A DNA stretch of 64,000 bases from Gemmatimonadota bacterium (GCA_036679605.1 JAZDCZ010000427.1:1-64000); one strand, 5' to 3'. Counted from the stretch's first letter, positions 1 through 64,000 are shown. Translations and numbers: made by a program. Notes: generated by a model from the sequence alone, not told the origin.

Positions 1-158
1 GGTATATAGATAACCTGGTTTGTAACTTCCTCCGGGTTTTGTTCGGGTTTCGGTCAGTGCGCCGCTAGATTCACCGTCAAAAAACTCTGTTCAGCCTGGT
101 TACTCGGCGCCAAACCTAGATTCAAACCTAGGTAAGTCTGGGTTTGGGCTGGATTTTG
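1..158 (+). repeat. Left terminal inverted repeat (TIR) of casposon
   Basis: Begins GGTATATAGATAACCTGG. Its reverse complement matches 18542-18699 with 2 mismatches (left positions 115 and 151). Confidence 0.97.
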
Positions 159-210
159 ACTAGATTCTGGTTGGATCGCTGCCAATTACTTCAGCTGAAC
201 TGGAAGACAA

Positions 211-804
211 GTGACACTTCCCCGCCTCTCGGTTCAACGTCTGAGCGGCGCCGAACCATTCCATTTGGCTGGTGAGTCATCAGTGGGGTCGGTTCTTGAT
301 TTTTGGCAATGGGCCTGTTCTGATCTCGTCACCAACACCTTCCGTGGCTGGTTGGCTGAATACATCGTAACTCGGGCGCTAGACGTTCCAGATGGGGTGC
401 GCCATGATTGGCTGCCGTACGATCTGACAGACGAGAACGGAATTAAGATTGAAGTAAAGACATCCGGTTACGTGCAAAGTTGGCATCAAGCAAAGCTGTC
501 AACCCCTCGCTTTGATATTGCTCGTAAGCGAGGGTGGGACCCCGACACAGATACACTGACAGAAGTACCGGAGCGACATTCCGACGTTTACGTTTTCTGT
601 CTCCTCAAGCACCGCGAGCAGGCTACTCTCGATCCGCTTGATCTGGGTCAGTGGGAATTCTATGTGCTCTCGACGCACCTGATCAACCAGGAGTTGGGCA
701 GCCAGAAGTCACTCGGCGTCATTACGCTAAGGAATCTAGGTGCCGTGCCTGTCGGGTTTCAGGAGATCCGATCCGCAGTAGTGCAGGCCGCCGAACACGC
801 TTAA
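211..804 (+). CDS. PD-(D/E)xK restriction-endonuclease-fold protein
   Basis: Motifs GWLAEYIV, PYDL and IEVKTSG fit the E..D..ExK nuclease pattern. Confidence 0.6.
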   Translation: MTLPRLSVQRLSGAEPFHLAGESSVGSVLDFWQWACSDLVTNTFRGWLAEYIVTRALDVPDGVRHDWLPYDLTDENGIKIEVKTSGYVQSWHQAKLSTPRFDIARKRGWDPDTDTLTEVPERHSDVYVFCLLKHREQATLDPLDLGQWEFYVLSTHLINQELGSQKSLGVITLRNLGAVPVGFQEIRSAVVQAAEHA

Positions 805-1183
805 TGTGATCGAGCCATCTGACAAGACTTGTGGTGTCCGTTCGCTCGACCTAGATCCCGCTGATATCAGGCGTTGGTACCTTTCAACCTTGCGGGAGAA
901 CGGATGCGACTTTCTCGGCGTAGATCTTGGCCCAGTCTAGCCACCTCCTGCAGAGTCGCGATCTCCAACTCGGCGGGTAAGTAAGCTCGGCCTGCCTGCT
1001 CAGCTGCAATCACGTAGTCACGAATCTGCTGGCTTTGACCCACTGCTCCTGCGCCCGTGCTACCCTTGCCAACCCTTGCCAGGGTGTTATGGTTGTGGTC
1101 GTCAAACGGCAAGCCTGATGTGTCGCTTGGCAACATCCTGTTTAGTGCTCGCCGTCACGTCGCCCTAGCTGCGGAGGTTGCAG

Positions 1184-2773
1184 ATGCGTGTTCGGCCTGT
1201 TTTATCGTTTTGTCTTACCTTCGTCTCTGCCCTCGTCATTGCATCTTGTGGTTCGGACTCTGGACCAAATGCCCCATCTGGTACCAAAGATCCGACCGGC
1301 CCTGCTGCGGCTTCGATCCAGGTCACATCGCAACCTGCGGGAGCCGCAGCCGGTCAAGCGTTTACAACACAGCCTGTGCTTGAAGTGCGGGATGCGAACG
1401 GAGCCATCGTTGGCGTTGACAATGTCACGGTGGTGACCGCTGCCATCGCATCTGGGGGTGGAACGCTACAAGGCACGACGACTGCGACCGCAGTTGGTGG
1501 TGTCGTGGCGTTTTCGGACCTTGGCGTCGGCGGAATCGCTGGCGAGCGGACACTGGCCTTCTCGGCACAGGGTCTTGCCGAGGTCACATCTGCGCCTTTC
1601 CCCCTCACACCTGGACCAGCAGCCCAGGCGATACTTGAAGACGGTAACGATCAACAAGGCGGAAGAGGTGAACTGCTTGGCAAACTGCTTGTCATTGGCG
1701 TATCTGACGACTTTGGGAATGGCGTTCCTGACGTGGCGGTGGAGTGGTCCATTACTGGCGATGGCACCGTAAGCCCCGTTCAGCCTTTGACCGACAGCAC
1801 TGGCCAGGCTAGTGCACAATGGGTGATGGGTTCTTCTTTGGGAATTGACACCGCGACAGCTGCGGTTGTTGGCACCCTCTTACCACCGGTCGTGTTTGTC
1901 ACGAGGGTCGTTCGCGTGTGGGTGTTACTAAACCCCACTCTCTCACCATCGGCCCGCGAAGCGCCATTGATGGCTTACGCGACATCTCGCGATGTCACCG
2001 TTCTTTTTGGTGGCCTTACCCAGGCGGAAGGTCCGACAAACGCCGAAACGTGGGAATTTGATGGAACCGACTGGCGCCAGATCGTGACGGTCACTTCCCC
2101 ACCAGCTCTGAATCAGACCATGGGCGCGATGGTGTACGACTCTGCGCGAGGGCGGGTGGTCGTTTTTGCCACTGAGAATCCCACGAAGACATTGTGGGAG
2201 TTCGATGGTACGGACTGGACCGCAATGTCGTACGCGGGAGGACTGTTTCCAAGTCGCTGCTGCACCCGCGCCACGTTCGATGCCAAGCGAAACAAGACTG
2301 TGATCTTTGGGGGCTTTCGCGTTGGTTTCATGAACGACACGTGGGAGTTCGACGGGACCGGGTGGATCGAGATTGTTACATCACCTACTAGTACTCCATC
2401 CGTTCGGAGGGAAGTCAGTATGGCTTACGATGCTGAACGTCAGCAGACAGTTGTAGTTGGTGGATGGGACGGCGTGCAGAACCTTAACGACGCTTGGCAG
2501 TATGACGGTCTCAGCTGGGTTAGTATTACAAGGCCCTCAGCCTTCCCTTCTAGTTCAGAGACGGGACTCGTGTTTGACCCAGCAGCTCGAACGCTGCTCT
2601 TTGCCCTGGGCAGCCAGACCTGGGAGTGGGACGGCTCCTCGTGGACCTTATTGGGAGCGGGTGTAACACCTTCGTTTAATGGCCACTTCGGAATCGCATT
2701 CGACGTGGCGAGAGATCAGGTGGTTGTCTTCGGCAACAATCCGTTCAGCAGCCAGACTTGGATCTACCGATAG
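1184..2773 (+). CDS. Lipoprotein with Ig-like domains and a C-terminal Kelch-like beta-propeller
   Basis: GGAGG RBS before ATG 1184, lipobox IASC, Ig-like N-terminal half, and repeated FGG...TWEFDGTDW blades. Confidence 0.75.
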   Translation: MRVRPVLSFCLTFVSALVIASCGSDSGPNAPSGTKDPTGPAAASIQVTSQPAGAAAGQAFTTQPVLEVRDANGAIVGVDNVTVVTAAIASGGGTLQGTTTATAVGGVVAFSDLGVGGIAGERTLAFSAQGLAEVTSAPFPLTPGPAAQAILEDGNDQQGGRGELLGKLLVIGVSDDFGNGVPDVAVEWSITGDGTVSPVQPLTDSTGQASAQWVMGSSLGIDTATAAVVGTLLPPVVFVTRVVRVWVLLNPTLSPSAREAPLMAYATSRDVTVLFGGLTQAEGPTNAETWEFDGTDWRQIVTVTSPPALNQTMGAMVYDSARGRVVVFATENPTKTLWEFDGTDWTAMSYAGGLFPSRCCTRATFDAKRNKTVIFGGFRVGFMNDTWEFDGTGWIEIVTSPTSTPSVRREVSMAYDAERQQTVVVGGWDGVQNLNDAWQYDGLSWVSITRPSAFPSSSETGLVFDPAARTLLFALGSQTWEWDGSSWTLLGAGVTPSFNGHFGIAFDVARDQVVVFGNNPFSSQTWIYR

Positions 2774-2806
2774 GTAGGACATGACTGAAACGAAACGGTA
2801 CCGGGA

Positions 2807-3052
2807 TCACTGTGCTCGCGTTCGCTTTCTGGTCTCAGGGAGGAAGTACGAGAGCGGCTTATGGTAGACCTTCGCCAGATCTTCCAGTTCGATGACATCC
2901 ACGCGGCGCTCCCCTGACTCACATTTCGAGACAAACGACTGGGGCTTGCCGAGTGCCTTCGCAGCCTCCGACTGCGTGAGCTTCGTTTCGAGGCGCGCAG
3001 CCTTGAGGCGTCGTAGGAATTGCTTGTAGCGAGTAGTATGGAGAGATTTCAT
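2807..3052 (-). CDS. XRE-family HTH transcriptional regulator
   Basis: LTQSEAAKALGKPQSFVSKCESGERRVDVIEL is a typical HTH_3 signature. Start reassigned to ATG 3052. Confidence 0.85.
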   Translation of the reverse strand: MKSLHTTRYKQFLRRLKAARLETKLTQSEAAKALGKPQSFVSKCESGERRVDVIELEDLAKVYHKPLSYFLPETRKRTRAQ

Positions 3053-3217
3053 GCGGCCAGTCATCGAAGCCAGTCCGCGGGAAGCCTGCCTAGCCTGGCC
3101 GGATAACCCAAATTGGGATATGTTCAGAGAGCTGTCCGAAACAGGCTGGACAAACAAGTGACGGGTTTTTTGCGGAGAGAGGATTCGGAATACGTGTGGA
3201 CGCTGAGGGATCCACCT

Positions 3218-6200
3218 GTGTCACGGGGGATCGCATACTTTAGGTTTCAAGTTTTGATCGCGTTTTCGGGTGCTGTCGGGCTGCTCGCGTCCGTTTCCTG
3301 CGGCGGCGGTGGCGGCGACTCGACTGCTCCTCCCAAGACACCTCAGCCCAAGCCCGTGACTCGCGTCGAGATCTCACCAAGTGCAGATACGCTCACCGCG
3401 GTCGGCGCAACCCTTCAGTTTCAGGCTGTAGCCAAGGCCGCAGATGGCAGTACGATATCCGGCAAGACATTCGCTTGGAGTTCCACCAATACGAGCGTTG
3501 TTACCGTCAATCCGTCAACGGGTCTTGCATTGGCGAGTGGAAACGGAGTCACGACCATTCGGGCCATCGTTGACGGAGTCCAGGGATCCGCATCGCTTAC
3601 CGTCAATCAAGTGGGATCTGCGCTAGTCATCCGCACGCAGCCCAGTGGAGCTGGTGCCGGAGCGACGTTCACAACTCAGCCGCAATTGGAGGTACGCGAT
3701 GCACGCGGTAACATCGCGGAAAACGATAGCACTACTGTAGTGACCGCTACGATCGCGTCGGGTGGGGGAACTCTGATGGGCAGCACATCGGCTGCAGCTG
3801 TCGGCGGCGTGGTTGGTTACACGGACCTTGCGATTGGTGGTACCGCTGGGAACAAAACACTTACCTTCACCGCCCAAGGCATCGCGGGAGTAACGTCGGC
3901 ATCCTTCACTCTGGCACCGGGTCCCGCTGTCCAAATGGCTCTCGATGCTGGAGATGCACAGACTGGACTCGCTGGCACGATCCTACCCGTGTCTATGTCG
4001 GTGCAGGTTGTCGATGCCTTCGGTAACGCAGTATCAGCCCAAGGCGTAGATTGGAACACCACCGCTGGGTCAGGTACCCTATCGGTGACAACGACAACGA
4101 CAAACGCATTTGGTATTGCCGGTGTGACCTACACGCTTGGCAGGTTTGCGGGTCAAGAGACTGTGGAGGCGACGGCGTCGGGGCTCAACGGCTCGCCGAT
4201 CATATTTAATGTCACTGCCACACCCAATGGAACGATCAGGGGTGTCGTCACCGTCGCAAGTGCCTTCCTTGCCCCCTCGGCTGCTATGGCAACCGGTGAG
4301 GCTACAAAATCATCGTCCGCAATATCCATAGCGGGCGCGCCGGTTCGGCCCTCTACAGTCAGACAGAACCTAGGGTCTTTCCAGCAGCCACGAAGTCAAC
4401 AGCCGCAGCGCCCGGCTCCTGAGTATGTACCCAACGAGCTGATTGTTACCTTCCGCCCGGGTCCTGTGGGTGCACCACGGGCTGGTACCGGACTCATGTC
4501 CACAGCCAACGCGCAAGCAGTATCCAGCGGCATTCGCACTTCCCTGGCACCTTACGTGGCGTCGAGCACTATGGCGGTTACCGGCGTGTCGCCCGCGATC
4601 CGAGCGGCTAGGATAGTAGTGCCTAGCTCAGCATCCCTCGACGCCGTTGCCACAATGCTGCGAAATGATCCCACTGTGGAGACTGTCGAGCGCAATGCGA
4701 TTGTGCGACTAGACGCGACTTCCGGTAAGAATACGCTGGCACCGCCACTTCCCACCCTGCCGAATGATCCACTATACCCGTGGCAGGCTTGGAATTATGA
4801 GATGATAGATGCACCTAAGGCATGGAGTATTACTACGGGGAATGCCGGAGTGTTGGTTGCTGTTGTTGATGCCGGGATCAGATTTGACCATACCGGAATC
4901 GCCGCAAACCTTGCTAATGACGGCTACGACTTTGTATCTACCGGCACACTGCAAATTTGCGGTGGAGGAACGATAGACCGGTCGGGGGATGGAGACGGCT
5001 TTGATTCTGATCCGACCAACCCCCTGGATGTCAATTTCGATGGAAGCCTGAACTGCGTGACCACTACGCAAGCATCGGGGAACCATGGTTTGCATGTGGC
5101 AGGAACTATCGGCGCAGTCGGGAATGACGCCGCCGGAGGGTCCGGGGTCTCCTGGAGCGTCCGCATTCGTCCTGTGCGTGTTCTCGACATCACCGGCGCC
5201 GGAAACAATTTCGACATTGCTCAGGGAATCTTGTACGCAGCAGGTCTTGTGGTAGACGACGGATTTGGGAACATGATACAGGCGCCGTCAGGGGCTCCCA
5301 TCATCAACATGAGTCTCGGTGGTCCGGTCAACTCAACAATGTGGCAGAGTGCTGTGACAAGCGCAACTGCTGCGGGGTCGCTAATCATCGCTGCTGCTGG
5401 TAACGATGGTAATTCCGACCCTCAGTATCCAGCAGCATATTCGGAAACGGTGTCTGTATCTTCGGTCGGACCTGATGCACTGATTTCGTCGTTCTCAAGC
5501 TTTGGATCGACTATCGATATCGCTGCACCTGGCGGCGACTTGGTTGACGGTGACGCGACCTTTGGTATCTTGTCCACAGCGTGGAACTACGTTACTGGCA
5601 CACCGATTTGGGATGCAGCAGTATGGAACGGGACATCCATGGCGGCACCTCACGTATCCGGTGTTGCCGCTCTCTTGCTAGCCCAGGATCCAACACTCAC
5701 TGCGACACAGCTCCGTTCTCGCCTCCTTAACTTCGCCGTTGACGTGGGAGCGCCCGGACGCGACGATTTATATGGCAATGGAATTGTCAATGCACGCAAC
5801 AGTTTGACACAGACACTTTCACCACCAATGGATCTGCATGTTGTGCTGGTGGATGCAACGTCTGGCGCAGCCGTGCAAACGCTGATGGCGGCGCCCGACG
5901 GGTCATATGCCTTTGATGAGTTGGCGGACGGTGGCTATTACATGTATGCGGGCCAAGATGACAACGGCGATGGTCTGGTTGGGATATTCGAGCGCCGCTG
6001 GGGTGCGTTCGGCGGTTCAGCGACACCGACCCAGGTGACTATCAACGGCGCCGGAACCTCAAACGCCGATTTCTCCGTCGGGTTTCCGATTGAAGCGGAA
6101 CCGAATAATCTGTTTGCGGACGCCGACGTGCTACAGCTAGGTGGATATTTGTTTGGTGTCATTGCAGATATCAATACGCCAGATGTGTCGCGAGTGGAGA

Positions 6201-6460
6201 TTCCGGTGGCCGGAACCTATACGTTCGAAACCGCTGCACCTGCTGGCGCGTGTCTATTTGCACTAGGCGAGGACACGGTCCTCCAGCTCTACGATGGAAC
6301 CGGTGTGCTACTTGTGGAGAATGACAACGTAGATGCTGCTAGCAACAATTTCTGTTCTCGCATCACGCGTTCGCTAACTGCGGGAAGCTACTTTGTAGCT
6401 GTTTGGGGCAGGCAGGGATCTCCCAGAAGATACCAAGTTCGAGCTAGGTCTGGACAATGA
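3218..6460 (+). CDS. S8 (subtilisin-like) serine protease lipoprotein with N-terminal Ig-like domains and a C-terminal PPC-like domain
   Basis: Catalytic triad motifs VAVVDAG, NHGLHVAGTIGA and GTSMAAPHVSG. Lipobox SVSC. The start (GTG 3218 after GAGGGA) is inferred. Confidence 0.9.
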   Translation: MSRGIAYFRFQVLIAFSGAVGLLASVSCGGGGGDSTAPPKTPQPKPVTRVEISPSADTLTAVGATLQFQAVAKAADGSTISGKTFAWSSTNTSVVTVNPSTGLALASGNGVTTIRAIVDGVQGSASLTVNQVGSALVIRTQPSGAGAGATFTTQPQLEVRDARGNIAENDSTTVVTATIASGGGTLMGSTSAAAVGGVVGYTDLAIGGTAGNKTLTFTAQGIAGVTSASFTLAPGPAVQMALDAGDAQTGLAGTILPVSMSVQVVDAFGNAVSAQGVDWNTTAGSGTLSVTTTTTNAFGIAGVTYTLGRFAGQETVEATASGLNGSPIIFNVTATPNGTIRGVVTVASAFLAPSAAMATGEATKSSSAISIAGAPVRPSTVRQNLGSFQQPRSQQPQRPAPEYVPNELIVTFRPGPVGAPRAGTGLMSTANAQAVSSGIRTSLAPYVASSTMAVTGVSPAIRAARIVVPSSASLDAVATMLRNDPTVETVERNAIVRLDATSGKNTLAPPLPTLPNDPLYPWQAWNYEMIDAPKAWSITTGNAGVLVAVVDAGIRFDHTGIAANLANDGYDFVSTGTLQICGGGTIDRSGDGDGFDSDPTNPLDVNFDGSLNCVTTTQASGNHGLHVAGTIGAVGNDAAGGSGVSWSVRIRPVRVLDITGAGNNFDIAQGILYAAGLVVDDGFGNMIQAPSGAPIINMSLGGPVNSTMWQSAVTSATAAGSLIIAAAGNDGNSDPQYPAAYSETVSVSSVGPDALISSFSSFGSTIDIAAPGGDLVDGDATFGILSTAWNYVTGTPIWDAAVWNGTSMAAPHVSGVAALLLAQDPTLTATQLRSRLLNFAVDVGAPGRDDLYGNGIVNARNSLTQTLSPPMDLHVVLVDATSGAAVQTLMAAPDGSYAFDELADGGYYMYAGQDDNGDGLVGIFERRWGAFGGSATPTQVTINGAGTSNADFSVGFPIEAEPNNLFADADVLQLGGYLFGVIADINTPDVSRVEIPVAGTYTFETAAPAGACLFALGEDTVLQLYDGTGVLLVENDNVDAASNNFCSRITRSLTAGSYFVAVWGRQGSPRRYQVRARSGQ

Positions 6461-6858
6461 ACTGGCAACGTACACCGTTGGCTGCCCTGACCTTCCTTTC
6501 CGCCTTACTCATTCTGGTAGGGTGTGCCCGAAGTAGAGGTGACTCCGAAATCGATTCGTCGGCCCCGTCGCTGGATAGCCTGCGGGCAGTTGTACTCAAT
6601 TTGATTGACCAACCCAGCTGCACCAGCCCAGAGGTATGTCGGACAATTGCGTTTGGGAGCAAGCCATGTGGCGGGTCTTGGTCGTACGTCGCTTACTCCA
6701 CGCAGGTCACTGACTCAGTTAGGCTCTCCGAAGTTGTTGCGGCGTTCAATGATCGTGAGAAAAGCCTGAACCAGGAGCTGGGGCGTGCCTCTGACTGCCG
6801 CATGGTAACCAGACCCCAAGTGATTTGTCAGACAGGAAAGTGTGTGACCGAGCAGTAA
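6457..6858 (+). CDS. Cys-rich lipoprotein, translationally coupled to the subtilase
   Basis: Lipobox LVGC, six further Cys (CTSPEVC, KPCGG, SDC, CQTGKC), and an ATGA overlap with the upstream stop. Confidence 0.7.
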   Translation: MNWQRTPLAALTFLSALLILVGCARSRGDSEIDSSAPSLDSLRAVVLNLIDQPSCTSPEVCRTIAFGSKPCGGSWSYVAYSTQVTDSVRLSEVVAAFNDREKSLNQELGRASDCRMVTRPQVICQTGKCVTEQ

Positions 6859-6913
6859 GAACCCAAGCGTAATCCAACGAGTAGACTGATCTCGCACCTC
6901 AGGGTCGGGTCAC

Positions 6914-8263
6914 CTATCCTTTCTGAAGACTCTCCAACACACCCCACCACCTCGCGTGCGGCGCAGCAGCACCTGAGCGAATGCGCCCGCAGTACGCTCG
7001 TGAAAGACCGGTAGCCTGCGCAAGTTCGGCCAGTGTGAAGCCCTGGAGCCTGGGGAGGATCTGCTCTGGGAAGACGGTGGGATCCTGTTGCACCGTTCCT
7101 CGGTGATAGCATTCCCAATCTCGGATCGCGTCATGCTGCTCGGTTACTCTCCTTGATCGCTTGGCAGTCGTAGCCGACTCCTCAGTGGTCTTCGCCTTGC
7201 CCCCACGAATCCGGCTTCTTCCCCGGCTCCGATTGCGACCTGAAAGCGGAGTAGGTAACGGCTTGTACGACACGGCCCGGCGGGGCTTCGCTGTCAGTAA
7301 GGTTTGCGCAACGCTCTCCACTACTGGAGCAACAGCCCTCGACCATTTCACAGCGGTTAGCATCAACGGCTGTGTTACCGGTGGCATGACTCGACAGACG
7401 CCTTGACGGTTCTCGAAGAAGTCGGCCTTATGGAATGACCGTGTCTGTAGGATTGAGAGCAGGTGGAAGTCCACTGCCGGTCTAACCGGTTCCATTAGAT
7501 CACAGGCCAATGAGTCGCGATAACGCTTGTCTGCGTGGAATAGGCCAAGTTCTGGATTGAGCCCCATGACCATAGTAGCGATACGCGTCTCCGCTTCTAG
7601 GATGGCGTAGAGATAGTTGAGCATAGCGTTGGCGGGATTCGCTGCCCCACGGGGAGACCTAGTGTGTGGCGACGTGCGCGATCTGAAGTTGAGCCAATGA
7701 TCGGGGACGCGTTTTGCTTCCCGTTTTCCGAAGCCAACGCCAACTGGCTCCCAGGCCCGCCAATACGCCTTTGCGGCATCGGCCTCATAGTGACGCAAGT
7801 GCTCAAACGAGTCGCTGCGCTGTAAGAGTGCCAGGGCAGACTTGATCCGGCCACGAGCTTCCTTTGGCTCTGGCAACCGGCGCAGGACCTTGAGCTGACC
7901 CTGCAGCTTCTCGCTAACCAACCGGCGTGCGATGGACAGCGCCTGGCCATTTTCAGCAGCCAGCACCTGACCACGGGCCACTCTCGGATCTCCAACCGCA
8001 GTTGGTCCGGTTGCGGCAACCAGGTTCCCGTCAGCGTCAATTTGGACGAAAGCGGCGTTCACATCACGCAGCCAACGAAGCGCTTCGAGTGTGATCGTAC
8101 CGGCATGTCCCAGAACCACAACACGCTTGATCTTGCTTATTCGGGAAAACCCTCCTCGACGACGTTCGTCGGCAACTCCGTCTTCGACGACAAGGTGCCC
8201 CCGGCGAACAGCGATCTGGATACCGTAGCCGCTCAGCACAAGTACGCCGTTCTTAGTTCGCAT
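6914..8263 (-). CDS. cas1: Casposase (solo Cas1 integrase) with C-terminal HTH
   Basis: Cas1 motifs LSGYGIQIAVRRGHLVV, EADAAKAYW, NPANAMLNYLYAILE and GLFH..SLACDLMEPVRP. C-terminal HTH LAELAQATGLSRAYCGRIRSG. Start is 8263 or the upstream 8362. Confidence 0.93.
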   Translation of the reverse strand: MRTKNGVLVLSGYGIQIAVRRGHLVVEDGVADERRRGGFSRISKIKRVVVLGHAGTITLEALRWLRDVNAAFVQIDADGNLVAATGPTAVGDPRVARGQVLAAENGQALSIARRLVSEKLQGQLKVLRRLPEPKEARGRIKSALALLQRSDSFEHLRHYEADAAKAYWRAWEPVGVGFGKREAKRVPDHWLNFRSRTSPHTRSPRGAANPANAMLNYLYAILEAETRIATMVMGLNPELGLFHADKRYRDSLACDLMEPVRPAVDFHLLSILQTRSFHKADFFENRQGVCRVMPPVTQPLMLTAVKWSRAVAPVVESVAQTLLTAKPRRAVSYKPLPTPLSGRNRSRGRSRIRGGKAKTTEESATTAKRSRRVTEQHDAIRDWECYHRGTVQQDPTVFPEQILPRLQGFTLAELAQATGLSRAYCGRIRSGAAAPHARWWGVLESLQKG

Positions 8264-9254
8264 TCCGCCGCCTTGATCGCTGGTCTCGCTTGCCACGCCG
8301 CCGCTTCTTTGCTGCAGGCTTCTTCTTTCTACTACTGGCCTCGTGCTGAGCCCTGGCAACACGATCGACCATGGACTGTTCCGGCTTCCCCCAGATCTTA
8401 TCCTTGTCCTTGAAGTCGGCTATAGCCTTCTGAGAGGTTGGGCTGACGCATCGGAATGCGAACCACAGGAGGAATATCTCTCGCGGTACGAGTGACTGCT
8501 CGATACCAGGGAAAAGTCCAGAATGCCGGTACAAGGTCTGGCTCTCATCCCTCAAAAGACATAGCATCCGGGGAGGTGCATCCTCAAGCGCTTTCTGGAT
8601 CAGCGGTAGGTTCAATTCGCTCGAAAGCAGTTCAAGTGCATCAGGCACTGCGGAGACCGCGTCCAACGCGCTGCCATCCCTACGGCTGATGCCCAACTGA
8701 GCGTCAATTGCGTCACGCACGATCTTCCAATCCTGTTCATCGTAGGTCCCATGTTGATCGAACTCTCCCAAAAGCACCTGGTAGGCTAGGGCCGCAACTG
8801 TCTCAACTCTCGCTTTGCCGACACGTCTTCGGATACGACCGAATTCCGGTGGCACCCGGCCACGAGTGAGGGCGGAAATCGGATTCTCCTCCTCAGCATC
8901 ATCATCAAATGCTTCAAGTCCACTGCGTAGGTGATCCTTCCACTTGGTCAACTCCTTCATCAAGGACTCCCGCGCTACCTCCACCACCGGAAACCCGCAG
9001 CAGAAAAGACACCAGCCGATGCTGTCTAAGTCACGGGGGAAGATTTCGAGTAGCAGAGCGATGGCATAGGCCTGCGGAAATGCCAGAATAGGGAACACCG
9101 ATTCAGATCCCTTTCCACGCCCCTTGGAGCGACTTCGGGGGGACGGGATGAGGCTCCGCTTGTACCACCTGTCGAGCTGGTCACTGGTCACCGTGACGCC
9201 ATGACGCCCCAAGCGGACGATCAGCTCCGATCGGACAATCTCAGTCGGCAGCAT
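8253..9254 (-). CDS. Hypothetical protein with possible N-terminal winged HTH, co-oriented with and overlapping cas1
   Basis: 333-aa ORF. VTSDQLDRWYKRSLIPSP resembles a MerR-like wHTH. Basic C-terminal tail. Confidence 0.6.
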   Translation of the reverse strand: MLPTEIVRSELIVRLGRHGVTVTSDQLDRWYKRSLIPSPRSRSKGRGKGSESVFPILAFPQAYAIALLLEIFPRDLDSIGWCLFCCGFPVVEVARESLMKELTKWKDHLRSGLEAFDDDAEEENPISALTRGRVPPEFGRIRRRVGKARVETVAALAYQVLLGEFDQHGTYDEQDWKIVRDAIDAQLGISRRDGSALDAVSAVPDALELLSSELNLPLIQKALEDAPPRMLCLLRDESQTLYRHSGLFPGIEQSLVPREIFLLWFAFRCVSPTSQKAIADFKDKDKIWGKPEQSMVDRVARAQHEASSRKKKPAAKKRRRGKRDQRSRRRNAN

Positions 9255-9412
9255 CGGAAGGCTCCTTTGGACAAGGGCGTCTAGCCATGCACGAACGATG
9301 ACCTCGAATCGCTAGAGTTAATGTCAGACAAGAGAGCAAGCTGCATGCCATATGGCACTTGGGTTAGCCCTTAAATCTAACCATAAGAGCGAATACCCGG
9401 AAGGAGGTTTCT

Positions 9413-9610
9413 ATGACTATGTACTTGACTGCAGCCGACGCGGCACGGGTGCTGGATGTGACGCCTGCCGCCATACGCCTCATGCATAGGAGGGGCGAAC
9501 TCACTTCCGCCGCTCAAACAGAAGGAGGGATCCGGCTCTTTCGGCGTGTCTCGGTGGAGAGGCTCGCGAAAAAGCGAGCGAAACATAAGGCGAATCAACC
9601 TGCTGCCTAG
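9413..9610 (+). CDS. Small MerR/excisionase-like HTH protein
   Basis: YLTAADAARVLDVTPAAIRLMHRRGEL...TEGGIRLF, with a strong AGGAGG RBS. Confidence 0.85.
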   Translation: MTMYLTAADAARVLDVTPAAIRLMHRRGELTSAAQTEGGIRLFRRVSVERLAKKRAKHKANQPAA

Positions 9611-9616
9611 CGTACT

Positions 9617-10135
9617 GTGGCCAGTCGCGGTGGATCCCAGTCTCGCCCTGCTCGGTCGAGGCGTTCAACTCGGAGCCTGTCCGAACGGGAGGAACTGGCG
9701 AGAGGGCGTGCGTTCGAAGCCTTGAACATGATGCGCAACCGCGGCTGGTCCCTGACCCACGCGGCAACCGAAGCCCTGACGACGCCGCAGACGGTTCAGA
9801 GGTATGTAATGTCAGCACTGCGGCGTTTGGAAACGGGAAGGTATCGGCCGAAATCTGGGGATCACATGGTGAGGTCAATGAACTTCCAAACAAAAGATGG
9901 CGTGATCGTCCTACCTATTCGTGGATCGCGTAATAGATCGGCAGTCGCCATCCATGCCAACGCGATGAAGACGTTTGCGAACACCGGACGCACCGACGCA
10001 TTGCGACCGTTTCGCGGCAGGTCGATTCGGGCAGCCGGCAAGACATACCCGTTTCTCACGGATTTAGGATCGCTTCGCCGAGTGCTGGACGCCCAAGACG
10101 TCGCGTATGAGGAGGTCTACGCGCTAACGCAGTAA
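9617..10135 (+). CDS. Hypothetical basic protein, possible HTH
   Basis: 172-aa ORF in the operon with polB. WSLTHAATEALTTPQTVQRY is HTH-like. Confidence 0.6.
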   Translation: MASRGGSQSRPARSRRSTRSLSEREELARGRAFEALNMMRNRGWSLTHAATEALTTPQTVQRYVMSALRRLETGRYRPKSGDHMVRSMNFQTKDGVIVLPIRGSRNRSAVAIHANAMKTFANTGRTDALRPFRGRSIRAAGKTYPFLTDLGSLRRVLDAQDVAYEEVYALTQ

Positions 10136-10150
10136 TTGAAGGAGGCTGTA

Positions 10151-10606
10151 ATGTCATCACCTAATGTTGCTTCAATCGTTCGCGCCGCTCGCCGACAACG
10201 GCGCATCGGCCCCGATGAGAAATGCCTGCTTTGCGTCTACGCCAATCCTGTCGCGCTCTCACGCGTAAACCGAACCCTGCTGGACGAGCATCACGTTTCA
10301 GGAATTGCAAATTCGGAGGATCTTACCGTCGTGTTGTGTCGTAACTGCCACGCCGAAGTGACTGAAGATTTGAGACAGGGGGGAGTATCGATGAAACCGC
10401 CTACGACAATCATTGATCGTGCCATTCAGTTGTTGAAGGGGCTTCAGACCTTTTGGCCAAAGGTGAACAGCGCTATCGGCGACGTCGTCTTGTGGCTGGA
10501 GGGCTTCGCAAAAGGGCTCGATCGGGATTATCCGGCATGGCGCGACATGCCCGAGGCAGCAGGCTGGTCAGTAGGATCAGTAGAAGATGAAGATGAGCAT
10601 CGATGA
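10151..10606 (+). CDS. HNH-type Zn-binding endonuclease-like protein
   Basis: CLLC...DEHHVSG..N...LCRNCHAE. AAGGAGG RBS before ATG 10151. Confidence 0.8.
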   Translation: MSSPNVASIVRAARRQRRIGPDEKCLLCVYANPVALSRVNRTLLDEHHVSGIANSEDLTVVLCRNCHAEVTEDLRQGGVSMKPPTTIIDRAIQLLKGLQTFWPKVNSAIGDVVLWLEGFAKGLDRDYPAWRDMPEAAGWSVGSVEDEDEHR

Positions 10607-13600
10607 TCTGCAGGTCGCGGTGCGGGTGTACACGAGGCAGCGCACCGACAAGCCACTGAAGAGTCGCGGGCAACAGAAGCGGAAGAAGCCGACTGAGGCT
10701 GTAAGCCACTCCGAAGAAGCGCACAGCGCTCCATGGCCCGCGGTAGTCCTGATCCTCGACTTCGAGACAACCACGGATCCAACCCAACGAATGACCTTCG
10801 GTAGTTACCGAATCGGCAAATTCCACGGGCTGCGTCTTCGTGTCGTTGAAGAAGGTCTCGTGCATGCGGACGATCTCCTTGAAACTGACCCGCAAGGGCT
10901 GGCACTGCTCACCGCCTATTCTACCTCCCATAAGGCCGAGGTCGCCGGTAGGCGGGTCAAAAAACTACACCTGTACTCCCGTCGTGAGTTCATGGAGAAA
11001 GTCTTCTGGCCTATCGCCTACGATGCCGAGTCGCTGGTGGTCGGCTTTAACCTACCGTTCGATATTTCACGTCTAGCAACTGACGTTGGTGATGCGCGGA
11101 TTCCCTTTCGCGGCGGATTCTCATTTCAGATGTCAGAGTACTTCGACGAGGAGAGTGACAGCTACAAGGAGAACCGGAATCGCCCACGCGTGTGCGTGCG
11201 ACACCTGGATCCCAGGCGCTCGTTCAAAGGGTTTACCCGGCCCGCCAAAGTTCGTGGGGACGACCCAGGTTTTGTTGTTCGACCAGAGGCTCACCCCAAC
11301 AAGGGAGGATTTCGCGGGCACCTGATCGATCTGCGGACACTGGCCTTTGCTCTTACCAATACCAGCCATTCACTCGAATCGGCTTGTAAAGCATTTGGAA
11401 TGGAACACGGTAAAGGTGAAGCCGAAACACACGGTCACATAACGCCTGAGTATATCGCTTACAACAGACAAGATGTGCGCGCCACGACTGAACTGCTTGT
11501 TAAGCTCAGGCAGGAATTCGATCTCCATCCCATCAGCCTCGACCCCTGCCATGCGTTCTCTCCCGCGAGCGTGGGGAAAGCCTATTTCAAGGCCGCGGGA
11601 ATTGAACCCCTCAGACATAAATATCTCAACATCACATCGGAGCATTACGGCATCGCCATGACATCCTATTACGGTGGCCGGGCTGAAGCCAGAATACGGC
11701 TACAACCGGTACCGGTGGTTTATGGTGATTTTCTCGCGATGTATCCCACAGTCAACTGCCTGATGAACATGTCGAAAATGTTGACAGCCGAACGAATAGG
11801 GGTTGTGAGCGCAACCGATTACGTGCGGCGACTACTCCGGAAGGTGTCGATCGACCAGTGCTTTGATCCTAACTTCTGGCTGAAGTTGCGGTTCTTCGCG
11901 CTTGTCAAACCGCGTGGTGATATCCTGCCCGTCAGAGCTAAGTACAGTCCCGACAACGATTCTTTCACCATCGGCGTCAACCCAGTGACCTCTGAGGACA
12001 CACCTTTGTGGTATGCTGGTCCGGACCTGGTGGCTTCAACTCTGCTGTCGGGGCGGCCACCGGAGATTGTTGAGGCCTTCCGTTTGGTACCAAGAGGGCT
12101 TCAAGAGGGACTGAAGCCGATGCGGTTGGGCGGCCAAGTGTGCATAGACCCACGGAAAGACGATGTCTTTCAGAAGGTGATAGAATCGCGTAAGGCCGTG
12201 GCCCGCGACAACTCATTGCCAAAACGCGAGCGCGAGCGGCTCGACCGCTTTATCAAAGTTTTCGCTAACAGCATTAGCTACGGCGTGTACGCCGAATTCA
12301 ATAGGGAAGAGGCCAAAGCACGTGAGAAGTTCGCCGTAGAAGCGTACGGCTTGGACGGCGGATTTACCGTCAGAAAACCCAGGCTTGAAAAACCAGGTGT
12401 GTATTGCTTTCCACCTTATGCCTCACTCATCACGTCTGGTGCCCGTCTGATGCTCGCCCTTCTAGAAGCCACAGTCACCAGGGCCGGTGGCACGTACGCG
12501 TTCTGTGATACCGACTCGATGGCGATCGTGGCCACCAAGACTGGCGGCCTTCTGGCTTGCCCCAATGGCAATCGTACGCTTGGCGACGGCACACCGGCGG
12601 TACAAGCGCTGTCGTGGAAGCAAGTGGACGCGATAATCGAGCGATTCAAAGCGTTGAATCCATATGATCACAGTGTGATTTCCGGATCCGTCTTGGAGAT
12701 AGAGCGAGAAAACTTTGACGACGACGGTAGGCGATGCCAACTGCACGTGTTCGTTATTTCAGCGAAGCGCTATGCGCTGTTCAATCTTGCGGCGGATGGA
12801 ACCATAAAGATTTGCAAGCATTCGGAGCACGGGCTCGGACACCTCTTAAACCCAATCGACCTCGCACGTGAGTCACGGGATTGGATTCAAGAGGTCTGGC
12901 TTGAGATCATCACGTCCACACTGAACGGTACTTCGCCATCCTTTCCAAGCTGGGCATCACGGCCTGCAGTATCCCGTCTTTCGATCACGTCGCCACACCT
13001 ATATAGACCGTTTCACCGAACCGGGTCAAAGCTCAAATACGCAGACCGGATCAAGCCGATGAATTTCGTGTTGAGTGTGACAGTTGCGCCATTCGGTCAC
13101 CCACCAGGAGTCGATCCCAAACGATTTCATTTGATCGGCCCCTACACAACCGACCCGCGAAAGATCCGCAGGCAGTTTTGGTTCGATATTCACACCGGGG
13201 AGCGCTTCGGAATTACCACAGGACATCCAGGGGGATCGCTAGTGCGGGTTCAGTCGTACAACGATATCCTGGTGAAATATTGTACGCACCCCGAGTCGAA
13301 GAGTGCAGATGCTACAAGAAAAGCATGCACTCGTTCTACCAAGGGCCTCCTCTACCGACGGAGCGTCGTCGTCAACGAAGTCGTCTATATCGGTAAGGAA
13401 GCAAACCGGATCGAGGAAGTGGAGCACGGTACCGTGCACGATTGGGAGGAGGTTCGTGAAAGATACTCCGATCCCAAGCGGGGTATTTGGGTAACGCATG
13501 TCTTCCCGATCCTGCGAACACTTGAGGAAAAGGTGCTTGCTAAGAGAATCGGGGTGACTGCACGTACAATGCGGTCGTACAGAAGCGGCACATCACGACC

Positions 13601-13805
13601 CCGGATGAAGACCTTCAAGTCGGCTGCGCTAGTAGCAGTCGAGCGTGCACGTCACATCGTGGGCAGCGCTGAATTCGCTGTGGAGCTGCGACGTCGTGCG
13701 GAGAGGTTGCTTGCTACTGATCTAGCCAGATCGATCGAGATTCCGGAGGTCCAGGCTCAAACACAGGATTCCCAGAGGAGGGTGGCATGTATACGCCTTT
13801 GCTGA
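10587..13805 (+). CDS. polB: Family B DNA polymerase (casposon type) with 3'-5' exonuclease and C-terminal HTH-like segment
   Basis: Exonuclease motifs DFETT, GFNLPFDI and YNRQDV. Polymerase motifs YYGGRAE, DFLAMYP, KVFANSISYG, CDTDS and KRYAL. Confidence 0.93.
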   Translation: MKMSIDDLQVAVRVYTRQRTDKPLKSRGQQKRKKPTEAVSHSEEAHSAPWPAVVLILDFETTTDPTQRMTFGSYRIGKFHGLRLRVVEEGLVHADDLLETDPQGLALLTAYSTSHKAEVAGRRVKKLHLYSRREFMEKVFWPIAYDAESLVVGFNLPFDISRLATDVGDARIPFRGGFSFQMSEYFDEESDSYKENRNRPRVCVRHLDPRRSFKGFTRPAKVRGDDPGFVVRPEAHPNKGGFRGHLIDLRTLAFALTNTSHSLESACKAFGMEHGKGEAETHGHITPEYIAYNRQDVRATTELLVKLRQEFDLHPISLDPCHAFSPASVGKAYFKAAGIEPLRHKYLNITSEHYGIAMTSYYGGRAEARIRLQPVPVVYGDFLAMYPTVNCLMNMSKMLTAERIGVVSATDYVRRLLRKVSIDQCFDPNFWLKLRFFALVKPRGDILPVRAKYSPDNDSFTIGVNPVTSEDTPLWYAGPDLVASTLLSGRPPEIVEAFRLVPRGLQEGLKPMRLGGQVCIDPRKDDVFQKVIESRKAVARDNSLPKRERERLDRFIKVFANSISYGVYAEFNREEAKAREKFAVEAYGLDGGFTVRKPRLEKPGVYCFPPYASLITSGARLMLALLEATVTRAGGTYAFCDTDSMAIVATKTGGLLACPNGNRTLGDGTPAVQALSWKQVDAIIERFKALNPYDHSVISGSVLEIERENFDDDGRRCQLHVFVISAKRYALFNLAADGTIKICKHSEHGLGHLLNPIDLARESRDWIQEVWLEIITSTLNGTSPSFPSWASRPAVSRLSITSPHLYRPFHRTGSKLKYADRIKPMNFVLSVTVAPFGHPPGVDPKRFHLIGPYTTDPRKIRRQFWFDIHTGERFGITTGHPGGSLVRVQSYNDILVKYCTHPESKSADATRKACTRSTKGLLYRRSVVVNEVVYIGKEANRIEEVEHGTVHDWEEVRERYSDPKRGIWVTHVFPILRTLEEKVLAKRIGVTARTMRSYRSGTSRPRMKTFKSAALVAVERARHIVGSAEFAVELRRRAERLLATDLARSIEIPEVQAQTQDSQRRVACIRLC

Positions 13806-14791
13806 GTACCGGCGAAGCGGCCAAGTTAGCAGGACTGTCTGAAGACCATATACGCCGGTTGGCCAACCGTAACATTATCGATTGCACGCGTACGCCTGGC
13901 GGTCACCGGCGGTTCCGCGAAGATGTAGTGTTAGACTACGTCGAGAACCGCCCTCGCAGACAGCCACGTGTACGACATCCTAAACCGCAACCACGTAACG
14001 AACGCCAGGACATAGACGCCGCAGTTGAGTTTCTGAGTCAGCTCGACTATCCAGATGAAGAGGAATGGGTTGAACCGGAGCCAGCTCGACCGGCGCCGCA
14101 ACCTCGGGCTTCGGTTGTCCCGCAGGTGCAAGAACCGGCTATACCCTTCGGCAGTCCATCTCCCTTCGACGATGTGGATGAGCGAACCGCTGAGGAAGAG
14201 ACTCGGAAGGCCGAGGAACAAGCCCAGAAGGTACGTGAGGAAAGCGCCCGTATTCGGAACCTCAAGCTCGGAGCGATGGCGTGCATACCCTACGATGTTC
14301 CCAGCGTCTGGCGATCCAAGGTGATAACATCACTCGAACAGAAGGTGACGAGCGAGCGTGTTTCGTCTTGGTTACCGCACCACGAGCAGGCCAACCAAGC
14401 CACGAGCGTCGTTGAGGAAACACTGCAGCCCTACCGTGAGGAGAAGAAGCGGGAGAAGGAACAACAGCGAATCGAGCTAGAGCACAAGCGAGCTGAAGCC
14501 GAGCGGGAGAAGCGCAAGGAAAAGGAACGAAAGAAGTCCGAGAGGCGTAGGGAAGAAGAACGAGAGAAGTCCGAGCAGCGCAAGCAGCAGCTAGTTGATC
14601 ATGGTATGAAGTACGCGGGGGACGAAACCTGGGGTTGGGACTACAGTTCCAAGACTGATGCCAAGCGCGAGGTGGAGGCCGTTCTCAAACGCGACGTGGA
14701 GCAGGATTGGACCGAGCACGAGGTAGAAAACTTGGTGGACGATGTGTTGGCGGACTGGGATCCGAATGACAACGATGGGGACGAGTGGTGA
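13787..14791 (+). CDS. Excisionase-like HTH protein with a long charged coiled-coil region
   Basis: LLSTGEAAKLAGLSEDHIRRLA...RTPGGHRRF, followed by an E/K/R-rich helical region. Confidence 0.75.
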   Translation: MYTPLLSTGEAAKLAGLSEDHIRRLANRNIIDCTRTPGGHRRFREDVVLDYVENRPRRQPRVRHPKPQPRNERQDIDAAVEFLSQLDYPDEEEWVEPEPARPAPQPRASVVPQVQEPAIPFGSPSPFDDVDERTAEEETRKAEEQAQKVREESARIRNLKLGAMACIPYDVPSVWRSKVITSLEQKVTSERVSSWLPHHEQANQATSVVEETLQPYREEKKREKEQQRIELEHKRAEAEREKRKEKERKKSERRREEEREKSEQRKQQLVDHGMKYAGDETWGWDYSSKTDAKREVEAVLKRDVEQDWTEHEVENLVDDVLADWDPNDNDGDEW

Positions 14792-14890
14792 CTCTCCGCT
14801 TTAAGACAGGGGCCGATCACACCACATTCTAGCTTCTTGGCCTGATACCTGCGGCAATCACGCTGAACGCAAGACTCTGCTTTATAGCAG

Positions 14891-15589
14891 TCAAATGTCC
14901 TCGCCACGTTTGCGACGGCGCAGCCGGGCTGCCCCGATACCGAATAGGCCACTACCCAGTAGCACCATAGTAATGGGCTCGGGTACAACTGTGGTCGGAG
15001 GAGTCTCACGAGTAAGATCGGCGTTACTGCAACAACTGACGCGCTGATCGACTGTCTTGCCGTTCAACACCCCTATCTGCGTCCGCAGGTCCGACGGAAA
15101 GGCTGTTACCTCAAACGAGAACACGACTGTTCCATAAAGCGCCGTCTGGACAGGCATGAATGTCTGTTGATCTGCAAGGCATTGTGGATCGCTTTGGCAA
15201 CGAGAATCAAAGATCGCGTTAAATGGCCCTGGGTCGTCCGCTCCGCCAATGAAGGCAAGTCTTGAAATATTTACATCAAGGAGGAATAGATCTGTGACGT
15301 CGACTCCTCCAATTGTCGCAGATGCAGTGCCCGGCAAGAAAGTAGCGCTCGTGACACCGTTAAACCCAACGTTTTGAATTGCTGCCCACGGAAGACCAAT
15401 GGATTCAAAGCTTGTGTTGGTAACCCTAGCCGTCACGGCCCACCGATCTCCGAGGAAAATTGCTTCAACGGCAATACTAGCGCATGTCCGTATTGAACCG
15501 GATGAACATCCAGAGAAGGTCTGGGCTGAGACCAAATTCGGTACAAATAGCAGAGACAGAGATAGCGGGTAGACAAGACGCAGCATCAT
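14891..15589 (-). CDS. PEP-CTERM sorting-domain secreted protein
   Basis: Signal peptide and C-terminal VPEPITMVLLGSGLFGIGAARLRRRK. Start inferred at 15589. Confidence 0.85.
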   Translation of the reverse strand: MMLRLVYPLSLSLLFVPNLVSAQTFSGCSSGSIRTCASIAVEAIFLGDRWAVTARVTNTSFESIGLPWAAIQNVGFNGVTSATFLPGTASATIGGVDVTDLFLLDVNISRLAFIGGADDPGPFNAIFDSRCQSDPQCLADQQTFMPVQTALYGTVVFSFEVTAFPSDLRTQIGVLNGKTVDQRVSCCSNADLTRETPPTTVVPEPITMVLLGSGLFGIGAARLRRRKRGEDI

Positions 15590-16097
15590 AGGTCGCCTAC
15601 TACAAATCGCGGCTGTCATATCTGACCACTTGATGACACGCATGTTGCCCCGCATAGGACGCTCCAAGGCAGAAAGACGGCTTCCATTGCTGTACTACAA
15701 CCTGTTGAGCACTTGAAGACGGCGAGTACAAATGACTCGGACAACTACGCCATTAGAAGCAAGAATTATACCGAAATGTGACGTGGGTCACAATTTCTGA
15801 GGTGGTGCAATCTGTTGCCAGGTAACGGCTTAAGGTCTCGCTGGCGCTGCTTGGCAGGGCCAGGTTACTGCTTGCGTCGTGCTGGCCCCACAGACTGTCG
15901 ATGCGCGGTGTTGCATCCTCTGTGGTTGAGCGACTCCACTTGGCAAAATCGGTACATCGGATTGCGCAAGGAATGATCGAAGAAGTTGAGCGGCAGTTGG
16001 CAAAAGTCCGGAAAACGCCTAATGTTGAGACGGCTGGTGGGGTCGGACGTGAAGCCTAGCGGATCACAAGAAGAGTTTGGCAATGATGTGTCAGGCT

Positions 16098-16711
16098 TCA
16101 CCGTTGACCCTCGTTTACTTGAAGCAACCACTGGCGAAGTTGGTCTCCATTCTTGAGTTCTAGGCGGTTCGGAACAAGAGCCTGAAACTCTTCGCTCGTA
16201 TAGATACCGGGTTGGAAGTCGGACGTTGTAGTGATGAGGCCCTTTGATGCGTTAAGGTCCCTGGACAGTACTCCCATCATGCTGCGAACGTCGTCGTGGG
16301 TGACAAGGTGACCATGAGAATAGGCTTTGCACTGCTCCAAGAAGCGAATCGCACCGAACCCAGGTTTTGCTACGATAACGTCCCGACCGCCATCGCCGCT
16401 TCGAGGCGTAAGTTCTACTTGCCACTCACCACTCTTGCTGTATGTTGCAGCGATGAATTCCTCGAACTTTCTAGGGTGCTTTACGAACTGGAAAAGAAAT
16501 TCCGGGTCACGGTCAATCTCCAACATAATTTCCAACCATACGTCTGTAACACCGACAATGAGCTGACCCTCGGCCGTCTTGTCTCCAACTACTGTGATTG
16601 TGGCCTGGATGAGCACCTCTGCACTCGCTTTCTTCCGTCGTGAAGCTAGGATGATTCTCCTACGCCTCCAGTGAAAGGTCATTGCATCATCCCAAACCGA
16701 CTGCGGCACTC
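16098..16711 (-). pseudogene. 3' part of an IS3-interrupted Mrr-like restriction endonuclease gene
   Basis: PRKFEEFIAATY...TPRSGDGGRDV...EQCKAY is the Mrr_cat pattern. Joins in frame to 17967-18432 once the IS is removed. Confidence 0.85.
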
Positions 16712-16746
16712 TGGAATTCACCCGCTTTTTCGTACACGCGGTTAAG

Positions 16747-17640
16747 CTAGGTTTCGCGGTTTTCGAACGCTATTGGGCTGAGCCCTCCGGTGTGCGAGTG
16801 GCGTCGAATCGGATTATAGAATTTCTCAATGTAGTCGTCGATATCTGTTGTAGCATCCTGTCTGTTCCAGTATTTGCGTCGGTTGATCCGTTCTTTTTTC
16901 AGGCTGCTGAAGAAGCTTTCCATGGCGGCGTTGTCATAGCAGTCTCCACGTCTGCTCATGCTTGATACGGCCTGGGCCTTTGCGAGCCTCTGCTGGTACT
17001 CGTAGCAGGCATACTGACTGCCTTGATCCGAGTGGTGTACGAGTCCCGATAACGGCTTCCTGAGTCGTAGCGCCTTCTCAAGGGCCGTAAGCGGCAACCA
17101 GCGATCGATGCGCGATGCGGTATTCCAGCCCACAATGCGCCGTGAGTAAAGATCCATCAAAGCGGCCAGGTAGAGCCAGCCTTCCTCGGTTGCGATGTAG
17201 GTGATATCCGCTGCCCAGGCCCTGTTGGGCTCGGCCACTTGGAAGCGGCGCTCCAAAAGGTTCGGGGTAACTGGGTAGTCATGCTCTGAGCTTTGCGCCG
17301 GTCTGCGCCGACGCTTTTGTACTGCGGTGATACCAGCACCCCGCATCAGTCGAGCGACCCGCTTCTCGCTTACTGTATAACCGAGAGCTCGCAGGTCCTT
17401 CACAATGCGGGGACTGCCGTAAACACGCTTGCTCTCTTCGTAGCTGGCTCTGATCTCCAGCAACAGCCTGCGATCGGTCTTCGCTCGCTCACTGGGCTTG
17501 CGGGAACGCCACTCGTAATAACCGCTGCGGGACACCGACAACGCCGAGCACAACCAGCTTGCCGGTCCCAACTCACAACTGGACTTCACCAATCCGTACT
17601 TCACTGCTGGCCTCGGGCGAAATACCCCGACACTTTTTTT
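16747..17640 (-). CDS. IS3 transposase OrfB (DDE), expressed via -1 frameshift
   Basis: WAADITYI, HHSDQGSQY and DNAAMESFF. A7G slippery site at 17633-17640 on the minus strand. Confidence 0.92.
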   Translation of the reverse strand, partial: KKSVGVFRPRPAVKYGLVKSSCELGPASWLCSALSVSRSGYYEWRSRKPSERAKTDRRLLLEIRASYEESKRVYGSPRIVKDLRALGYTVSEKRVARLMRGAGITAVQKRRRRPAQSSEHDYPVTPNLLERRFQVAEPNRAWAADITYIATEEGWLYLAALMDLYSRRIVGWNTASRIDRWLPLTALEKALRLRKPLSGLVHHSDQGSQYACYEYQQRLAKAQAVSSMSRRGDCYDNAAMESFFSSLKKERINRRKYWNRQDATTDIDDYIEKFYNPIRRHSHTGGLSPIAFENRET

Positions 17641-17903
17641 AAAAACGCATTCTCCGTCCGAAGACGGGCATTCTCTCGCCGCAGCTCCTCCAATTCCTTC
17701 TCCCCGTCCTTCAGGTTCCCGTGGCCCGGAAATGACTGAGTCGGATCCTCGCTGAATTCCTTCTTCCAACGACGAAGCATCTCAGAACTCAGCCTGAGCT
17801 CCCTCGCAATCTCACTCGTTGAACGATCACCATTTAGGACCATCCGCACCGCTTCAATCTTAAACTCGCGGCTGAACTTCCTCCGCTGTTTGCCTGATGA
17901 CAT
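17601..17903 (-). CDS. IS3 transposase OrfA (HTH)
   Basis: RRKFSREFKIEAVRMV...EIARELRLSSEMLRRW...LRRENARLRTENAFLKK, with a GGAGG RBS. Confidence 0.92.
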   Translation of the reverse strand: MSSGKQRRKFSREFKIEAVRMVLNGDRSTSEIARELRLSSEMLRRWKKEFSEDPTQSFPGHGNLKDGEKELEELRRENARLRTENAFLKKVSGYFARGQQ

Positions 17904-17966
17904 ACACACCTCCAGCTGACAACAGTGCCAGTTTATCTAGGTGTACGTCAAATCGGGGGACTTCCA

Positions 17967-18432
17967 CTCGCAGTGATCCGTCTAACCAAAGTGGCCCCAA
18001 AGGGCCAGCCTCAGAGGGGTCTATAGGGTCACCAGGCGGTTGTTGGTTGGTGTAGATGCTGCGAAGCTGCTCGAAGTCTTGCTGCAATTCGGAAGACATG
18101 CAGGTAAGCATGCCAAATATTTCGGTTGTTCCGGTCAAGATCGATCTTGCGTCATCTCTTGCTAAGCCAAAGGCAGTTGATGCCGCCAGATACGCCAGCG
18201 AGGATACCGGTTGTTGACCGAACGTGATCCTAGCTACCCGGGAGCGGTCAAAGTTATCACCACGAGAAAAAGCTTCGGCCTGCTTGAGCAATTGCTCCAC
18301 ATCTTGGTGAGTGGACTGATCCTGAATGCGGTACAACTCGGGTTCGAGCCGCCTCACAATACGGGCTATGTAGCAAACGAGCCCACGCAGTGGGAGCTGA
18401 CCCAGGTCGTCGCAGGAAGGAATGCTTGCCAT
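17967..18432 (-). pseudogene. 5' part of the IS3-interrupted Mrr-like endonuclease gene
   Basis: Reads ...PLWLDGSLR|VPQSVWDD... in frame across the excised IS. The reconstructed ORF is 1077 nt (358 aa). Confidence 0.8.
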
Positions 18433-18541
18433 ACTGGAGGGTTTCTCAAATAGGTGGATGTTTGCTTGGCCCTAGCCATTTTTCCGTCTAGGTCGCCTCT
18501 GCCCGCGCTGGCAAAGTAATCACACAACCACCCAACTTCAG

Positions 18542-18699
18542 CAAAATCTAGCCCAAACCCAGACTTACCTAGGTTTGAATCTAGATTTGGCGCCGAGTAA
18601 CCAGGCTGAACAGAGTTTTTTGACGGTGAATCTAGCGGCGCACTGACCGAAACCCGAACAAAACCCGGAGGAAGTTACAAACCAGGTTATCTATATACC
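18542..18699 (-). repeat. Right terminal inverted repeat (TIR) of casposon
   Basis: Reverse complement of 1-158, ending ...GGTTATCTATATACC. Confidence 0.97.
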
Positions 18700-18829
18700 T
18701 TACGCGTTTACGCAAATCCGGCCTATCGCGGTGTCACAGGTGAGGTCAGCCCTCTACAAACGGCCCCACTGGACAGTCAGTCGGCCGTCGCTCATTCCAC
18801 GCTAGTATCAGACGTTTCCTGTTGCGACC

Positions 18830-19111
18830 GTGCCAAGCACGAATCTTTCGGTAATACCTCTGGAGCCCACCGGCAATCTGTTCGCAGTTCTTGATTGTGA
18901 AGTCCGCGGTCAGAACCTTGGCGCTCCCGCTAAAGTTCCTACATTGATCGAGGAAATATTCAGCAAAACCCAAGGTGATATTGGACAGACCGACGCCGCA
19001 AGACTCCCCAAATCTGGCGCATTTGCAGCGGCAACACAAAGAGCGCTACCTGCAATCGTTGTGCTAGTTGTTGTGTTGTTACTGTTTATGTTTGTTTTGA
19101 AACGGAGGTAG
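18830..19111 (+). CDS. Small protein or fragment with C-terminal membrane anchor
   Basis: Ends in hydrophobic ALPAIVVLVVVLLLFMFVL followed by KRR. Start uncertain. Confidence 0.4.
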   Translation: MPSTNLSVIPLEPTGNLFAVLDCEVRGQNLGAPAKVPTLIEEIFSKTQGDIGQTDAARLPKSGAFAAATQRALPAIVVLVVVLLLFMFVLKRR

Positions 19112-19117
19112 GAAACG

Positions 19118-19240
19118 ATGGCAAGGCCAAAGGTTCAAAGACGCCGTAAAAGAAAGCTACCTCGGCGTAACAAGAAAGGGCGATTTGTAAAAGGTAAGGC
19201 GCGTAGTCGGCAAAAAAAGCGCCGTAATCCTCGGCGTTAG
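19118..19240 (+). CDS. 40-aa protamine-like Arg/Lys-rich peptide
   Basis: MARPKVQRRRKRKLPRRNKKGRFVKGKARSRQKKRRNPRR, with GGAGGTAGGA upstream. Not in the ORF track. Confidence 0.55.
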   Translation: MARPKVQRRRKRKLPRRNKKGRFVKGKARSRQKKRRNPRR

Positions 19241-19580
19241 TTTGATCGTGTGTCGATTCGTTTTACTTCTCACAGTCTTACTGCCGGGGCAGCTGATCTC
19301 GGCATTCGAACATTATCAGGGGGGCAACGCATCGTAGTCGGGAGCGGGGCCAAAGGGCAGGTCATCCTAGGCTCATTCTGGATCAGAATGCGACTTATGA
19401 GCTTGGCTTGAACCGAAGTTCACCCCGGGTTGTCATCAGTTTCTATTCCCTATGGGTTCATCATTGGCCGTCTGAAGCCTAGGGTTAGGCTGTGCTTATA
19501 CTGACCCCGTTCGGGTTCGACTCAATAAGTGCCAATGCCTGATCAATTGTGTGCGCGGTCACGATGCCAGTGTTGTCACT

Positions 19581-19742
19581 AGTCTTCGCCTTGCCCTTCT
19601 GAATTCTGCTTCTACCACGGGATCGATTTCGACCTGAAAGCGGAGTCGGTAACGGCTTGTACGAGACCGTCCGACGAGGGTTCGCTGTCGCCAATGTCTG
19701 GGCAACGCGCTCGACGACTAGTGCAATAGATCTCGACCATTT
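19581..19742 (-). pseudogene. Fragment of a second, diverged casposase gene
   Basis: 54 codons align without gaps to cas1 7187-7348, with 45/54 aa identical and many synonymous changes. Confidence 0.9.
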
Positions 19743-19787
19743 CGCATGATTGTTGCCCCTCGCGGGCTAAGCAGCCGTCAACAAAGG

Positions 19788-22778
19788 CTACCTCCTCACC
19801 GGCCCGAGATAGTTGTCCAACCAGGCCAGAGTCTCCTTGATAAACTCGGTTCTAGGTGGGATGTGGTCGGTGTCGTAGAAAATTAGCCGCTTGTCTTCCG
19901 CCGGGGTTCCGAGAAGGTCGAACATGGGCTTGACCTGCCCCTCGATGTCCACAAGGTTGTCGTGCTTGCCGTTCAACATCAGGGTCGGCGTCCTGACCCG
20001 GGTCACATAGTTGAGGCCACGGATCTCGGGCCTTCCGCGCCCCTTCCCAAAGCTCCCCGCCACCAGGACACTGGCGCCGAGGCGGTCCTCCACCGCCGGA
20101 ATGTAGGCCCCGAGCGCCCCTCCCCAGCTTATGCCGTAATAGGCGAGCCTCCCGCCGTCGATATCCGGACGCGTCTCCAGGTAATCGATGCTTCGCCTGA
20201 AATCCTTGATCAACTGGACCATGTACTCGATTTGGGCATAAGACCCACGAGGGATGGCTGCCAGAGCCGGACTTCCGCGCTCGAAGGTCCCCTTGTAGAC
20301 GGGATAGAGGACGGCCCGGCCGTTCCTCACCAGGAACGAGAGGAACATGGGGAACTCGTAGTAGCTCTCCAGGTCTTGGCTCGATGCCATCTGCCTGGAA
20401 GCGCCTCCGGGGAAGTAGATGACCGTCTGGAAGGGAGGAGCCGCGTTGGCGGGGAGGAAGAGGTAGGCCAGGACTCGCTCGCCGCCGTAGGCGGCGTCGA
20501 AGGAGACTTTCTCCCGGATCCACCCTCCCGGGCTTTCCAGCCGGTACTCCACGCGGGAGTTTAGATCCGTCGCGTCGTAGGAGAACTGCTCCCTGTAGAC
20601 CTCGAAGACGGCATCGGAAACCGGCTGCTCCGTGCGGAAGTCGTGGGGCTCACCGAGACGTTGGAAACCGAACGCCGCATCGGGCACCGTCCCGGGGTCG
20701 GGATAGACAGCCAACCGGAACCCGTTCCTGGCAGAACGATCCATGGGTCGCGCCTGCCGACGAGTGCCAAACTCGTAGGCATTGTCGTTCCAGGCGCCGC
20801 CTCGGATGACCCTTCCTACCGGGGTCTCGTTCCAGCACCACTCCCTCACGTTCCCCGCCAGGTCGTAGGCCCCATAAGCCGTGATGCCCAGGAGGCTTCC
20901 CACCGGAACCGGAGCTTGGCCCCCGAAGTTGGTGAATGGAGCCAGAAGGCCGAAGCCTCCGAGTTGGGGGTACTGAATCATAGGGGTGAAGGCTCCTCGT
21001 GCCACGTTCCAATGGACGGCTGAGGGAAGGGTCATCCCGGCGTACTCGGCATACGCCGCCGCTTCGTACCAGCTCACTCCGGAAACCGGATGCTCGTCCT
21101 GTCCCTGTGGATAGTCTCCTCCCATCCAAGTGGAGGGACCTGGTTGGTCAGACGGATCCACAAATTCCTTCATCGCAGCGTCCCAGGAGATCTCCCGTCC
21201 GTCCCTCACGAACGGATGCTTCCAGTACTCCCTGGTCCTGTACCCGCCGGCGTCTACGAACTCCTTATACTCCCGGTTATTGACCTCGTACCGGCCGATG
21301 AAGAAGTCACCCAGGGTCCCGACGGCGGTTTCCGTGGCCTGCACCCGCACCATCCCCGGCGGAGCGCTCCCCTCTTCGTCCAGCGTTCGGACGAGATCGT
21401 AGGAGGACACACTGTCTGGCTTGCCCGCCGCATTTCCCATGTCCCAGCTGGATGCGGCGGCCAGGACGGTCTCGTACCCTTCCTTCTCGAGCTTCCACCG
21501 GAAGATCCCAATTGGCACCCGGACTTTTTCGAGGGGTGAGGTCCCCATGTAGGTCCACTCCGCTTCGGGATGTTCGTACTCCTTCACATAAACACTGGCT
21601 CCGGGGGGGTCTGTTATTACGTCTATCTTCAGGGCGACTTGGGAAAACAGATCTGCCAACTCCGGGTCGTCGCCGAGGATCGCTTCGGCCCGCTCGGCGA
21701 GACGATACGGCGCGACGAGGTTTCGCCACACGTCGTTCTCGCCGATGAGCCGCTCGATCTCGGGAATGGCTACTTCCCTGGCCCAGCGCACCTCCGCCTG
21801 GCGATTGAAGAACCAAACGGAAAACCAGGCCAAAGCGATAAACGCCAACACCGTGGGCAGTGCCACGACCGGGCGACGAAGCTGTCGCCATAACGCACCA
21901 AGATTGAAAACGCCGGAGACCTCTGCGGCAGGGTGCCGAATGCCGTCGATCTCGGCGAGCAACTCAGTGGCGGTCTGGTATCTCTCGGCCGGTTGCTTCG
22001 CTAAACATCGCAGAATCAACTGAGCAAGGTCCTCGGAAATGTCCTCGTTGACCTCCCGCGGATTCTGTGGTGCATCAACCTGATGCTGCATAGCGACTGC
22101 AAGAGGAGTGGGACCTTCAAACGGTGGCCGACCCGTAGTCATCTCAAACAGGAGGCAGCCCAACGCATAGATGTCCGACCGCCCATCGATGGCACCACCC
22201 TCAATCTGTTCCGGGCTCATGTACGTCGGCGTGCCTAATGACAGTCCAGCTTCGGTGAGTCGATCACCATGTGCTGCCGTTACAGCCAGCGCGATACCGA
22301 AATCAGCCACCACCGCATGACCTTCGCGCAATAAGATGTTCTCGGGTTTGATATCCCTATGGATCAAGTCATGCCGATGTGCCGAGCCGAGCGCGTCGGC
22401 TACCTCGCTCGCGAGGTCGAGGGCGTCATCGATGGGTAGGCGCGTTTCGCGGTTCAGGCGGCCTCTAAGTGATTCACCCTCCACATAGGGCATGACATAG
22501 TAGAGGATGGCGGTAGTTTGTTCTTCCACGCAGCCCGAGTCCAGAAGTGGCAGGATGTGCGCGTGATTGAGGTTGGCGGTGATTCTTATCTCGCGGAGGA
22601 AACGCTCGGCGCCAATCGCGGCAGCGAGTTCGGGCCGCAATACTTTGACCGCGACCTCGCGATCGTGCTTTACGTCATGGGCAAGGTAAACGGTAGCCAT
22701 GCCACCTTCACCCAAGTGGCGTTCGATCCGATAGCGGTCGGCTATGGCGGTCTTAAGGCGCTCCAACAGGTCAGCCAT
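19788..22778 (-). CDS. Ser/Thr protein kinase fused via a TM helix to FGE-sulfatase-like and alpha/beta-hydrolase domains
   Basis: Kinase motifs LGEGGMA, HRDIKPEN and DFG. FGE-like HPVSGVSWYEA..GNVREW. Hydrolase GISWGG. Confidence 0.9.
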   Translation of the reverse strand: MADLLERLKTAIADRYRIERHLGEGGMATVYLAHDVKHDREVAVKVLRPELAAAIGAERFLREIRITANLNHAHILPLLDSGCVEEQTTAILYYVMPYVEGESLRGRLNRETRLPIDDALDLASEVADALGSAHRHDLIHRDIKPENILLREGHAVVADFGIALAVTAAHGDRLTEAGLSLGTPTYMSPEQIEGGAIDGRSDIYALGCLLFEMTTGRPPFEGPTPLAVAMQHQVDAPQNPREVNEDISEDLAQLILRCLAKQPAERYQTATELLAEIDGIRHPAAEVSGVFNLGALWRQLRRPVVALPTVLAFIALAWFSVWFFNRQAEVRWAREVAIPEIERLIGENDVWRNLVAPYRLAERAEAILGDDPELADLFSQVALKIDVITDPPGASVYVKEYEHPEAEWTYMGTSPLEKVRVPIGIFRWKLEKEGYETVLAAASSWDMGNAAGKPDSVSSYDLVRTLDEEGSAPPGMVRVQATETAVGTLGDFFIGRYEVNNREYKEFVDAGGYRTREYWKHPFVRDGREISWDAAMKEFVDPSDQPGPSTWMGGDYPQGQDEHPVSGVSWYEAAAYAEYAGMTLPSAVHWNVARGAFTPMIQYPQLGGFGLLAPFTNFGGQAPVPVGSLLGITAYGAYDLAGNVREWCWNETPVGRVIRGGAWNDNAYEFGTRRQARPMDRSARNGFRLAVYPDPGTVPDAAFGFQRLGEPHDFRTEQPVSDAVFEVYREQFSYDATDLNSRVEYRLESPGGWIREKVSFDAAYGGERVLAYLFLPANAAPPFQTVIYFPGGASRQMASSQDLESYYEFPMFLSFLVRNGRAVLYPVYKGTFERGSPALAAIPRGSYAQIEYMVQLIKDFRRSIDYLETRPDIDGGRLAYYGISWGGALGAYIPAVEDRLGASVLVAGSFGKGRGRPEIRGLNYVTRVRTPTLMLNGKHDNLVDIEGQVKPMFDLLGTPAEDKRLIFYDTDHIPPRTEFIKETLAWLDNYLGPVRR

Positions 22779-22936
22779 GCGACAAGCTCCCCCGTGGTCC
22801 CTAGACTAAGCTACGCTTCGCTGGAGGGGCTGTCGAGTGCCCGGTTGATGTGAGAGAGATGGAGATTCGCCGTGGTCGTGATCTCGGTCATCACTCCGTG
22901 AACCGGACCGTCACCGATGTCCTGATTGCTATTTTT

Positions 22937-22976
22937 TTGACTTGATTCGTCAGAAATATATTATATATTTACTGAC
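22937..22976 (+). promoter_or_regulatory. Putative sigma70 promoter with overlapping operator palindrome for the AbiE-type TA operon
   Basis: TTGACT (22937) with TATTAT (22959). Imperfect inverted repeat GTCAGAAATATA / TATATTTACTGAC at 22949-22976. Confidence 0.55.
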
Positions 22977-22996
22977 ATAAAAGGAGCCATCTAACC

Positions 22997-23602
22997 ATGT
23001 ATTCTATTCCAAATAAGGTACTTAGCAGAATTCGCAGAAACGGCCGTGGTTGGGTTTTCTCTGCCAAGGATTTCCTCGATCTAGGAAGTAGGGCAGCAGT
23101 CGACCAGGCTTTGTCACGGCTATCAAGGGTTGGTAGCGTCCGCAGGTTGCGGCGGGGGCTGTACGATTTCCCCCGTCAGAGCCGGCGTCTGGGAGTACTT
23201 TTGCCCGCGTCAGACGCAGTAGCTAGAGCAATCGCCGTCAAGACGAACAGTAAAATCCAACCTTCTGGTGCTTTGGCTGCCAACTTGCTTGGTGTCTCTA
23301 CACAAGTTCCAGCAAGGCCGGTTTTCCTAACCGACGGTCCGAGCAAGAAAGTGAAGATTGGAAGTCGAACATTCGTGTTGCGACATCGCGACCCCCGCTA
23401 CCTAAAGGTCGACGGTGCTGCTGGTTTGGCACTCCGGACCATTAAGTATCTAGGTAAGAACGGTGTAGACGATGGAGTCATTCAAAAGCTGCGTAGTACT
23501 CTCTCCCGTCAGGACAGAGCCAAGTTGCAACAGAGTGTTATTCACTTCCCTAGCTGGATGGCGCCGGTAGTTGGAAGAATCACACAACACGCACCAGCTT
23601 AA
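22997..23602 (+). CDS. Type IV TA antitoxin (AbiEi-like, DUF6088-type)
   Basis: VFSAKDFLDLGSRAAVDQALSRL...RGLY...SGALAANLLGVSTQVP, directly upstream of an AbiEii-like toxin. Confidence 0.85.
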   Translation: MYSIPNKVLSRIRRNGRGWVFSAKDFLDLGSRAAVDQALSRLSRVGSVRRLRRGLYDFPRQSRRLGVLLPASDAVARAIAVKTNSKIQPSGALAANLLGVSTQVPARPVFLTDGPSKKVKIGSRTFVLRHRDPRYLKVDGAAGLALRTIKYLGKNGVDDGVIQKLRSTLSRQDRAKLQQSVIHFPSWMAPVVGRITQHAPA

Positions 23603-23613
23603 CGAAGAAATTC

Positions 23614-24633
23614 GTGGATCAACTAGCGCAAGCTAAATCGGGGGAGCGGGCGGAGCTATTCCAAGAAACCGCCGCGCGGATGGGAATCTCTTCTCTTCTC
23701 GTGGAGAAGGACTTTTGGATCTGTTGGATCCTGAAAGCAGTCTTCGAGTTGGAAAACCAACCTGGCTTGATATTCAAAGGCGGTACATCACTTTCAAAGG
23801 TCTTTGGGTTGATTGACCGCCTTTCTGAGGACGTTGACCTCGCCTTCGACCGCGCGGACTTGGGTTTTGGAGGGGACAAAGATCCAGAACAAGCGCCGAG
23901 TAGGAAAAAAGCCAACAGGCTGATAGACGAGCTGAAAGCCGCCTGTACCCATCACATCACAGACAAGTTCCTCCCAGCCCTGAGAAAGCGGCTTCAAGAT
24001 TCTCTTTCCCCCGGATGGGAACTCCGACAGGACCATTCCGAGCCACAGACTCTGAACTTCGCTTATCCCCAGGATCTTGAGCTTCAAGAGACATCCTACA
24101 TCGCCCGGGAAGTGCGTCTGGAACTTGGAGCAAGATCAGACCACTGGCCTTCATGTGCAGGATCGGTACGGCCGTATGTGGCCGAGCATTTCCCAGGGGC
24201 GCTCAGAGTGTCAACAACTACAGTCAACACACTTGAGGCGCGGAGAACATTCTGGGAGAAAGCGACGCTACTGCACGCGATGTACCACCGTCCAGAACCA
24301 GAGAAGTACGTGTCTCGACAGTCCCGCCACTACTACGACCTGGCACGCCTAGCAGCATCCCGTACCCGGAACGAGGCCTTGGGCGATCTGTCTTTGTTGG
24401 AGCGAGTGATCCTGCACAAGACCAAGTACTTCCCAAGTGGGTGGTCAAACTACGACTCAGCCAGGCCCGGGTCACTACGGCTCGTTCCAGGTGATCCACT
24501 CGCGAGGCTGCTTCGACGTGACTACGAATCGATGGAAGAGATGTTCATGAATCCTCCCCCATCGTTCGCAGAGCTAATCACAACGCTTAGGGTATTAGAG
24601 GACGAGATCAACCAATCGGTAGCGCCTGATTAG
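23614..24633 (+). CDS. Type IV TA toxin, AbiEii/AbiGii nucleotidyltransferase
   Basis: VEKDFW, FKGGTSLSK, RLSEDVDL, RTFWEKATLLH and SRHYYD. Confidence 0.9.
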   Translation: MDQLAQAKSGERAELFQETAARMGISSLLVEKDFWICWILKAVFELENQPGLIFKGGTSLSKVFGLIDRLSEDVDLAFDRADLGFGGDKDPEQAPSRKKANRLIDELKAACTHHITDKFLPALRKRLQDSLSPGWELRQDHSEPQTLNFAYPQDLELQETSYIAREVRLELGARSDHWPSCAGSVRPYVAEHFPGALRVSTTTVNTLEARRTFWEKATLLHAMYHRPEPEKYVSRQSRHYYDLARLAASRTRNEALGDLSLLERVILHKTKYFPSGWSNYDSARPGSLRLVPGDPLARLLRRDYESMEEMFMNPPPSFAELITTLRVLEDEINQSVAPD

Positions 24634-24747
24634 TCGATTGCCGATCACAGGTGGCCACGTGAACATGCCCCGTGAGGGCGCTTCTGATCTTTTCCTCGGC
24701 TCGCTTGACTTTGCCGTCGACGCCGAGGAAGATCGCCTGCATGCTCG

Positions 24748-24885
24748 TTAGATCGGGCCCCTCCGAGTGACGCGCGTCAACCCGCGCCAGGCCTTCATCG
24801 TTCCTTCCCAGACACAGGAGAGTTCGCGCTCAATCGTATACTCTTCGGCCAGGGCGTCCCGCAAACGCGTCAGTTCATCGCTCAC
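24748..24885 (-). pseudogene. Relic N-terminus of a Ser/Thr kinase gene
   Basis: Translates VSDELTRLRDALAEEYTIEREL, matching the kinase start at 22778 (MADLLERLKTAIADRYRIERHL). Similarity is lost before the Gly-rich loop. Confidence 0.55.
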
Positions 24886-25021
24886 ATCGCCCCAAAATAT
24901 CAGTCGGCGCCATTTTCGCGAGCCGTTACACTCACTGGATCATCAGCTCAGTCTCAAGTGGGCCCGCCTTCTTCCTTCTCGCGATAGGGCTGGAGGTACC
25001 ACCCCGCACTTCAGAAAACGG

Positions 25022-25064
25022 TTGACCCTCCAATATATAGTCATTATGATCTATATGACTATAT
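25022..25064 (+). promoter_or_regulatory. sigma70 promoter and operator of the Phd-VapC operon
   Basis: TTGACC-17 bp-TATGAT. The perfect 10-bp inverted repeat ATATAGTCAT (25035) / ATGACTATAT (25055) flanks the -10. Confidence 0.75.
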
Positions 25065-25078
25065 TGGGAGTCCGCGTG

Positions 25079-25360
25079 ATGTCTAAAAAGAGCATGTCGG
25101 TCGCTGAGGCGAAAGCAACCTTCTCCGCATGTGTGCGGCGCGCCGAGGTCGGTCGGTCGCTACTCATCACTCGGCACGGCAAGGCCGTCGCTGCTCTGGT
25201 TAGACCCGAGGACTTAGAGCAGATCGAAAGGATGCGGGCCGCTGGTCCGGAGGGTGGGCTTGCAAATCTGGTGGGCGGTTGGGAGGGATCAGACGAGCTG
25301 GTCGACGTGCTCAATGACTCGCGTCGATCCGCTGCTAGAGATGTCCCTGACCTGGGCTAA
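25079..25360 (+). CDS. Phd/YefM-family antitoxin
   Basis: MSVAEAKATFSACVRRAEVG..LLITRHGKAVAALV. Start reassigned to ATG 25079. Confidence 0.88.
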   Translation: MSKKSMSVAEAKATFSACVRRAEVGRSLLITRHGKAVAALVRPEDLEQIERMRAAGPEGGLANLVGGWEGSDELVDVLNDSRRSAARDVPDLG

Positions 25361-25366
25361 CCGGCG

Positions 25367-25792
25367 GTGGCCTACCTCTTTGACACCGACGCAGTTTCAG
25401 AAGTATTGCGGTCCCAACCAAGTTTTCACTACGTGGAGTGGCTACGGACCATTCCACGCGACGAGCAATTCACTAGCGCTGTCGTTGTCGGCGAACTGTA
25501 TAAGGGAGCGTTCCGTTCGATAGACAGTGAGCGCCATCTCGCCAACATTGAGCAGCGAGTTCTCCCTGCTGTAATCGTTCTTCCCTACCACGTGGCCACG
25601 GCGCGCGTCTTCGGAGAAATTCGGGCCCGGCTCAAAGAATCCGGCAACATTCTTCCGGACGCCGATCTCCAGATCGCGGCCACGGCACTATGTCACAACC
25701 TGGAGTTGGTGACGGGGAATGTCAGACACTTCAAACGGATTTCGGAGCTGAAGATCAATCCTATTCTCGAGCGGTCCCGCCGGTCGCGCTAA
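25367..25792 (+). CDS. vapC: VapC-family PIN-domain toxin
   Basis: YLFDTDAVSE...VVGELY...DADLQIAATAL...LVTGNVRHF. Confidence 0.9.
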   Translation: MAYLFDTDAVSEVLRSQPSFHYVEWLRTIPRDEQFTSAVVVGELYKGAFRSIDSERHLANIEQRVLPAVIVLPYHVATARVFGEIRARLKESGNILPDADLQIAATALCHNLELVTGNVRHFKRISELKINPILERSRRSR

Positions 25793-25818
25793 TTCGCTGG
25801 TCGGAAATTCGGTCACGC

Positions 25819-27066
25819 TCAGTGGATCATCAACTCCAGTCTTGAGTGCGCCTCCCTGACAGCCAGCTCAACTTCTTCCGGTGTCTCGCCACGAGCAAAG
25901 ATGAAACCCGGATAGCGCGATTCCTCGGGCAGCGGCACGAGCCGCTGTCCCCGGTGGGCGGTGATGATCACGTCGGTTACGAGCGACACGCCGAGTGCTT
26001 CCTCCACGCCGCGGACTTCCTGGAGCACCCCGGCCCTAGGAACAGGGATCATCATGACCGCCGCGGCCTGCTCCTCGCGCACATCAACTTCGCGGCAGAC
26101 TCCCAGCGCACGTGCCAACAGCAGCTGCTCCAGCGAAACCGACCCGTCCGGACCGAATCGCAATATCTGACCACACTTCCCGCCGATCGGCCGCGCCGCC
26201 AGTTCGATCAGCCACGCTCCGGCATCGTTGTGCCTCAGCTCCACATGAACCGGACCTCGCTCCAGACCCACCGCGCGTGCGGCGTTCGCCGCGCAATTTA
26301 CGAGATCCCGCTGAATGTCACTGTCGAACCGCGATGGCGTTACGTATATGGTCTCCTCGAAAAACGGTCCTTCCAACGGATCGGGCTTGTCGAACAACGC
26401 GAGCACTTGCAGTTCACCGTCTTTCAACGAGCCTTCCAGAGCAAACTCCGAACCCGGCACGTAGTCTTCAACCAGCACAGTGCCGGCCGTTGCGTTTGCG
26501 ACATCCGGCTGACGCAAGATCGCACGCAGCCGCGCGAAGGCTCGAGTGAACTCCCCCGGCCCGTTGGCCCGCATCACTCCCCTACTGGCGGACAATGCTA
26601 CGGGTTTGATGACACAGGGATATTTGACATGCTTTGATAGCACGCGTTCGTCGTCGTCCACGCTGTGAGCGGCAAAATTCGGAACTGGAACACCCGCAGT
26701 AGATAACACCGACCGCTGACGGTACTTGTCGCCGGCGGCTTCCACCGCTTCCACAGGGTTGTGCTCCAGCTTCAATGCCTGGCTTGCGTGCGCCGCCAGA
26801 ACCGCCGTCAGGTCATCCACGCCGAAGATCGCCGTAACGGGATGCTCGTCGGCGAACTTCACTACCTGACAGGTCGCACGTTCCGGGTCGCCGAAGTCGA
26901 GCGTGAGTAGCCGGTCGGGCTGTGAGCTGGAGAAGGTGCTGTCGTGCTCGGATGCGACGGTCAAATCAACGTCGAGCCTACGTGCAGCCTCGACGAACGC
27001 CTCTGCCCTGTAGGTGGTTGTGGGAAGGATGAGGAGAAGACGGGGTCTACCGCCACCTGGCGGCAT
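25819..27066 (-). CDS. ATP-grasp domain protein
   Basis: DKYRQR, YPCVIKPVALSASRGV, LVEDYVPG and IELAARPIGG. Confidence 0.85.
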   Translation of the reverse strand: MPPGGGRPRLLLILPTTTYRAEAFVEAARRLDVDLTVASEHDSTFSSSQPDRLLTLDFGDPERATCQVVKFADEHPVTAIFGVDDLTAVLAAHASQALKLEHNPVEAVEAAGDKYRQRSVLSTAGVPVPNFAAHSVDDDERVLSKHVKYPCVIKPVALSASRGVMRANGPGEFTRAFARLRAILRQPDVANATAGTVLVEDYVPGSEFALEGSLKDGELQVLALFDKPDPLEGPFFEETIYVTPSRFDSDIQRDLVNCAANAARAVGLERGPVHVELRHNDAGAWLIELAARPIGGKCGQILRFGPDGSVSLEQLLLARALGVCREVDVREEQAAAVMMIPVPRAGVLQEVRGVEEALGVSLVTDVIITAHRGQRLVPLPEESRYPGFIFARGETPEEVELAVREAHSRLELMIH

Positions 27067-27070
27067 CGAG

Positions 27071-27379
27071 CTACTTGGTTCCCGCTGCTATGTAGGGGTT
27101 GGTGCCCGCAGAGTGATCGGTTATGTCCTCTATGCCCTTTACAGCCGGAACGAGCCGCTTGAGCGACTCTTCGATACCCTGCCGCAATGTGACCGTCGCC
27201 ATGCCGCAACCCTGACAGCCGCCCATCATTCGCACGATGATGGTGGCGTCCTGAACGTCAATAAGCTCGATCTTGCCGCCGTGCTGGGCAACGGCCGGAT
27301 TGATCTCCGACTCGAACAGTGCGTCTACTTGCTCGAAGATCGTGTCGTCGTCTGGAGCGGCTTGCTTCAGATCCGTCAT
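27071..27379 (-). CDS. NifU/NfuA-like Fe-S carrier
   Basis: INPAVAQHGG, GGCQGCGMA and TDHSAGTNPY. Confidence 0.9.
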   Translation of the reverse strand: MTDLKQAAPDDDTIFEQVDALFESEINPAVAQHGGKIELIDVQDATIIVRMMGGCQGCGMATVTLRQGIEESLKRLVPAVKGIEDITDHSAGTNPYIAAGTK

Positions 27380-27388
27380 AGTCGAAAT

Positions 27389-28612
27389 CTAACCGGTCGC
27401 GGCTCGCGCCCCCACCCCAAGCACTTCCGCGGTCTTCTCCAACACCATCTTCAGAGCGTCCCGCTCCACAACCAGTGGCGGCGCAAACCGGATGACTTGC
27501 TCATGCGTCTCTTTCGCCAGGATACCCCGCTCCTGCAAGCCCTCACAGAATGGCCGTGCCGGACCGCTGGAATCTTTGATCACTACTCCGATCATGAGCC
27601 CTTTGCCACGCACTTCGGCTACGTGAGGCGAGTCGATGTTTCTGAGTTCGTCCATGAACCACTCACCGAGTTCACACGCCCGCTGAGGAAGGTGCTCATC
27701 GATCAAGACCTTCAAGGCCGCCCGCGCGATCGCCGCACCGAGTGGATTTCCGCCGAACGTGGATCCGTGATCTCCGGGGGCAAAAACGTCCATCACTTCT
27801 TCGTCCGCCAGCATCGCCGAGACGGGATAGACACCGCCGGCCAGGGCCTTGCCGACGATTAGGACGTCGGGACGCACATCCTCCCACTCGCAGCAAAACA
27901 TCTTGCCGGTGCGACCCAACCCCGTCTGAATCTCATCGGCCACAAGTAACACACAGTTCGACTTGCAGACTTCAGCCGCGTCGCGAAGATAGCCGTCCGG
28001 CGGTACGACCACACCGCCTTCTCCCTGCAGCGGCTCGACCAAGAACGCAGCGGTGTTTGGAGTTATGGCCGAGGCCAGTGCATCGACGTCACCGTAGGGG
28101 ATCAGCACAAACCCTGGAGTGAGCGGCCCGAAGCCTTCACGGTATGCCTCTTCGCTCGAGAACGAGATAACGGTCGTGGTGCGCCCGTGGAAATTGTTGT
28201 TGCACACGATGATCTCGGCCTGATTGTCGGGGATTCCCTTGACCCGGTAACCCCAACGGCGAACCGCTTTGATTGCGGTCTCGACCGCCTCGGCACCGGT
28301 GTTCATCGGCAGTGCCTTCTGATAGCCGGCCAGCTCGCACAATTCCCGCAGGAACGCACCCATCTGATCGTTGTGGAATGCCCGCGAAGTCAGCGTGAGT
28401 CGATCGAGCTGTTGCTTGGCTGCCTTGACGATGGCGGGGTGCCTGTGACCCTGGTTGACCGCGGAGTACGCCGCCAGGCAATCGAGATAGCGGTTTCCTT
28501 CCACATCCCAAACCCATGCCCCCTGCCCTCGCTCCAGCACGACGGAGAGGGGATGGTAGTTGTTGGCGCCGTACTTCTCAGCTTCGGACAGGTAATCGGC
28601 TGCCTCTGACAT
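27389..28612 (-). CDS. rocD: Ornithine--oxo-acid aminotransferase
   Basis: ANNYHPL, YSAVNQGH, LTSRAF, PMNTGAEAVETAIK, DEIQTGLGRTG and HGSTFGGNPL. Confidence 0.95.
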   Translation of the reverse strand: MSEAADYLSEAEKYGANNYHPLSVVLERGQGAWVWDVEGNRYLDCLAAYSAVNQGHRHPAIVKAAKQQLDRLTLTSRAFHNDQMGAFLRELCELAGYQKALPMNTGAEAVETAIKAVRRWGYRVKGIPDNQAEIIVCNNNFHGRTTTVISFSSEEAYREGFGPLTPGFVLIPYGDVDALASAITPNTAAFLVEPLQGEGGVVVPPDGYLRDAAEVCKSNCVLLVADEIQTGLGRTGKMFCCEWEDVRPDVLIVGKALAGGVYPVSAMLADEEVMDVFAPGDHGSTFGGNPLGAAIARAALKVLIDEHLPQRACELGEWFMDELRNIDSPHVAEVRGKGLMIGVVIKDSSGPARPFCEGLQERGILAKETHEQVIRFAPPLVVERDALKMVLEKTAEVLGVGARAATG

Positions 28613-28809
28613 GTCTTCACGCTCGCAGAAAATGAATGATGTTATTCGGCTGCGGACCCGGACGGCCGGCGGAACTTACCCCAAGACTTGCGCCGCCCCG
28701 TCATGTGGTTTGGTTTCAGGTCTGGTAGGCACAGCCCCTCACTCAACGTACCAGTACGACGGCTCTTAGTAAACTACGCTCACACTTTTCTCTTCAGGGA
28801 GATACGAAA

Positions 28810-31800
28810 ATGACGGGCTTCTCTTTCGCGTCCAAGATCGGCGCAATCACGGCGCTATCGCTGCTGGGCTGGAGTAGTGCGATGGCACAGGTCGAGGTTT
28901 CACAGCTCAGCGCGATGAAGGCCCGCAGCATCGGCCCGGCCGGCATGAGCGGACGGATCAGCGCTATCGAGGGTGTGGCCAACAATCCGAACATCATCTA
29001 CGTGGGGGCCGCTACCGGAGGTCTCTGGAAATCGACCACTGGCGGCGTCAAGTGGGAGCCGATCATGGACGATCTACGGACGGCCAGCATCGGTGCAATC
29101 GCGGTGTTTCAGTCTGCTCCGGATATCGTTTGGGTCGGGACCGGCGAGCGCAACAGACGGAACAGCGCAGGCGTTGGCACAGGTATCTACAAGAGCATGG
29201 ACGGCGGGCACACCTGGACACATGCCGGGCTCGATGGAACCGAGGCCGTCGATGCCATCATCCTCCACCCCACCGACCCCAACGTGGCGTACGTGGGAGC
29301 ACTGGGCCCCTCGTGGGGCGACGGGACCGAACGTGGAGTTTTCAAGACCACCGACGGCGGCAAGACGTGGAACAAGATCCTCTACGTCAACGAGTCTACC
29401 GGTGCCGGCGACCTCGTGATGGACCCCTCCAATCCCAACAAGCTCATTGCAGGCATGTGGCAGTTCCGTCGTTGGCCTTGGTTTTTCAAATCCGGCGGTC
29501 CGGGCAGCGGACTCTACATCACACACGATGCCGGCGAGACCTGGAAGCAACTGACACACGAAGACGGACTGCCCGAAGGAGAACTCGGTAGAACCGGCCT
29601 CGCCTTCGCGAGAAACAACTCAGACGTGGTTTACGCTCTGGTCGAGGCTAAGAAGAGCGTGCTGTTACGCTCATCCGACGGCGGCCGTTCTTGGAAGACC
29701 GTGAACAAAACCGACGGTATCGCGCCGCGGCCATTCTACTATGGACAGCTCAGAGTCGATCCGGAAAACGAGAATCGAGTCTACAATGTCGAGTCGGTAA
29801 TCCGTCTGAGTGAAGACGGCGGCAAGACGTTTGAGACTCTGCTTCCGTTCGCCCGCGTTCACGTCGATCACCACGCTTTCTGGATCAATCCCAACGACGG
29901 ACAAACGCTCATTACGGGCAACGACGGCGGCGTCTATATCTCGCGGGATCGCGGACAAGGCTGGCGATTCGTCGAGAACCTACCGCTGGCCCAGTTCTAT
30001 CACATCAACGTAGACATGGATACACCGTTCAACGTCTACGGCGGACTGCAGGACAACGGGTCATGGATGGGGCCGAGTTCGGTGTGGGAGAATGGCGGGA
30101 TCCGCTTCTATCATTGGCGCGAGGTGGCATTCGGTGATGGGTTTGCTACACTGAGCGCGCCGGAGAACCCGCGCTATGCATACGCAATGTCGCAGGGCGG
30201 GAATCTTTCCCGCTACGACAAGAACACCGGCGAGAACAAATCGATCAAGCCCGTGCACCCGGACGGAGTTGCGTTGCGGTTCAACTGGAACGCGGGAATC
30301 GCGATCGATCCGTTCGACAACTCGATCTACTACGGCAGCCAATTCCTCCATAAGTCACCTGATATGGGCGATTCGTGGACAATCATCAGCCCGGACTTGA
30401 CGACCAACGATCCCGAGAAGCAGAAACAGCAGGAGAGCGGAGGTCTCACCTTCGACGTGACCGCGGCAGAGAACTTCACGACCATAATTGCGATCGCGCC
30501 CAGCCCAGTGGAGCGAGGAGTCGTTTGGGTTGGAACCGACGATGGCAATGTGCAGCTGACCCGGGACGGCGGCGGCAATTGGGAGAACGTAGTCGGTCGA
30601 ATCAAGGGTGCGCCCCGGGGAATGTGGGTGCCGCACATCGAAGCATCGAAGTACGAGGGTGGCACCGCGTTTGTGGTCTTCGACGACCACCGTAGGAGCA
30701 ACCGTGAGCCATATGTCTTCAAGACGACCGACTATGGACGCTCGTGGAAGAATCTCGCAACCAGTGCAGTAGAGGGATTCATTCATACCGTCGAACAAGA
30801 TCCGGTGAATCCGAATCTGCTCTATCTGGGTACGGAGTTCGGCATGTACGTCTCGCTGAATGCGGGTGAGGACTGGATGCTCTGGACCCACGGCGTACCG
30901 CGCGTACCGGTCCGCGGTCTCATGGTGCACCCACGCGACCACGATCTGGTTATCGGAACTCACGGACGGGCAGCCTACGTGCTGGACGACGTGAGACCAC
31001 TGCGTGCGTTGGCCTCGAATCCCGAGATTACTCAAGCACCGGTGCATCTGTTTGCGATTCCAAGCGCCATTCAGTATCAGGTCGCGCAGGTGGACGGTAT
31101 GCGATTCCTGGGCGATTCAAAATTCGTGGGTCCGAACAGGCCCTACGGTGCACTGCTTTCCTACTATGTGAATACCGACAAGGACAGCGTCGAGGTCGAG
31201 GTCGAAGTTTCGAATGTGGGCGGCGAAGAGATCAGAACGTTCAAGCGCTGGGCCAAGACCGGACTCAATCGCACCAGTTGGAATCTCCGAGCTGACGCCA
31301 TTCAGAGCAGCGAACCGCCGAGCGGTGGCGGCGGCCCGTTCGGATTCGGCGCAGTAGGACCGTGGGTCTTGGCGGGAACTTACAACGTCACCGTCGCGAT
31401 AGGCGACGACGAATCGTCGCAGCCTGTTGAGGTGAAATTCGACCCCCGCTACAACATCTCGCTGGCCGATCGGCAGGCCAAGATCAGCGCGACAGTGCGG
31501 GCCGGCCAACGAAGGGCCGTCGCAGCCGAGGCAATGACTCGATTGAGAAATGCAAAAAAATCAGTCTCGGATGTGCTGTCGCGACTCGACAAAAAGGACA
31601 GCACTCAGAACCCTCTGCGAGAGTCCGGCGACGAACTGACCAAGAAGCTCGATGAGTTGCTGGAGGAGTTCACAGGACCGCAGAACATCCAGGGAATCGT
31701 TTTCCGGCAGGACATGGTCATGGCAATGATCGGCATCGCGGCCGGGAGTCTCGGATCGTCCTGGGACGCGCCAACCGAGGGCCAGATGCTTCAGTTGGAA

Positions 31801-31965
31801 CAGGCTGAGTCAAGACTCAGCGAAGCACTCGACCAAGTAAACCAGGTATTCCAGCAAGACCTAGCCGATTTCCGCACCGCCGCGGCGGCGATGAACATCG
31901 ACCTCATCAAGGGCCAGGAAGCGTTGTCGATCGATTGGAGGGCCGAGAAGGGTGGCCCTACTTAG
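28810..31965 (+). CDS. Secreted VPS10/sortilin-like beta-propeller protein (BNR repeats)
   Basis: RSIGPAGMSGRI, repeated S/T-x-D-G-G-x-T-W Asp boxes, and GGLQDNGSW. Confidence 0.88.
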   Translation: MTGFSFASKIGAITALSLLGWSSAMAQVEVSQLSAMKARSIGPAGMSGRISAIEGVANNPNIIYVGAATGGLWKSTTGGVKWEPIMDDLRTASIGAIAVFQSAPDIVWVGTGERNRRNSAGVGTGIYKSMDGGHTWTHAGLDGTEAVDAIILHPTDPNVAYVGALGPSWGDGTERGVFKTTDGGKTWNKILYVNESTGAGDLVMDPSNPNKLIAGMWQFRRWPWFFKSGGPGSGLYITHDAGETWKQLTHEDGLPEGELGRTGLAFARNNSDVVYALVEAKKSVLLRSSDGGRSWKTVNKTDGIAPRPFYYGQLRVDPENENRVYNVESVIRLSEDGGKTFETLLPFARVHVDHHAFWINPNDGQTLITGNDGGVYISRDRGQGWRFVENLPLAQFYHINVDMDTPFNVYGGLQDNGSWMGPSSVWENGGIRFYHWREVAFGDGFATLSAPENPRYAYAMSQGGNLSRYDKNTGENKSIKPVHPDGVALRFNWNAGIAIDPFDNSIYYGSQFLHKSPDMGDSWTIISPDLTTNDPEKQKQQESGGLTFDVTAAENFTTIIAIAPSPVERGVVWVGTDDGNVQLTRDGGGNWENVVGRIKGAPRGMWVPHIEASKYEGGTAFVVFDDHRRSNREPYVFKTTDYGRSWKNLATSAVEGFIHTVEQDPVNPNLLYLGTEFGMYVSLNAGEDWMLWTHGVPRVPVRGLMVHPRDHDLVIGTHGRAAYVLDDVRPLRALASNPEITQAPVHLFAIPSAIQYQVAQVDGMRFLGDSKFVGPNRPYGALLSYYVNTDKDSVEVEVEVSNVGGEEIRTFKRWAKTGLNRTSWNLRADAIQSSEPPSGGGGPFGFGAVGPWVLAGTYNVTVAIGDDESSQPVEVKFDPRYNISLADRQAKISATVRAGQRRAVAAEAMTRLRNAKKSVSDVLSRLDKKDSTQNPLRESGDELTKKLDELLEEFTGPQNIQGIVFRQDMVMAMIGIAAGSLGSSWDAPTEGQMLQLEQAESRLSEALDQVNQVFQQDLADFRTAAAAMNIDLIKGQEALSIDWRAEKGGPT

Positions 31966-33214
31966 CTAACCTGACTCCCGCAAACTGCCAGCGCGCATAT
32001 GGCGGGAAGAAGTTGCGATAGGTCGACCGGATGTGGGAGCGGGGCGTAGCGCATGAACCGCCGCGCAGCACCATCTGACCCGACGCGAACTTGGCGTTGT
32101 ACTCGCCCAGTGCGCCCTCCGGCTGTCGGTATCCCGGGTAGCATGAATAGGCGCTCGAAGTCCACTCCCACACATCACCGAACATCTGTGACGAAGTAGC
32201 ACTGGGAGCCGGATGGAAACGTTCCGACTCCACGAAGTTCCCCGTGATCTCGCAATCCTCGGCCACGACTTCCCACTCTGCCTCGGTGGGTAGTCGCGCG
32301 CCGGCCCAGCGAGCGTAAGCATCTGCCTCGTAGTAACTGATGTGGCACATGGGTTCGGTGGCATCCACTGCTTGCAGACCGCTCAATGTATACGTCACCC
32401 ACTCTCTGTCCTGTTCGGTCCAGTAGATCGGTGCTCGCCACCCGTGCTCTCTGACGGTGCTCCACCCGTCGGACAGCCAGAACTCCGGCCGCGTGTACCC
32501 GCCGGCATCGATAAATTCCAAATATTCACCACAGGTGATCGGACGCGAAGCCATCTCGAACGGTTCCAGATATACACGGTGGCGGGGTTGCTCGTTGTCG
32601 TAGGCAAACGTGTCACCTTCGAATCCGATCTCTACGAGTCCGCCCTCATGTTTCAACCAGCTAATGGGCGGGATCGTCGACTCGGGTAGCTGCTTCGCCT
32701 CCCTGTACACAGGGTGCAGTGGGTTGTGAGACAGCAGGTGCTTAAGATCCGTAAGAATGAGTTCTTGGTGTTGTTGCTCGTGATTCAGTCCCATCATGAT
32801 CGTCGTAATCGAAAGAGATCGACGCGATTCTTCGTCCTCCAGCAATGCCAGCATGTGGCGATCCACGTGCTCGCGGTAGCGCATTACCTCCTCGACCGTC
32901 GGACGGGTCAACATCCCTCGCTGGGGCCGAGGAAACTGGTCACCCAACGTGTGGTAGTAGGAGTTGAACAGATATTGGAACGTGTCATCGACCGACTTGT
33001 AGTCGCTGACCAGCCGACGCAACACGAGCGTTTCAAAAAACCAACTCGTGTGCGCAAGGTGCCACCGAGTCGGGCTGGCGTCGGTCATCGATTGCACTAC
33101 GTAGTCCTCGATCGCCAGCGGCTCACAAAGCCGTTCCGTCGCGCTTCGTATCTGTCGGTATTTTTCCGCTAGTTGGGCAACACTGACGTCGGCTACTGTC
33201 TCGGTGCTAGTCAT
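31958..33214 (-). CDS. egtB: Ergothioneine biosynthesis sulfoxide synthase
   Basis: ASPTRWHLAHTSWFFE, HEQQHQELILTD and an FGE-like C-terminus. Adjacent to egtD. Confidence 0.93.
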   Translation of the reverse strand: MTSTETVADVSVAQLAEKYRQIRSATERLCEPLAIEDYVVQSMTDASPTRWHLAHTSWFFETLVLRRLVSDYKSVDDTFQYLFNSYYHTLGDQFPRPQRGMLTRPTVEEVMRYREHVDRHMLALLEDEESRRSLSITTIMMGLNHEQQHQELILTDLKHLLSHNPLHPVYREAKQLPESTIPPISWLKHEGGLVEIGFEGDTFAYDNEQPRHRVYLEPFEMASRPITCGEYLEFIDAGGYTRPEFWLSDGWSTVREHGWRAPIYWTEQDREWVTYTLSGLQAVDATEPMCHISYYEADAYARWAGARLPTEAEWEVVAEDCEITGNFVESERFHPAPSATSSQMFGDVWEWTSSAYSCYPGYRQPEGALGEYNAKFASGQMVLRGGSCATPRSHIRSTYRNFFPPYARWQFAGVRLAK

Positions 33215-34203
33215 TCTGCTTCCCGTTGCAAGAGCAACACTGCAAACATCTCGTTCTCATCAGTATACACCCGCTTAGTGCTGAGTCCGAAGTGCGAGAG
33301 ATACTCGGTCATGTTACTCAGTACGAACTTCCGGCTGATCTCGGTCATCACGGTCTCACCTGCGGGTATGGTAATCGTGTGATCTACGGGAGCTATAAGA
33401 ACATCCTGCCGGGTCAGGAACCGAATGGAAATCTCAATACGTTGCCACTCAGCGTTGTATGTCGCCACATGTTCGATCTGGCCCAGGTCCACATCGGCAC
33501 CAAGCTCGCGGTTGACTCGACGAAACATGTTCCTGGTAAATTCCGCCGTCACTCCGGCGGCATCGTTGTAGGCCGCTTCCAGGACGCTCGGGTCCTTCAC
33601 CAAATCAATTCCTAATAGAAAGAAATCACCTTCGGCAAGGTTTTCCGACACGCGCGTCCAGAAATCGAGTGACTCATCGCGATTTAAATTGCCAATCGTG
33701 CTCCCCAGGAAAACCACCATCGTGGGTGAGTAGTCCCTAAATTTGGGGAAAGCAGACGCGTAAGTCCCCACGATCCCCGAAACCTCAACCTCAGGATGAG
33801 CCTTATCGATCCGCTCCACCGCGTCGCCGAGCGCCGCATGGCTAACATCCACTGGCACGTAGCGGATCGTACCGGCCGCTGCGGTGTACGCTGCAAACAA
33901 GTGTCCGGTCTTCACCGAGCTGCCCGACCCCAGCTCGATCAGCGTCACCGGTCCCGTAACCGACCTTATGTCATGGGCGCAACGATCCAGAATGGAGGCC
34001 TCCGTACGAGTCAGATAGTACTCCGGCTGTTCGCAGATCAGATCGAAGAGGTCGCTGCCCTTGGCATCGTACAGGTAACGGCAGGGGAGCCAGCGCGGCG
34101 TGTCACTCAGTCCGGTGGCAACAGCTCGTGCAAACTCCAGCAGCTCGTCGGAAGGCTCCTCGTAAGCCGTCAATCTCGAGGGGGAAGGATCTGGGGGAAG
34201 CAT
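33211..34203 (-). CDS. egtD: L-histidine N-alpha-trimethyltransferase
   Basis: LYDAKGSDLF..EYYLTRTE, ELGSGSSVKT, FLGSTIGN, AYNDAAGVTAEF and TEISRKF. Confidence 0.93.
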   Translation of the reverse strand: MLPPDPSPSRLTAYEEPSDELLEFARAVATGLSDTPRWLPCRYLYDAKGSDLFDLICEQPEYYLTRTEASILDRCAHDIRSVTGPVTLIELGSGSSVKTGHLFAAYTAAAGTIRYVPVDVSHAALGDAVERIDKAHPEVEVSGIVGTYASAFPKFRDYSPTMVVFLGSTIGNLNRDESLDFWTRVSENLAEGDFFLLGIDLVKDPSVLEAAYNDAAGVTAEFTRNMFRRVNRELGADVDLGQIEHVATYNAEWQRIEISIRFLTRQDVLIAPVDHTITIPAGETVMTEISRKFVLSNMTEYLSHFGLSTKRVYTDENEMFAVLLLQREAE

Positions 34204-34392
34204 GCTATCGCGTAGTCAGTTTGGACGATAATGAGGAATGGTTCCCCTGAAACTAGGAAGTGGTACCAAGGGCTGCAAGTTTGCAACCTTTATAGCTAAG
34301 TATCGCAACTATTTGTTGGTGGGAGGCATCTAAGCTGATGGAGATTGCGAATTCTGCCTCCCCTTGCCGTCTCAGACTGACTTGAGAATTAA

Positions 34393-35676
34393 ATGAACCG
34401 AACCACTGTAGCACAGTGCATAGCGATAGCAGCCCTGAGCCCTATGTTTTCCCCTGGGGTGGAAGCTCAGGCCGAGCCCAGTGACTCATCTCGTACCGAG
34501 ACGTTGAAGGTTTTCCTGGACTGCCAGACCAGGTGCGATTTCGATCACTTCCGGCGCGAGATCACCTTCGTCGACTATATGCGAGACCGCCAGGACGCGC
34601 AGGTACATGTGCTTGTCACGGACCAGGACACCGGCGCCGGCGGACGAGAATTCACCTTCAATTTCATCGGGCTGGGTGAGTTCGAGGACCTGCAGGACAC
34701 CCTAAAGTACGCATCCAGTCCCGTCGATACCGACGAGGAAGAGCGCGAAGGCCAGACGCAGACGCTCAAGATCGGCCTCATGCGTTACGTGGTGGGTACA
34801 CCGATCGCCGACCGGCTTTCGATCAGCTATCAGGCGCCGGCCGGCACGCGGGAGCAACAGACAAGCCCGACAGACGATCCGTGGAACCTCTGGGTGTTCC
34901 GCGCGGGTGTGGGAGGCAATATCAATGGTGAGGAAACCAGCAGGTCTTTCAGAGTTAATGGCTCGTTTCGGGCCAGCCGCGTCACTGAAGACTGGAAATT
35001 CTTGTTTCGCTCCAATGGGAGCTTCAGGGAGAATCGGTTCGATCTCGAGGACGGCAGTGAATTCGTCAGTACGTCGCGCAACTTCAGCTTCTCGCAAACT
35101 CTGGTGCGGAGCCTGGGGGATCATTGGTCAGCCGGCGGCCGTGCCGCCGCCAGCGCGTCGACCTTCGTCAATCAGGATCTGGCAGTTCGGGTGGCGCCGG
35201 CAATCGAGTACGATCTGTATCCCTACAGCGAGTCGACCCGGAGGCAGCTCACGGCTCTATATACTGTGGGCGTGGTCGCATTCGACTTTGAAGAGATAAC
35301 TCTCTTTAACAAGACATCCGAATTTAGACTCGAGCAGCGATTGGAGCTTGCTGCAGAGGTAGTCCAGCCCTGGGGCAGCATAGATGGTTCCCTGATCGGC
35401 ACCAACTTTCTGGACGACTTCGCGCTTCACCGCATCGATTTCTTCACGGGACTCGAAATTCGGATTACGAGAGGTCTCAACTTCAATATTTTCGGCCAGA
35501 TATCACGAATCAAGAACCAAATTTTCCTGTCCGGGGCCGATATCTCAGATCAGGACCGACTGATTCGCCGCCGGCAACTGGGGACCGAGTTTAGATATTT
35601 CCTGAACGTCAACTTCAGCTATACATTTGGGTCGATCTTCAACAACATAGTGAATCCTAGATTCGATAATTTCTAA
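34393..35676 (+). CDS. Secreted / outer-membrane beta-barrel-like hypothetical protein
   Basis: Signal peptide, amphipathic beta strands and C-terminal FGSIFNNIVNPRF. Confidence 0.65.
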   Translation: MNRTTVAQCIAIAALSPMFSPGVEAQAEPSDSSRTETLKVFLDCQTRCDFDHFRREITFVDYMRDRQDAQVHVLVTDQDTGAGGREFTFNFIGLGEFEDLQDTLKYASSPVDTDEEEREGQTQTLKIGLMRYVVGTPIADRLSISYQAPAGTREQQTSPTDDPWNLWVFRAGVGGNINGEETSRSFRVNGSFRASRVTEDWKFLFRSNGSFRENRFDLEDGSEFVSTSRNFSFSQTLVRSLGDHWSAGGRAAASASTFVNQDLAVRVAPAIEYDLYPYSESTRRQLTALYTVGVVAFDFEEITLFNKTSEFRLEQRLELAAEVVQPWGSIDGSLIGTNFLDDFALHRIDFFTGLEIRITRGLNFNIFGQISRIKNQIFLSGADISDQDRLIRRRQLGTEFRYFLNVNFSYTFGSIFNNIVNPRFDNF

Positions 35677-35690
35677 ACAGAGAGAGATAC

Positions 35691-37508
35691 ATGCATTTGG
35701 CCGGCGTACTTACCATCCTAGCGGTCACGGGCACACCGCAGCAGGACGTCCTCGAGTACGAGATATCTTTCGCCAACGCCGTGCACCATGAGGCTGAAAT
35801 ATCGGTCACGTTCCACGACGTAGCGCCCGGGCCACTGGAAACCCGCATGAGCCGGTCATCGCCCGGACGCTACGCTCTGCACGAGTTTGCCAAGAATGTG
35901 TACGGGTTCGAAGCCTTTGACGGAAAAGGCCAGCCACTGGAGGTTACACGACCCGATCCACACCAGTGGGATGTCGCCGGCCACGACGGAACAGTTCGCA
36001 TCACCTATACGCTATTCGCCGACAGATCTGACGGCACGTATTCGGGAATCGACCAAACACACGCTCATCTCAATATGCCGGCGACGTTTCTCTGGGCCCG
36101 CGGCATGGACCATCGACCGATAGCTATCAACTTCACCGTTCCGGACGGCTCAGCTTGGAAGATTGCAACCCAACTACCGCCAACCAACAACCCCAGCGAG
36201 TTCACCGCGCCCGACCTGCAATATTTCATGGACAGCCCCACGGAACTGAGTGATTTCACGCTCCGAACATGGCCCGTCGAGTCAAACGGCCAGCGATACA
36301 CCATACGGATGGCCGTGCACCACGATGGCTCAGAGGCAGACGTTGACAGTTATGTAGAGATGGTGAAGAAGGTCGTGAGGCAGGAGGCTGCGGTTTTCGG
36401 CGAGTACCCGCACTACGACCACGGTACGTACACGTTTATCGCCGACTACCTCCCGTATGTTTCCGGTGACGGCATGGAGCACAGGAACTCAACCATCCTA
36501 GCGAGCACCAGTTCACTCCGTACCAACGCGCGCGGGCTGCTCGGCACTGTCTCGCACGAGTATTTCCATGCCTGGAATATGGAGCGCATTCGGTCCAAAG
36601 GCGTCGAGCCGTTCGACTTCGAACGCGCCAACATGTCGGACGGTCTCTGGTTCGGAGAGGGGTTCACCAGCTACTACACGAGTCTGTTAATACGCCGCGC
36701 CGGCCTCATGTCCGACGCCGACTACGCCCGCAGCATATCGCGCGGTCTAACGACGGTGATCAACTCGCCCGCCCGCAACTTCTTTGGGCCCGCCGAAATG
36801 AGCATGCAAGCACCGTTCGTGGACGCCGCAAGGTCTAACGAACCAACGAATCGGACAAACACCTTCATCTCCTATTACACGTGGGGGTCGGTAGTGGGAT
36901 TGGGATTGGATCTCACACTACGACAGAGATTCGACGTGACGCTCGACGACTATATGAGAGCGGTGTGGCAGAAGCACGGCAAGCCGGGGATCCCGTACAC
37001 GTTAGACAATTTGCAGAAGGTCTTGGCCGAAGTAAGCAGGGACTCTGGTTTTGCCCAGAGTTTTTTCGATCGATATGTTGACCGATCGGACGTCCTCCCG
37101 TACGAGGAACTGCTAGCTCAGGCCGGTTTCCTACTTCGCCAGGTGAACCCGGGCAAGCCGGTTATCGGGTACGCACGACTGCGCGCCGGCGACCATGGGG
37201 TCACAATTGGATCAGGTACCATCATCGGAAGCCCACTTTATGTCGCCGGTCTCGAGCGTGGCGACCGCATCACATCGGTCGACGGTAAGGCCTTGTCGAG
37301 AGTCAAGGATCTTTCTGACATTCTTTCTGGTCACAAGCCGGGAGACAGCGTGGATATCGAGTTCGAGTCCCGCGGCGGCCGTATGCACGAGGCGCTGGTC
37401 TTGCAAGAAGACAACCGCCTCGATGTCGTGACCTATGAAGGGGCTGGATTGGATCTCACCGATGTCATGAGACGGTTTCGGCAAGACTGGTTGGGGCCCA
37501 AGCCGTAG
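35691..37508 (+). CDS. M61 glycyl aminopeptidase with PDZ domain
   Basis: GMEHRNST, SHEYFHAWN, LWFGEGFTSYY and a C-terminal PDZ (AGLERGDRITSVDG). Confidence 0.9.
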   Translation: MHLAGVLTILAVTGTPQQDVLEYEISFANAVHHEAEISVTFHDVAPGPLETRMSRSSPGRYALHEFAKNVYGFEAFDGKGQPLEVTRPDPHQWDVAGHDGTVRITYTLFADRSDGTYSGIDQTHAHLNMPATFLWARGMDHRPIAINFTVPDGSAWKIATQLPPTNNPSEFTAPDLQYFMDSPTELSDFTLRTWPVESNGQRYTIRMAVHHDGSEADVDSYVEMVKKVVRQEAAVFGEYPHYDHGTYTFIADYLPYVSGDGMEHRNSTILASTSSLRTNARGLLGTVSHEYFHAWNMERIRSKGVEPFDFERANMSDGLWFGEGFTSYYTSLLIRRAGLMSDADYARSISRGLTTVINSPARNFFGPAEMSMQAPFVDAARSNEPTNRTNTFISYYTWGSVVGLGLDLTLRQRFDVTLDDYMRAVWQKHGKPGIPYTLDNLQKVLAEVSRDSGFAQSFFDRYVDRSDVLPYEELLAQAGFLLRQVNPGKPVIGYARLRAGDHGVTIGSGTIIGSPLYVAGLERGDRITSVDGKALSRVKDLSDILSGHKPGDSVDIEFESRGGRMHEALVLQEDNRLDVVTYEGAGLDLTDVMRRFRQDWLGPKP

Positions 37509-37592
37509 GGAGCAGCAGAGGTAGGGCGACGGTCGTGCCAAACGAACCACCAGTGTATATCTTGATGGCCCCCACGAATAACGGAGGATCTC

Positions 37593-38201
37593 ATGCGAAG
37601 GCTTGCATTCGCGGCAATGGTGTCGGCTCTCTTGACCACCACACTATCCACCTTGGAAGCACAACACCGATCGGCCGCCGAAGTTATTGCAGCGGCCGTC
37701 AGCCCGCTTCCCAAACCCCTCAGGGATGGGGCAACAGTAATGCAGTTTCACGCGGACGGCACGCTCACTCAGATCCGGAACGGCACTGGCCAGATGATCT
37801 GCCTGAGTGATGATCCGAGGGCAGAAGGATTTCACCCTGCGTGTTACCACCGCGATCTCGAACCGTTCATGGCCCGGGGTCGAGAACTCAGGGCAGAGGG
37901 CAAGAACGGGGACGAATCCCGCGCTATTCGATTCGAGGAGATCAAGGCCGGGAAGCTAGCCATGCCCGAGCGAGCCATGGCCCTCTATTCCCTCACAGGT
38001 CCGGCGGGAAGTTTCAACAGCGAAACAGGCGAGGCGCCAGGGGCACGTGGTCTCCATGTAGTCTACGTTCCCTACTCCACGGAAGAGACGCTTGGTATAT
38101 CGACGGCCCCGGCGCGTTACAGACCGTGGCTCATGCACCCCGGGACGCCTGGCGCGCACATCATGATCTCCATTCCTCCTGCGGCATCTCGGAATAGATA
38201 G
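37593..38201 (+). CDS. Secreted hypothetical protein
   Basis: Signal peptide, GGAGG RBS and PWLMHPGTPGAHIMI. Confidence 0.7.
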   Translation: MRRLAFAAMVSALLTTTLSTLEAQHRSAAEVIAAAVSPLPKPLRDGATVMQFHADGTLTQIRNGTGQMICLSDDPRAEGFHPACYHRDLEPFMARGRELRAEGKNGDESRAIRFEEIKAGKLAMPERAMALYSLTGPAGSFNSETGEAPGARGLHVVYVPYSTEETLGISTAPARYRPWLMHPGTPGAHIMISIPPAASRNR

Positions 38202-38330
38202 GAAAGGCAGTTGCACGGTAACGACGGTGGGCCTGGTGAGCCGCGACTCGGCGTAGGAACCATAGTATTTGCCGTCCCAACGCACCGGCTATATACTCTG
38301 TCCTCACACCGTCAATCGGGAGCCTAACCA

Positions 38331-39626
38331 ATGCTGCGCGTCGTCACGCTGTACACCCTTGGTTTGTTAATCGCATCCCCTCTAGCGGCACAGAGTAGTA
38401 CGAAACTGCGCGAGAGGGTATCCGACCTCTTTAGGTTCGGCAACTGCGATGGCCTGCTATGCCTGGACGGCTCGATAAACGCCGGCACGGGCCATGGCGA
38501 CCACTACCTTCCCGCTTTCGCGTCCGGCAATGCGGCAATCATCTCGTTCATTACGGGTGCTATCGGAAAGAGCGTTTCGAACACGCCGCTGGGTGCTACC
38601 AGCAGCGGCGCCACATTCAGCTTCGTGGGCGGTCTGCCGGTCCGCACATCGACGTCGGCCGGACCGATCTTCGCGGAACGGGCACAAACGCTGGGTCGTG
38701 GCAAGTTCTTCGTGGGAGCCAACGTGTCCGGAGCGCACTTCACGACTCTCAACGGAGTTCCCGCCGACAACCTGTCACTCAACTTTGTGCATGAAGACGT
38801 CGATAACGCCGGCACGCTCGGCGATCCGGAATTCGAGAACGACGTTGTCGAAGTTACGATGGGCCTCGACATAGATGTTCTGGTGAGTTCCCTCTTCATG
38901 ACCTACGGTCTAACCGATTTCATCGACATCGGTGTCGCAGTACCGTTCGTCAGGACCTCGCTCAAGGGAAGCAGCGAAGCGCAGATCTTGCCGTTTGGCT
39001 CTACCGCACTGCATTTTTTTGGGGGGTCGATCGCCAATCCGGTTCTTCGGGCCGCCTCATCGATCGATGCCTCGGCAACCGGGATCGGTGATGTGGCGGG
39101 GCGTATCAAGATCAATCTGGGACAGTCGCCGAAATTTGGCGCTGCGCTGCTGGGTGACATCAGGCTGCCTACCGGCGACGAGGATGACCTACTGGGTGCT
39201 GGAGACGCATCCGGCAGAGCGCTGGCGGTCGTATCGGCTCAGTTCGGCACGTTCTCGCCTCATCTAAATGCAGGATACTTGGTCCGAGCCGCGGACGAGG
39301 AAAACGACGCTGCATTGGCCACGGTGGGGTTTGACAACCTCCTGACGCCCTGGGCAACACTCGCGTTTGACGTTCTCACCGAGTGGCAGATAGGCGACGA
39401 CAAGATCACTTTGCCCGGGCCGATAACGTTTGACACTCCTTTCCCCAGGAAAATACAGTCGACTCCCATCGTGGCGCGGCGTGCGAACGTAGTCAACGCC
39501 TCGGTCGGCATGAAGTTCACGGTCCGCGGAGGAACCGTGTTGGTCACCAACGCGATCTTTCCGCTAACCGAAACCGGCCTTCAGCCGGACGTGGTGTGGA
39601 CGGCAGGGTTGGAATACAACTTTTAG
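38331..39626 (+). CDS. Outer-membrane beta-barrel (transporter-like) protein
   Basis: Signal peptide, GIGDV/LPTG motifs and terminal aromatic LEYNF. Confidence 0.7.
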   Translation: MLRVVTLYTLGLLIASPLAAQSSTKLRERVSDLFRFGNCDGLLCLDGSINAGTGHGDHYLPAFASGNAAIISFITGAIGKSVSNTPLGATSSGATFSFVGGLPVRTSTSAGPIFAERAQTLGRGKFFVGANVSGAHFTTLNGVPADNLSLNFVHEDVDNAGTLGDPEFENDVVEVTMGLDIDVLVSSLFMTYGLTDFIDIGVAVPFVRTSLKGSSEAQILPFGSTALHFFGGSIANPVLRAASSIDASATGIGDVAGRIKINLGQSPKFGAALLGDIRLPTGDEDDLLGAGDASGRALAVVSAQFGTFSPHLNAGYLVRAADEENDAALATVGFDNLLTPWATLAFDVLTEWQIGDDKITLPGPITFDTPFPRKIQSTPIVARRANVVNASVGMKFTVRGGTVLVTNAIFPLTETGLQPDVVWTAGLEYNF

Positions 39627-39845
39627 CGCACTGTCCCAGAGGTTGGTTGCATATCGGCACGCACCCGTGGTTCCCTCCGGGCGCTCCCGGACCGCGGACT
39701 CGACGCCCGCACCGACCGGGTGATCGGCGCTAGGGCGGTGGGCGGCGCCGAGACCGCCGGCCCTAACGCGCCCTTCGTGATCCCGGATGCGTGCCGTCTA
39801 TTTACAGGAACTTCGGGGACGGAACAGTACCGACTAGGGTCAGTA

Positions 39846-41159
39846 TTAGTTGCTGCTCGCCCCCTGGTTGATCCAGTTGCGCACGATGTCGCGCAGGAGC
39901 GTGGACAGCGTGCCCGTGAGTGGCATAACGATCCCACATCCGGCCGGCTGAGTGTTGTCCATCTTCTGCATCAGGAAACTGCCGTTCGCGTTCGAGGCCA
40001 CCACCAGCGTACCACAGCTGGCCGCATTGAGAGACGGTGGCTGACCCACCAGGCCCGCCGTGGTGTTGAACGTGCTGTGGCACTGCAGACAGGTCGCCCC
40101 GAAGGTCAAACCGAACAAGAACTGCACGTTGTAGGAAAACGACGTTGCGACATCGACCGCTTGGGATGTGGCCGAGGTGAGATCTGGTGCACTGAATTGG
40201 AGTCGGTGACTTCCCGTGCCTAGCGTATCACCAGCGGCCTGGGGACCGCGAATCAATAGATCGGTGAACGTCGCCTGGCCGTTTACCGGTAGCACAGTCG
40301 TCGTTCCAATCAGGACACCGTTGCCGCTAAAGACACTTGCCGTTACGGGATCCGTCGCGGCAAACACGCGGGTCCCGGCAGTGTCACGGATCTCTACCAC
40401 AGGCTGTGTCGAAAGGGCCACGTTGGCCGTTGCACCCGCGGGTTGAGTAACGACCACCAGTTGGCCGGGGTTGCCGGTCGGCGGCGCGCTCACGGCGAAG
40501 GTCACGGCAACCGGCTGGGGGCTGTTGCCGGCCGCCGCAGATCGCACCGAGACGGTGGCGCCGTACGATCCGGGTAGCAGAGTACCGGTCGAGACCTGGA
40601 TGACCAGATCCGTAGGAGCACTGTCGGAAGCCAAAGCGGCCTGGAGCCAACCCTGAGCGGGTCCGCCGTATGCAATGGGGTCGACCGTAAGACCGTTCAG
40701 AACTCCGGGGCCTGAGTTGCTTACGGTCACCGTCTGAGACGGTGGATCGGCACCACCTGCGAAAGCGCTGATCAGTACAGTATCGGGAGTGAGCGCGATG
40801 GCGGGGGGAGCCACCACCACGGTGGCTGACCCGCTTGCTCCCTCTATCACGGCCGTCACCTTGGCGGTTCCCAAGCTCAACGCCTGTACCACTCCCCCGC
40901 TACTAATGGTGGCCACCTGCAGTGGGTCAGTAGTCCAGGAAGGGGGCCCACCGGCGACCGCGGCCACGCTCACATCTAGAGCGACCGCACTGAACGAACC
41001 GGTCTCACCAACTGCAATCAATATCGTGTCCGGAAAGACCCGAACGGCAACTATCTCTCCCGGTCCGATCGTGGGACTGTCGCCGAAGCAAGACAGCATC
41101 GAGGTCGTGGTGACACCATACAGCAAGAGCAACCACGGACGGCTTCGCAGTGCATGCAT
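39846..41159 (-). CDS. Ig-like repeat lipoprotein with C-terminal c-type cytochrome domain
   Basis: Lipobox MLSC, Ig-like domains and CLQCH ... MP ... WINQGA. Confidence 0.7.
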   Translation of the reverse strand: MHALRSRPWLLLLYGVTTTSMLSCFGDSPTIGPGEIVAVRVFPDTILIAVGETGSFSAVALDVSVAAVAGGPPSWTTDPLQVATISSGGVVQALSLGTAKVTAVIEGASGSATVVVAPPAIALTPDTVLISAFAGGADPPSQTVTVSNSGPGVLNGLTVDPIAYGGPAQGWLQAALASDSAPTDLVIQVSTGTLLPGSYGATVSVRSAAAGNSPQPVAVTFAVSAPPTGNPGQLVVVTQPAGATANVALSTQPVVEIRDTAGTRVFAATDPVTASVFSGNGVLIGTTTVLPVNGQATFTDLLIRGPQAAGDTLGTGSHRLQFSAPDLTSATSQAVDVATSFSYNVQFLFGLTFGATCLQCHSTFNTTAGLVGQPPSLNAASCGTLVVASNANGSFLMQKMDNTQPAGCGIVMPLTGTLSTLLRDIVRNWINQGASSN

Positions 41160-41178
41160 TATCTAGCGGTCCCCAACT

Positions 41179-43677
41179 TCAGTTGCGGGTTTCGGTGATG
41201 CGCCAGCCGCTCGGGCCGCGCCGCAGAGTCATGTGAAATGTGACGGGAGCAGTCTCGTTCCTACCGGACGCGGTGTTACGGAACCTGTAGGTCCCACTCA
41301 AGCCCACCTGCGCCTCATCTCCGTTAATCGCAAGGTCGCTGATTTCCAGCGCCACTCTTAGATCTTTCATGATTTCAAAAGAGTTCCTGAGGTCGCTCTC
41401 CTGCTTCGATGTGATGCCCGGGTGGATTCGCTTCACCCGCTCCATGTCATGCAACTCCAATGCACGCCCGTACAGTTGTATCACGTCCGAAATCGCTTGG
41501 CGATCGTTCACCGGGTCGGGTGTCGCCACGGTCTCCGCATTAACCATGACGGTCGCAGAGGCGATCTTCCCATCGATTTCAGCCGTAATGCTGGTCGTGC
41601 CGGCGGCGTGTGCTATCACGAGTCCGTCGGTCACGGTCGCGACATGGGCGTTGCTACTGGCCCATTTCACACTTCGTCCCGAAATCTGCGTATTGCGCGC
41701 GCTAAGGCCACTCGCCGACAACCGCACGGTTTGGCCGACCGGCATCGGGGCCGGATTCGACGGCACAATAGATACGAAAACCACCGGCTCGGGGAGTATC
41801 TCCACATTCCACGTGGCCGACTTTCCCTCGCTGGTGGCCGTGACTCTCACGGTGCCGGCCGAAACACCTGTCAATATTCCGGTTCCTGCGTCTATTCGCC
41901 CCACATTGGGATCGCTGGATCTCCACACCACACGCCTGTCCGGAAGCGGATTTCTCCCGTTATCTCTGGTTACGGCACGCAGCTGCGCCGTCGCTCCCAC
42001 CACCACCGAAGGAGGAGGATTGAAGACATTGATGGACGCCACCGCAGCCCTGGTGGTAGTTGGCTCGGACGGCCTGCTCACCACCGCGGGCCGAGCCACC
42101 ACCACCTCGGTGGTTGCCGACCGACCACCGCTGCTTGCTGTTATGATGCTGGTACCAGGTGCACGGGCGAATAACAACCCGGCGGTCGAGACCGTTGCCA
42201 CAGAGGTATCGCTCGAGGTCCACAGCAGACTCACTCCGGTGACTGCAGCGTTCGCCCCATCCAACGCCGTCGCACTCAGCTGCGCAGAGGATCCGACGCT
42301 GAGTGCACCCCGGACGGGCGACAGTTGTAAGCGCACGACGCCGGTAGGCGCGGCGACTTGAGTCGGCGACGAGTTGGCCGGAACGGGATCCGGCTTATTC
42401 TGCCACGGCGCGAGCCAAACAACCGATGCGGCAGCGGCAGCCACGACCACTCCACCTACAATCAATCCCGTTCGCCGCTTTTGCGGCGGGACCGCACCTT
42501 CTACGGAAGTGCGCGGAGCCGACGCCATCTTCACCGTCGCTGCCTCAGCGTGCGATATCGATCTCCCACCTACATCAGCGGGCCCTCCCACCGGTATCGG
42601 GCTGCGAGGCGTACTGATCCGCTTCAAGATCTCCTCGTTCGTACCCGCCTTTGCGAGGTCGATCATCTGGGTCCTCACCGGATGATCGAAGGACAGCGAG
42701 GCTTCCCCACCCAAGTTGGCTACGGCCTCTTCCATGGAGGGCCATCTATCTTCTGGTTTCTTCGCCAGCATTCGCAGTACCGTGGCGGGGAAAGGCTCTG
42801 GACAGTCGCCCCTTATCTCCGTCACTTCCGGCGGCGGCTCATTACAATGCAGGTACATGATTGTCATCACCGTTTCGGCATCGAACAGCGGCTTCCCCGT
42901 CAACATCTCGTACGCCACCACGCCGAGTGAGTACTGGTCCGACGCACCCGTGATTTTCCCCGCCATACACTGCTCGGGGCTCATGTAAGTCGGCGTTCCG
43001 ATTGTCGCACCGGTCATCGTCAAGCCCTGCTGGTCGGCAACCTTGGCGATGCCGAAGTCGGTCAACACCGGCATTCCCTCGACATCGATCATGATATTGG
43101 CCGGCTTTATATCACGATGCACGACCCCGTTCCTGTGGCCGTACCCGAGGGCTTCACCCATCTTGCCGAGAATCGTTTGTACCATTGGTATGGGAAGAGG
43201 CCCAACTTCTTTGATAATCGAATCCAGCGGCCGCCCTTCGACGAACTTCATAACAAAGAACAGGAGTCCTTTGGTCTCCCGCACCGCATAGATGGGAATG
43301 ATGTGGGGATGGCTGAGCGAGGCAGCCGTACGCGCCTCCAATTTGAACCGTTCGATCATTCCCTCGCCCTCCAACAGCGCCGGGGACATGACCTTGATAG
43401 CCACTTTGCGATCCAGTTGGATATCGTGTGCGAGGAAAACCGTGGCCATGCCACCCTGGCCCAGCTCGGCGAGGATCTCGTAGTCGCCGAGCGTCGCATC
43501 TCGCAAAGCGTCCATGACGGTACGCTGGAACACGGCGGTGGCATCTCCGCCCGCCTGCATCTGCTCGGTCCCCAACGGGGTTTGCGGACCTGATACGTCA
43601 TTCCCACATTGCTTGCAAAACCGCGAGTCGGGTTCGATCGCCGCCCCACAACGCGTGCAGGTTACGCCAGTAGCCAT
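41179..43677 (-). CDS. Ser/Thr kinase with zinc ribbon, TM helix and extracellular Ig-like (Big_2) repeats
   Basis: CTRC..FCKQC, LGQGGMA, HRDIKPAN, DFG and three W-x-S-S-D/N Ig repeats. Confidence 0.9.
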   Translation of the reverse strand: MATGVTCTRCGAAIEPDSRFCKQCGNDVSGPQTPLGTEQMQAGGDATAVFQRTVMDALRDATLGDYEILAELGQGGMATVFLAHDIQLDRKVAIKVMSPALLEGEGMIERFKLEARTAASLSHPHIIPIYAVRETKGLLFFVMKFVEGRPLDSIIKEVGPLPIPMVQTILGKMGEALGYGHRNGVVHRDIKPANIMIDVEGMPVLTDFGIAKVADQQGLTMTGATIGTPTYMSPEQCMAGKITGASDQYSLGVVAYEMLTGKPLFDAETVMTIMYLHCNEPPPEVTEIRGDCPEPFPATVLRMLAKKPEDRWPSMEEAVANLGGEASLSFDHPVRTQMIDLAKAGTNEEILKRISTPRSPIPVGGPADVGGRSISHAEAATVKMASAPRTSVEGAVPPQKRRTGLIVGGVVVAAAAASVVWLAPWQNKPDPVPANSSPTQVAAPTGVVRLQLSPVRGALSVGSSAQLSATALDGANAAVTGVSLLWTSSDTSVATVSTAGLLFARAPGTSIITASSGGRSATTEVVVARPAVVSRPSEPTTTRAAVASINVFNPPPSVVVGATAQLRAVTRDNGRNPLPDRRVVWRSSDPNVGRIDAGTGILTGVSAGTVRVTATSEGKSATWNVEILPEPVVFVSIVPSNPAPMPVGQTVRLSASGLSARNTQISGRSVKWASSNAHVATVTDGLVIAHAAGTTSITAEIDGKIASATVMVNAETVATPDPVNDRQAISDVIQLYGRALELHDMERVKRIHPGITSKQESDLRNSFEIMKDLRVALEISDLAINGDEAQVGLSGTYRFRNTASGRNETAPVTFHMTLRRGPSGWRITETRN

Positions 43678-43969
43678 TACCGGGAGAGACTCAAAAGTGA
43701 CAATTCAATACTCAACGGCCAAGGAAAACTGCGATATTGGCTTCTCACCACTACGCTAAGATAATCGCTGAACGTCGACTCGGCCAATATCCCGAAGCTG
43801 CGCGCGTCGGAGCGCCGCGCCTCGTGCACTGGTCGCGGCTCTAAGAGATACACAATACCTTGAGGTACAAAGTCAACAGTTCGAGTCAGCTCTGCGTAGT
43901 TCACATTGACTCCCGTTTTGAGCGATCTTGCAACTCAAGCCACGCAAGCCCCTGAACAATGAGCGGAAC

Positions 43970-46744
43970 ATGAAGAACCCACTCCTGTCCGGCAGTTCTC
44001 CAATGCTGGTCGCGGTGTGCGCTGCTGCCGCGGCACTCGGCGCACCTTCGAGCGCCCTGGCACAACAAGACACATGGGCACTGACCAACGTCAGAGTCAT
44101 CACCGTTTCTGGCAACCCGATTGCAAACGGGACCGTGATCGTGCGCAACGGCCTCATAGTCGAGGTTGGAGCGTCGGTGACGATTCCACCCGATGCCCGA
44201 GTGTTGGATCTCGAAGGCAAGACAGTTTACCCGGGCCTAATAGATGCTGCCTCAGGCGCTGCTCTGCGGCGGCCACAGCAGCGCCGTCAGACGGGCGGAT
44301 TCGGCGGCGGGTTTGGCGGACAGCGCGATACTTCACGGTACCAGGGGCTGGACCCCGATCGCGTGATAGGGGATGAACTGCGCCCCGACGATCCATCGGT
44401 CGCGGCCTGGCGTAAGGTGGGGGTTACCACGGCACTCGTAGCACCCAACCGCGGCGCCTACCGCGGTCAGAGCGCGCTGATAAATCTCCGGGGCGACGCG
44501 CCGGGCGAGATGGTCATACGCTCGCCGGTTGCACTTCACATGGGATTCGAAGGTGTGCGCGGCCGGTACCCGTCCACGTTGATGGGTGTCCTGTCTTACC
44601 AGCGCCAGACAATGCTGGACGCTCAGAATTTGGCCAAGAACCTCGCCCGCTACGAGCGGAACCCCAATGGCATCGAGCGGCCCGACCTCGATCCCAAAAG
44701 CGAGGCGCTCGTTCCCTACGCTACGGGCCGGGCCTTGGTGGTGATCGACGCAGGCCAGAACAGATACATCCGTCGTGCAGTCAAGCTGGCCCACGAATTC
44801 GGCCTCAACTACATGCTTTCAGGAGTCGGTGAGGGCTGGCAGACCCTTGATCTTCTCAAGGCGGAGCGACGCGCCGTCATGGTTTCGGTGGACTTTGAAG
44901 AAGCTTCTACGATGACCGGCCGGTCGTTTTTCTACACCCGGCAGGGCGAGCCACCATCCGACGATGACCTACAGTGGCTGGTGCAGCACAATCCCGCTGC
45001 ACTCGATTCGGCGGGCATCAACTTCGCCCTTACCTCCGGTAGCGGAGCGGTGGCGGCATCAGGTTTTGCGGAGGCAGTCCGCAAGGCCATCGCGGCCGGC
45101 CTCGCTCAGGACGCGGCCGTACGGGCCGTGACCCTGGCGCCCGCAGAGATACTCGGAGTATCCGACAGGCTGGGCTCGGTAGAAGAAGGAAAGATCGCCA
45201 ATCTGTTGATCGCGTCGGGCGATCTTTTCGCGGATTCCACCAACATCGAAGCTGTGTTCGTCGATGGCGAGCGCTTTGTCGTCGATCGAAGCCCGGCAGA
45301 TTCGGGTAGCGGCCGTTCGGTTGCCCGTGGTCGTGGCCGCTTCGGCGCCGGGGCACGCGGGGCAGGAAGAGGTCGCGGACGCTTCGGTGGACGAGCAGAA
45401 GAGGCTCAAGATTCGACGGAGGAGGACTCGGCCCCTGCCGTGCATCCGTCATTGCCGACTGCACCGTCGGAGGTCCCTAGGGCGCGCCTAGTGGCAATAG
45501 CCAACGCCACGGTGGTGACCGCATCTCACGGTACTCTTGAGAACGCCACGATCGTGGTGCGCGACGGCAAGATCGCGGAGATCGGCACAGACGTGGCGGT
45601 ACCCAGAGGTGCAGATGTAATCGACGCGTCCGGCAAATACGTTATCCCCGGAATAATCGACTCGCATTCCCACATGGCGATCGAGGGCGGCATCAACGAG
45701 GGCACCGACAATCTGACGCCCCAGGTCCGAGTGGATGACGAGGTCAGGCATGACGACATGCAGATCTGGCGAGCGTTGGCCGGTGGTGTTACGACGGCGC
45801 ATCTGCTACACGGCTCGGCCAACTCCATCGGTGGGCAGGACGCGGTCATCAAGTTGCGCTGGGGAATGAATCCCGATCAGATGCTGGTCGATGGCGCGCC
45901 ACGAGGAATCAAGTTTGCGTTGGGCGAGAACCCCAAGCGCTCCAGAGCCGCTGGAGTCCGTGGTGCTACCCGCCGGTTCCCCGCCACACGAATGGGTGTC
46001 GAGTACAGCATTGCTGAGGCGTTCCAACGGGCCATAGCCTATCAAAAGGAGTGGACTAGCTACGAAGCGGACGCTAAGCGCGCGAAGAGGGGGCAAGCGC
46101 CGCTGGAGCCGCGCCGCGATCTGTTCCTCGAGACGCTGGTCGGCATATTGGACGGCACCATCCGCGTGCACAGCCACAGCTACAGATCCGACGAGATCCT
46201 GATGTTGATGCACTTGGCTGATTCCCTTGGTTTCCAGATCGGCACTTTCCAGCACGTGCTGGAGGGATACAAGGTGGCCGACGAGATCGCGGCTCACGGG
46301 GCAGGTGCCAGCACGTTCGCCGACAATTGGGCTTACAAGCTCGAGGCATATGATGCGATTGCTTACAATGCCGCCCTCATGACGCAGCGTGGCGTGAGGG
46401 TTTCGATCAACTCGGACAGCGGAGAGCGGATCCGAAGATTGCTGCAGGAGGCCGCCAAGGCGATGAAGTACGGCGGCGTCTCAGAAGAGGAAGCCATTCG
46501 GATGGTGACGCTCAACCCAGCCATGGACATCGCCATGGGGGACAGGCTCGGTAGCATAGACGTCGGCAAAGATGCCGACATCGTGATCATGTCGGGCCAT
46601 CCGTTTCATCCACAGAGTAAGGTCGAGAAGACGCTGATAGACGGTATCGTCTACTTCGACATTGACACGGCACCGCGACTGGAAGACCTCATACGGCGCC
46701 AGAAGAGCAAGAACGAGCGGGTAACGAGCGGAGGTGGACGATGA
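43970..46744 (+). CDS. Secreted two-domain amidohydrolase-family protein
   Basis: VYPGLID; PGIIDSHSH; HSYRSDE; GSIDVGKDADIV. Confidence 0.85.
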   Translation: MKNPLLSGSSPMLVAVCAAAAALGAPSSALAQQDTWALTNVRVITVSGNPIANGTVIVRNGLIVEVGASVTIPPDARVLDLEGKTVYPGLIDAASGAALRRPQQRRQTGGFGGGFGGQRDTSRYQGLDPDRVIGDELRPDDPSVAAWRKVGVTTALVAPNRGAYRGQSALINLRGDAPGEMVIRSPVALHMGFEGVRGRYPSTLMGVLSYQRQTMLDAQNLAKNLARYERNPNGIERPDLDPKSEALVPYATGRALVVIDAGQNRYIRRAVKLAHEFGLNYMLSGVGEGWQTLDLLKAERRAVMVSVDFEEASTMTGRSFFYTRQGEPPSDDDLQWLVQHNPAALDSAGINFALTSGSGAVAASGFAEAVRKAIAAGLAQDAAVRAVTLAPAEILGVSDRLGSVEEGKIANLLIASGDLFADSTNIEAVFVDGERFVVDRSPADSGSGRSVARGRGRFGAGARGAGRGRGRFGGRAEEAQDSTEEDSAPAVHPSLPTAPSEVPRARLVAIANATVVTASHGTLENATIVVRDGKIAEIGTDVAVPRGADVIDASGKYVIPGIIDSHSHMAIEGGINEGTDNLTPQVRVDDEVRHDDMQIWRALAGGVTTAHLLHGSANSIGGQDAVIKLRWGMNPDQMLVDGAPRGIKFALGENPKRSRAAGVRGATRRFPATRMGVEYSIAEAFQRAIAYQKEWTSYEADAKRAKRGQAPLEPRRDLFLETLVGILDGTIRVHSHSYRSDEILMLMHLADSLGFQIGTFQHVLEGYKVADEIAAHGAGASTFADNWAYKLEAYDAIAYNAALMTQRGVRVSINSDSGERIRRLLQEAAKAMKYGGVSEEEAIRMVTLNPAMDIAMGDRLGSIDVGKDADIVIMSGHPFHPQSKVEKTLIDGIVYFDIDTAPRLEDLIRRQKSKNERVTSGGGR

Positions 46745-48021
46745 AAAACGGAACGAGACTCACAGTGTTGGCAGCCGCGTTGCTGCTTGGAGGTACATGG
46801 ACTAGCGCGACGGCCCAAACTGTTGCGATCCGTGGCGCGACGATCGTTCCGGTCACGGGGCCGCAGGTCGAAAACGGGACTATCGTAATGCAAGATGAAA
46901 AGATCATCGCTATGGGATCGAACGTCACGATCCCGGCCGGTGCCCGAGTAATAGAGGCGAGTGGCAAGTATGTCTACCCCGGAATGATCAACGCATGGAC
47001 CCAGATCGGGCTGAACGAGATAGGCTCGGTAGCGGGAGGCAACGACGTACGGGAAATAGGTGACTACAATCCCGCCGTGGCCACGGTCGTGGCGATCAAC
47101 CCTCATTCAGAAATGGTGCCGGTGGCTCGGGCTAACGGGATCACCAGTGTGCTGAGCGGACCCTCCGGTGGCAGGATCTCTGGTGTCGCGACGATGATCG
47201 ACCTGGATGGCTGGACTCCTCAGGAGATGGCGGTCGAGCCGCTGGCGGCTTTGGTCGTCAACTATCCGCGGTTCGGCACCGGCGGTCGCGGAGGGTTTGG
47301 CGGGTTCCGCCGACCACAGGGCTCGGAGGAGGAGCGGCGCCGCACGGCCGAGCGGCAGGTGAAGGAGCTAAAAGATTACTTCGAGCAGGCCAAGAGTTAT
47401 GCAGAGCGCAAAGGTCGCAACGCGTTGCCCCAGATGGATCGGCAGATGGAGGCGATGGTGGCAGCGGTCCGTGGCGAGATGCCTGTCATGATTGCGGCCA
47501 ACTCCGACGAGGAAATACTCGGCGCGATCGAGCTGGCCGAGGAGTTCGACCTCGACTACGTGATATCGGGTGGAAGAGAGGCCTGGAAAGTTGTCGACTC
47601 GCTCGCCGCCAAGAACGTTCGCCTCGTGTTCTCACAGGTCCTATCGAGCCCCCGCGGTGATGATCCGTTTGACGCCGTATACGCGCAACCAGGCGTGCTG
47701 GCGGATAGGGGAGTCAAGTTCGCGTTTTCGACCGGTGACTATGCCAACTCGCGGAACCTGCCGTACAACGCCGCAAAGGCGACGGCCTATGGTCTGGATC
47801 CCGAGACCGCGCTAAAGGCCCTTACCATCTGGCCCGCCGAGTTCTTCGGAGTCGATGATAGGTTGGGGAGCTTGGAGGTCGGTAAACAGGCCGATCTGTT
47901 CATTTCGGACGGCGACCCCCTGGACGTTAGGACCAACATCGAGGCAGTGTTCATTCGCGGACACGAGGTCGACATCGCGACCAGGCATACGCGGTTGTAC
48001 GACAAGTTCAGGGCTCGGTAA
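46741..48021 (+). CDS. Secreted amidohydrolase-family protein (partner subunit)
   Basis: VYPGMIN and GSLEVGKQADLF. Overlaps the upstream stop. Confidence 0.85.
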   Translation: MKNGTRLTVLAAALLLGGTWTSATAQTVAIRGATIVPVTGPQVENGTIVMQDEKIIAMGSNVTIPAGARVIEASGKYVYPGMINAWTQIGLNEIGSVAGGNDVREIGDYNPAVATVVAINPHSEMVPVARANGITSVLSGPSGGRISGVATMIDLDGWTPQEMAVEPLAALVVNYPRFGTGGRGGFGGFRRPQGSEEERRRTAERQVKELKDYFEQAKSYAERKGRNALPQMDRQMEAMVAAVRGEMPVMIAANSDEEILGAIELAEEFDLDYVISGGREAWKVVDSLAAKNVRLVFSQVLSSPRGDDPFDAVYAQPGVLADRGVKFAFSTGDYANSRNLPYNAAKATAYGLDPETALKALTIWPAEFFGVDDRLGSLEVGKQADLFISDGDPLDVRTNIEAVFIRGHEVDIATRHTRLYDKFRAR

Positions 48022-48211
48022 TATCGGAGGCCTCGGCCACGCACTTTAGGGCGTAGCGCATCGCCTGACCCAGGAGCGCCGGCGGGTGCCCTTCGAGGAA
48101 CGGTTCAGGGGGATCTACGTAGAGCCAGAAGATCTCCATGCACTGTTCGTCGCTGAGTTCGTCGATCCAGGCGGTACCTGATTGGTTGTCCGATGTTCCA
48201 GTTTTGGCCAT
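48008..48211 (-). CDS. Small hypothetical protein
   Basis: 67-aa ORF with a purine-rich upstream region and no recognisable motif. Confidence 0.35.
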   Translation of the reverse strand: MAKTGTSDNQSGTAWIDELSDEQCMEIFWLYVDPPEPFLEGHPPALLGQAMRYALKCVAEASDITEP

Positions 48212-48408
48212 CCTCTGCCCTCCCAACCCCTAGTTCGAGCCAACATTACACTGTCGCCTGGTCAAAGACGCTCCTCTAATCTTCCACCCGACAAGCGAAG
48301 CCCGCAATGCTCCGTTCCGTCGGCGCACATTGACCATGTGAACCAGAGAGAGCATTATCTGCGATTGACGCATCATACCCTCTTCTTCAGGGACCACACG
48401 ATAGACGC

Positions 48409-49710
48409 ATGAAAGTAGCTATCCTCGGCGCTGGCACTGCAGGATTCATGGCTGCCACGCATCTTTCACGGCACTTTCCGGAAATCGAGTTGATCCATAT
48501 CTTCGACCCGAAGATAGGAACTATCGGCGTCGGGGAAGGAACGACGCCGGGTTTCCGATCCTGGTTGGCCCAGATAGCCCCCGTGGAATTCAAAACACTG
48601 AAGGGGGAATGTTACGCGACCGAGAAGCGTGGCATTCGATTTGAAAACTGGGGCAAAACGAATGAATTATTTTACAACGATTTTTTCCCTCGTGACCGTA
48701 GCGGATTACATATCTCTGCAGCACACCTTGTCACCTTCCTATCGACGTATGTCAACGTCGACCCGACCGCGGGACATGTCACAAGGTTGGAAGACCTAGG
48801 GGATTCGGTAGTAGTAGAAGTAGCTGGAGCGCCCAGCCTCACGGTGGATCTGGTTATCGACGCCCGCGGATTTCCCCGAGTCTTAGACCCGACCCAGCAT
48901 CTTCGGCTCAATTGGATTCCAACCAACGCCGCGCTAGTGACTGCGGGACCGCCGGTCGATAGCACCGAACGCACTCGTGCCGTAGCCCGGTCGCATGGCT
49001 GGGTTTTCGTCATTCCCCTCACCCAGCATACGTCCTACGGTTATGTATGCAGCGAAGACTGTGTTGAGATCCAAGAGGTTGAGAACGATTTCTCGCTCTT
49101 TCTCAAGTCGGAGAGCGTGGCGCGGCACGACAGGCCCCGGTGCATTCGATTTCCCAATTTCGTGTGCCGAGAGCCGTTCCAAGGACGGGTTTGCAAGATC
49201 GGCAATGCAGCCTCGTTCATTGAGCCGCTCGAGGCAACCTCGATCGCCGTGGTGAAGGCCCAGTTGGAACTTCTTACTCCGTGGCTTAGGTTGTCCAGGC
49301 TTGGCTACAAAGGTCCAGTGGACGGGAAACTGGTGGCCCACATCAGCGGCGAGATGCGCGAACTCGTGCTCGAGTTGTCGTTGTTCGTAGCCTGGCATTA
49401 TGGAATGGGATCCACATTCGAGACCCGGTTCTGGGAGCTTGCAAGATCACGATTCCAGCAGGGGCTGCTCGAAACCGCATCAGACGAGTGTCGGCGGAAG
49501 TTCGATACTCACATGAAGCACGCGTCGCAGGTCCCCGTAGAGAAACTCGATCTCATACAAACCAGCAACGACCTCGACCACGTCATACCAGAGCACGTAT
49601 CGTTTCCGAAACCCTTCGGCGGTATGTCGCCGATCGGATTTGCCCAACTCTCACGCGGCATCGGCGATGTAGATAGGCTCTCCATAAAGGATTCGCTCGC
49701 ACCGGCTTAG
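48409..49710 (+). CDS. Flavin-dependent (tryptophan-halogenase-family) enzyme
   Basis: GAGTAG, IGVGEGT, conserved Lys (EKRGIRFENWG), GWVFVIPL and GNAASFIEPLEAT. Confidence 0.85.
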   Translation: MKVAILGAGTAGFMAATHLSRHFPEIELIHIFDPKIGTIGVGEGTTPGFRSWLAQIAPVEFKTLKGECYATEKRGIRFENWGKTNELFYNDFFPRDRSGLHISAAHLVTFLSTYVNVDPTAGHVTRLEDLGDSVVVEVAGAPSLTVDLVIDARGFPRVLDPTQHLRLNWIPTNAALVTAGPPVDSTERTRAVARSHGWVFVIPLTQHTSYGYVCSEDCVEIQEVENDFSLFLKSESVARHDRPRCIRFPNFVCREPFQGRVCKIGNAASFIEPLEATSIAVVKAQLELLTPWLRLSRLGYKGPVDGKLVAHISGEMRELVLELSLFVAWHYGMGSTFETRFWELARSRFQQGLLETASDECRRKFDTHMKHASQVPVEKLDLIQTSNDLDHVIPEHVSFPKPFGGMSPIGFAQLSRGIGDVDRLSIKDSLAPA

Positions 49711-49760
49711 GTCGATTCGCGATCACGGAGGCTCACCCCAAGACAGTGGACTCAAGATAG

Positions 49761-51728
49761 ATGTGCGGAATAGTGGGATACCTGGGAAACAACGAGTCAA
49801 CAGAACTCCTGATGCACGTCAGACGAGCCCTCCGAACGCTCGATCACAGAGGCCCAGACGACAGTGGCTTCGTAGTCTATGCGCCACGCGAGCGACGCGC
49901 GTATCTGATCGACAGGGACGACAACCGCAGTGCCATGAAGGAACCGTCAGACGACGGGTTGCCGGCTCGCAATGTCGTGATAGGCCATAACCGCCTTGCC
50001 ATAATGGACCCGACATCTGCCGGTCATCAGCCCATGCTCACACCCGATGGCCGTTATGTCCTACTCTACAACGGCGAGATCTACAACTACATCGAGTTGG
50101 GTAAGGAACTCGAGAACGCCGGATCTGTTTTTCGTTCCCGATGCGACACCGAAGTCCTGCTGCATGCATATGCGCGCTGGGGGAGCGGGTGTCTAACACG
50201 ACTGGTGGGCATGTTTGCGTTCGCGGTCGTGGACACTAAGAAACAAAAGCTCTTCTTGGCGAGAGACTTCTTCGGAATGAAACCGCTGTACTACTCCACC
50301 CTGGAGGGGGACTTCGCGTTCGCGTCGGAAATCTCGGCACTGTTGGAATTGCCCAAGATCTCTCGCCGAGCCGATCCACAGGCCCTACTCGATTACATGG
50401 TTCGGGGAATGACCGATTTGGGTGCCAGTACAATGTTTGCCGACGTCAAGGCGCTTCCGGCCGCCCACTACGCGGAAGTCTCGCTCGCCGATCAAGAGAC
50501 CATCAATCCTATTCGCTACTGGCAACCGAATCTCCACGACGAGCTGGAGATTTCCTTCGACGCCGCTGCTGCAAGACTGCGGGACATGTTTCTTGAAAGC
50601 GTGAGGCTTCACTTACGCAGTGATGCCCGAGTAGGGACTCTGTTGTCCGGGGGCATAGACTCGTCGGCGATCGTCATGGCCATGCGCGAGGTCGGGGGCG
50701 CCAACCTCGATATCGATACATTCAGCTACATAGGCGGCATCGGTGCAGTCAGCGAGGAACGCTGGATCGATTCCGTAAACGCCGCTGCGCGGGCCCGACC
50801 CCATAAGGTGTATCTCAAGCCAGACGACTGGTGGAATGACATCGGAGATCTAGTCGGGCTACAAGATGAACCCGTCGGCAGCGTCGCGATATACGTGCAA
50901 AACAGGGTGTTTCGCGCCGCCGCCGAGTCAGGGATTCGCGTAACGCTGGACGGACAGGGCGGTGACGAGCTACTGGCGGGATATCGACCGTTCTGGTCGG
51001 CACGGTTGGCGACACTTCTCAGAACGTTCAACTGGGGCTCCGCCAGGCAGTTCCTGAACAACCTATCACGATTCCGACAGCCCGGCGATCCACGAGCCAG
51101 CAGGATTACGGCGAGTGCGATTGCCTTGTTGGCGCCTGACAAGGCCACCGCGGCGATCAAGCAGTTGTTAGTGAAGCGCCGACATCCATGGTTGAATCAT
51201 GAAGGAGTAAGTCTAGATGGGTTGATGGATCGCGCACACCGTCCCCCAGGCGTGGGCATTATGCGGCACGCGCTGTGGCGCTCGATTACTGAGGGAAGCC
51301 TGCCGCGATTGCTGCACTGGGAAGACCGCAATGCTATGGCGTACTCGGTAGAGGCTCGTCTGCCGTTTCTCACACGGCAGATCGCAGAGTTCTTGCTCGC
51401 GTTGCCGGAAAACTATCTCGTATCTCAAGACGGGATCAGCAAGGCCGTTTTCCGCGCCGCGATGAAGGATATCGTACCCGATGACGTTCTCGGACGTCGC
51501 GACAAGGTCGGGTTTTCGGTTCCGAACGCCTACTGGCTCACTCAACTCCCTGACCTCGGAGCCCGCCTCGCTCTAGCTAGGGACATGGAGCTAGTTCAAT
51601 CTTCCTGGCTGGATGCCACCCTGGAAACCTGCAAGGACGGAAAACTCGACTCTCGGAGAACATTCGTGCTGTGGCGTTTGCTGGGCCTGTCCGAGTGGAC
51701 AAGGAAATTTGATGTAACGTTTGATTAG
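49761..51728 (+). CDS. asnB: Asparagine synthetase (glutamine-hydrolysing) family amidotransferase
   Basis: MCGI, HRGPD, RLAIMD, NGEIYN, LSGGIDSS, GQGGDEL and EARLPFL. Confidence 0.88.
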   Translation: MCGIVGYLGNNESTELLMHVRRALRTLDHRGPDDSGFVVYAPRERRAYLIDRDDNRSAMKEPSDDGLPARNVVIGHNRLAIMDPTSAGHQPMLTPDGRYVLLYNGEIYNYIELGKELENAGSVFRSRCDTEVLLHAYARWGSGCLTRLVGMFAFAVVDTKKQKLFLARDFFGMKPLYYSTLEGDFAFASEISALLELPKISRRADPQALLDYMVRGMTDLGASTMFADVKALPAAHYAEVSLADQETINPIRYWQPNLHDELEISFDAAAARLRDMFLESVRLHLRSDARVGTLLSGGIDSSAIVMAMREVGGANLDIDTFSYIGGIGAVSEERWIDSVNAAARARPHKVYLKPDDWWNDIGDLVGLQDEPVGSVAIYVQNRVFRAAAESGIRVTLDGQGGDELLAGYRPFWSARLATLLRTFNWGSARQFLNNLSRFRQPGDPRASRITASAIALLAPDKATAAIKQLLVKRRHPWLNHEGVSLDGLMDRAHRPPGVGIMRHALWRSITEGSLPRLLHWEDRNAMAYSVEARLPFLTRQIAEFLLALPENYLVSQDGISKAVFRAAMKDIVPDDVLGRRDKVGFSVPNAYWLTQLPDLGARLALARDMELVQSSWLDATLETCKDGKLDSRRTFVLWRLLGLSEWTRKFDVTFD

Positions 51729-52660
51729 GCGGGGGCAACTGCGGGTTGGGCACCGGAAGCTTGCCGACCGATGCCCAGCCTTGTGAGAAGCCAGTCCCAG
51801 TTGACGAAGACGAGGACCAACCATGTCTCGCCGACATGGACGTTCATCCCTACGATTACCGCAATGTGAAACATGAGAGCCATTGGGATGAGAATCCAGC
51901 GGGCCTTTCGGCTGAACAAGACAAAGATGAAAGACCATTCAAACAATACGGTACCAACACCTATCGCCAGGCACAAGAAGGGATGTTCCACAATCCAAAG
52001 TCCCAGGGCATGAAACCGTCCTTGGGTTGGGTCAACGTTGAACAGAAGAAACCAGCGCCTGATATTCTCGGCTGAACTCCAGCTCAATCCTGTGGTTACG
52101 AGCTTGCCGTATGCTGAGAACAGATAGATCTGGGCCACGAAGAGTTGGATCACTCGGAGAGGCCAACCGTATTGCCATGACGATAGGACGCCGCTTTGAG
52201 TGCGTTGCGACCTAGCCACCACTAGAGCGTCCCCACAGCGTGAGAAAGCCAATACCAGCAGGCCAATCGGAGCCAAGGTCAGACCGCGCCCATAGGGCAC
52301 AGCGCCCCACATTATTGTTTCGAGAGGTGCAAGGTGATAGATCAAGATACCAGCCAAAAAACACGACAGGCGAGGTAGAATCCCGAACAGGGCCGCGGAG
52401 AGCACGACAATCAAGATCGTCTGCAGGACCTCTTCAATAGCTGCATGTCCGGGGAATAGTAGGAATCTCCACTGCCGGCTCAGGGGCACGGTAGCCCAAA
52501 AATCCTGCAGCCCCGATACCGCGGCATAGTCACGTGACAAGATGATCCAGAGCGAGTGTGCCGCCAGCAGTATGCGCGCGGCAGCAAGGTTGCGAGCTAC
52601 GTCCGGTGTGAACCATAGACTGTTCCAAATGCCCCTGATACCTTCTAACACTTGTATCAT
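51725..52660 (-). CDS. HTTM-domain membrane protein
   Basis: Multi-TM protein with WPLRVIQLFVAQIYLFSAYGKL, VLFEWSF and MFHIAV. Start 52660 overlaps the upstream stop (ATGA). Confidence 0.7.
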   Translation of the reverse strand: MIQVLEGIRGIWNSLWFTPDVARNLAAARILLAAHSLWIILSRDYAAVSGLQDFWATVPLSRQWRFLLFPGHAAIEEVLQTILIVVLSAALFGILPRLSCFLAGILIYHLAPLETIMWGAVPYGRGLTLAPIGLLVLAFSRCGDALVVARSQRTQSGVLSSWQYGWPLRVIQLFVAQIYLFSAYGKLVTTGLSWSSAENIRRWFLLFNVDPTQGRFHALGLWIVEHPFLCLAIGVGTVLFEWSFIFVLFSRKARWILIPMALMFHIAVIVGMNVHVGETWLVLVFVNWDWLLTRLGIGRQASGAQPAVAPA

Positions 52661-53301
52661 TGAGGTTTCGAGTATTCGTAAAGTGGCACCAGTCGCATTG
52701 TGGACATGTCTTGGTACATTGCCTCCAGATCCCAAATACTTCGATACCACCTGACTGCAACAAAGCGATCTGCCGGCACATCATCTGGATTCAGCCACCC
52801 TGGCGGGTATATCATGTGCGCTGGTGCTACGAGCGGCCCAAGAAACCGACCTAGGTAGCCGGGTTCTTTTCCTTTCCGAACATTCTGGCGGGCCCGATTC
52901 ATCTGTCTGAGGAAATACTCTCCGACCTTGCCTTGCTGTTCACGAGTAAGGCCCACAAAGTCTTGTAGCATCCATGTGCCGAGTTCGTGGGCGTTCAACG
53001 GCTCGAAGGCTCTGTAGTCTACCGGATACTCTTTGCCATCAGCCGTTACTCCGAAGGTACGCCAATCGGGCCAGCCTCCACCCGACTGGGTACGAGTAAC
53101 GAGATCCCAGGATGAGAAGGGCCAGAGATTGATCCGAAGTACGGCGTTCCCAAAACTGATGACGACTACGTACACGAGAAGCAGCGTTATGAGTGCGCGC
53201 TGTCGGCGTTCGGACTTCACCTTACCAAGCAGGAACACAAGGGACCAACCCGCCACGATGAAGCCTCCAAACTCCACCGCAGCTACGATGTCAGTCATCA
53301 C
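52657..53301 (-). CDS. Membrane-anchored hypothetical protein, probable HTTM partner
   Basis: Two TM helices followed by LWPFSSW. Coupled to the HTTM gene. Confidence 0.6.
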   Translation of the reverse strand: MMTDIVAAVEFGGFIVAGWSLVFLLGKVKSERRQRALITLLLVYVVVISFGNAVLRINLWPFSSWDLVTRTQSGGGWPDWRTFGVTADGKEYPVDYRAFEPLNAHELGTWMLQDFVGLTREQQGKVGEYFLRQMNRARQNVRKGKEPGYLGRFLGPLVAPAHMIYPPGWLNPDDVPADRFVAVRWYRSIWDLEAMYQDMSTMRLVPLYEYSKPQ

Positions 53302-54208
53302 TCGGCAGCCTCACTTGGGCCTCCTTGCTGTTCGCCAGTCGGACGAAGCCGTCATGGCAACAGAGCTGCCACCCGTAACCGGTAGCATGAGCAATCCCGG
53401 GACGATCGTGAACAGAAGTTCGTTCGAACCCCATGACGGCTTTGTACCTGATTCTCGACCCCCTCGAATCGACCAACGGTTCAGTGTAGCGAGGAAACAA
53501 CCCCTTCATGAAGTGCCATACGCGTTCAACGTCCCAATGTGTAAAGTCGACCATCGGCACGTTGGTTCCTACGCTCGGGGCGCAAGTCGCTAGAGTATCG
53601 TCCTGCACCCGCGCTTCGTTCATCAGACTATCCAGGTTTGCCACCACCCTTCTGACCAGGTCTCCACCGAGACGCGACAACTTCGCATACATCTCCTCTA
53701 TCGGCTCTCCGCGACGAAGCTCCGTGCCCGCTTGGGCAAGGATCGGCCCGGCGTCGACACGCTCCGTGACCACGTGAACGGTGACCCCGGTAGTTCGATC
53801 ATTGTGATAGTAGGTCCAGAAATATGGGTTCGGCCCACGGTGTCTGGGCAACAGTGACGGATGCATGTTAATCACCCCTCGCCCAGACAGGGCGAGTAAG
53901 TTCGCCCCAAGAATCCAAGGGAATGTGGCGATACAGACCAAGTCCGGGCATTCGGATCGCATCATGCCGGCAACATGGGGATCGTTTCCAGATGAAGTTG
54001 TCACCGTTGGAACACGCGCTCGCTTGACCCATTCAGTGACGGGATCCTTCTTCAATAGACCGATTGTCCTAGCCGTACGCCCGACCGCCCGTCTCCAGAA
54101 TGGACTCCGAGACCGTGGGCGTACCACAATCACATCATGCTCGGCCGCCACCGCCGTAAGCGGCAAAAGCCCCATCAATCCTCCCGACACGAAGAACACG
54201 ACTTTCAT
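53291..54208 (-). CDS. Formyltransferase-family protein
   Basis: INMHPSLLPRHRGPNP and GVTVH...VDAGPI. Confidence 0.88.
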   Translation of the reverse strand: MKVVFFVSGGLMGLLPLTAVAAEHDVIVVRPRSRSPFWRRAVGRTARTIGLLKKDPVTEWVKRARVPTVTTSSGNDPHVAGMMRSECPDLVCIATFPWILGANLLALSGRGVINMHPSLLPRHRGPNPYFWTYYHNDRTTGVTVHVVTERVDAGPILAQAGTELRRGEPIEEMYAKLSRLGGDLVRRVVANLDSLMNEARVQDDTLATCAPSVGTNVPMVDFTHWDVERVWHFMKGLFPRYTEPLVDSRGSRIRYKAVMGFERTSVHDRPGIAHATGYGWQLCCHDGFVRLANSKEAQVRLPSDD

Positions 54209-54262
54209 CCTGTCCGTCTCGGGCCTTGACTACTCGGGGACCTTCGATGCATTCGTAGGGTC

Positions 54263-54811
54263 ATGAAAGATCGGACGAAAGCACAGATAATTCCTCCGCC
54301 CCTACTGGAGAGCTTCGCAGATTTGTTACGAAATTCAGGTCGCACTGTCGAATCTATCATGGTCGGCAGCAGCATGTCTCCCTCGATACCAAATGGCTCG
54401 CCCATCCGCATCAAATGTGGCCGCCCCCAGCAACTTAACATCGGCGGTGTAGTGGTCTACTTCAGGAATAGTCACCCCGTGACCGGTCATCGCGTTGTAG
54501 GCTGGGGGCGACGGAACCACGTTAAGGATCTCGTTGTGACCCGTGGTGACGGCAACCTGGTGTGCGATGTACCTACGCCCCGGAGTACGGTCCTAGGAGT
54601 GGTAACGGAGTTCTGTCTCGCCGGAGAATGGCATCCGGTGCCGACTTACCGACGGGCGGGTCCAGTGCATAGGGCCATAGCAACCACACTCAAGGCTACG
54701 ACTCTACTGGCTCTAGACGTCCATCCAAATCTTGGTAACTGGTTCGCCCTCACAATGGTGCGGCTTGCCCACATCGCACGCCTATCACTCCAAAAGGTCG
54801 GCATCCGGTAG
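54263..54811 (+). CDS. S24/S26-family peptidase
   Basis: GSSMSPSI (Ser nucleophile), GHRVV and TRGDGN. Confidence 0.75.
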   Translation: MKDRTKAQIIPPPLLESFADLLRNSGRTVESIMVGSSMSPSIPNGSPIRIKCGRPQQLNIGGVVVYFRNSHPVTGHRVVGWGRRNHVKDLVVTRGDGNLVCDVPTPRSTVLGVVTEFCLAGEWHPVPTYRRAGPVHRAIATTLKATTLLALDVHPNLGNWFALTMVRLAHIARLSLQKVGIR

Positions 54812-55576
54812 TGACGCGGCTCGCCCCGCCGCCCTCGACCGCAACTCTTCTGACATTCTCGCAGCGACTGCGATCTCCGCTCGATCAAATCCAGCCTCTC
54901 GTCTTTCGTCTTCGGCCACTGGGTACCGATTCATGTGGGCCCCCTTCTCGAACACATACTCGAACGCGCTCACGGCCTCAGTGAGAGCACTGGCCATAGC
55001 AAGCACGTTCTTCGGATCCTTCCGAACCTGGGCCCGCACCCAGTGGTTGGCGAAGCCTACATGCAGTATTTCGTCGGCCTGTTGGGAGTCCATCATCTCT
55101 GCGAGCGCTTCGTCACCTTCTGCACGCGCCTCTGCGACCGCAAACGTGGCCGCATCCAACCCGTCGGCCTCGAAGGTCCTGTTCTCCACCGCCAACCGAC
55201 CGATCAGCGTGTCTATCTTCTGCAAGATTCTGTACTGGAAGTTCAACACAGGATAGTCGCCGACCTCCACACCGCGCTGCCGCATGATACGCAAGTACGC
55301 CAATACGTGCCGTGCCTCGTCCGAACATTGGCGCGCCAGGCTCTTTCGAACATCCCAGTCGGCATCTGGAAAATCAACGATGCTCTTGGCGGCATTCTCC
55401 ATCACATTTGCTTCTTCGTTCATTTGTCGATGAAAGAATTCCAAGCGGTATTCGTTACTACCAACCCGAAAACTTACCAATTCCTTCCAACGGTCCTTGA
55501 CCTCGAACCTGGAATCGCGAGCTGGGTCGTCGGCAAGTATCGACTCCAAGACCTGAGATCTGGGAGCGTCGGTCAT
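54785..55576 (-). CDS. Ferritin-like diiron protein (DUF455-like)
   Basis: E..DEARH..E..ADEILH, i.e. two ExxH motifs. Confidence 0.8.
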   Translation of the reverse strand: MTDAPRSQVLESILADDPARDSRFEVKDRWKELVSFRVGSNEYRLEFFHRQMNEEANVMENAAKSIVDFPDADWDVRKSLARQCSDEARHVLAYLRIMRQRGVEVGDYPVLNFQYRILQKIDTLIGRLAVENRTFEADGLDAATFAVAEARAEGDEALAEMMDSQQADEILHVGFANHWVRAQVRKDPKNVLAMASALTEAVSAFEYVFEKGAHMNRYPVAEDERREAGFDRAEIAVAARMSEELRSRAAGRAASLPDADLLE

Positions 55577-56577
55577 TGTGATTCCTCGCTGTCTTGGTGT
55601 CCTCGTTCACCCTCGATCGCGGAAACCAGCGATTCATCCTCCTCCATCAACCGCTCCAATTGAGCGACGGCGGCCTCCGGGCTGCGCGAATCCAGATAAT
55701 GGCACGGCACACTGGCAACCAAAGAAAGAATTGACATCAATTGTGGTCCCCGCCCGGCGCCCCACAGGCAACAAGCCAAGGGGGAAAACAAACGGACGTT
55801 CCGACGGATAGGACCTACGCTCTCCAACTTAGTCTGGTGCCCAAAGCGCCGTAAGCAAACGACTCGTCGCAGTGGCACTGGACGGGCACGCGCAGCGGGA
55901 AATAAGTCCGAAACACTTGCCCGTCGCCGCACACTACCGTCCGGAAACCGCTCAGTCCGGACCTCACAGCTCTCTAACGCCCGGCGAACCTCTGGTGCGG
56001 ATGGGCCCGACCGCAGGGACACAGAGAGACGCATCGGCAGCAAAGTACTAGTGTCACCCCGAACGGCAGCCACCTCGTCCCCAAGAAAATCATGTCCGCG
56101 AGCCGCCAGTCCAAGAGACAAAGTCGTCTTGCCCGATCCCTTCGGTCCCGTGATGAGGAGACCCTTGCCATGCACGCCCACCGACGCGGCATGGAGAAAC
56201 AGCACATTGCGCTGGAGCGTCAGAACATGACTTACGGCAAGGTTCCGAACCAAGTCGCACCATTGTTGGCGACCGTCCGCAAGGACCTGGTTGCGGCAAA
56301 ATCCGTAGCGCTCCGCCGTTCCACGCGCCAGGATTTGCCAGTCTCGGAGTCCAGAGCTTACCCACTCGTACCCTCTCCCCGAGAACAGGAACCCGGTGAG
56401 TGAAGCTAGATCCACTGGCTTGCCACTTTGGGAGGAAACAAGAATCAAATCGCCTTGCTCCGACGAACACAGAGTGTAGCTAACGATCGTTCCCTGTTTT
56501 CCTACGTGCGGACTGACCCGGCATTCCCTGTATAGTTGATCAAACTGCCTTCGGAATTCAATTTGACGAGCCCGCAA
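55573..56577 (-). CDS. HPr-kinase-like P-loop protein
   Basis: FLHAASV..GLLITGPKGSGKTTL..FLGDEV. The frame stays open upstream to 56754, so the start is uncertain. Confidence 0.8.
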   Translation of the reverse strand: MRARQIEFRRQFDQLYRECRVSPHVGKQGTIVSYTLCSSEQGDLILVSSQSGKPVDLASLTGFLFSGRGYEWVSSGLRDWQILARGTAERYGFCRNQVLADGRQQWCDLVRNLAVSHVLTLQRNVLFLHAASVGVHGKGLLITGPKGSGKTTLSLGLAARGHDFLGDEVAAVRGDTSTLLPMRLSVSLRSGPSAPEVRRALESCEVRTERFPDGSVRRRASVSDLFPAARARPVPLRRVVCLRRFGHQTKLESVGPIRRNVRLFSPLACCLWGAGRGPQLMSILSLVASVPCHYLDSRSPEAAVAQLERLMEEDESLVSAIEGERGHQDSEESQ

Positions 56578-56754
56578 ACTTAGGAAGCCGTCACCGAGCC
56601 GATACCAGTGGGTATCGCCCGAAGGCGAGGACTCTAAGAGAGGAATGCGGGCAATGCTTGTGGCCAGCCAGTTACGATCGCTAGGTGACGCTGCAGGATC
56701 TCTAGCTGGTTCGTCGTGGCTCGACCTAGCTTCGCATCGGTGTAGGCTCGAAGC

Positions 56755-56877
56755 TCAGCCCGTCCACCAGGTCGCTGCGGCCACATGCACCTGGAATGCC
56801 GCCAGAATCTCCGACTCGTCCATCACCTGCAGTTTGGGGGGCTCATACTTGGGTTTGGGATTGTTCGTGGATTCCAT
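56755..56877 (-). CDS. Putative RiPP precursor peptide (40 aa)
   Basis: MESTNNPKPKYEPPKLQVMDESEILAAFQVHVAAATWWTG. GAGGT RBS, YxxPxL RRE-binding motif, and position directly downstream of the PqqD gene. Confidence 0.8.
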   Translation of the reverse strand: MESTNNPKPKYEPPKLQVMDESEILAAFQVHVAAATWWTG

Positions 56878-56919
56878 ATAGTGACCTCACGGCTAGATGG
56901 TTACGGGTAACAAACAGTA

Positions 56920-57207
56920 TCACTGTGCCACGGCCGGCGCAACCATGCTCAGTTCGGTAAACTGCTGCATAGCAGCTTGCACATCGTGCTCGACCTTTTC
57001 TTCATCCGCACCCTCAAACCCGGTACAGATCTCCGTTACTATCTCGCTCTCCGTGCGGGGACTCTCCAACAAGTCCCACATGAAGGCGGCTGTAGGATTG
57101 AGTACACAAAACTTGTTGGTAGCGGAGTCGTAGAGCACTGTTTCGCCACGCATCGGCGCCGCCTCTACAGTCGGGTTTCTCACGTATTGCGTCACTGCGT
57201 GCTCCAT
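56920..57207 (-). CDS. PqqD-family RiPP recognition element (RRE)
   Basis: ETVLYD..FCVLNPTAAFMWDLLE..EIVTEIC..F...VEHDV. Confidence 0.9.
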   Translation of the reverse strand: MEHAVTQYVRNPTVEAAPMRGETVLYDSATNKFCVLNPTAAFMWDLLESPRTESEIVTEICTGFEGADEEKVEHDVQAAMQQFTELSMVAPAVAQ

Positions 57208-57273
57208 CCTCGAAAAAACGGTCTTCTCAGATAGCGCAGAAGCACGTCCATTGTCAAGCGCCTAGGAACTGGA

Positions 57274-58116
57274 TCACTCAGCTCGTCGCCACCTCCGCAA
57301 CAGCCGAAACGGCGCCACTAACTGTCCCGCTAGCGACTCCGCCATCGTCACATCCGATATGCCATAGGAATCCGGCCGTTCCCGCTCCTCCGCAGCTGTT
57401 CCGAACAGGAAATCCCAGACGCTGAACATCAAACCGAGGTTCTTGTTGTAGTACCTGGCGTCCGGCGAGTGATGGATCGAGTGGAAGACCGGACTCACAA
57501 CGACCCTGTAGAATGGTCCCAACCGCCAATCCAGCTCGGCGTGCTGCAATGCCTGGAGACCGGTCATAACAATCCATAGGGGCAGCCAGGTGGCCGTGGG
57601 AATCCCCAAGACCAGCACGAATATTATGAACGACACCAGATCCGTATACAGAAACTCCAATGGGTGACGGCGGTACTGAGTCAGTGTTGTGAGCCGCTCC
57701 TGAGAGTGGTGGATCGTGTGGAACGCCCAGAACCACTGATTCGCATGCTGTAGGCGGTGAATCCAATAGAGGATAAAGTCGAAACCGACTAAGTAGATGG
57801 CAAGTTGAACCGCAAGCGGCAACCCAGGGAGCAATTCGAGTTTCAGGAACTCCAAGTGGGGTTGCAGAGCGTTGGCAGTGGCAGCATAGACCAATTGAGT
57901 GTAAAGACCGCTGCGATAGAAGAGCGCGTATGCTGCATCCACAAGGAAGCCCCGAGTCGCATATCGCGCCGTTACTGTACCCTTCCGTCGTTCAAATAGG
58001 TAGACAATAAGAACGATGAGGCAAACCAGAACCGCACCACGCACAACCGACCGCCCCAACACACCGAGCTGAGTGGCTGCGACTAGTTGTTCTACGATTT
58101 CGATGATGTGCTCCAT
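57274..58116 (-). CDS. Sterol desaturase / fatty-acid hydroxylase superfamily membrane diiron enzyme
   Basis: His boxes YWIHRLQH, FHTIHHS, QHAEL and FHSIHHS. Confidence 0.9.
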   Translation of the reverse strand: MEHIIEIVEQLVAATQLGVLGRSVVRGAVLVCLIVLIVYLFERRKGTVTARYATRGFLVDAAYALFYRSGLYTQLVYAATANALQPHLEFLKLELLPGLPLAVQLAIYLVGFDFILYWIHRLQHANQWFWAFHTIHHSQERLTTLTQYRRHPLEFLYTDLVSFIIFVLVLGIPTATWLPLWIVMTGLQALQHAELDWRLGPFYRVVVSPVFHSIHHSPDARYYNKNLGLMFSVWDFLFGTAAEERERPDSYGISDVTMAESLAGQLVAPFRLLRRWRRAE

Positions 58117-58331
58117 TTATGAAGATCAATCCCTAGTTGCCATCATACACATTCTTCACAGTTGCCGCGAGAGAAGGCCCTATCTTACTTCTTCAAGATC
58201 AGTCTAGTAAACTTGAGTCTGGTCGAGCCGCGATGCCGTTCTCGCAAGCCATTTATGGAAGATCACTAGCGGCTCGACTCGGTGGTTCCATCTGCGGCAC
58301 CACCGATCATCCGAGCACTCCGGGAGGCCCA

Positions 58332-58895
58332 ATGGGATTATCCGTCCGTGAACGCGCCGACGTGGTTGCCACGTTTCGGTTCATCTCGGTCTACTTGATG
58401 GAAACACTGGCGCGGTGGGTACCCACCACACCAGAACTCGAGGTCAAGGTGTTGTTTGGCCGACACCTGTGGGATCTGGCTCAACACGCAGACGCGTTCG
58501 GCAAGCGAACCGCCGAATTGCGCCTAGCAGTACAGGCTTCGCGGGAACCGACAACTCAATTTATGAAGGTTCTCAAGGAATTCGCGCAGGTTGGCGATAC
58601 GGCCGAGCGGGTCGATGGGTTCTACGCCGGAGTCATGCCGGGACTGGAAGTGGTGTACCGCAACTTCCTGGATACGACTGACCCGATCATGGACGAGCCG
58701 ACTGTCCGGATTGTCGAGCGGGTTCTTATAGACTTTACACGAATGCGAGACGACCGCGAGAAGCTGCGAACCGAGCAACCGGAGATCGCGCTGACTGAAA
58801 ACCAATGGGTGAGCAAACTCTCAGAGGCTGGCGGCAGCTTTCGCGACATCGTCGATTTTCGGCCGGCACCGCAGACACCCGCCACAGTCTCATGA
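58332..58895 (+). CDS. Ferritin-like protein with degenerate metal ligands
   Basis: GGAGG RBS. Helical pattern METLARW..ELEVK..GRHLWDLAQHAD. ATGA-coupled to the next gene. Confidence 0.6.
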   Translation: MGLSVRERADVVATFRFISVYLMETLARWVPTTPELEVKVLFGRHLWDLAQHADAFGKRTAELRLAVQASREPTTQFMKVLKEFAQVGDTAERVDGFYAGVMPGLEVVYRNFLDTTDPIMDEPTVRIVERVLIDFTRMRDDREKLRTEQPEIALTENQWVSKLSEAGGSFRDIVDFRPAPQTPATVS

Positions 58896-59698
58896 ATAAC
58901 GGAGACTTCGACACCAGGGTCGTACGCGGCGTCACCCTGATCGAAGATCCGGCACGGGAAAACTGTTTCACCTGCGCCGATACCGCCGCAGATATGCAAC
59001 AATGGCCCGACATGTCGGACATCTCTCGGCGTGAGCGCCTCCACCGTCACATGAACAATGAGTGCGGTGCCTTGGAGATCGCCGCCCAGTGTATCGCTGA
59101 CTTTCCCGATGCGCCCTGGGAACTGAGGATGAGTCTTGCCAATCAGGCCGCCGATGAGGCCCGACACGCTGCGATGCTACTCCGCAGAGTCAAGGAGTTG
59201 GGAGGACATAAAGGCGAATTTCCGGTCAACAACCTGGAATGGGGCCTTTCCCTGATGCTCGATAATCTTCCAGGGCGGCTCGCCGTTCAGAACCGTACCT
59301 TCGAGGCAGGTCTCATTGACCTTCTGGGGTCCCTTCGCAACGTCTGGCGTGAAGCTGGAGATGAAACTACAGCAGAACTTCTCGACGGCATCCTCGCCGA
59401 CGAAATCGTTCACGTTCGCTTCGGCAATCGTTGGATCAAACGCATGACGGAGAAAGACCCAACCGTTCTTCTCAAGGTGGCCAACTCGATCCGCGTGCTA
59501 GGGGAAGCTCTTGCCGGATTGGAAGTGGACGGTGAGGTCAACGCATCGGGTTTCATCATCTCTCCGAAGTTGCCACCGGCAGTCTATGTCCAGGGGCGGC
59601 TGGAAGCAGACTTTACCGAAGAAGAGGTCAAGGAAGTACTTCGACAGGCGGGCTTCCGCTCGATCATTCCTCACGAGCTGACCTTAGAAACTTCTTGA
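58892..59698 (+). CDS. Ferritin-like diiron protein (DUF455-like)
   Basis: NECGALE..DEARH..NRTFEAG..ADEIVH. Paralog of 54785-55576. Confidence 0.8.
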   Translation: MNNGDFDTRVVRGVTLIEDPARENCFTCADTAADMQQWPDMSDISRRERLHRHMNNECGALEIAAQCIADFPDAPWELRMSLANQAADEARHAAMLLRRVKELGGHKGEFPVNNLEWGLSLMLDNLPGRLAVQNRTFEAGLIDLLGSLRNVWREAGDETTAELLDGILADEIVHVRFGNRWIKRMTEKDPTVLLKVANSIRVLGEALAGLEVDGEVNASGFIISPKLPPAVYVQGRLEADFTEEEVKEVLRQAGFRSIIPHELTLETS

Positions 59699-59733
59699 TG
59701 ACTTGACGGCGACGGCCAAGTGAATCCCAAGCG

Positions 59734-61014
59734 ATGCTGACCCCGCAACAAGAGTTAGTCCTGTTGCTGGCGGGCCACTTTGAATCGTCCACCAAAAAGC
59801 TGGACAAACTTGCCGAATCGGTAGACTGGCAGGCATTCCTCCACGCCACACCCGCCAATCCACACCCCTACCTGGCCTACCGCATCGAACAGACTATCGG
59901 GCCGAGCCGCCTGACCGACAACGCCTGGAACGTCTTAGCCGACGCCCGGCGCGCCAACTCCATGGGCCAACTCCAACGTCAGGCTACACTGCGAAAAATG
60001 TTCGCCGCGTTGGACGCCGCCGGTATTCCCACTATGGTGGTCAAGGGCATGGCCCTGGCATATCTGGTATACGCGGATCCTGGACTGCGGCCTATGAGCG
60101 ACATCGACCTCTGGGTCCAGCCTTCCAATCTGGACCGCGCAACAGCCGCGCTCTTGGATGCCGGACTGCAACATCCCACTCGTTTCTACGAAGGTAAAGG
60201 AGACCCTCGCAGGCCGACCCTGATGCTGGAACAGCCGGGCACGCGAGGACTGGTTGAGCTTCATGGAGAATTGTATTCGCTCAACGCCCTGCCCGCATCA
60301 TGGGTCGAGCAGGCATGGAATAGCAAGATCAAGGTTCTCCTAGGCGGAATCGAATCCTGGGTTCTCGACCCGCGCCACACGCTCGTTCACCTCTCTCTGC
60401 ACTACGCTCGTGTACACCTGTTCAGTACTGGACTGGTGGGGCTGATCGACATCTTTCTTACCGTGGAACGCTGGGAAGACGATTGGGACTGGCCCAAAAT
60501 GGCAGCATCATATCGAGAACTGGGGATCGAAAATTGGATGTACCTAACCCTTCACCTCGCTCGTAAGATGCTCGGGGCTCCTGTGCCGGACTCTTTCTTT
60601 GAGGCGCTCGGCCAACCCGACCGAATAGACGAAATGGAGACCCTCGCGACCAGACAAGTCTGGGAAGGGCATGAGAACACACTTTTCCCGGCGCTCCGAG
60701 GTGTGCTCGCGACAACCTCACTACGCGATAGATTGAACTACCTATGGCAACGCATGAGCACATTTTACCTGCCGAAGAAAGACAAATCCCGCAACCCCTT
60801 CACGAACGCCGTAAGATTCGGCCGCAGCGCAATCTTCGACCTTTCTGTCAAGCTCCCGCGGTATATGGCTGCCTGGAAGAGAGGTGATCTCCGCGGATCT
60901 GAACGACGGCGAAGAATCCAACTCGCGAAACAACGCGGGCACCTTGCCCAGTTGGTGGAACAGTCAGCACCTGCCGCAGGCGTGCAGGCCAAGAACACCG
61001 CCGGCACAACTTGA
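59734..61014 (+). CDS. Nucleotidyltransferase family protein (NTP_transf_5-like)
   Basis: VKGMALA..Y..GLRPMSDIDLWV..VELH. Confidence 0.85.
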   Translation: MLTPQQELVLLLAGHFESSTKKLDKLAESVDWQAFLHATPANPHPYLAYRIEQTIGPSRLTDNAWNVLADARRANSMGQLQRQATLRKMFAALDAAGIPTMVVKGMALAYLVYADPGLRPMSDIDLWVQPSNLDRATAALLDAGLQHPTRFYEGKGDPRRPTLMLEQPGTRGLVELHGELYSLNALPASWVEQAWNSKIKVLLGGIESWVLDPRHTLVHLSLHYARVHLFSTGLVGLIDIFLTVERWEDDWDWPKMAASYRELGIENWMYLTLHLARKMLGAPVPDSFFEALGQPDRIDEMETLATRQVWEGHENTLFPALRGVLATTSLRDRLNYLWQRMSTFYLPKKDKSRNPFTNAVRFGRSAIFDLSVKLPRYMAAWKRGDLRGSERRRRIQLAKQRGHLAQLVEQSAPAAGVQAKNTAGTT

Positions 61015-61070
61015 AGCTTCCCCCCCACCACGATACATTCGCCCATCCACCCTAACCCCAGGTAAACCCT

Positions 61071-64000
61071 GTGCGAAACAACCACAAGAGAGCCCTGAGC
61101 CGCTTCCTCCCTATTCTGGGACTCTTTGCCATCACTTCCACCGCCGGCGCCCAGTCGGCCGCGCTCAGCTCTGAGCTGTTGAGTGACCTCCACTTCCGCT
61201 CCATCGGCCCGGCGGTCATGGGTGGTCGCATCCACGACATCGAAGCCCTGCCCAACGATCCCTCGACGATCTACGTGGCCAGCGCCTCGGGCGGAATCTG
61301 GAAATCAACCAACAAGGGCACGACCTGGAAAGCGATCTTCGACCACGAGGCGGTGAGCACATTCGGAGACATCGCGATCGCGCCGTCGGATCACAACGTG
61401 ATCTGGGCGGGTACGGGCGGCCAAAACAACCGCCAGAGCACGTCCTGGGGCGATGGCGTCTACCGCTCGACGGACGGTGGCGAATCGTGGGAGCATCTCG
61501 GGTTGGAAGAAACACGGCACATCGGAGAAGTGGTCGTAGATCCCAACGATGCCGACGTGGCCTACGTTGCTGCACTGGGAAATCTCTGGGCGCCGAGCGA
61601 GGAGCGAGGAGTCTACAAGACAACCAACGGCGGACGGAGTTGGAAAAAGGTTCTCTTCGTCGACACTCTTACCGGTGTCGTAGACCTCGTGATGGACCCG
61701 AGCGACCCCAACACACTTTACGCCGCCGCCTACCAACGCATGCGCCGCACTTGGGGCTTCAACGGCGGCGGACCCGGCAGCGGCATCTACAAGACGACCG
61801 ACGGCGGACGCCACTGGGACGAACTGACCAACGGCATCCCGCAAGGCGACAAGGGAAGGATCGCGTTGGCGATCGCCCAGACCAACCCCAATGTCCTGAA
61901 CGCGATGATTCAACATGAGTCGGATACAGGCACCTACCGAACGACCGACGGTGGTGAGACATGGGAGAAGGTGAGCGATCTAAACCCCCGCCCGATGTAC
62001 TACAGCCACATCTACATCGATCCGACCAACGAAAACCGCGTCTACGTGCTTGCAACTAGCTTCTACAAGTCAGAAGACGGCGGCCGCACTTTCGACACCC
62101 TCGCCACTAGACCAACGTACGACGTAGGCGTACACAGCGACTACCACACCCTATGGATCGATCCAAACAACCCGTCGCACTTCTATCTCGCGGGCGACGG
62201 TGGGCTGCACGAGTCGTGGGACATGGGTCAGACGTACATGCGTATAAACAACATCCCAATCGGTCAGTTCTACGCGATCGGTGTCGATATGCGCACACCC
62301 TACCGTATCTACGGAGGGATGCAGGACAATCATTCGTGGATGGGTCCCTCGGCAACACGACGGTGGACCGGAATAATCAATGACGACTGGCAGCAGATCG
62401 GTTTCGGCGACGGAATGTACCAGCAAGCCGACCCGACCAATCACCGTTTCGTGTACGTGCTCGCGCAGAACGGTAATCTATCGCGCTTCGATGCCGAGAC
62501 GGGAGACGCACTCGGCATAAAGCCTGTACCGCCCGCTGGCGAGTCGCCGTATCGCTTTGATTGGGTGACGCCGAGCTTGCTGTCGCGACACGATCCTAGC
62601 ACCATCTACCTGGGGGGAAATCGACTTTTCATCTCGCACGACCGCGGCGAGACATGGGAACGCACTCCCGATCTCTCCCGCCAAATCAACCGCGACACAT
62701 TGCGCTTGATGGATGTGCTCGGATCAGACTTGAAGATCTCCAAGAACGACGGCACCAGTTCGTTCGGCGAGATTACAACCATCTCAGAATCACCGCTCAC
62801 GGCGGACATCCTTTGGGTTGGAACGGACGACGGCAACCTTCAGTTGTCACGCGACGGTGGTGTAACTTGGACTGAACTATCCGGCAATGTGCCCGATGTC
62901 CCAAGCGGTACGTACGTGAGCCGAGTGGCGGGATCAGTAACCGACCGGGGCACTGTGTATGTCACGTTCGACGCCCATCGAGACGGCGATTTCCAACCTT
63001 ACGTGTTTCGATCGGTCGACTTCGGCCGAAGTTGGAGTAACCTCGGCAAAAAACTACCCACGGGCTCGGTGAACGTGATCGTCGAGTATACGGGGAGTCC
63101 CAACCTGCTATTCCTTGGAACTGAACACGCGCTGTTCGTCTCCACCGATGCGGGTGCGAATTGGGCGAAGTTTGCGGCGAACCTGCCAACAACACTGTAC
63201 GACGACATGGTCATACACCCGCGCGACAAAGATCTCATTGTTGCAACTCATGGACGCAGCATATGGATTCTGGACGATGTGACACCACTGGCCGAATGGG
63301 CAAGCGTGTCACGCGGCGAGCCGGCCCACCTCTTCTCGATCGGGCGGGCAACGATCTTTCAGCATTGGAAGGACACGTCGTACCGTGGCCAAGGCGCCTA
63401 CGCCGGTGAAAACCCTCCCGTTGGAGCGATCATCACATATTATCTCGCAAGTCAAGCAGCGAGTGCCACCATCGAGGTGACGAACCAGGCGGGTGAACTC
63501 ACGCGTACTATCGATGTGCCTAGCGAACGCGGGATCCACCGCATCACCTGGGACCTCAGACACGAACCACCACCGAACCCGACGAATCGATCGCAACCAT
63601 CCGCCCGACTGGCACAACCGACTGGCGCACGCGGTCCATTCGTGTCACCGGGCTCATACACCATCACCTTGGATGCAGACGGTACCAGAGCAACGCAAAG
63701 AGTGTCGGTTGTGGGTGACCCATTGATGGCGATCACGGACGATCAGTGGAACGAGCGCGAAGTTTTTCTCGTGGACTTGCAAGAAACACAAGAACAAGTC
63801 CGCGAGACATCGCAAGCTATCGCTGCTTTGGTGAGAAACCTCTCCCAGGAAACTGATTCCGAGAGTGCCACACTCGACTCGGCGCGTGCACTACAACGGA
63901 CTCTGCGACAACTGAGGCGTTCTCTGAATGGACTGGCGAGCGAATTCAACGGTCAAGGCGTCCGCCAGGGTAGCTTGCACCCTCCGACTGAAACGCACAG
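61071..64000 (+). CDS. Secreted VPS10/sortilin-like beta-propeller protein (runs off window end)
   Basis: Manual translation gives MRNNHKRALSRFLPILGLFAITSTAGAQ...FRSIGPAVMGGRIHD, with Asp-box repeats and GGMQDN. Missing from the ORF track, presumably because its stop lies outside the window. Confidence 0.85.
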   Translation, partial: MRNNHKRALSRFLPILGLFAITSTAGAQSAALSSELLSDLHFRSIGPAVMGGRIHDIEALPNDPSTIYVASASGGIWKSTNKGTTWKAIFDHEAVSTFGDIAIAPSDHNVIWAGTGGQNNRQSTSWGDGVYRSTDGGESWEHLGLEETRHIGEVVVDPNDADVAYVAALGNLWAPSEERGVYKTTNGGRSWKKVLFVDTLTGVVDLVMDPSDPNTLYAAAYQRMRRTWGFNGGGPGSGIYKTTDGGRHWDELTNGIPQGDKGRIALAIAQTNPNVLNAMIQHESDTGTYRTTDGGETWEKVSDLNPRPMYYSHIYIDPTNENRVYVLATSFYKSEDGGRTFDTLATRPTYDVGVHSDYHTLWIDPNNPSHFYLAGDGGLHESWDMGQTYMRINNIPIGQFYAIGVDMRTPYRIYGGMQDNHSWMGPSATRRWTGIINDDWQQIGFGDGMYQQADPTNHRFVYVLAQNGNLSRFDAETGDALGIKPVPPAGESPYRFDWVTPSLLSRHDPSTIYLGGNRLFISHDRGETWERTPDLSRQINRDTLRLMDVLGSDLKISKNDGTSSFGEITTISESPLTADILWVGTDDGNLQLSRDGGVTWTELSGNVPDVPSGTYVSRVAGSVTDRGTVYVTFDAHRDGDFQPYVFRSVDFGRSWSNLGKKLPTGSVNVIVEYTGSPNLLFLGTEHALFVSTDAGANWAKFAANLPTTLYDDMVIHPRDKDLIVATHGRSIWILDDVTPLAEWASVSRGEPAHLFSIGRATIFQHWKDTSYRGQGAYAGENPPVGAIITYYLASQAASATIEVTNQAGELTRTIDVPSERGIHRITWDLRHEPPPNPTNRSQPSARLAQPTGARGPFVSPGSYTITLDADGTRATQRVSVVGDPLMAITDDQWNEREVFLVDLQETQEQVRETSQAIAALVRNLSQETDSESATLDSARALQRTLRQLRRSLNGLASEFNGQGVRQGSLHPPTETH

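Follow-up and report, generated by a model that had tools for sequence, protein, structure and literature searches.

The 64,000-nucleotide stretch of DNA analysed here (the window) comes from a Gemmatimonadota bacterium, and its position 1 is the first base of an 84.6-kb contig, C365. Casposons are transposons that are moved by a Cas1-type enzyme and carry their own DNA polymerase. A preliminary description of the window had placed one at positions 1-18699, and the enclosed gene layout that it gave, a Cas1 with a C-terminal HTH and, divergently, HTH, unknown, HNH, PolB and HTH genes, was found as described. The element contains the following features:

1-158, plus strand: left terminal inverted repeat (TIR), by repeat search and blastn
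211-804, plus strand: ORF of 197 aa, cargo, no family match
1178-2773, plus strand: Kelch beta-propeller/Big_1 cargo protein, 531 aa
2807-3157, minus strand: HTH_3 (XRE-type) regulator, cargo, 116 aa (PF01381, 8.1e-12)
3113-6460, plus strand: S8 subtilase with Ig-like domains, cargo, 1115 aa (PF00082, 5.6e-49)
6457-6858, plus strand: ORF of 133 aa, no family match
6914-8362, minus strand: casposase, Cas1 domain and C-terminal HTH, by profiles, alignment and PDB/Foldseek
8253-9254, minus strand: 333-aa ORF without family match, located upstream of the casposase and extending over its likely start (in 3/80 related loci)
9413-9610, plus strand: small MerR/HTH_17 DNA-binding protein, first in the polymerase operon (9/80)
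9617-10135, plus strand: conserved 172-aa module protein (49/80)
10136-10606, plus strand: predicted HNH-like zinc-finger nuclease, 156 aa (21/80)
10587-13805, plus strand: family B DNA polymerase (PolB), 1072 aa, by profiles, motifs and fold
13787-14791, plus strand: HTH_17/excisionase-type DNA-binding protein of 334 aa, its long tail charged and repetitive
14891-15667, minus strand: PEP-CTERM sorting-signal protein, cargo, 258 aa
16098-16711, minus strand: 3' part of a cargo gene for a protein with a restriction-endonuclease domain (Mrr_cat), separated from its 5' part by an insertion sequence
16712-17966, minus strand: IS3-family insertion sequence of 1255 bp, with 37-nt imperfect inverted repeats (TG...CA) and a 3-bp duplication, CTC
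16747-17769: IS3 transposase orfB
17967-18432, minus strand: 5' part of the Mrr-domain gene split by the insertion sequence
18542-18699, minus strand: right TIR, ending ...CTATATACC

Cas1 relatives are encoded in 300 stretches of species-representative genomes; the related-locus counts refer to the best 80 of these 300 loci, among which the published family 3 hosts are absent.

A repeat search returned one long inverted pair, with arms at 1-158 and 18542-18699 (158 nt, 99% complementary). The next-best pair in positions 1-20000 was 34 nt at 71%, and the TIR pair is therefore far beyond chance. The arms agree at 156 of 158 positions, as first reported (blastn 98.73% over 158), and their two mismatches fall at TIR positions 116 and 151. 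The motif CTAGATTC occurs twice within the left TIR and a third time just inside it, at 160-167. Additionally, a second contig, C188, ends in TIR bases 1-113 at 100% identity, behind unrelated host flank. The inverted repeat is not an artefact of the contig end, which had been raised as a concern, because its arms differ at two places, C188 carries a TIR end and 27 related elements are bracketed by TIRs. On the rule seen in these relatives, the true left terminus most likely lies one base further left, at the G at C188:14093, giving GGG and a start of GGGTATATAG...; the right TIR stops short of the final C that the left end and the relatives would predict.

The casposase frame is open and its catalytic acidic and histidine residues are conserved. 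The real start is likely Met34 (about 8263), which would give 449 aa, compared with 446-457 aa in relatives. The protein matches PF01867 (7.5e-45) and the generic model TIGR00287 (128.9 bits), and scored far below every cut-off of the subtype-specific CRISPR Cas1 models. Its best PDB sequence match was the Methanosarcina mazei casposase 6opm (1.5e-21), chains of which were also the top three Foldseek matches (E 1.2e-18; identity 24-26%). Because the CRISPR Cas1 4n06 scored almost as well in both sequence and Foldseek searches, the casposase cannot be placed by its similarity to 6opm alone. In a tree of 106 rows (quick search, LG+G4; CRISPR Cas1 from the host phylum alone, archaeal casposases left out), 25 CRISPR-type Cas1 split from 81 casposase-type rows with an SH-aLRT of 100. 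The element's Cas1, for which a position inside CRISPR clades had been considered, sits outside these 25 sampled sequences of the phylum.

In the polymerase, Exo I-III, motifs A, B and C and KxY are conserved, with no variation among 34 homologues. The top Foldseek matches of its AlphaFold model (pLDDT 86.3) were all family B polymerases, with Pol alpha, the ASFV polymerase and the phi29 polymerase ranked alike. PF03175 (protein-primed type), the only Pfam family matched by the element's PolB, gave weak matches in 27 of the 34 homologues (best 9e-10), PF00136 matched one of them at 0.037, and a PolB profile searched against the PDB returned generic matches (best E 0.011, an archaeal PolB). The C-terminal HTHs of the casposase and PolB are alike by hhalign (93.2% probability, E 2.9e-7); pairwise BLASTP of the two HTHs detected no likeness.

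The HTH genes of the element are clear (PF12728, PF13411), and the 172-aa protein has weak N-terminal HTH matches in some relatives. By eye, the HNH-like ORF shows a CxxC...HH...N...CxxCH pattern, and its matches to Pfam HNH, HNH_2 and DUF7097 were all sub-threshold. Removal in silico of the insertion sequence and one CTC left the Mrr-domain gene with an open frame of 371 aa spanning the junction. At 0.52-0.59, the GC content of the element is lower than that of the host DNA nearby (0.60-0.64).

TIRs, a solo Cas1-family integrase and a family B polymerase thus all lie inside the element, and their presence without cas2 or an array supports its identity as a casposon. Array-like direct repeats were absent from the 64-kb window, and Pfam profiles gave no Cas2 family match among the cas1 neighbours inside the element. 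A genome-wide search with PF09827 was likewise without a match, its coverage stopping short of type I-E Cas2 since, in a control, the model also missed E. coli-type Cas2. We also considered a decayed CRISPR-Cas adaptation locus, in which an orphan cas1 would lie near a polymerase gene by chance. Annotation pipelines do label the relatives 'CRISPR-associated endonuclease Cas1', and further Cas1 genes occur in this genome on contigs C130 and C357. However, a PolB homologue stands beside cas1 in 70 of the 80 related loci, in at least 8 phyla, the clade is separate from CRISPR-type Cas1, and casposase-type proteins score 128-153 bits with PF01867 compared with 264-355 for the CRISPR-type Cas1 of the phylum. 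Together with the lack of cas2 and array and the presence of TIRs and target-site duplications (TSDs), these observations already contradict an orphan cas1, to which we give almost no credence. Window positions 1-18699 are a genuine casposon of 18.7 kb in a Gemmatimonadota genome, as first proposed.

The left flank, on C188, carries tRNA-Leu(GAG) and tRNA-Thr(CGT), and the insertion is intergenic, 67 nt upstream of tRNA-Leu. Immediately beside the left end stands the 14-mer GTCAACCGAAGGTG (then G), which has a single occurrence in the whole assembly; on the opposite strand it starts with TTGACC, the -35 hexamer of the tRNA-Leu/tRNA-Thr promoter. In a same-genus genome, G001, the site is empty, an outcome that the preliminary description had suggested looking for. 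Homology to G001 ends about 9 nt short of the TIR and picks up again at C365:24670, and in G001 the tRNA pair lies ~130 nt from the genes of C365:24670 onward, in the same order and orientation. This flank synteny, together with the phylum label, bears out a Gemmatimonadota host. In a promoter scan, the empty orthologous site of G001 scored TTGACC-17-TATGTT and the element's own flank failed, its -10 being TAGGTT (3/6).

Because the G001 homology stops near the TIR and resumes at C365:24670, C188 and C365 would be neighbours, with 24.7 kb inserted relative to G001. We infer this join from the 113-nt overlap and the synteny, and saw no read or contig spanning it. Were C188 and C365 not neighbours, or were the TIR at the contig start from another copy or strain, the window would be a chimera of two copies produced by faulty assembly or binning. 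The window does begin exactly at a contig end, and the bin is large (6.7 Mb, versus 2.4-4.7 Mb for relatives), comprises 434 contigs and has a contamination of 6.3%. Additionally, Logan record 8 (2931 nt, depth 15.4), which comes from the one run holding the element and has the same depth as C188, carries G plus TIR 1-113 next to 2780 nt incompatible with C188. This implies either a third TIR end or true neighbours other than these two contigs. Against a chimera, the gene order and orientation beside the tRNA pair in G001 agree with the join, and the two base differences between the left arm on C365 and the right arm mark the former as a separate repeat copy. The assembly holds only three TIR-bearing places, and the interior gene order matches that of relatives from end to end. 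We regard such a fault as improbable.

A TIR at a contig end, the weak PF03175 match and the phi29 polymerase among the top fold matches would fit a linear plasmid or a virus-like replicon that has TIRs and a protein-primed PolB, in place of an integrated transposon. The right TIR, however, is internal to the 84.6-kb contig, which continues into host-syntenic DNA, the left TIR continues on C188 into host tRNA genes, and relatives lie flanked by TSDs inside chromosomes. Domain profiles of the ORFs detected no capsid, terminal-protein or partition genes, and we consider a replicon of this kind very improbable.

The relatives define a target rule. Module hosts include Acidobacteriota, Chloroflexota and Gemmatimonadota, and 27 of the relatives are TIR-bracketed, with the same layout. 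Terminal direct repeats of at least 12 bp (a TSD of about 14 bp) flank 25 of these 27; in 20, TTGAC stands at the outer end of the TSD, in the same geometry as here, and in 15 a -10-like hexamer lies 16-18 nt downstream. In four loci (L058, L077, L082 and L096) the right-hand duplication is followed by another TIR-like end, and in L050 such an end lies before the left duplication. The portions of the casposon literature that were searched contained neither a 14-bp TSD anchored on a -35 TTGAC nor the size of this clade.

The left junction of the element is primary and obeys this rule at the tRNA-Leu promoter -35. The right junction is secondary, since a cas1 fragment from another casposon lies beside it. 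The DNA to the right of the element contains the following features:

18700-24669, no strand: remainder of the island, absent from G001, with synteny resuming at 24670
19576-19746, minus strand: fragment of another casposase gene, outside the element, by repeat search and similarity to the element cas1
19788-22778, minus strand: Ser/Thr kinase-FGE-hydrolase gene, by domain profiles
22997-24633: AbiEi-like/AbiEii pair, by domain profiles

The fragment shares 79% DNA identity with the element's casposase gene and 80% protein identity over residues 339-373, and is truncated on its 5' side, beside the end of the kinase gene. No TIR remnant of an older casposon was found. The right flank begins TTACGCGTTTACGC and has nothing in common with the left target, so the search for a shared TSD, which had been proposed as a check, failed. 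This failure concerns the right junction of this copy and not the family, given the TSDs of the relatives.

These results qualify the earlier view of an apparently complete, recently active element. In its full form, that view implies a canonical and still mobile casposon, recently inserted, with both junctions primary. In its favor are the near-identical TIRs, the empty same-genus site, the open casposase, PolB and HNH-like frames with conserved catalytic and motif residues, Cas1 relatives at 91% and about 80% identity on other contigs, and an IS3 that struck cargo only. On the other hand, the right end lacks both a TSD and the terminal base seen at the left end, in the Logan contig and in 25/27 relatives, and the foreign cas1 fragment adjoins it. 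Genome and metagenome scans found no second copy, no empty-site read and no joined ends, including the end-joining reads suggested as a check, nor was there evidence of expression or excision. Thus, we hold a still mobile copy with two primary junctions to be unlikely, though the most credible of the alternatives. Of the original claim of completeness, the core genes stand, since they look intact, whereas the right terminus is damaged, which may impair mobility, and a cargo gene is split by IS3; recent activity, likewise, is borne out only in part.

The preliminary description knew of no casposon in Gemmatimonadota, and we found no paper pairing 'casposon' with 'Gemmatimonad' in the literature searched. 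It also held that few bacterial examples are described. Four family 3 casposons (AceAut-C1, NitAL212-C1, StrAlb-C1 and HenMar-C1; Krupovic et al. 2014, PMC4046053) and four more added in 2016 (PMC4779613) agree with this as far as the consulted sections of these papers go, but the 300 public-genome stretches encoding Cas1 relatives do not. On described features, bacterial family 3 would be the nearest published group. Shared with family 3, as those sections describe it, are a bacterial host, intergenic insertion, internal IS elements with varied cargo, a C-terminal HTH on Cas1, and TIRs that enclose the Cas1 integrase, PolB, HTH proteins and a predicted HNH-type nuclease. In contrast to the layout reported for AceAut-C1, where a CxxC...CxxC zinc-binding insert precedes the C-terminal HTH of Cas1, as it does in most relatives by alignment consensus, the element's Cas1 has lost this insert. 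The element's PolB gives weak PF03175 matches, whereas family 3 PolBs are stated to be of the RNA-primed type and to branch within those of family 2.

Euryarchaeal family 2 (M. mazei, Aciduliprofundum boonei) provides the closest solved structure and PDB sequence, 6opm, and shares a predicted HNH gene, two HTH genes and the similar HTHs at the C-termini of Cas1 and PolB, a trait noted in PMC4046053. As described in the sections consulted of PMC4779613, its casposons also insert sequence-specifically and form tandem arrays with a shared TSD between them, comparable to the tandem ends in the relatives here. Although the HTH trait is present, we do not assign the element to family 2: the family's hosts are archaeal and this one is bacterial, identity to 6opm is 24-26%, and family 2 targets tRNA 3' ends or intergenic sites rather than promoters. 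Family 1, with a compact Cas1 without extra domains, a protein-primed PolB and a thaumarchaeal host, does not fit a C-terminal HTH and a bacterial host.

CRISPR adaptation by Cas1-Cas2 resembles this system in fold and conserved acidic/histidine active-site residues, in staggered integration that duplicates a target of fixed length, and in successive insertions at one promoter-proximal site, which lead to arrays. The element differs in having no Cas2, repeats or spacers; here it is the 18.7-kb element that becomes inserted, and its Cas1 lies outside the sampled CRISPR-type clade and below each subtype model cut-off. Pipolins use tyrosine recombinases and have direct att repeats. No tyrosine or serine recombinase domain was found in any ORF of the element, whose only recombinases are Cas1 and the IS3 transposase, and its ends are inverted and not direct; it is not a pipolin. 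It does resemble pipolins (PMC11551731, PMC5695915) as a bacterial mobile element with a divergent family B polymerase, defence-like cargo and a tRNA-adjacent position.

The shared core would consist of the Cas1-HTH casposase facing one way and the HTH protein, 172-aa protein, HNH-like nuclease and PolB facing the other. By analogy with the biochemistry of families 1 and 2, the casposase would use its HTH to bind the TIR ends, whose 3' ends it would join to the target at points 14 bp from each other, gap filling would duplicate these 14 bp, and the element would be copied by its own PolB, assisted by the HNH and HTH proteins. The host promoter would survive because one 14-bp copy stays joined to it. 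As reconstructed from sequence, the element most likely inserted in tandem beside an older casposon, as in several relatives, and a deletion that started at the TIR end then removed the last TIR base and the second target copy. The right TIR runs into ~6 kb of non-host DNA with the ~80%-identical casposase gene fragment, and IS3 split the cargo gene later. Taken as a whole, the locus is probably an integrated chromosomal casposon whose left junction is primary and whose right junction became secondary through tandem insertion and deletion. It belongs to a large, barely described casposon lineage of soil bacteria, one that inserts at promoter -35 boxes.

Window 1–18699 is a genuine casposon. 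As the preliminary description had claimed, terminal inverted repeats (TIRs), Cas1 and PolB are all present, while a PF09827 search of the whole genome returned no match for cas2 and no array-like repeat was found within the 64 kb. The CRISPR adaptation machinery is proposed to descend from casposons. An inverted-repeat search returned 158-nt arms that are 99% complementary, and blastn bore out the claimed near-perfect TIRs at 156 of 158 positions, with mismatches at TIR positions 116 and 151. No other inverted pair in 1–20000 rose above 34 nt at 71%. The first base of the window is also a contig end (G000:C365:1–64000). The repeat is no assembly artefact of this end: TIR bases 1–113 recur at 100% identity at the 3' end of a second contig of the same assembly, C188 (14,206 nt), behind unrelated DNA, and the two arms in the window differ from each other. 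Thus, the repeat is a real DNA feature at which the assembler broke. Additionally, the 8-mer CTAGATTC occurs seven times in the window against 1.26 expected, and five of the seven copies lie in or just inside the TIRs, spaced 51 nt apart in each arm. These copies are possible binding sites for the HTH of the casposase or for one of the HTH proteins.

Features of the element (window coordinates)
1–158 and 18542–18699: left and right TIR arms
65–72, 116–123 and 160–167: copies of CTAGATTC, left end
18577–18584 and 18628–18635: copies of CTAGATTC, right end
Minus strand: casposase frame, 482 aa; Cas1 domain (PF01867, 7.5e-45), C-terminal HTH
Plus strand, a divergent row in this order: MerR/HTH_17 protein; 172-aa protein; 156-aa protein; PolB, 1072 aa; HTH_17/excisionase-type protein
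Cargo: Kelch/Big_1 gene, XRE regulator, 1115-aa S8 subtilase, PEP-CTERM gene, Mrr-domain gene
211–804, 6457–6858 and 8253–9254: ORFs with no Pfam or NCBIfam assignment

Relatives of the casposase are 446–457 aa long and residues 4–30 of its model are disordered, so Met34 is probably the real start. A 333-aa ORF of no assigned function overlaps this start and matched only unnamed hypothetical clusters in the ESM Atlas. Of the NCBIfam models, the generic Cas1 model alone passed its cut-off, with the CRISPR-subtype models far under theirs (I-C, 93 bits versus 385). Within the host phylum, PF01867 scores were 264–355 bits for CRISPR-type Cas1 versus 128–153 bits for the casposase type. The window's Cas1 did not group with the CRISPR-type Cas1 sampled from the host phylum. 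We built a tree of 106 Cas1 domains, comprising the window's own, 77 of 80 related loci from other genomes (three were dropped for short or interrupted matches), and three casposase-type and 25 CRISPR-type domains of the phylum, the last two sets being the 28 of 38 PF01867 match rows with a usable locus. All 25 CRISPR-type rows fell on one side of a branch with an SH-aLRT of 100, and the window's Cas1 lay outside them, in a quick search that covered the CRISPR Cas1 of one phylum and left out archaeal casposases. The nearest rows came from Thermomicrobia, Ktedonobacterales, a Myxococcota-labelled MAG and Binatia rather than from Gemmatimonadota, a placement that would fit horizontal spread.

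The best PDB sequence match of this Cas1 was the M. mazei casposase 6opm (1.5e-21), with A. fulgidus Cas1 narrowly behind (3.2e-20), and the top three Foldseek matches of the AlphaFold model (pLDDT 81) were 6opm chains (E 1.2e-18, 24–26% identity). The residues expected at the Cas1 active site, assigned by eye as E256/E258, H276 and D288/E291 in the numbering of this protein, do not vary among 32 family members. Elsewhere, Cas1 domains at G000:C130:2145–2927 and G153:C11:67816–68616 (loci L110 and L137) lie in open frames of 804 and 815 aa, on long branches that pair in the tree; these could be fused Cas1 proteins of another kind and are unrelated to the casposon.

The 1072-aa protein is a family B polymerase whose motifs are conserved across 34 homologues.

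Conserved motifs of the polymerase
Exo I: D58, E60
Exo II: N155, F158, D159
Exo III: Y292, D296
Motif A: D381, S384, Y386, P387
Motif B: K557, N561, Y565, G566
Motif C: D641-T642-D643
KxY: K727-R728-Y729

Sequence and structure comparisons did not single out one polymerase type. Pfam gave weak PF03175 matches in 27 of the 34 homologues and a PF00136 match in one (0.037). A phmmer search of the PDB with PolB gave no match, a profile search gave archaeal PolB as its best match at an E-value of only 0.011, and Foldseek matched the model (pLDDT 86) about equally to Pol alpha, ASFV polymerase and phi29 polymerase. By hhalign, the C-terminal HTH of the casposase (residues 426–482) aligns with PolB residues 963–1026 at 93% probability (E 2.9e-7); BLASTP of the single Cas1 and PolB C-termini found no likeness. 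An HTH common to Cas1 and PolB is likewise a trait of family 2 in section 9 of Krupovic et al. 2014 (PMC4046053), the section that defines families 1–3 and counts four bacterial family 3 elements. The text of a 2016 paper (PMC4779613) adds four more family 3 elements, places all of family 3 in intergenic DNA and reports tandem arrays in Methanosarcina. Judged on its features, the present element most resembles family 3, and the HTH common to its Cas1 and PolB ties it to the family 2/3 group.

The 156-aa protein shows, by eye, a CxxC...HH...N...CxxCH pattern, and its Pfam HNH/DUF7097 matches are all sub-threshold. An HTH_17 protein (13787–14791) carries a 33-nt tandem repeat (14507–14572, 82% identical) within its charged tail. 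The Kelch/Big_1 and subtilase genes share about 130–166 aa at 49–57% identity (1361–1750 and 3686–4183), an Ig-like module duplicated within the cargo. No Rfam match was found in 1–25000. A 1255-bp IS3-family element, which has imperfect inverted repeats of 37 nt and is flanked by duplicated CTC, interrupts the Mrr-domain gene; once the IS and one CTC are taken out, a 371-aa frame reads through the junction. IS elements inside casposons are also noted in the consulted part of PMC4046053.

The left flank is supplied by C188, which carries tRNA-Thr(CGT) and tRNA-Leu(GAG) genes on the minus strand, the TIR starting 67 nt past the tRNA-Leu 5' end. An empty site was found in G001, a genome of the same genus, where the homologous stretch (87% identity) reaches to about 9 nt from the TIR start. 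Some 130 nt further on, the G001 genes are those found in the window from 24670 onward, in the same order and orientation (G001 444–564 matches 24670–24790 of the window contig; G001 1834–3367 matches 25825–27355). From this synteny on both sides, C188 probably adjoins the window contig. The synteny also makes the contig host DNA rather than a contaminant of an oversized bin, and it defines an insertion of about 24.7 kb relative to G001, made up of the element (1–18699) and a further 18700–24669. The casposon also accounts for a 24.7-kb strain-specific island beside a tRNA operon. The G000 bin itself (6.7 Mb in 434 contigs, 6.3% contamination, with relatives of 2.4–4.7 Mb) may hold more than one genome, and our conclusions rest on synteny at the contig level, not on the bin. 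Toxin-antitoxin pairs lie on either side of the point where synteny resumes: a DUF6088/AbiEi-like and AbiEii pair in the island (22997–24633) and a Phd/YefM and PIN pair in the host part (24767–25792).

To define the ends of related elements, we compared each of the 80 loci with itself. Inverted pairs more than 4 kb apart were present in 34, of which 27 that bracketed the cas1-polB core were kept by eye; the pairs in the other seven (L030, L036, L047, L048, L078, L093 and L095) resembled duplicated genes and were dropped. The 27 elements span 11.5–19.2 kb, with TIRs of 33–390 nt and termini that mostly start GGG. In 25 of the 27, the two ends share a direct repeat of 12 bp or more, with a core of 14 bp that is at times extended by overlap with the GGG/CCC terminus. 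On the side facing away from the element, the repeat begins GTCAA or finishes TTGAC in 20 relatives, and in 15 of these 20 a -10-like hexamer lies in the host flank 16–18 nt past TTGACN. A further TIR-like end directly follows the right duplication in L058, L077, L082 and L096, and precedes the left one in L050; these five loci are tandem, head-to-tail stacks of casposons at one promoter. Judged from these sequences, the lineage would follow a simple rule in choosing its target, with the TTGAC of a promoter -35 as the anchor of a 14-bp duplication, and would tend to stack at one site.

The left junction of the present copy agrees with this rule. The flank reads ...GCG GTCAACCGAAGGTG G|GGTATATAGATAAC, that is, a 14-mer starting GTCAA, then G, then the first bases of the window. 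With the extra G, the left terminus becomes GGG as in the relatives; L080, a Gemmatimonadales element, starts GGGTTAGTAGATAAC. On the tRNA strand, the flank reads TTGACC, 17 nt, TAGGTT, the -10 scoring three of six. A promoter scan of this flank called no site, TAGGTT not being accepted as a -10, and the same scan of the orthologous empty site in G001 called TTGACC-17-TATGTT (one site versus 0.1 expected). Given the TTGACC target and the promoter call in G001, the left junction conforms to the canonical pattern, with the insertion at the tRNA-Leu promoter's -35, and the promoter stays connected to its genes.

The right junction departs from this pattern and is secondary. The right TIR terminates in ...CTATATACC, with TTACGCGTTTACGC directly after it; neither the final C nor the 14-mer is present. 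With the left flank taken from C188, no matching duplication was found after 18699: the target 14-mer occurs once in the whole assembly, and left-flank k-mers gave only chance 10–12-mers in window 1–30000. A look-alike at about 24607–24623 (8 of 14 ungapped, by eye) falls within the AbiEii frame and was counted as chance. The 6 kb past the right TIR are missing from relatives: among 31 genomes searched, six including G000 gave matches, each of them short, weak and confined to the kinase gene.

Features beyond the right TIR
19119–19241, plus strand: small frame of about 40 residues, very rich in Arg/Lys, seen by eye past the right TIR and ahead of the cas1 fragment
19576–19746: cas1 fragment, 79% DNA identity and 80% over residues 339–373, reading to the stop with its 5' side cut off
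Island genes: kinase-FGE-hydrolase gene; AbiEi-like/AbiEii pair

These features suggest how the junction may have formed. An older casposon, roughly 80% related, would have occupied the tRNA-Leu promoter first, and the present casposon would then have inserted in tandem beside it. A deletion from the right terminus could have removed the common duplication together with the left part of the older copy, and an adjacent deletion made by the transposase would account for the exact end point. No TIR of an older element was found in 18700–24700. Taken whole, we think it rather unlikely that the sigma-70 -35 hexamer (TTGAC) is what the clade's casposase recognises as a target, leaving the promoter intact and so building head-to-tail stacks upstream, and that the right end lacking a target site duplication is a casposase-made adjacent-deletion scar into an older tandem copy. 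Copies would pile up just upstream of the promoter on this reading, since TTGAC is targeted and the promoter is left intact.

A Logan contig, assembled from a sequencing run, bears on the exact structure. This contig (record 8; 2931 nt, depth 15.4 compared with 15–18 for C188) contains G plus TIR 1–113 without mismatch, corresponding to 2301–2414 of L004 (C188:11793–14206), plus 37 nt inward; the remaining 2780 nt do not match C188. Nor is it simply the right flank of the window's element, which has A rather than G beside the TIR on that strand, and no repeated 31-mer lies near the point where a right-flank contig would have to end. Fitting neither C188 nor simply that right flank, record 8 indicates that the sample contains another context for a complete GGG terminus. 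It could come from a second copy or from a strain variant whose right end is intact, or the window's first base may have another true neighbour. This context is the main limit on our confidence in the exact structure. Logan pieces on the C188 flank gave a summed depth of 12 in the tRNA-to-TIR spacer bin and have no bearing on the empty site or the junction; none among the matches listed spans the spacer. The description of a complete and recently active element is partly supported. All core genes and both TIRs are in place, but the right end lacks its last base and the target duplication, and current mobility is uncertain because the right junction is secondary and an IS is carried inside.

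Of 8000 candidates scored in a protein search with Cas1, 857 were relatives; the nearest three, encoded on short contigs, are 91%, 80% and 78% identical. In a one-genome-per-species set, 300 stretches encode a Cas1 relative, and the best 80 of these 300 were analysed.

Record labels of the best 80 of 300 loci
Acidobacteriota: 46
Chloroflexota: 10
Gemmatimonadota: 7
Actinomycetota: 6
Thermomicrobiota: 4
Another four phylum labels (one archaeal): 1 each
Unlabelled: 3

Near cas1 in these best 80 of 300, 70 loci carry a PolB homologue oriented divergently as in the window, 49 the 172-aa gene, 21 an HNH-like gene, nine MerR and three the 333-aa gene. The archaeal-labelled locus (L031, Micrarchaeota) is a bacterial-type cas1-polB module in a MAG, reflecting either mis-binning or transfer. 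Within the host phylum the casposase is sporadic, found in eight of 401 genomes including G000 (E ≤ 1e-40) at 51% identity at best. Two Gemmatimonadota contigs each carry two casposase genes, about 13 kb apart in one (L068 and L078) and 20 kb apart in the other (G290:C2:351429–352412 and 371447–372466). Metagenome scans gave no match with a 26-nt TIR pattern, and 592 pattern stretches, none confirmed, with the Cas1 protein. The element is present in one public sequencing run alone, stored as contigs, which is probably the source sample.

The statement that no Gemmatimonadota casposon had been described held up, as our search of the published literature found no casposon work naming Gemmatimonad hosts. 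A 2023 casposon review does not mention Acidobacteria, Chloroflexi or Gemmatimonad hosts, and the text available from a 2023 methods paper (PMC9966878) gives 54 casposase references, about eight of them bacterial, alongside 52 for CRISPR Cas1, and mentions a wider unpublished survey. Promoter targeting by casposons is not indicated in the titles and abstract openings of literature on casposons and target site duplication. The word "promoter" is absent from the consulted text of PMC4779613; Table S1 (2014) and file S2 (2016) may list the duplicated sequences.

Relative to the searchable literature, the element is a new host-phylum record, and the large lineage to which it belongs has a 14-bp target rule anchored on the -35. 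In the literature consulted, the described set of casposons is small. The element shows that a bacterial lineage with good conservation is widespread among soil phyla, Gemmatimonadota among them. It makes three questions accessible to ordinary biochemistry: how a Cas1-type integrase chooses where to insert, whether it is the TIR or the target that the C-terminal HTH recognises, and whether promoter-proximal stacking resembles leader-proximal spacer insertion. If the right end is an adjacent-deletion scar, it would be evidence of activity of the element at this very site. If the casposase does target the -35, a casposon end and duplicated target beside a promoter would offer a living model for the leader-repeat unit of the first CRISPR array.
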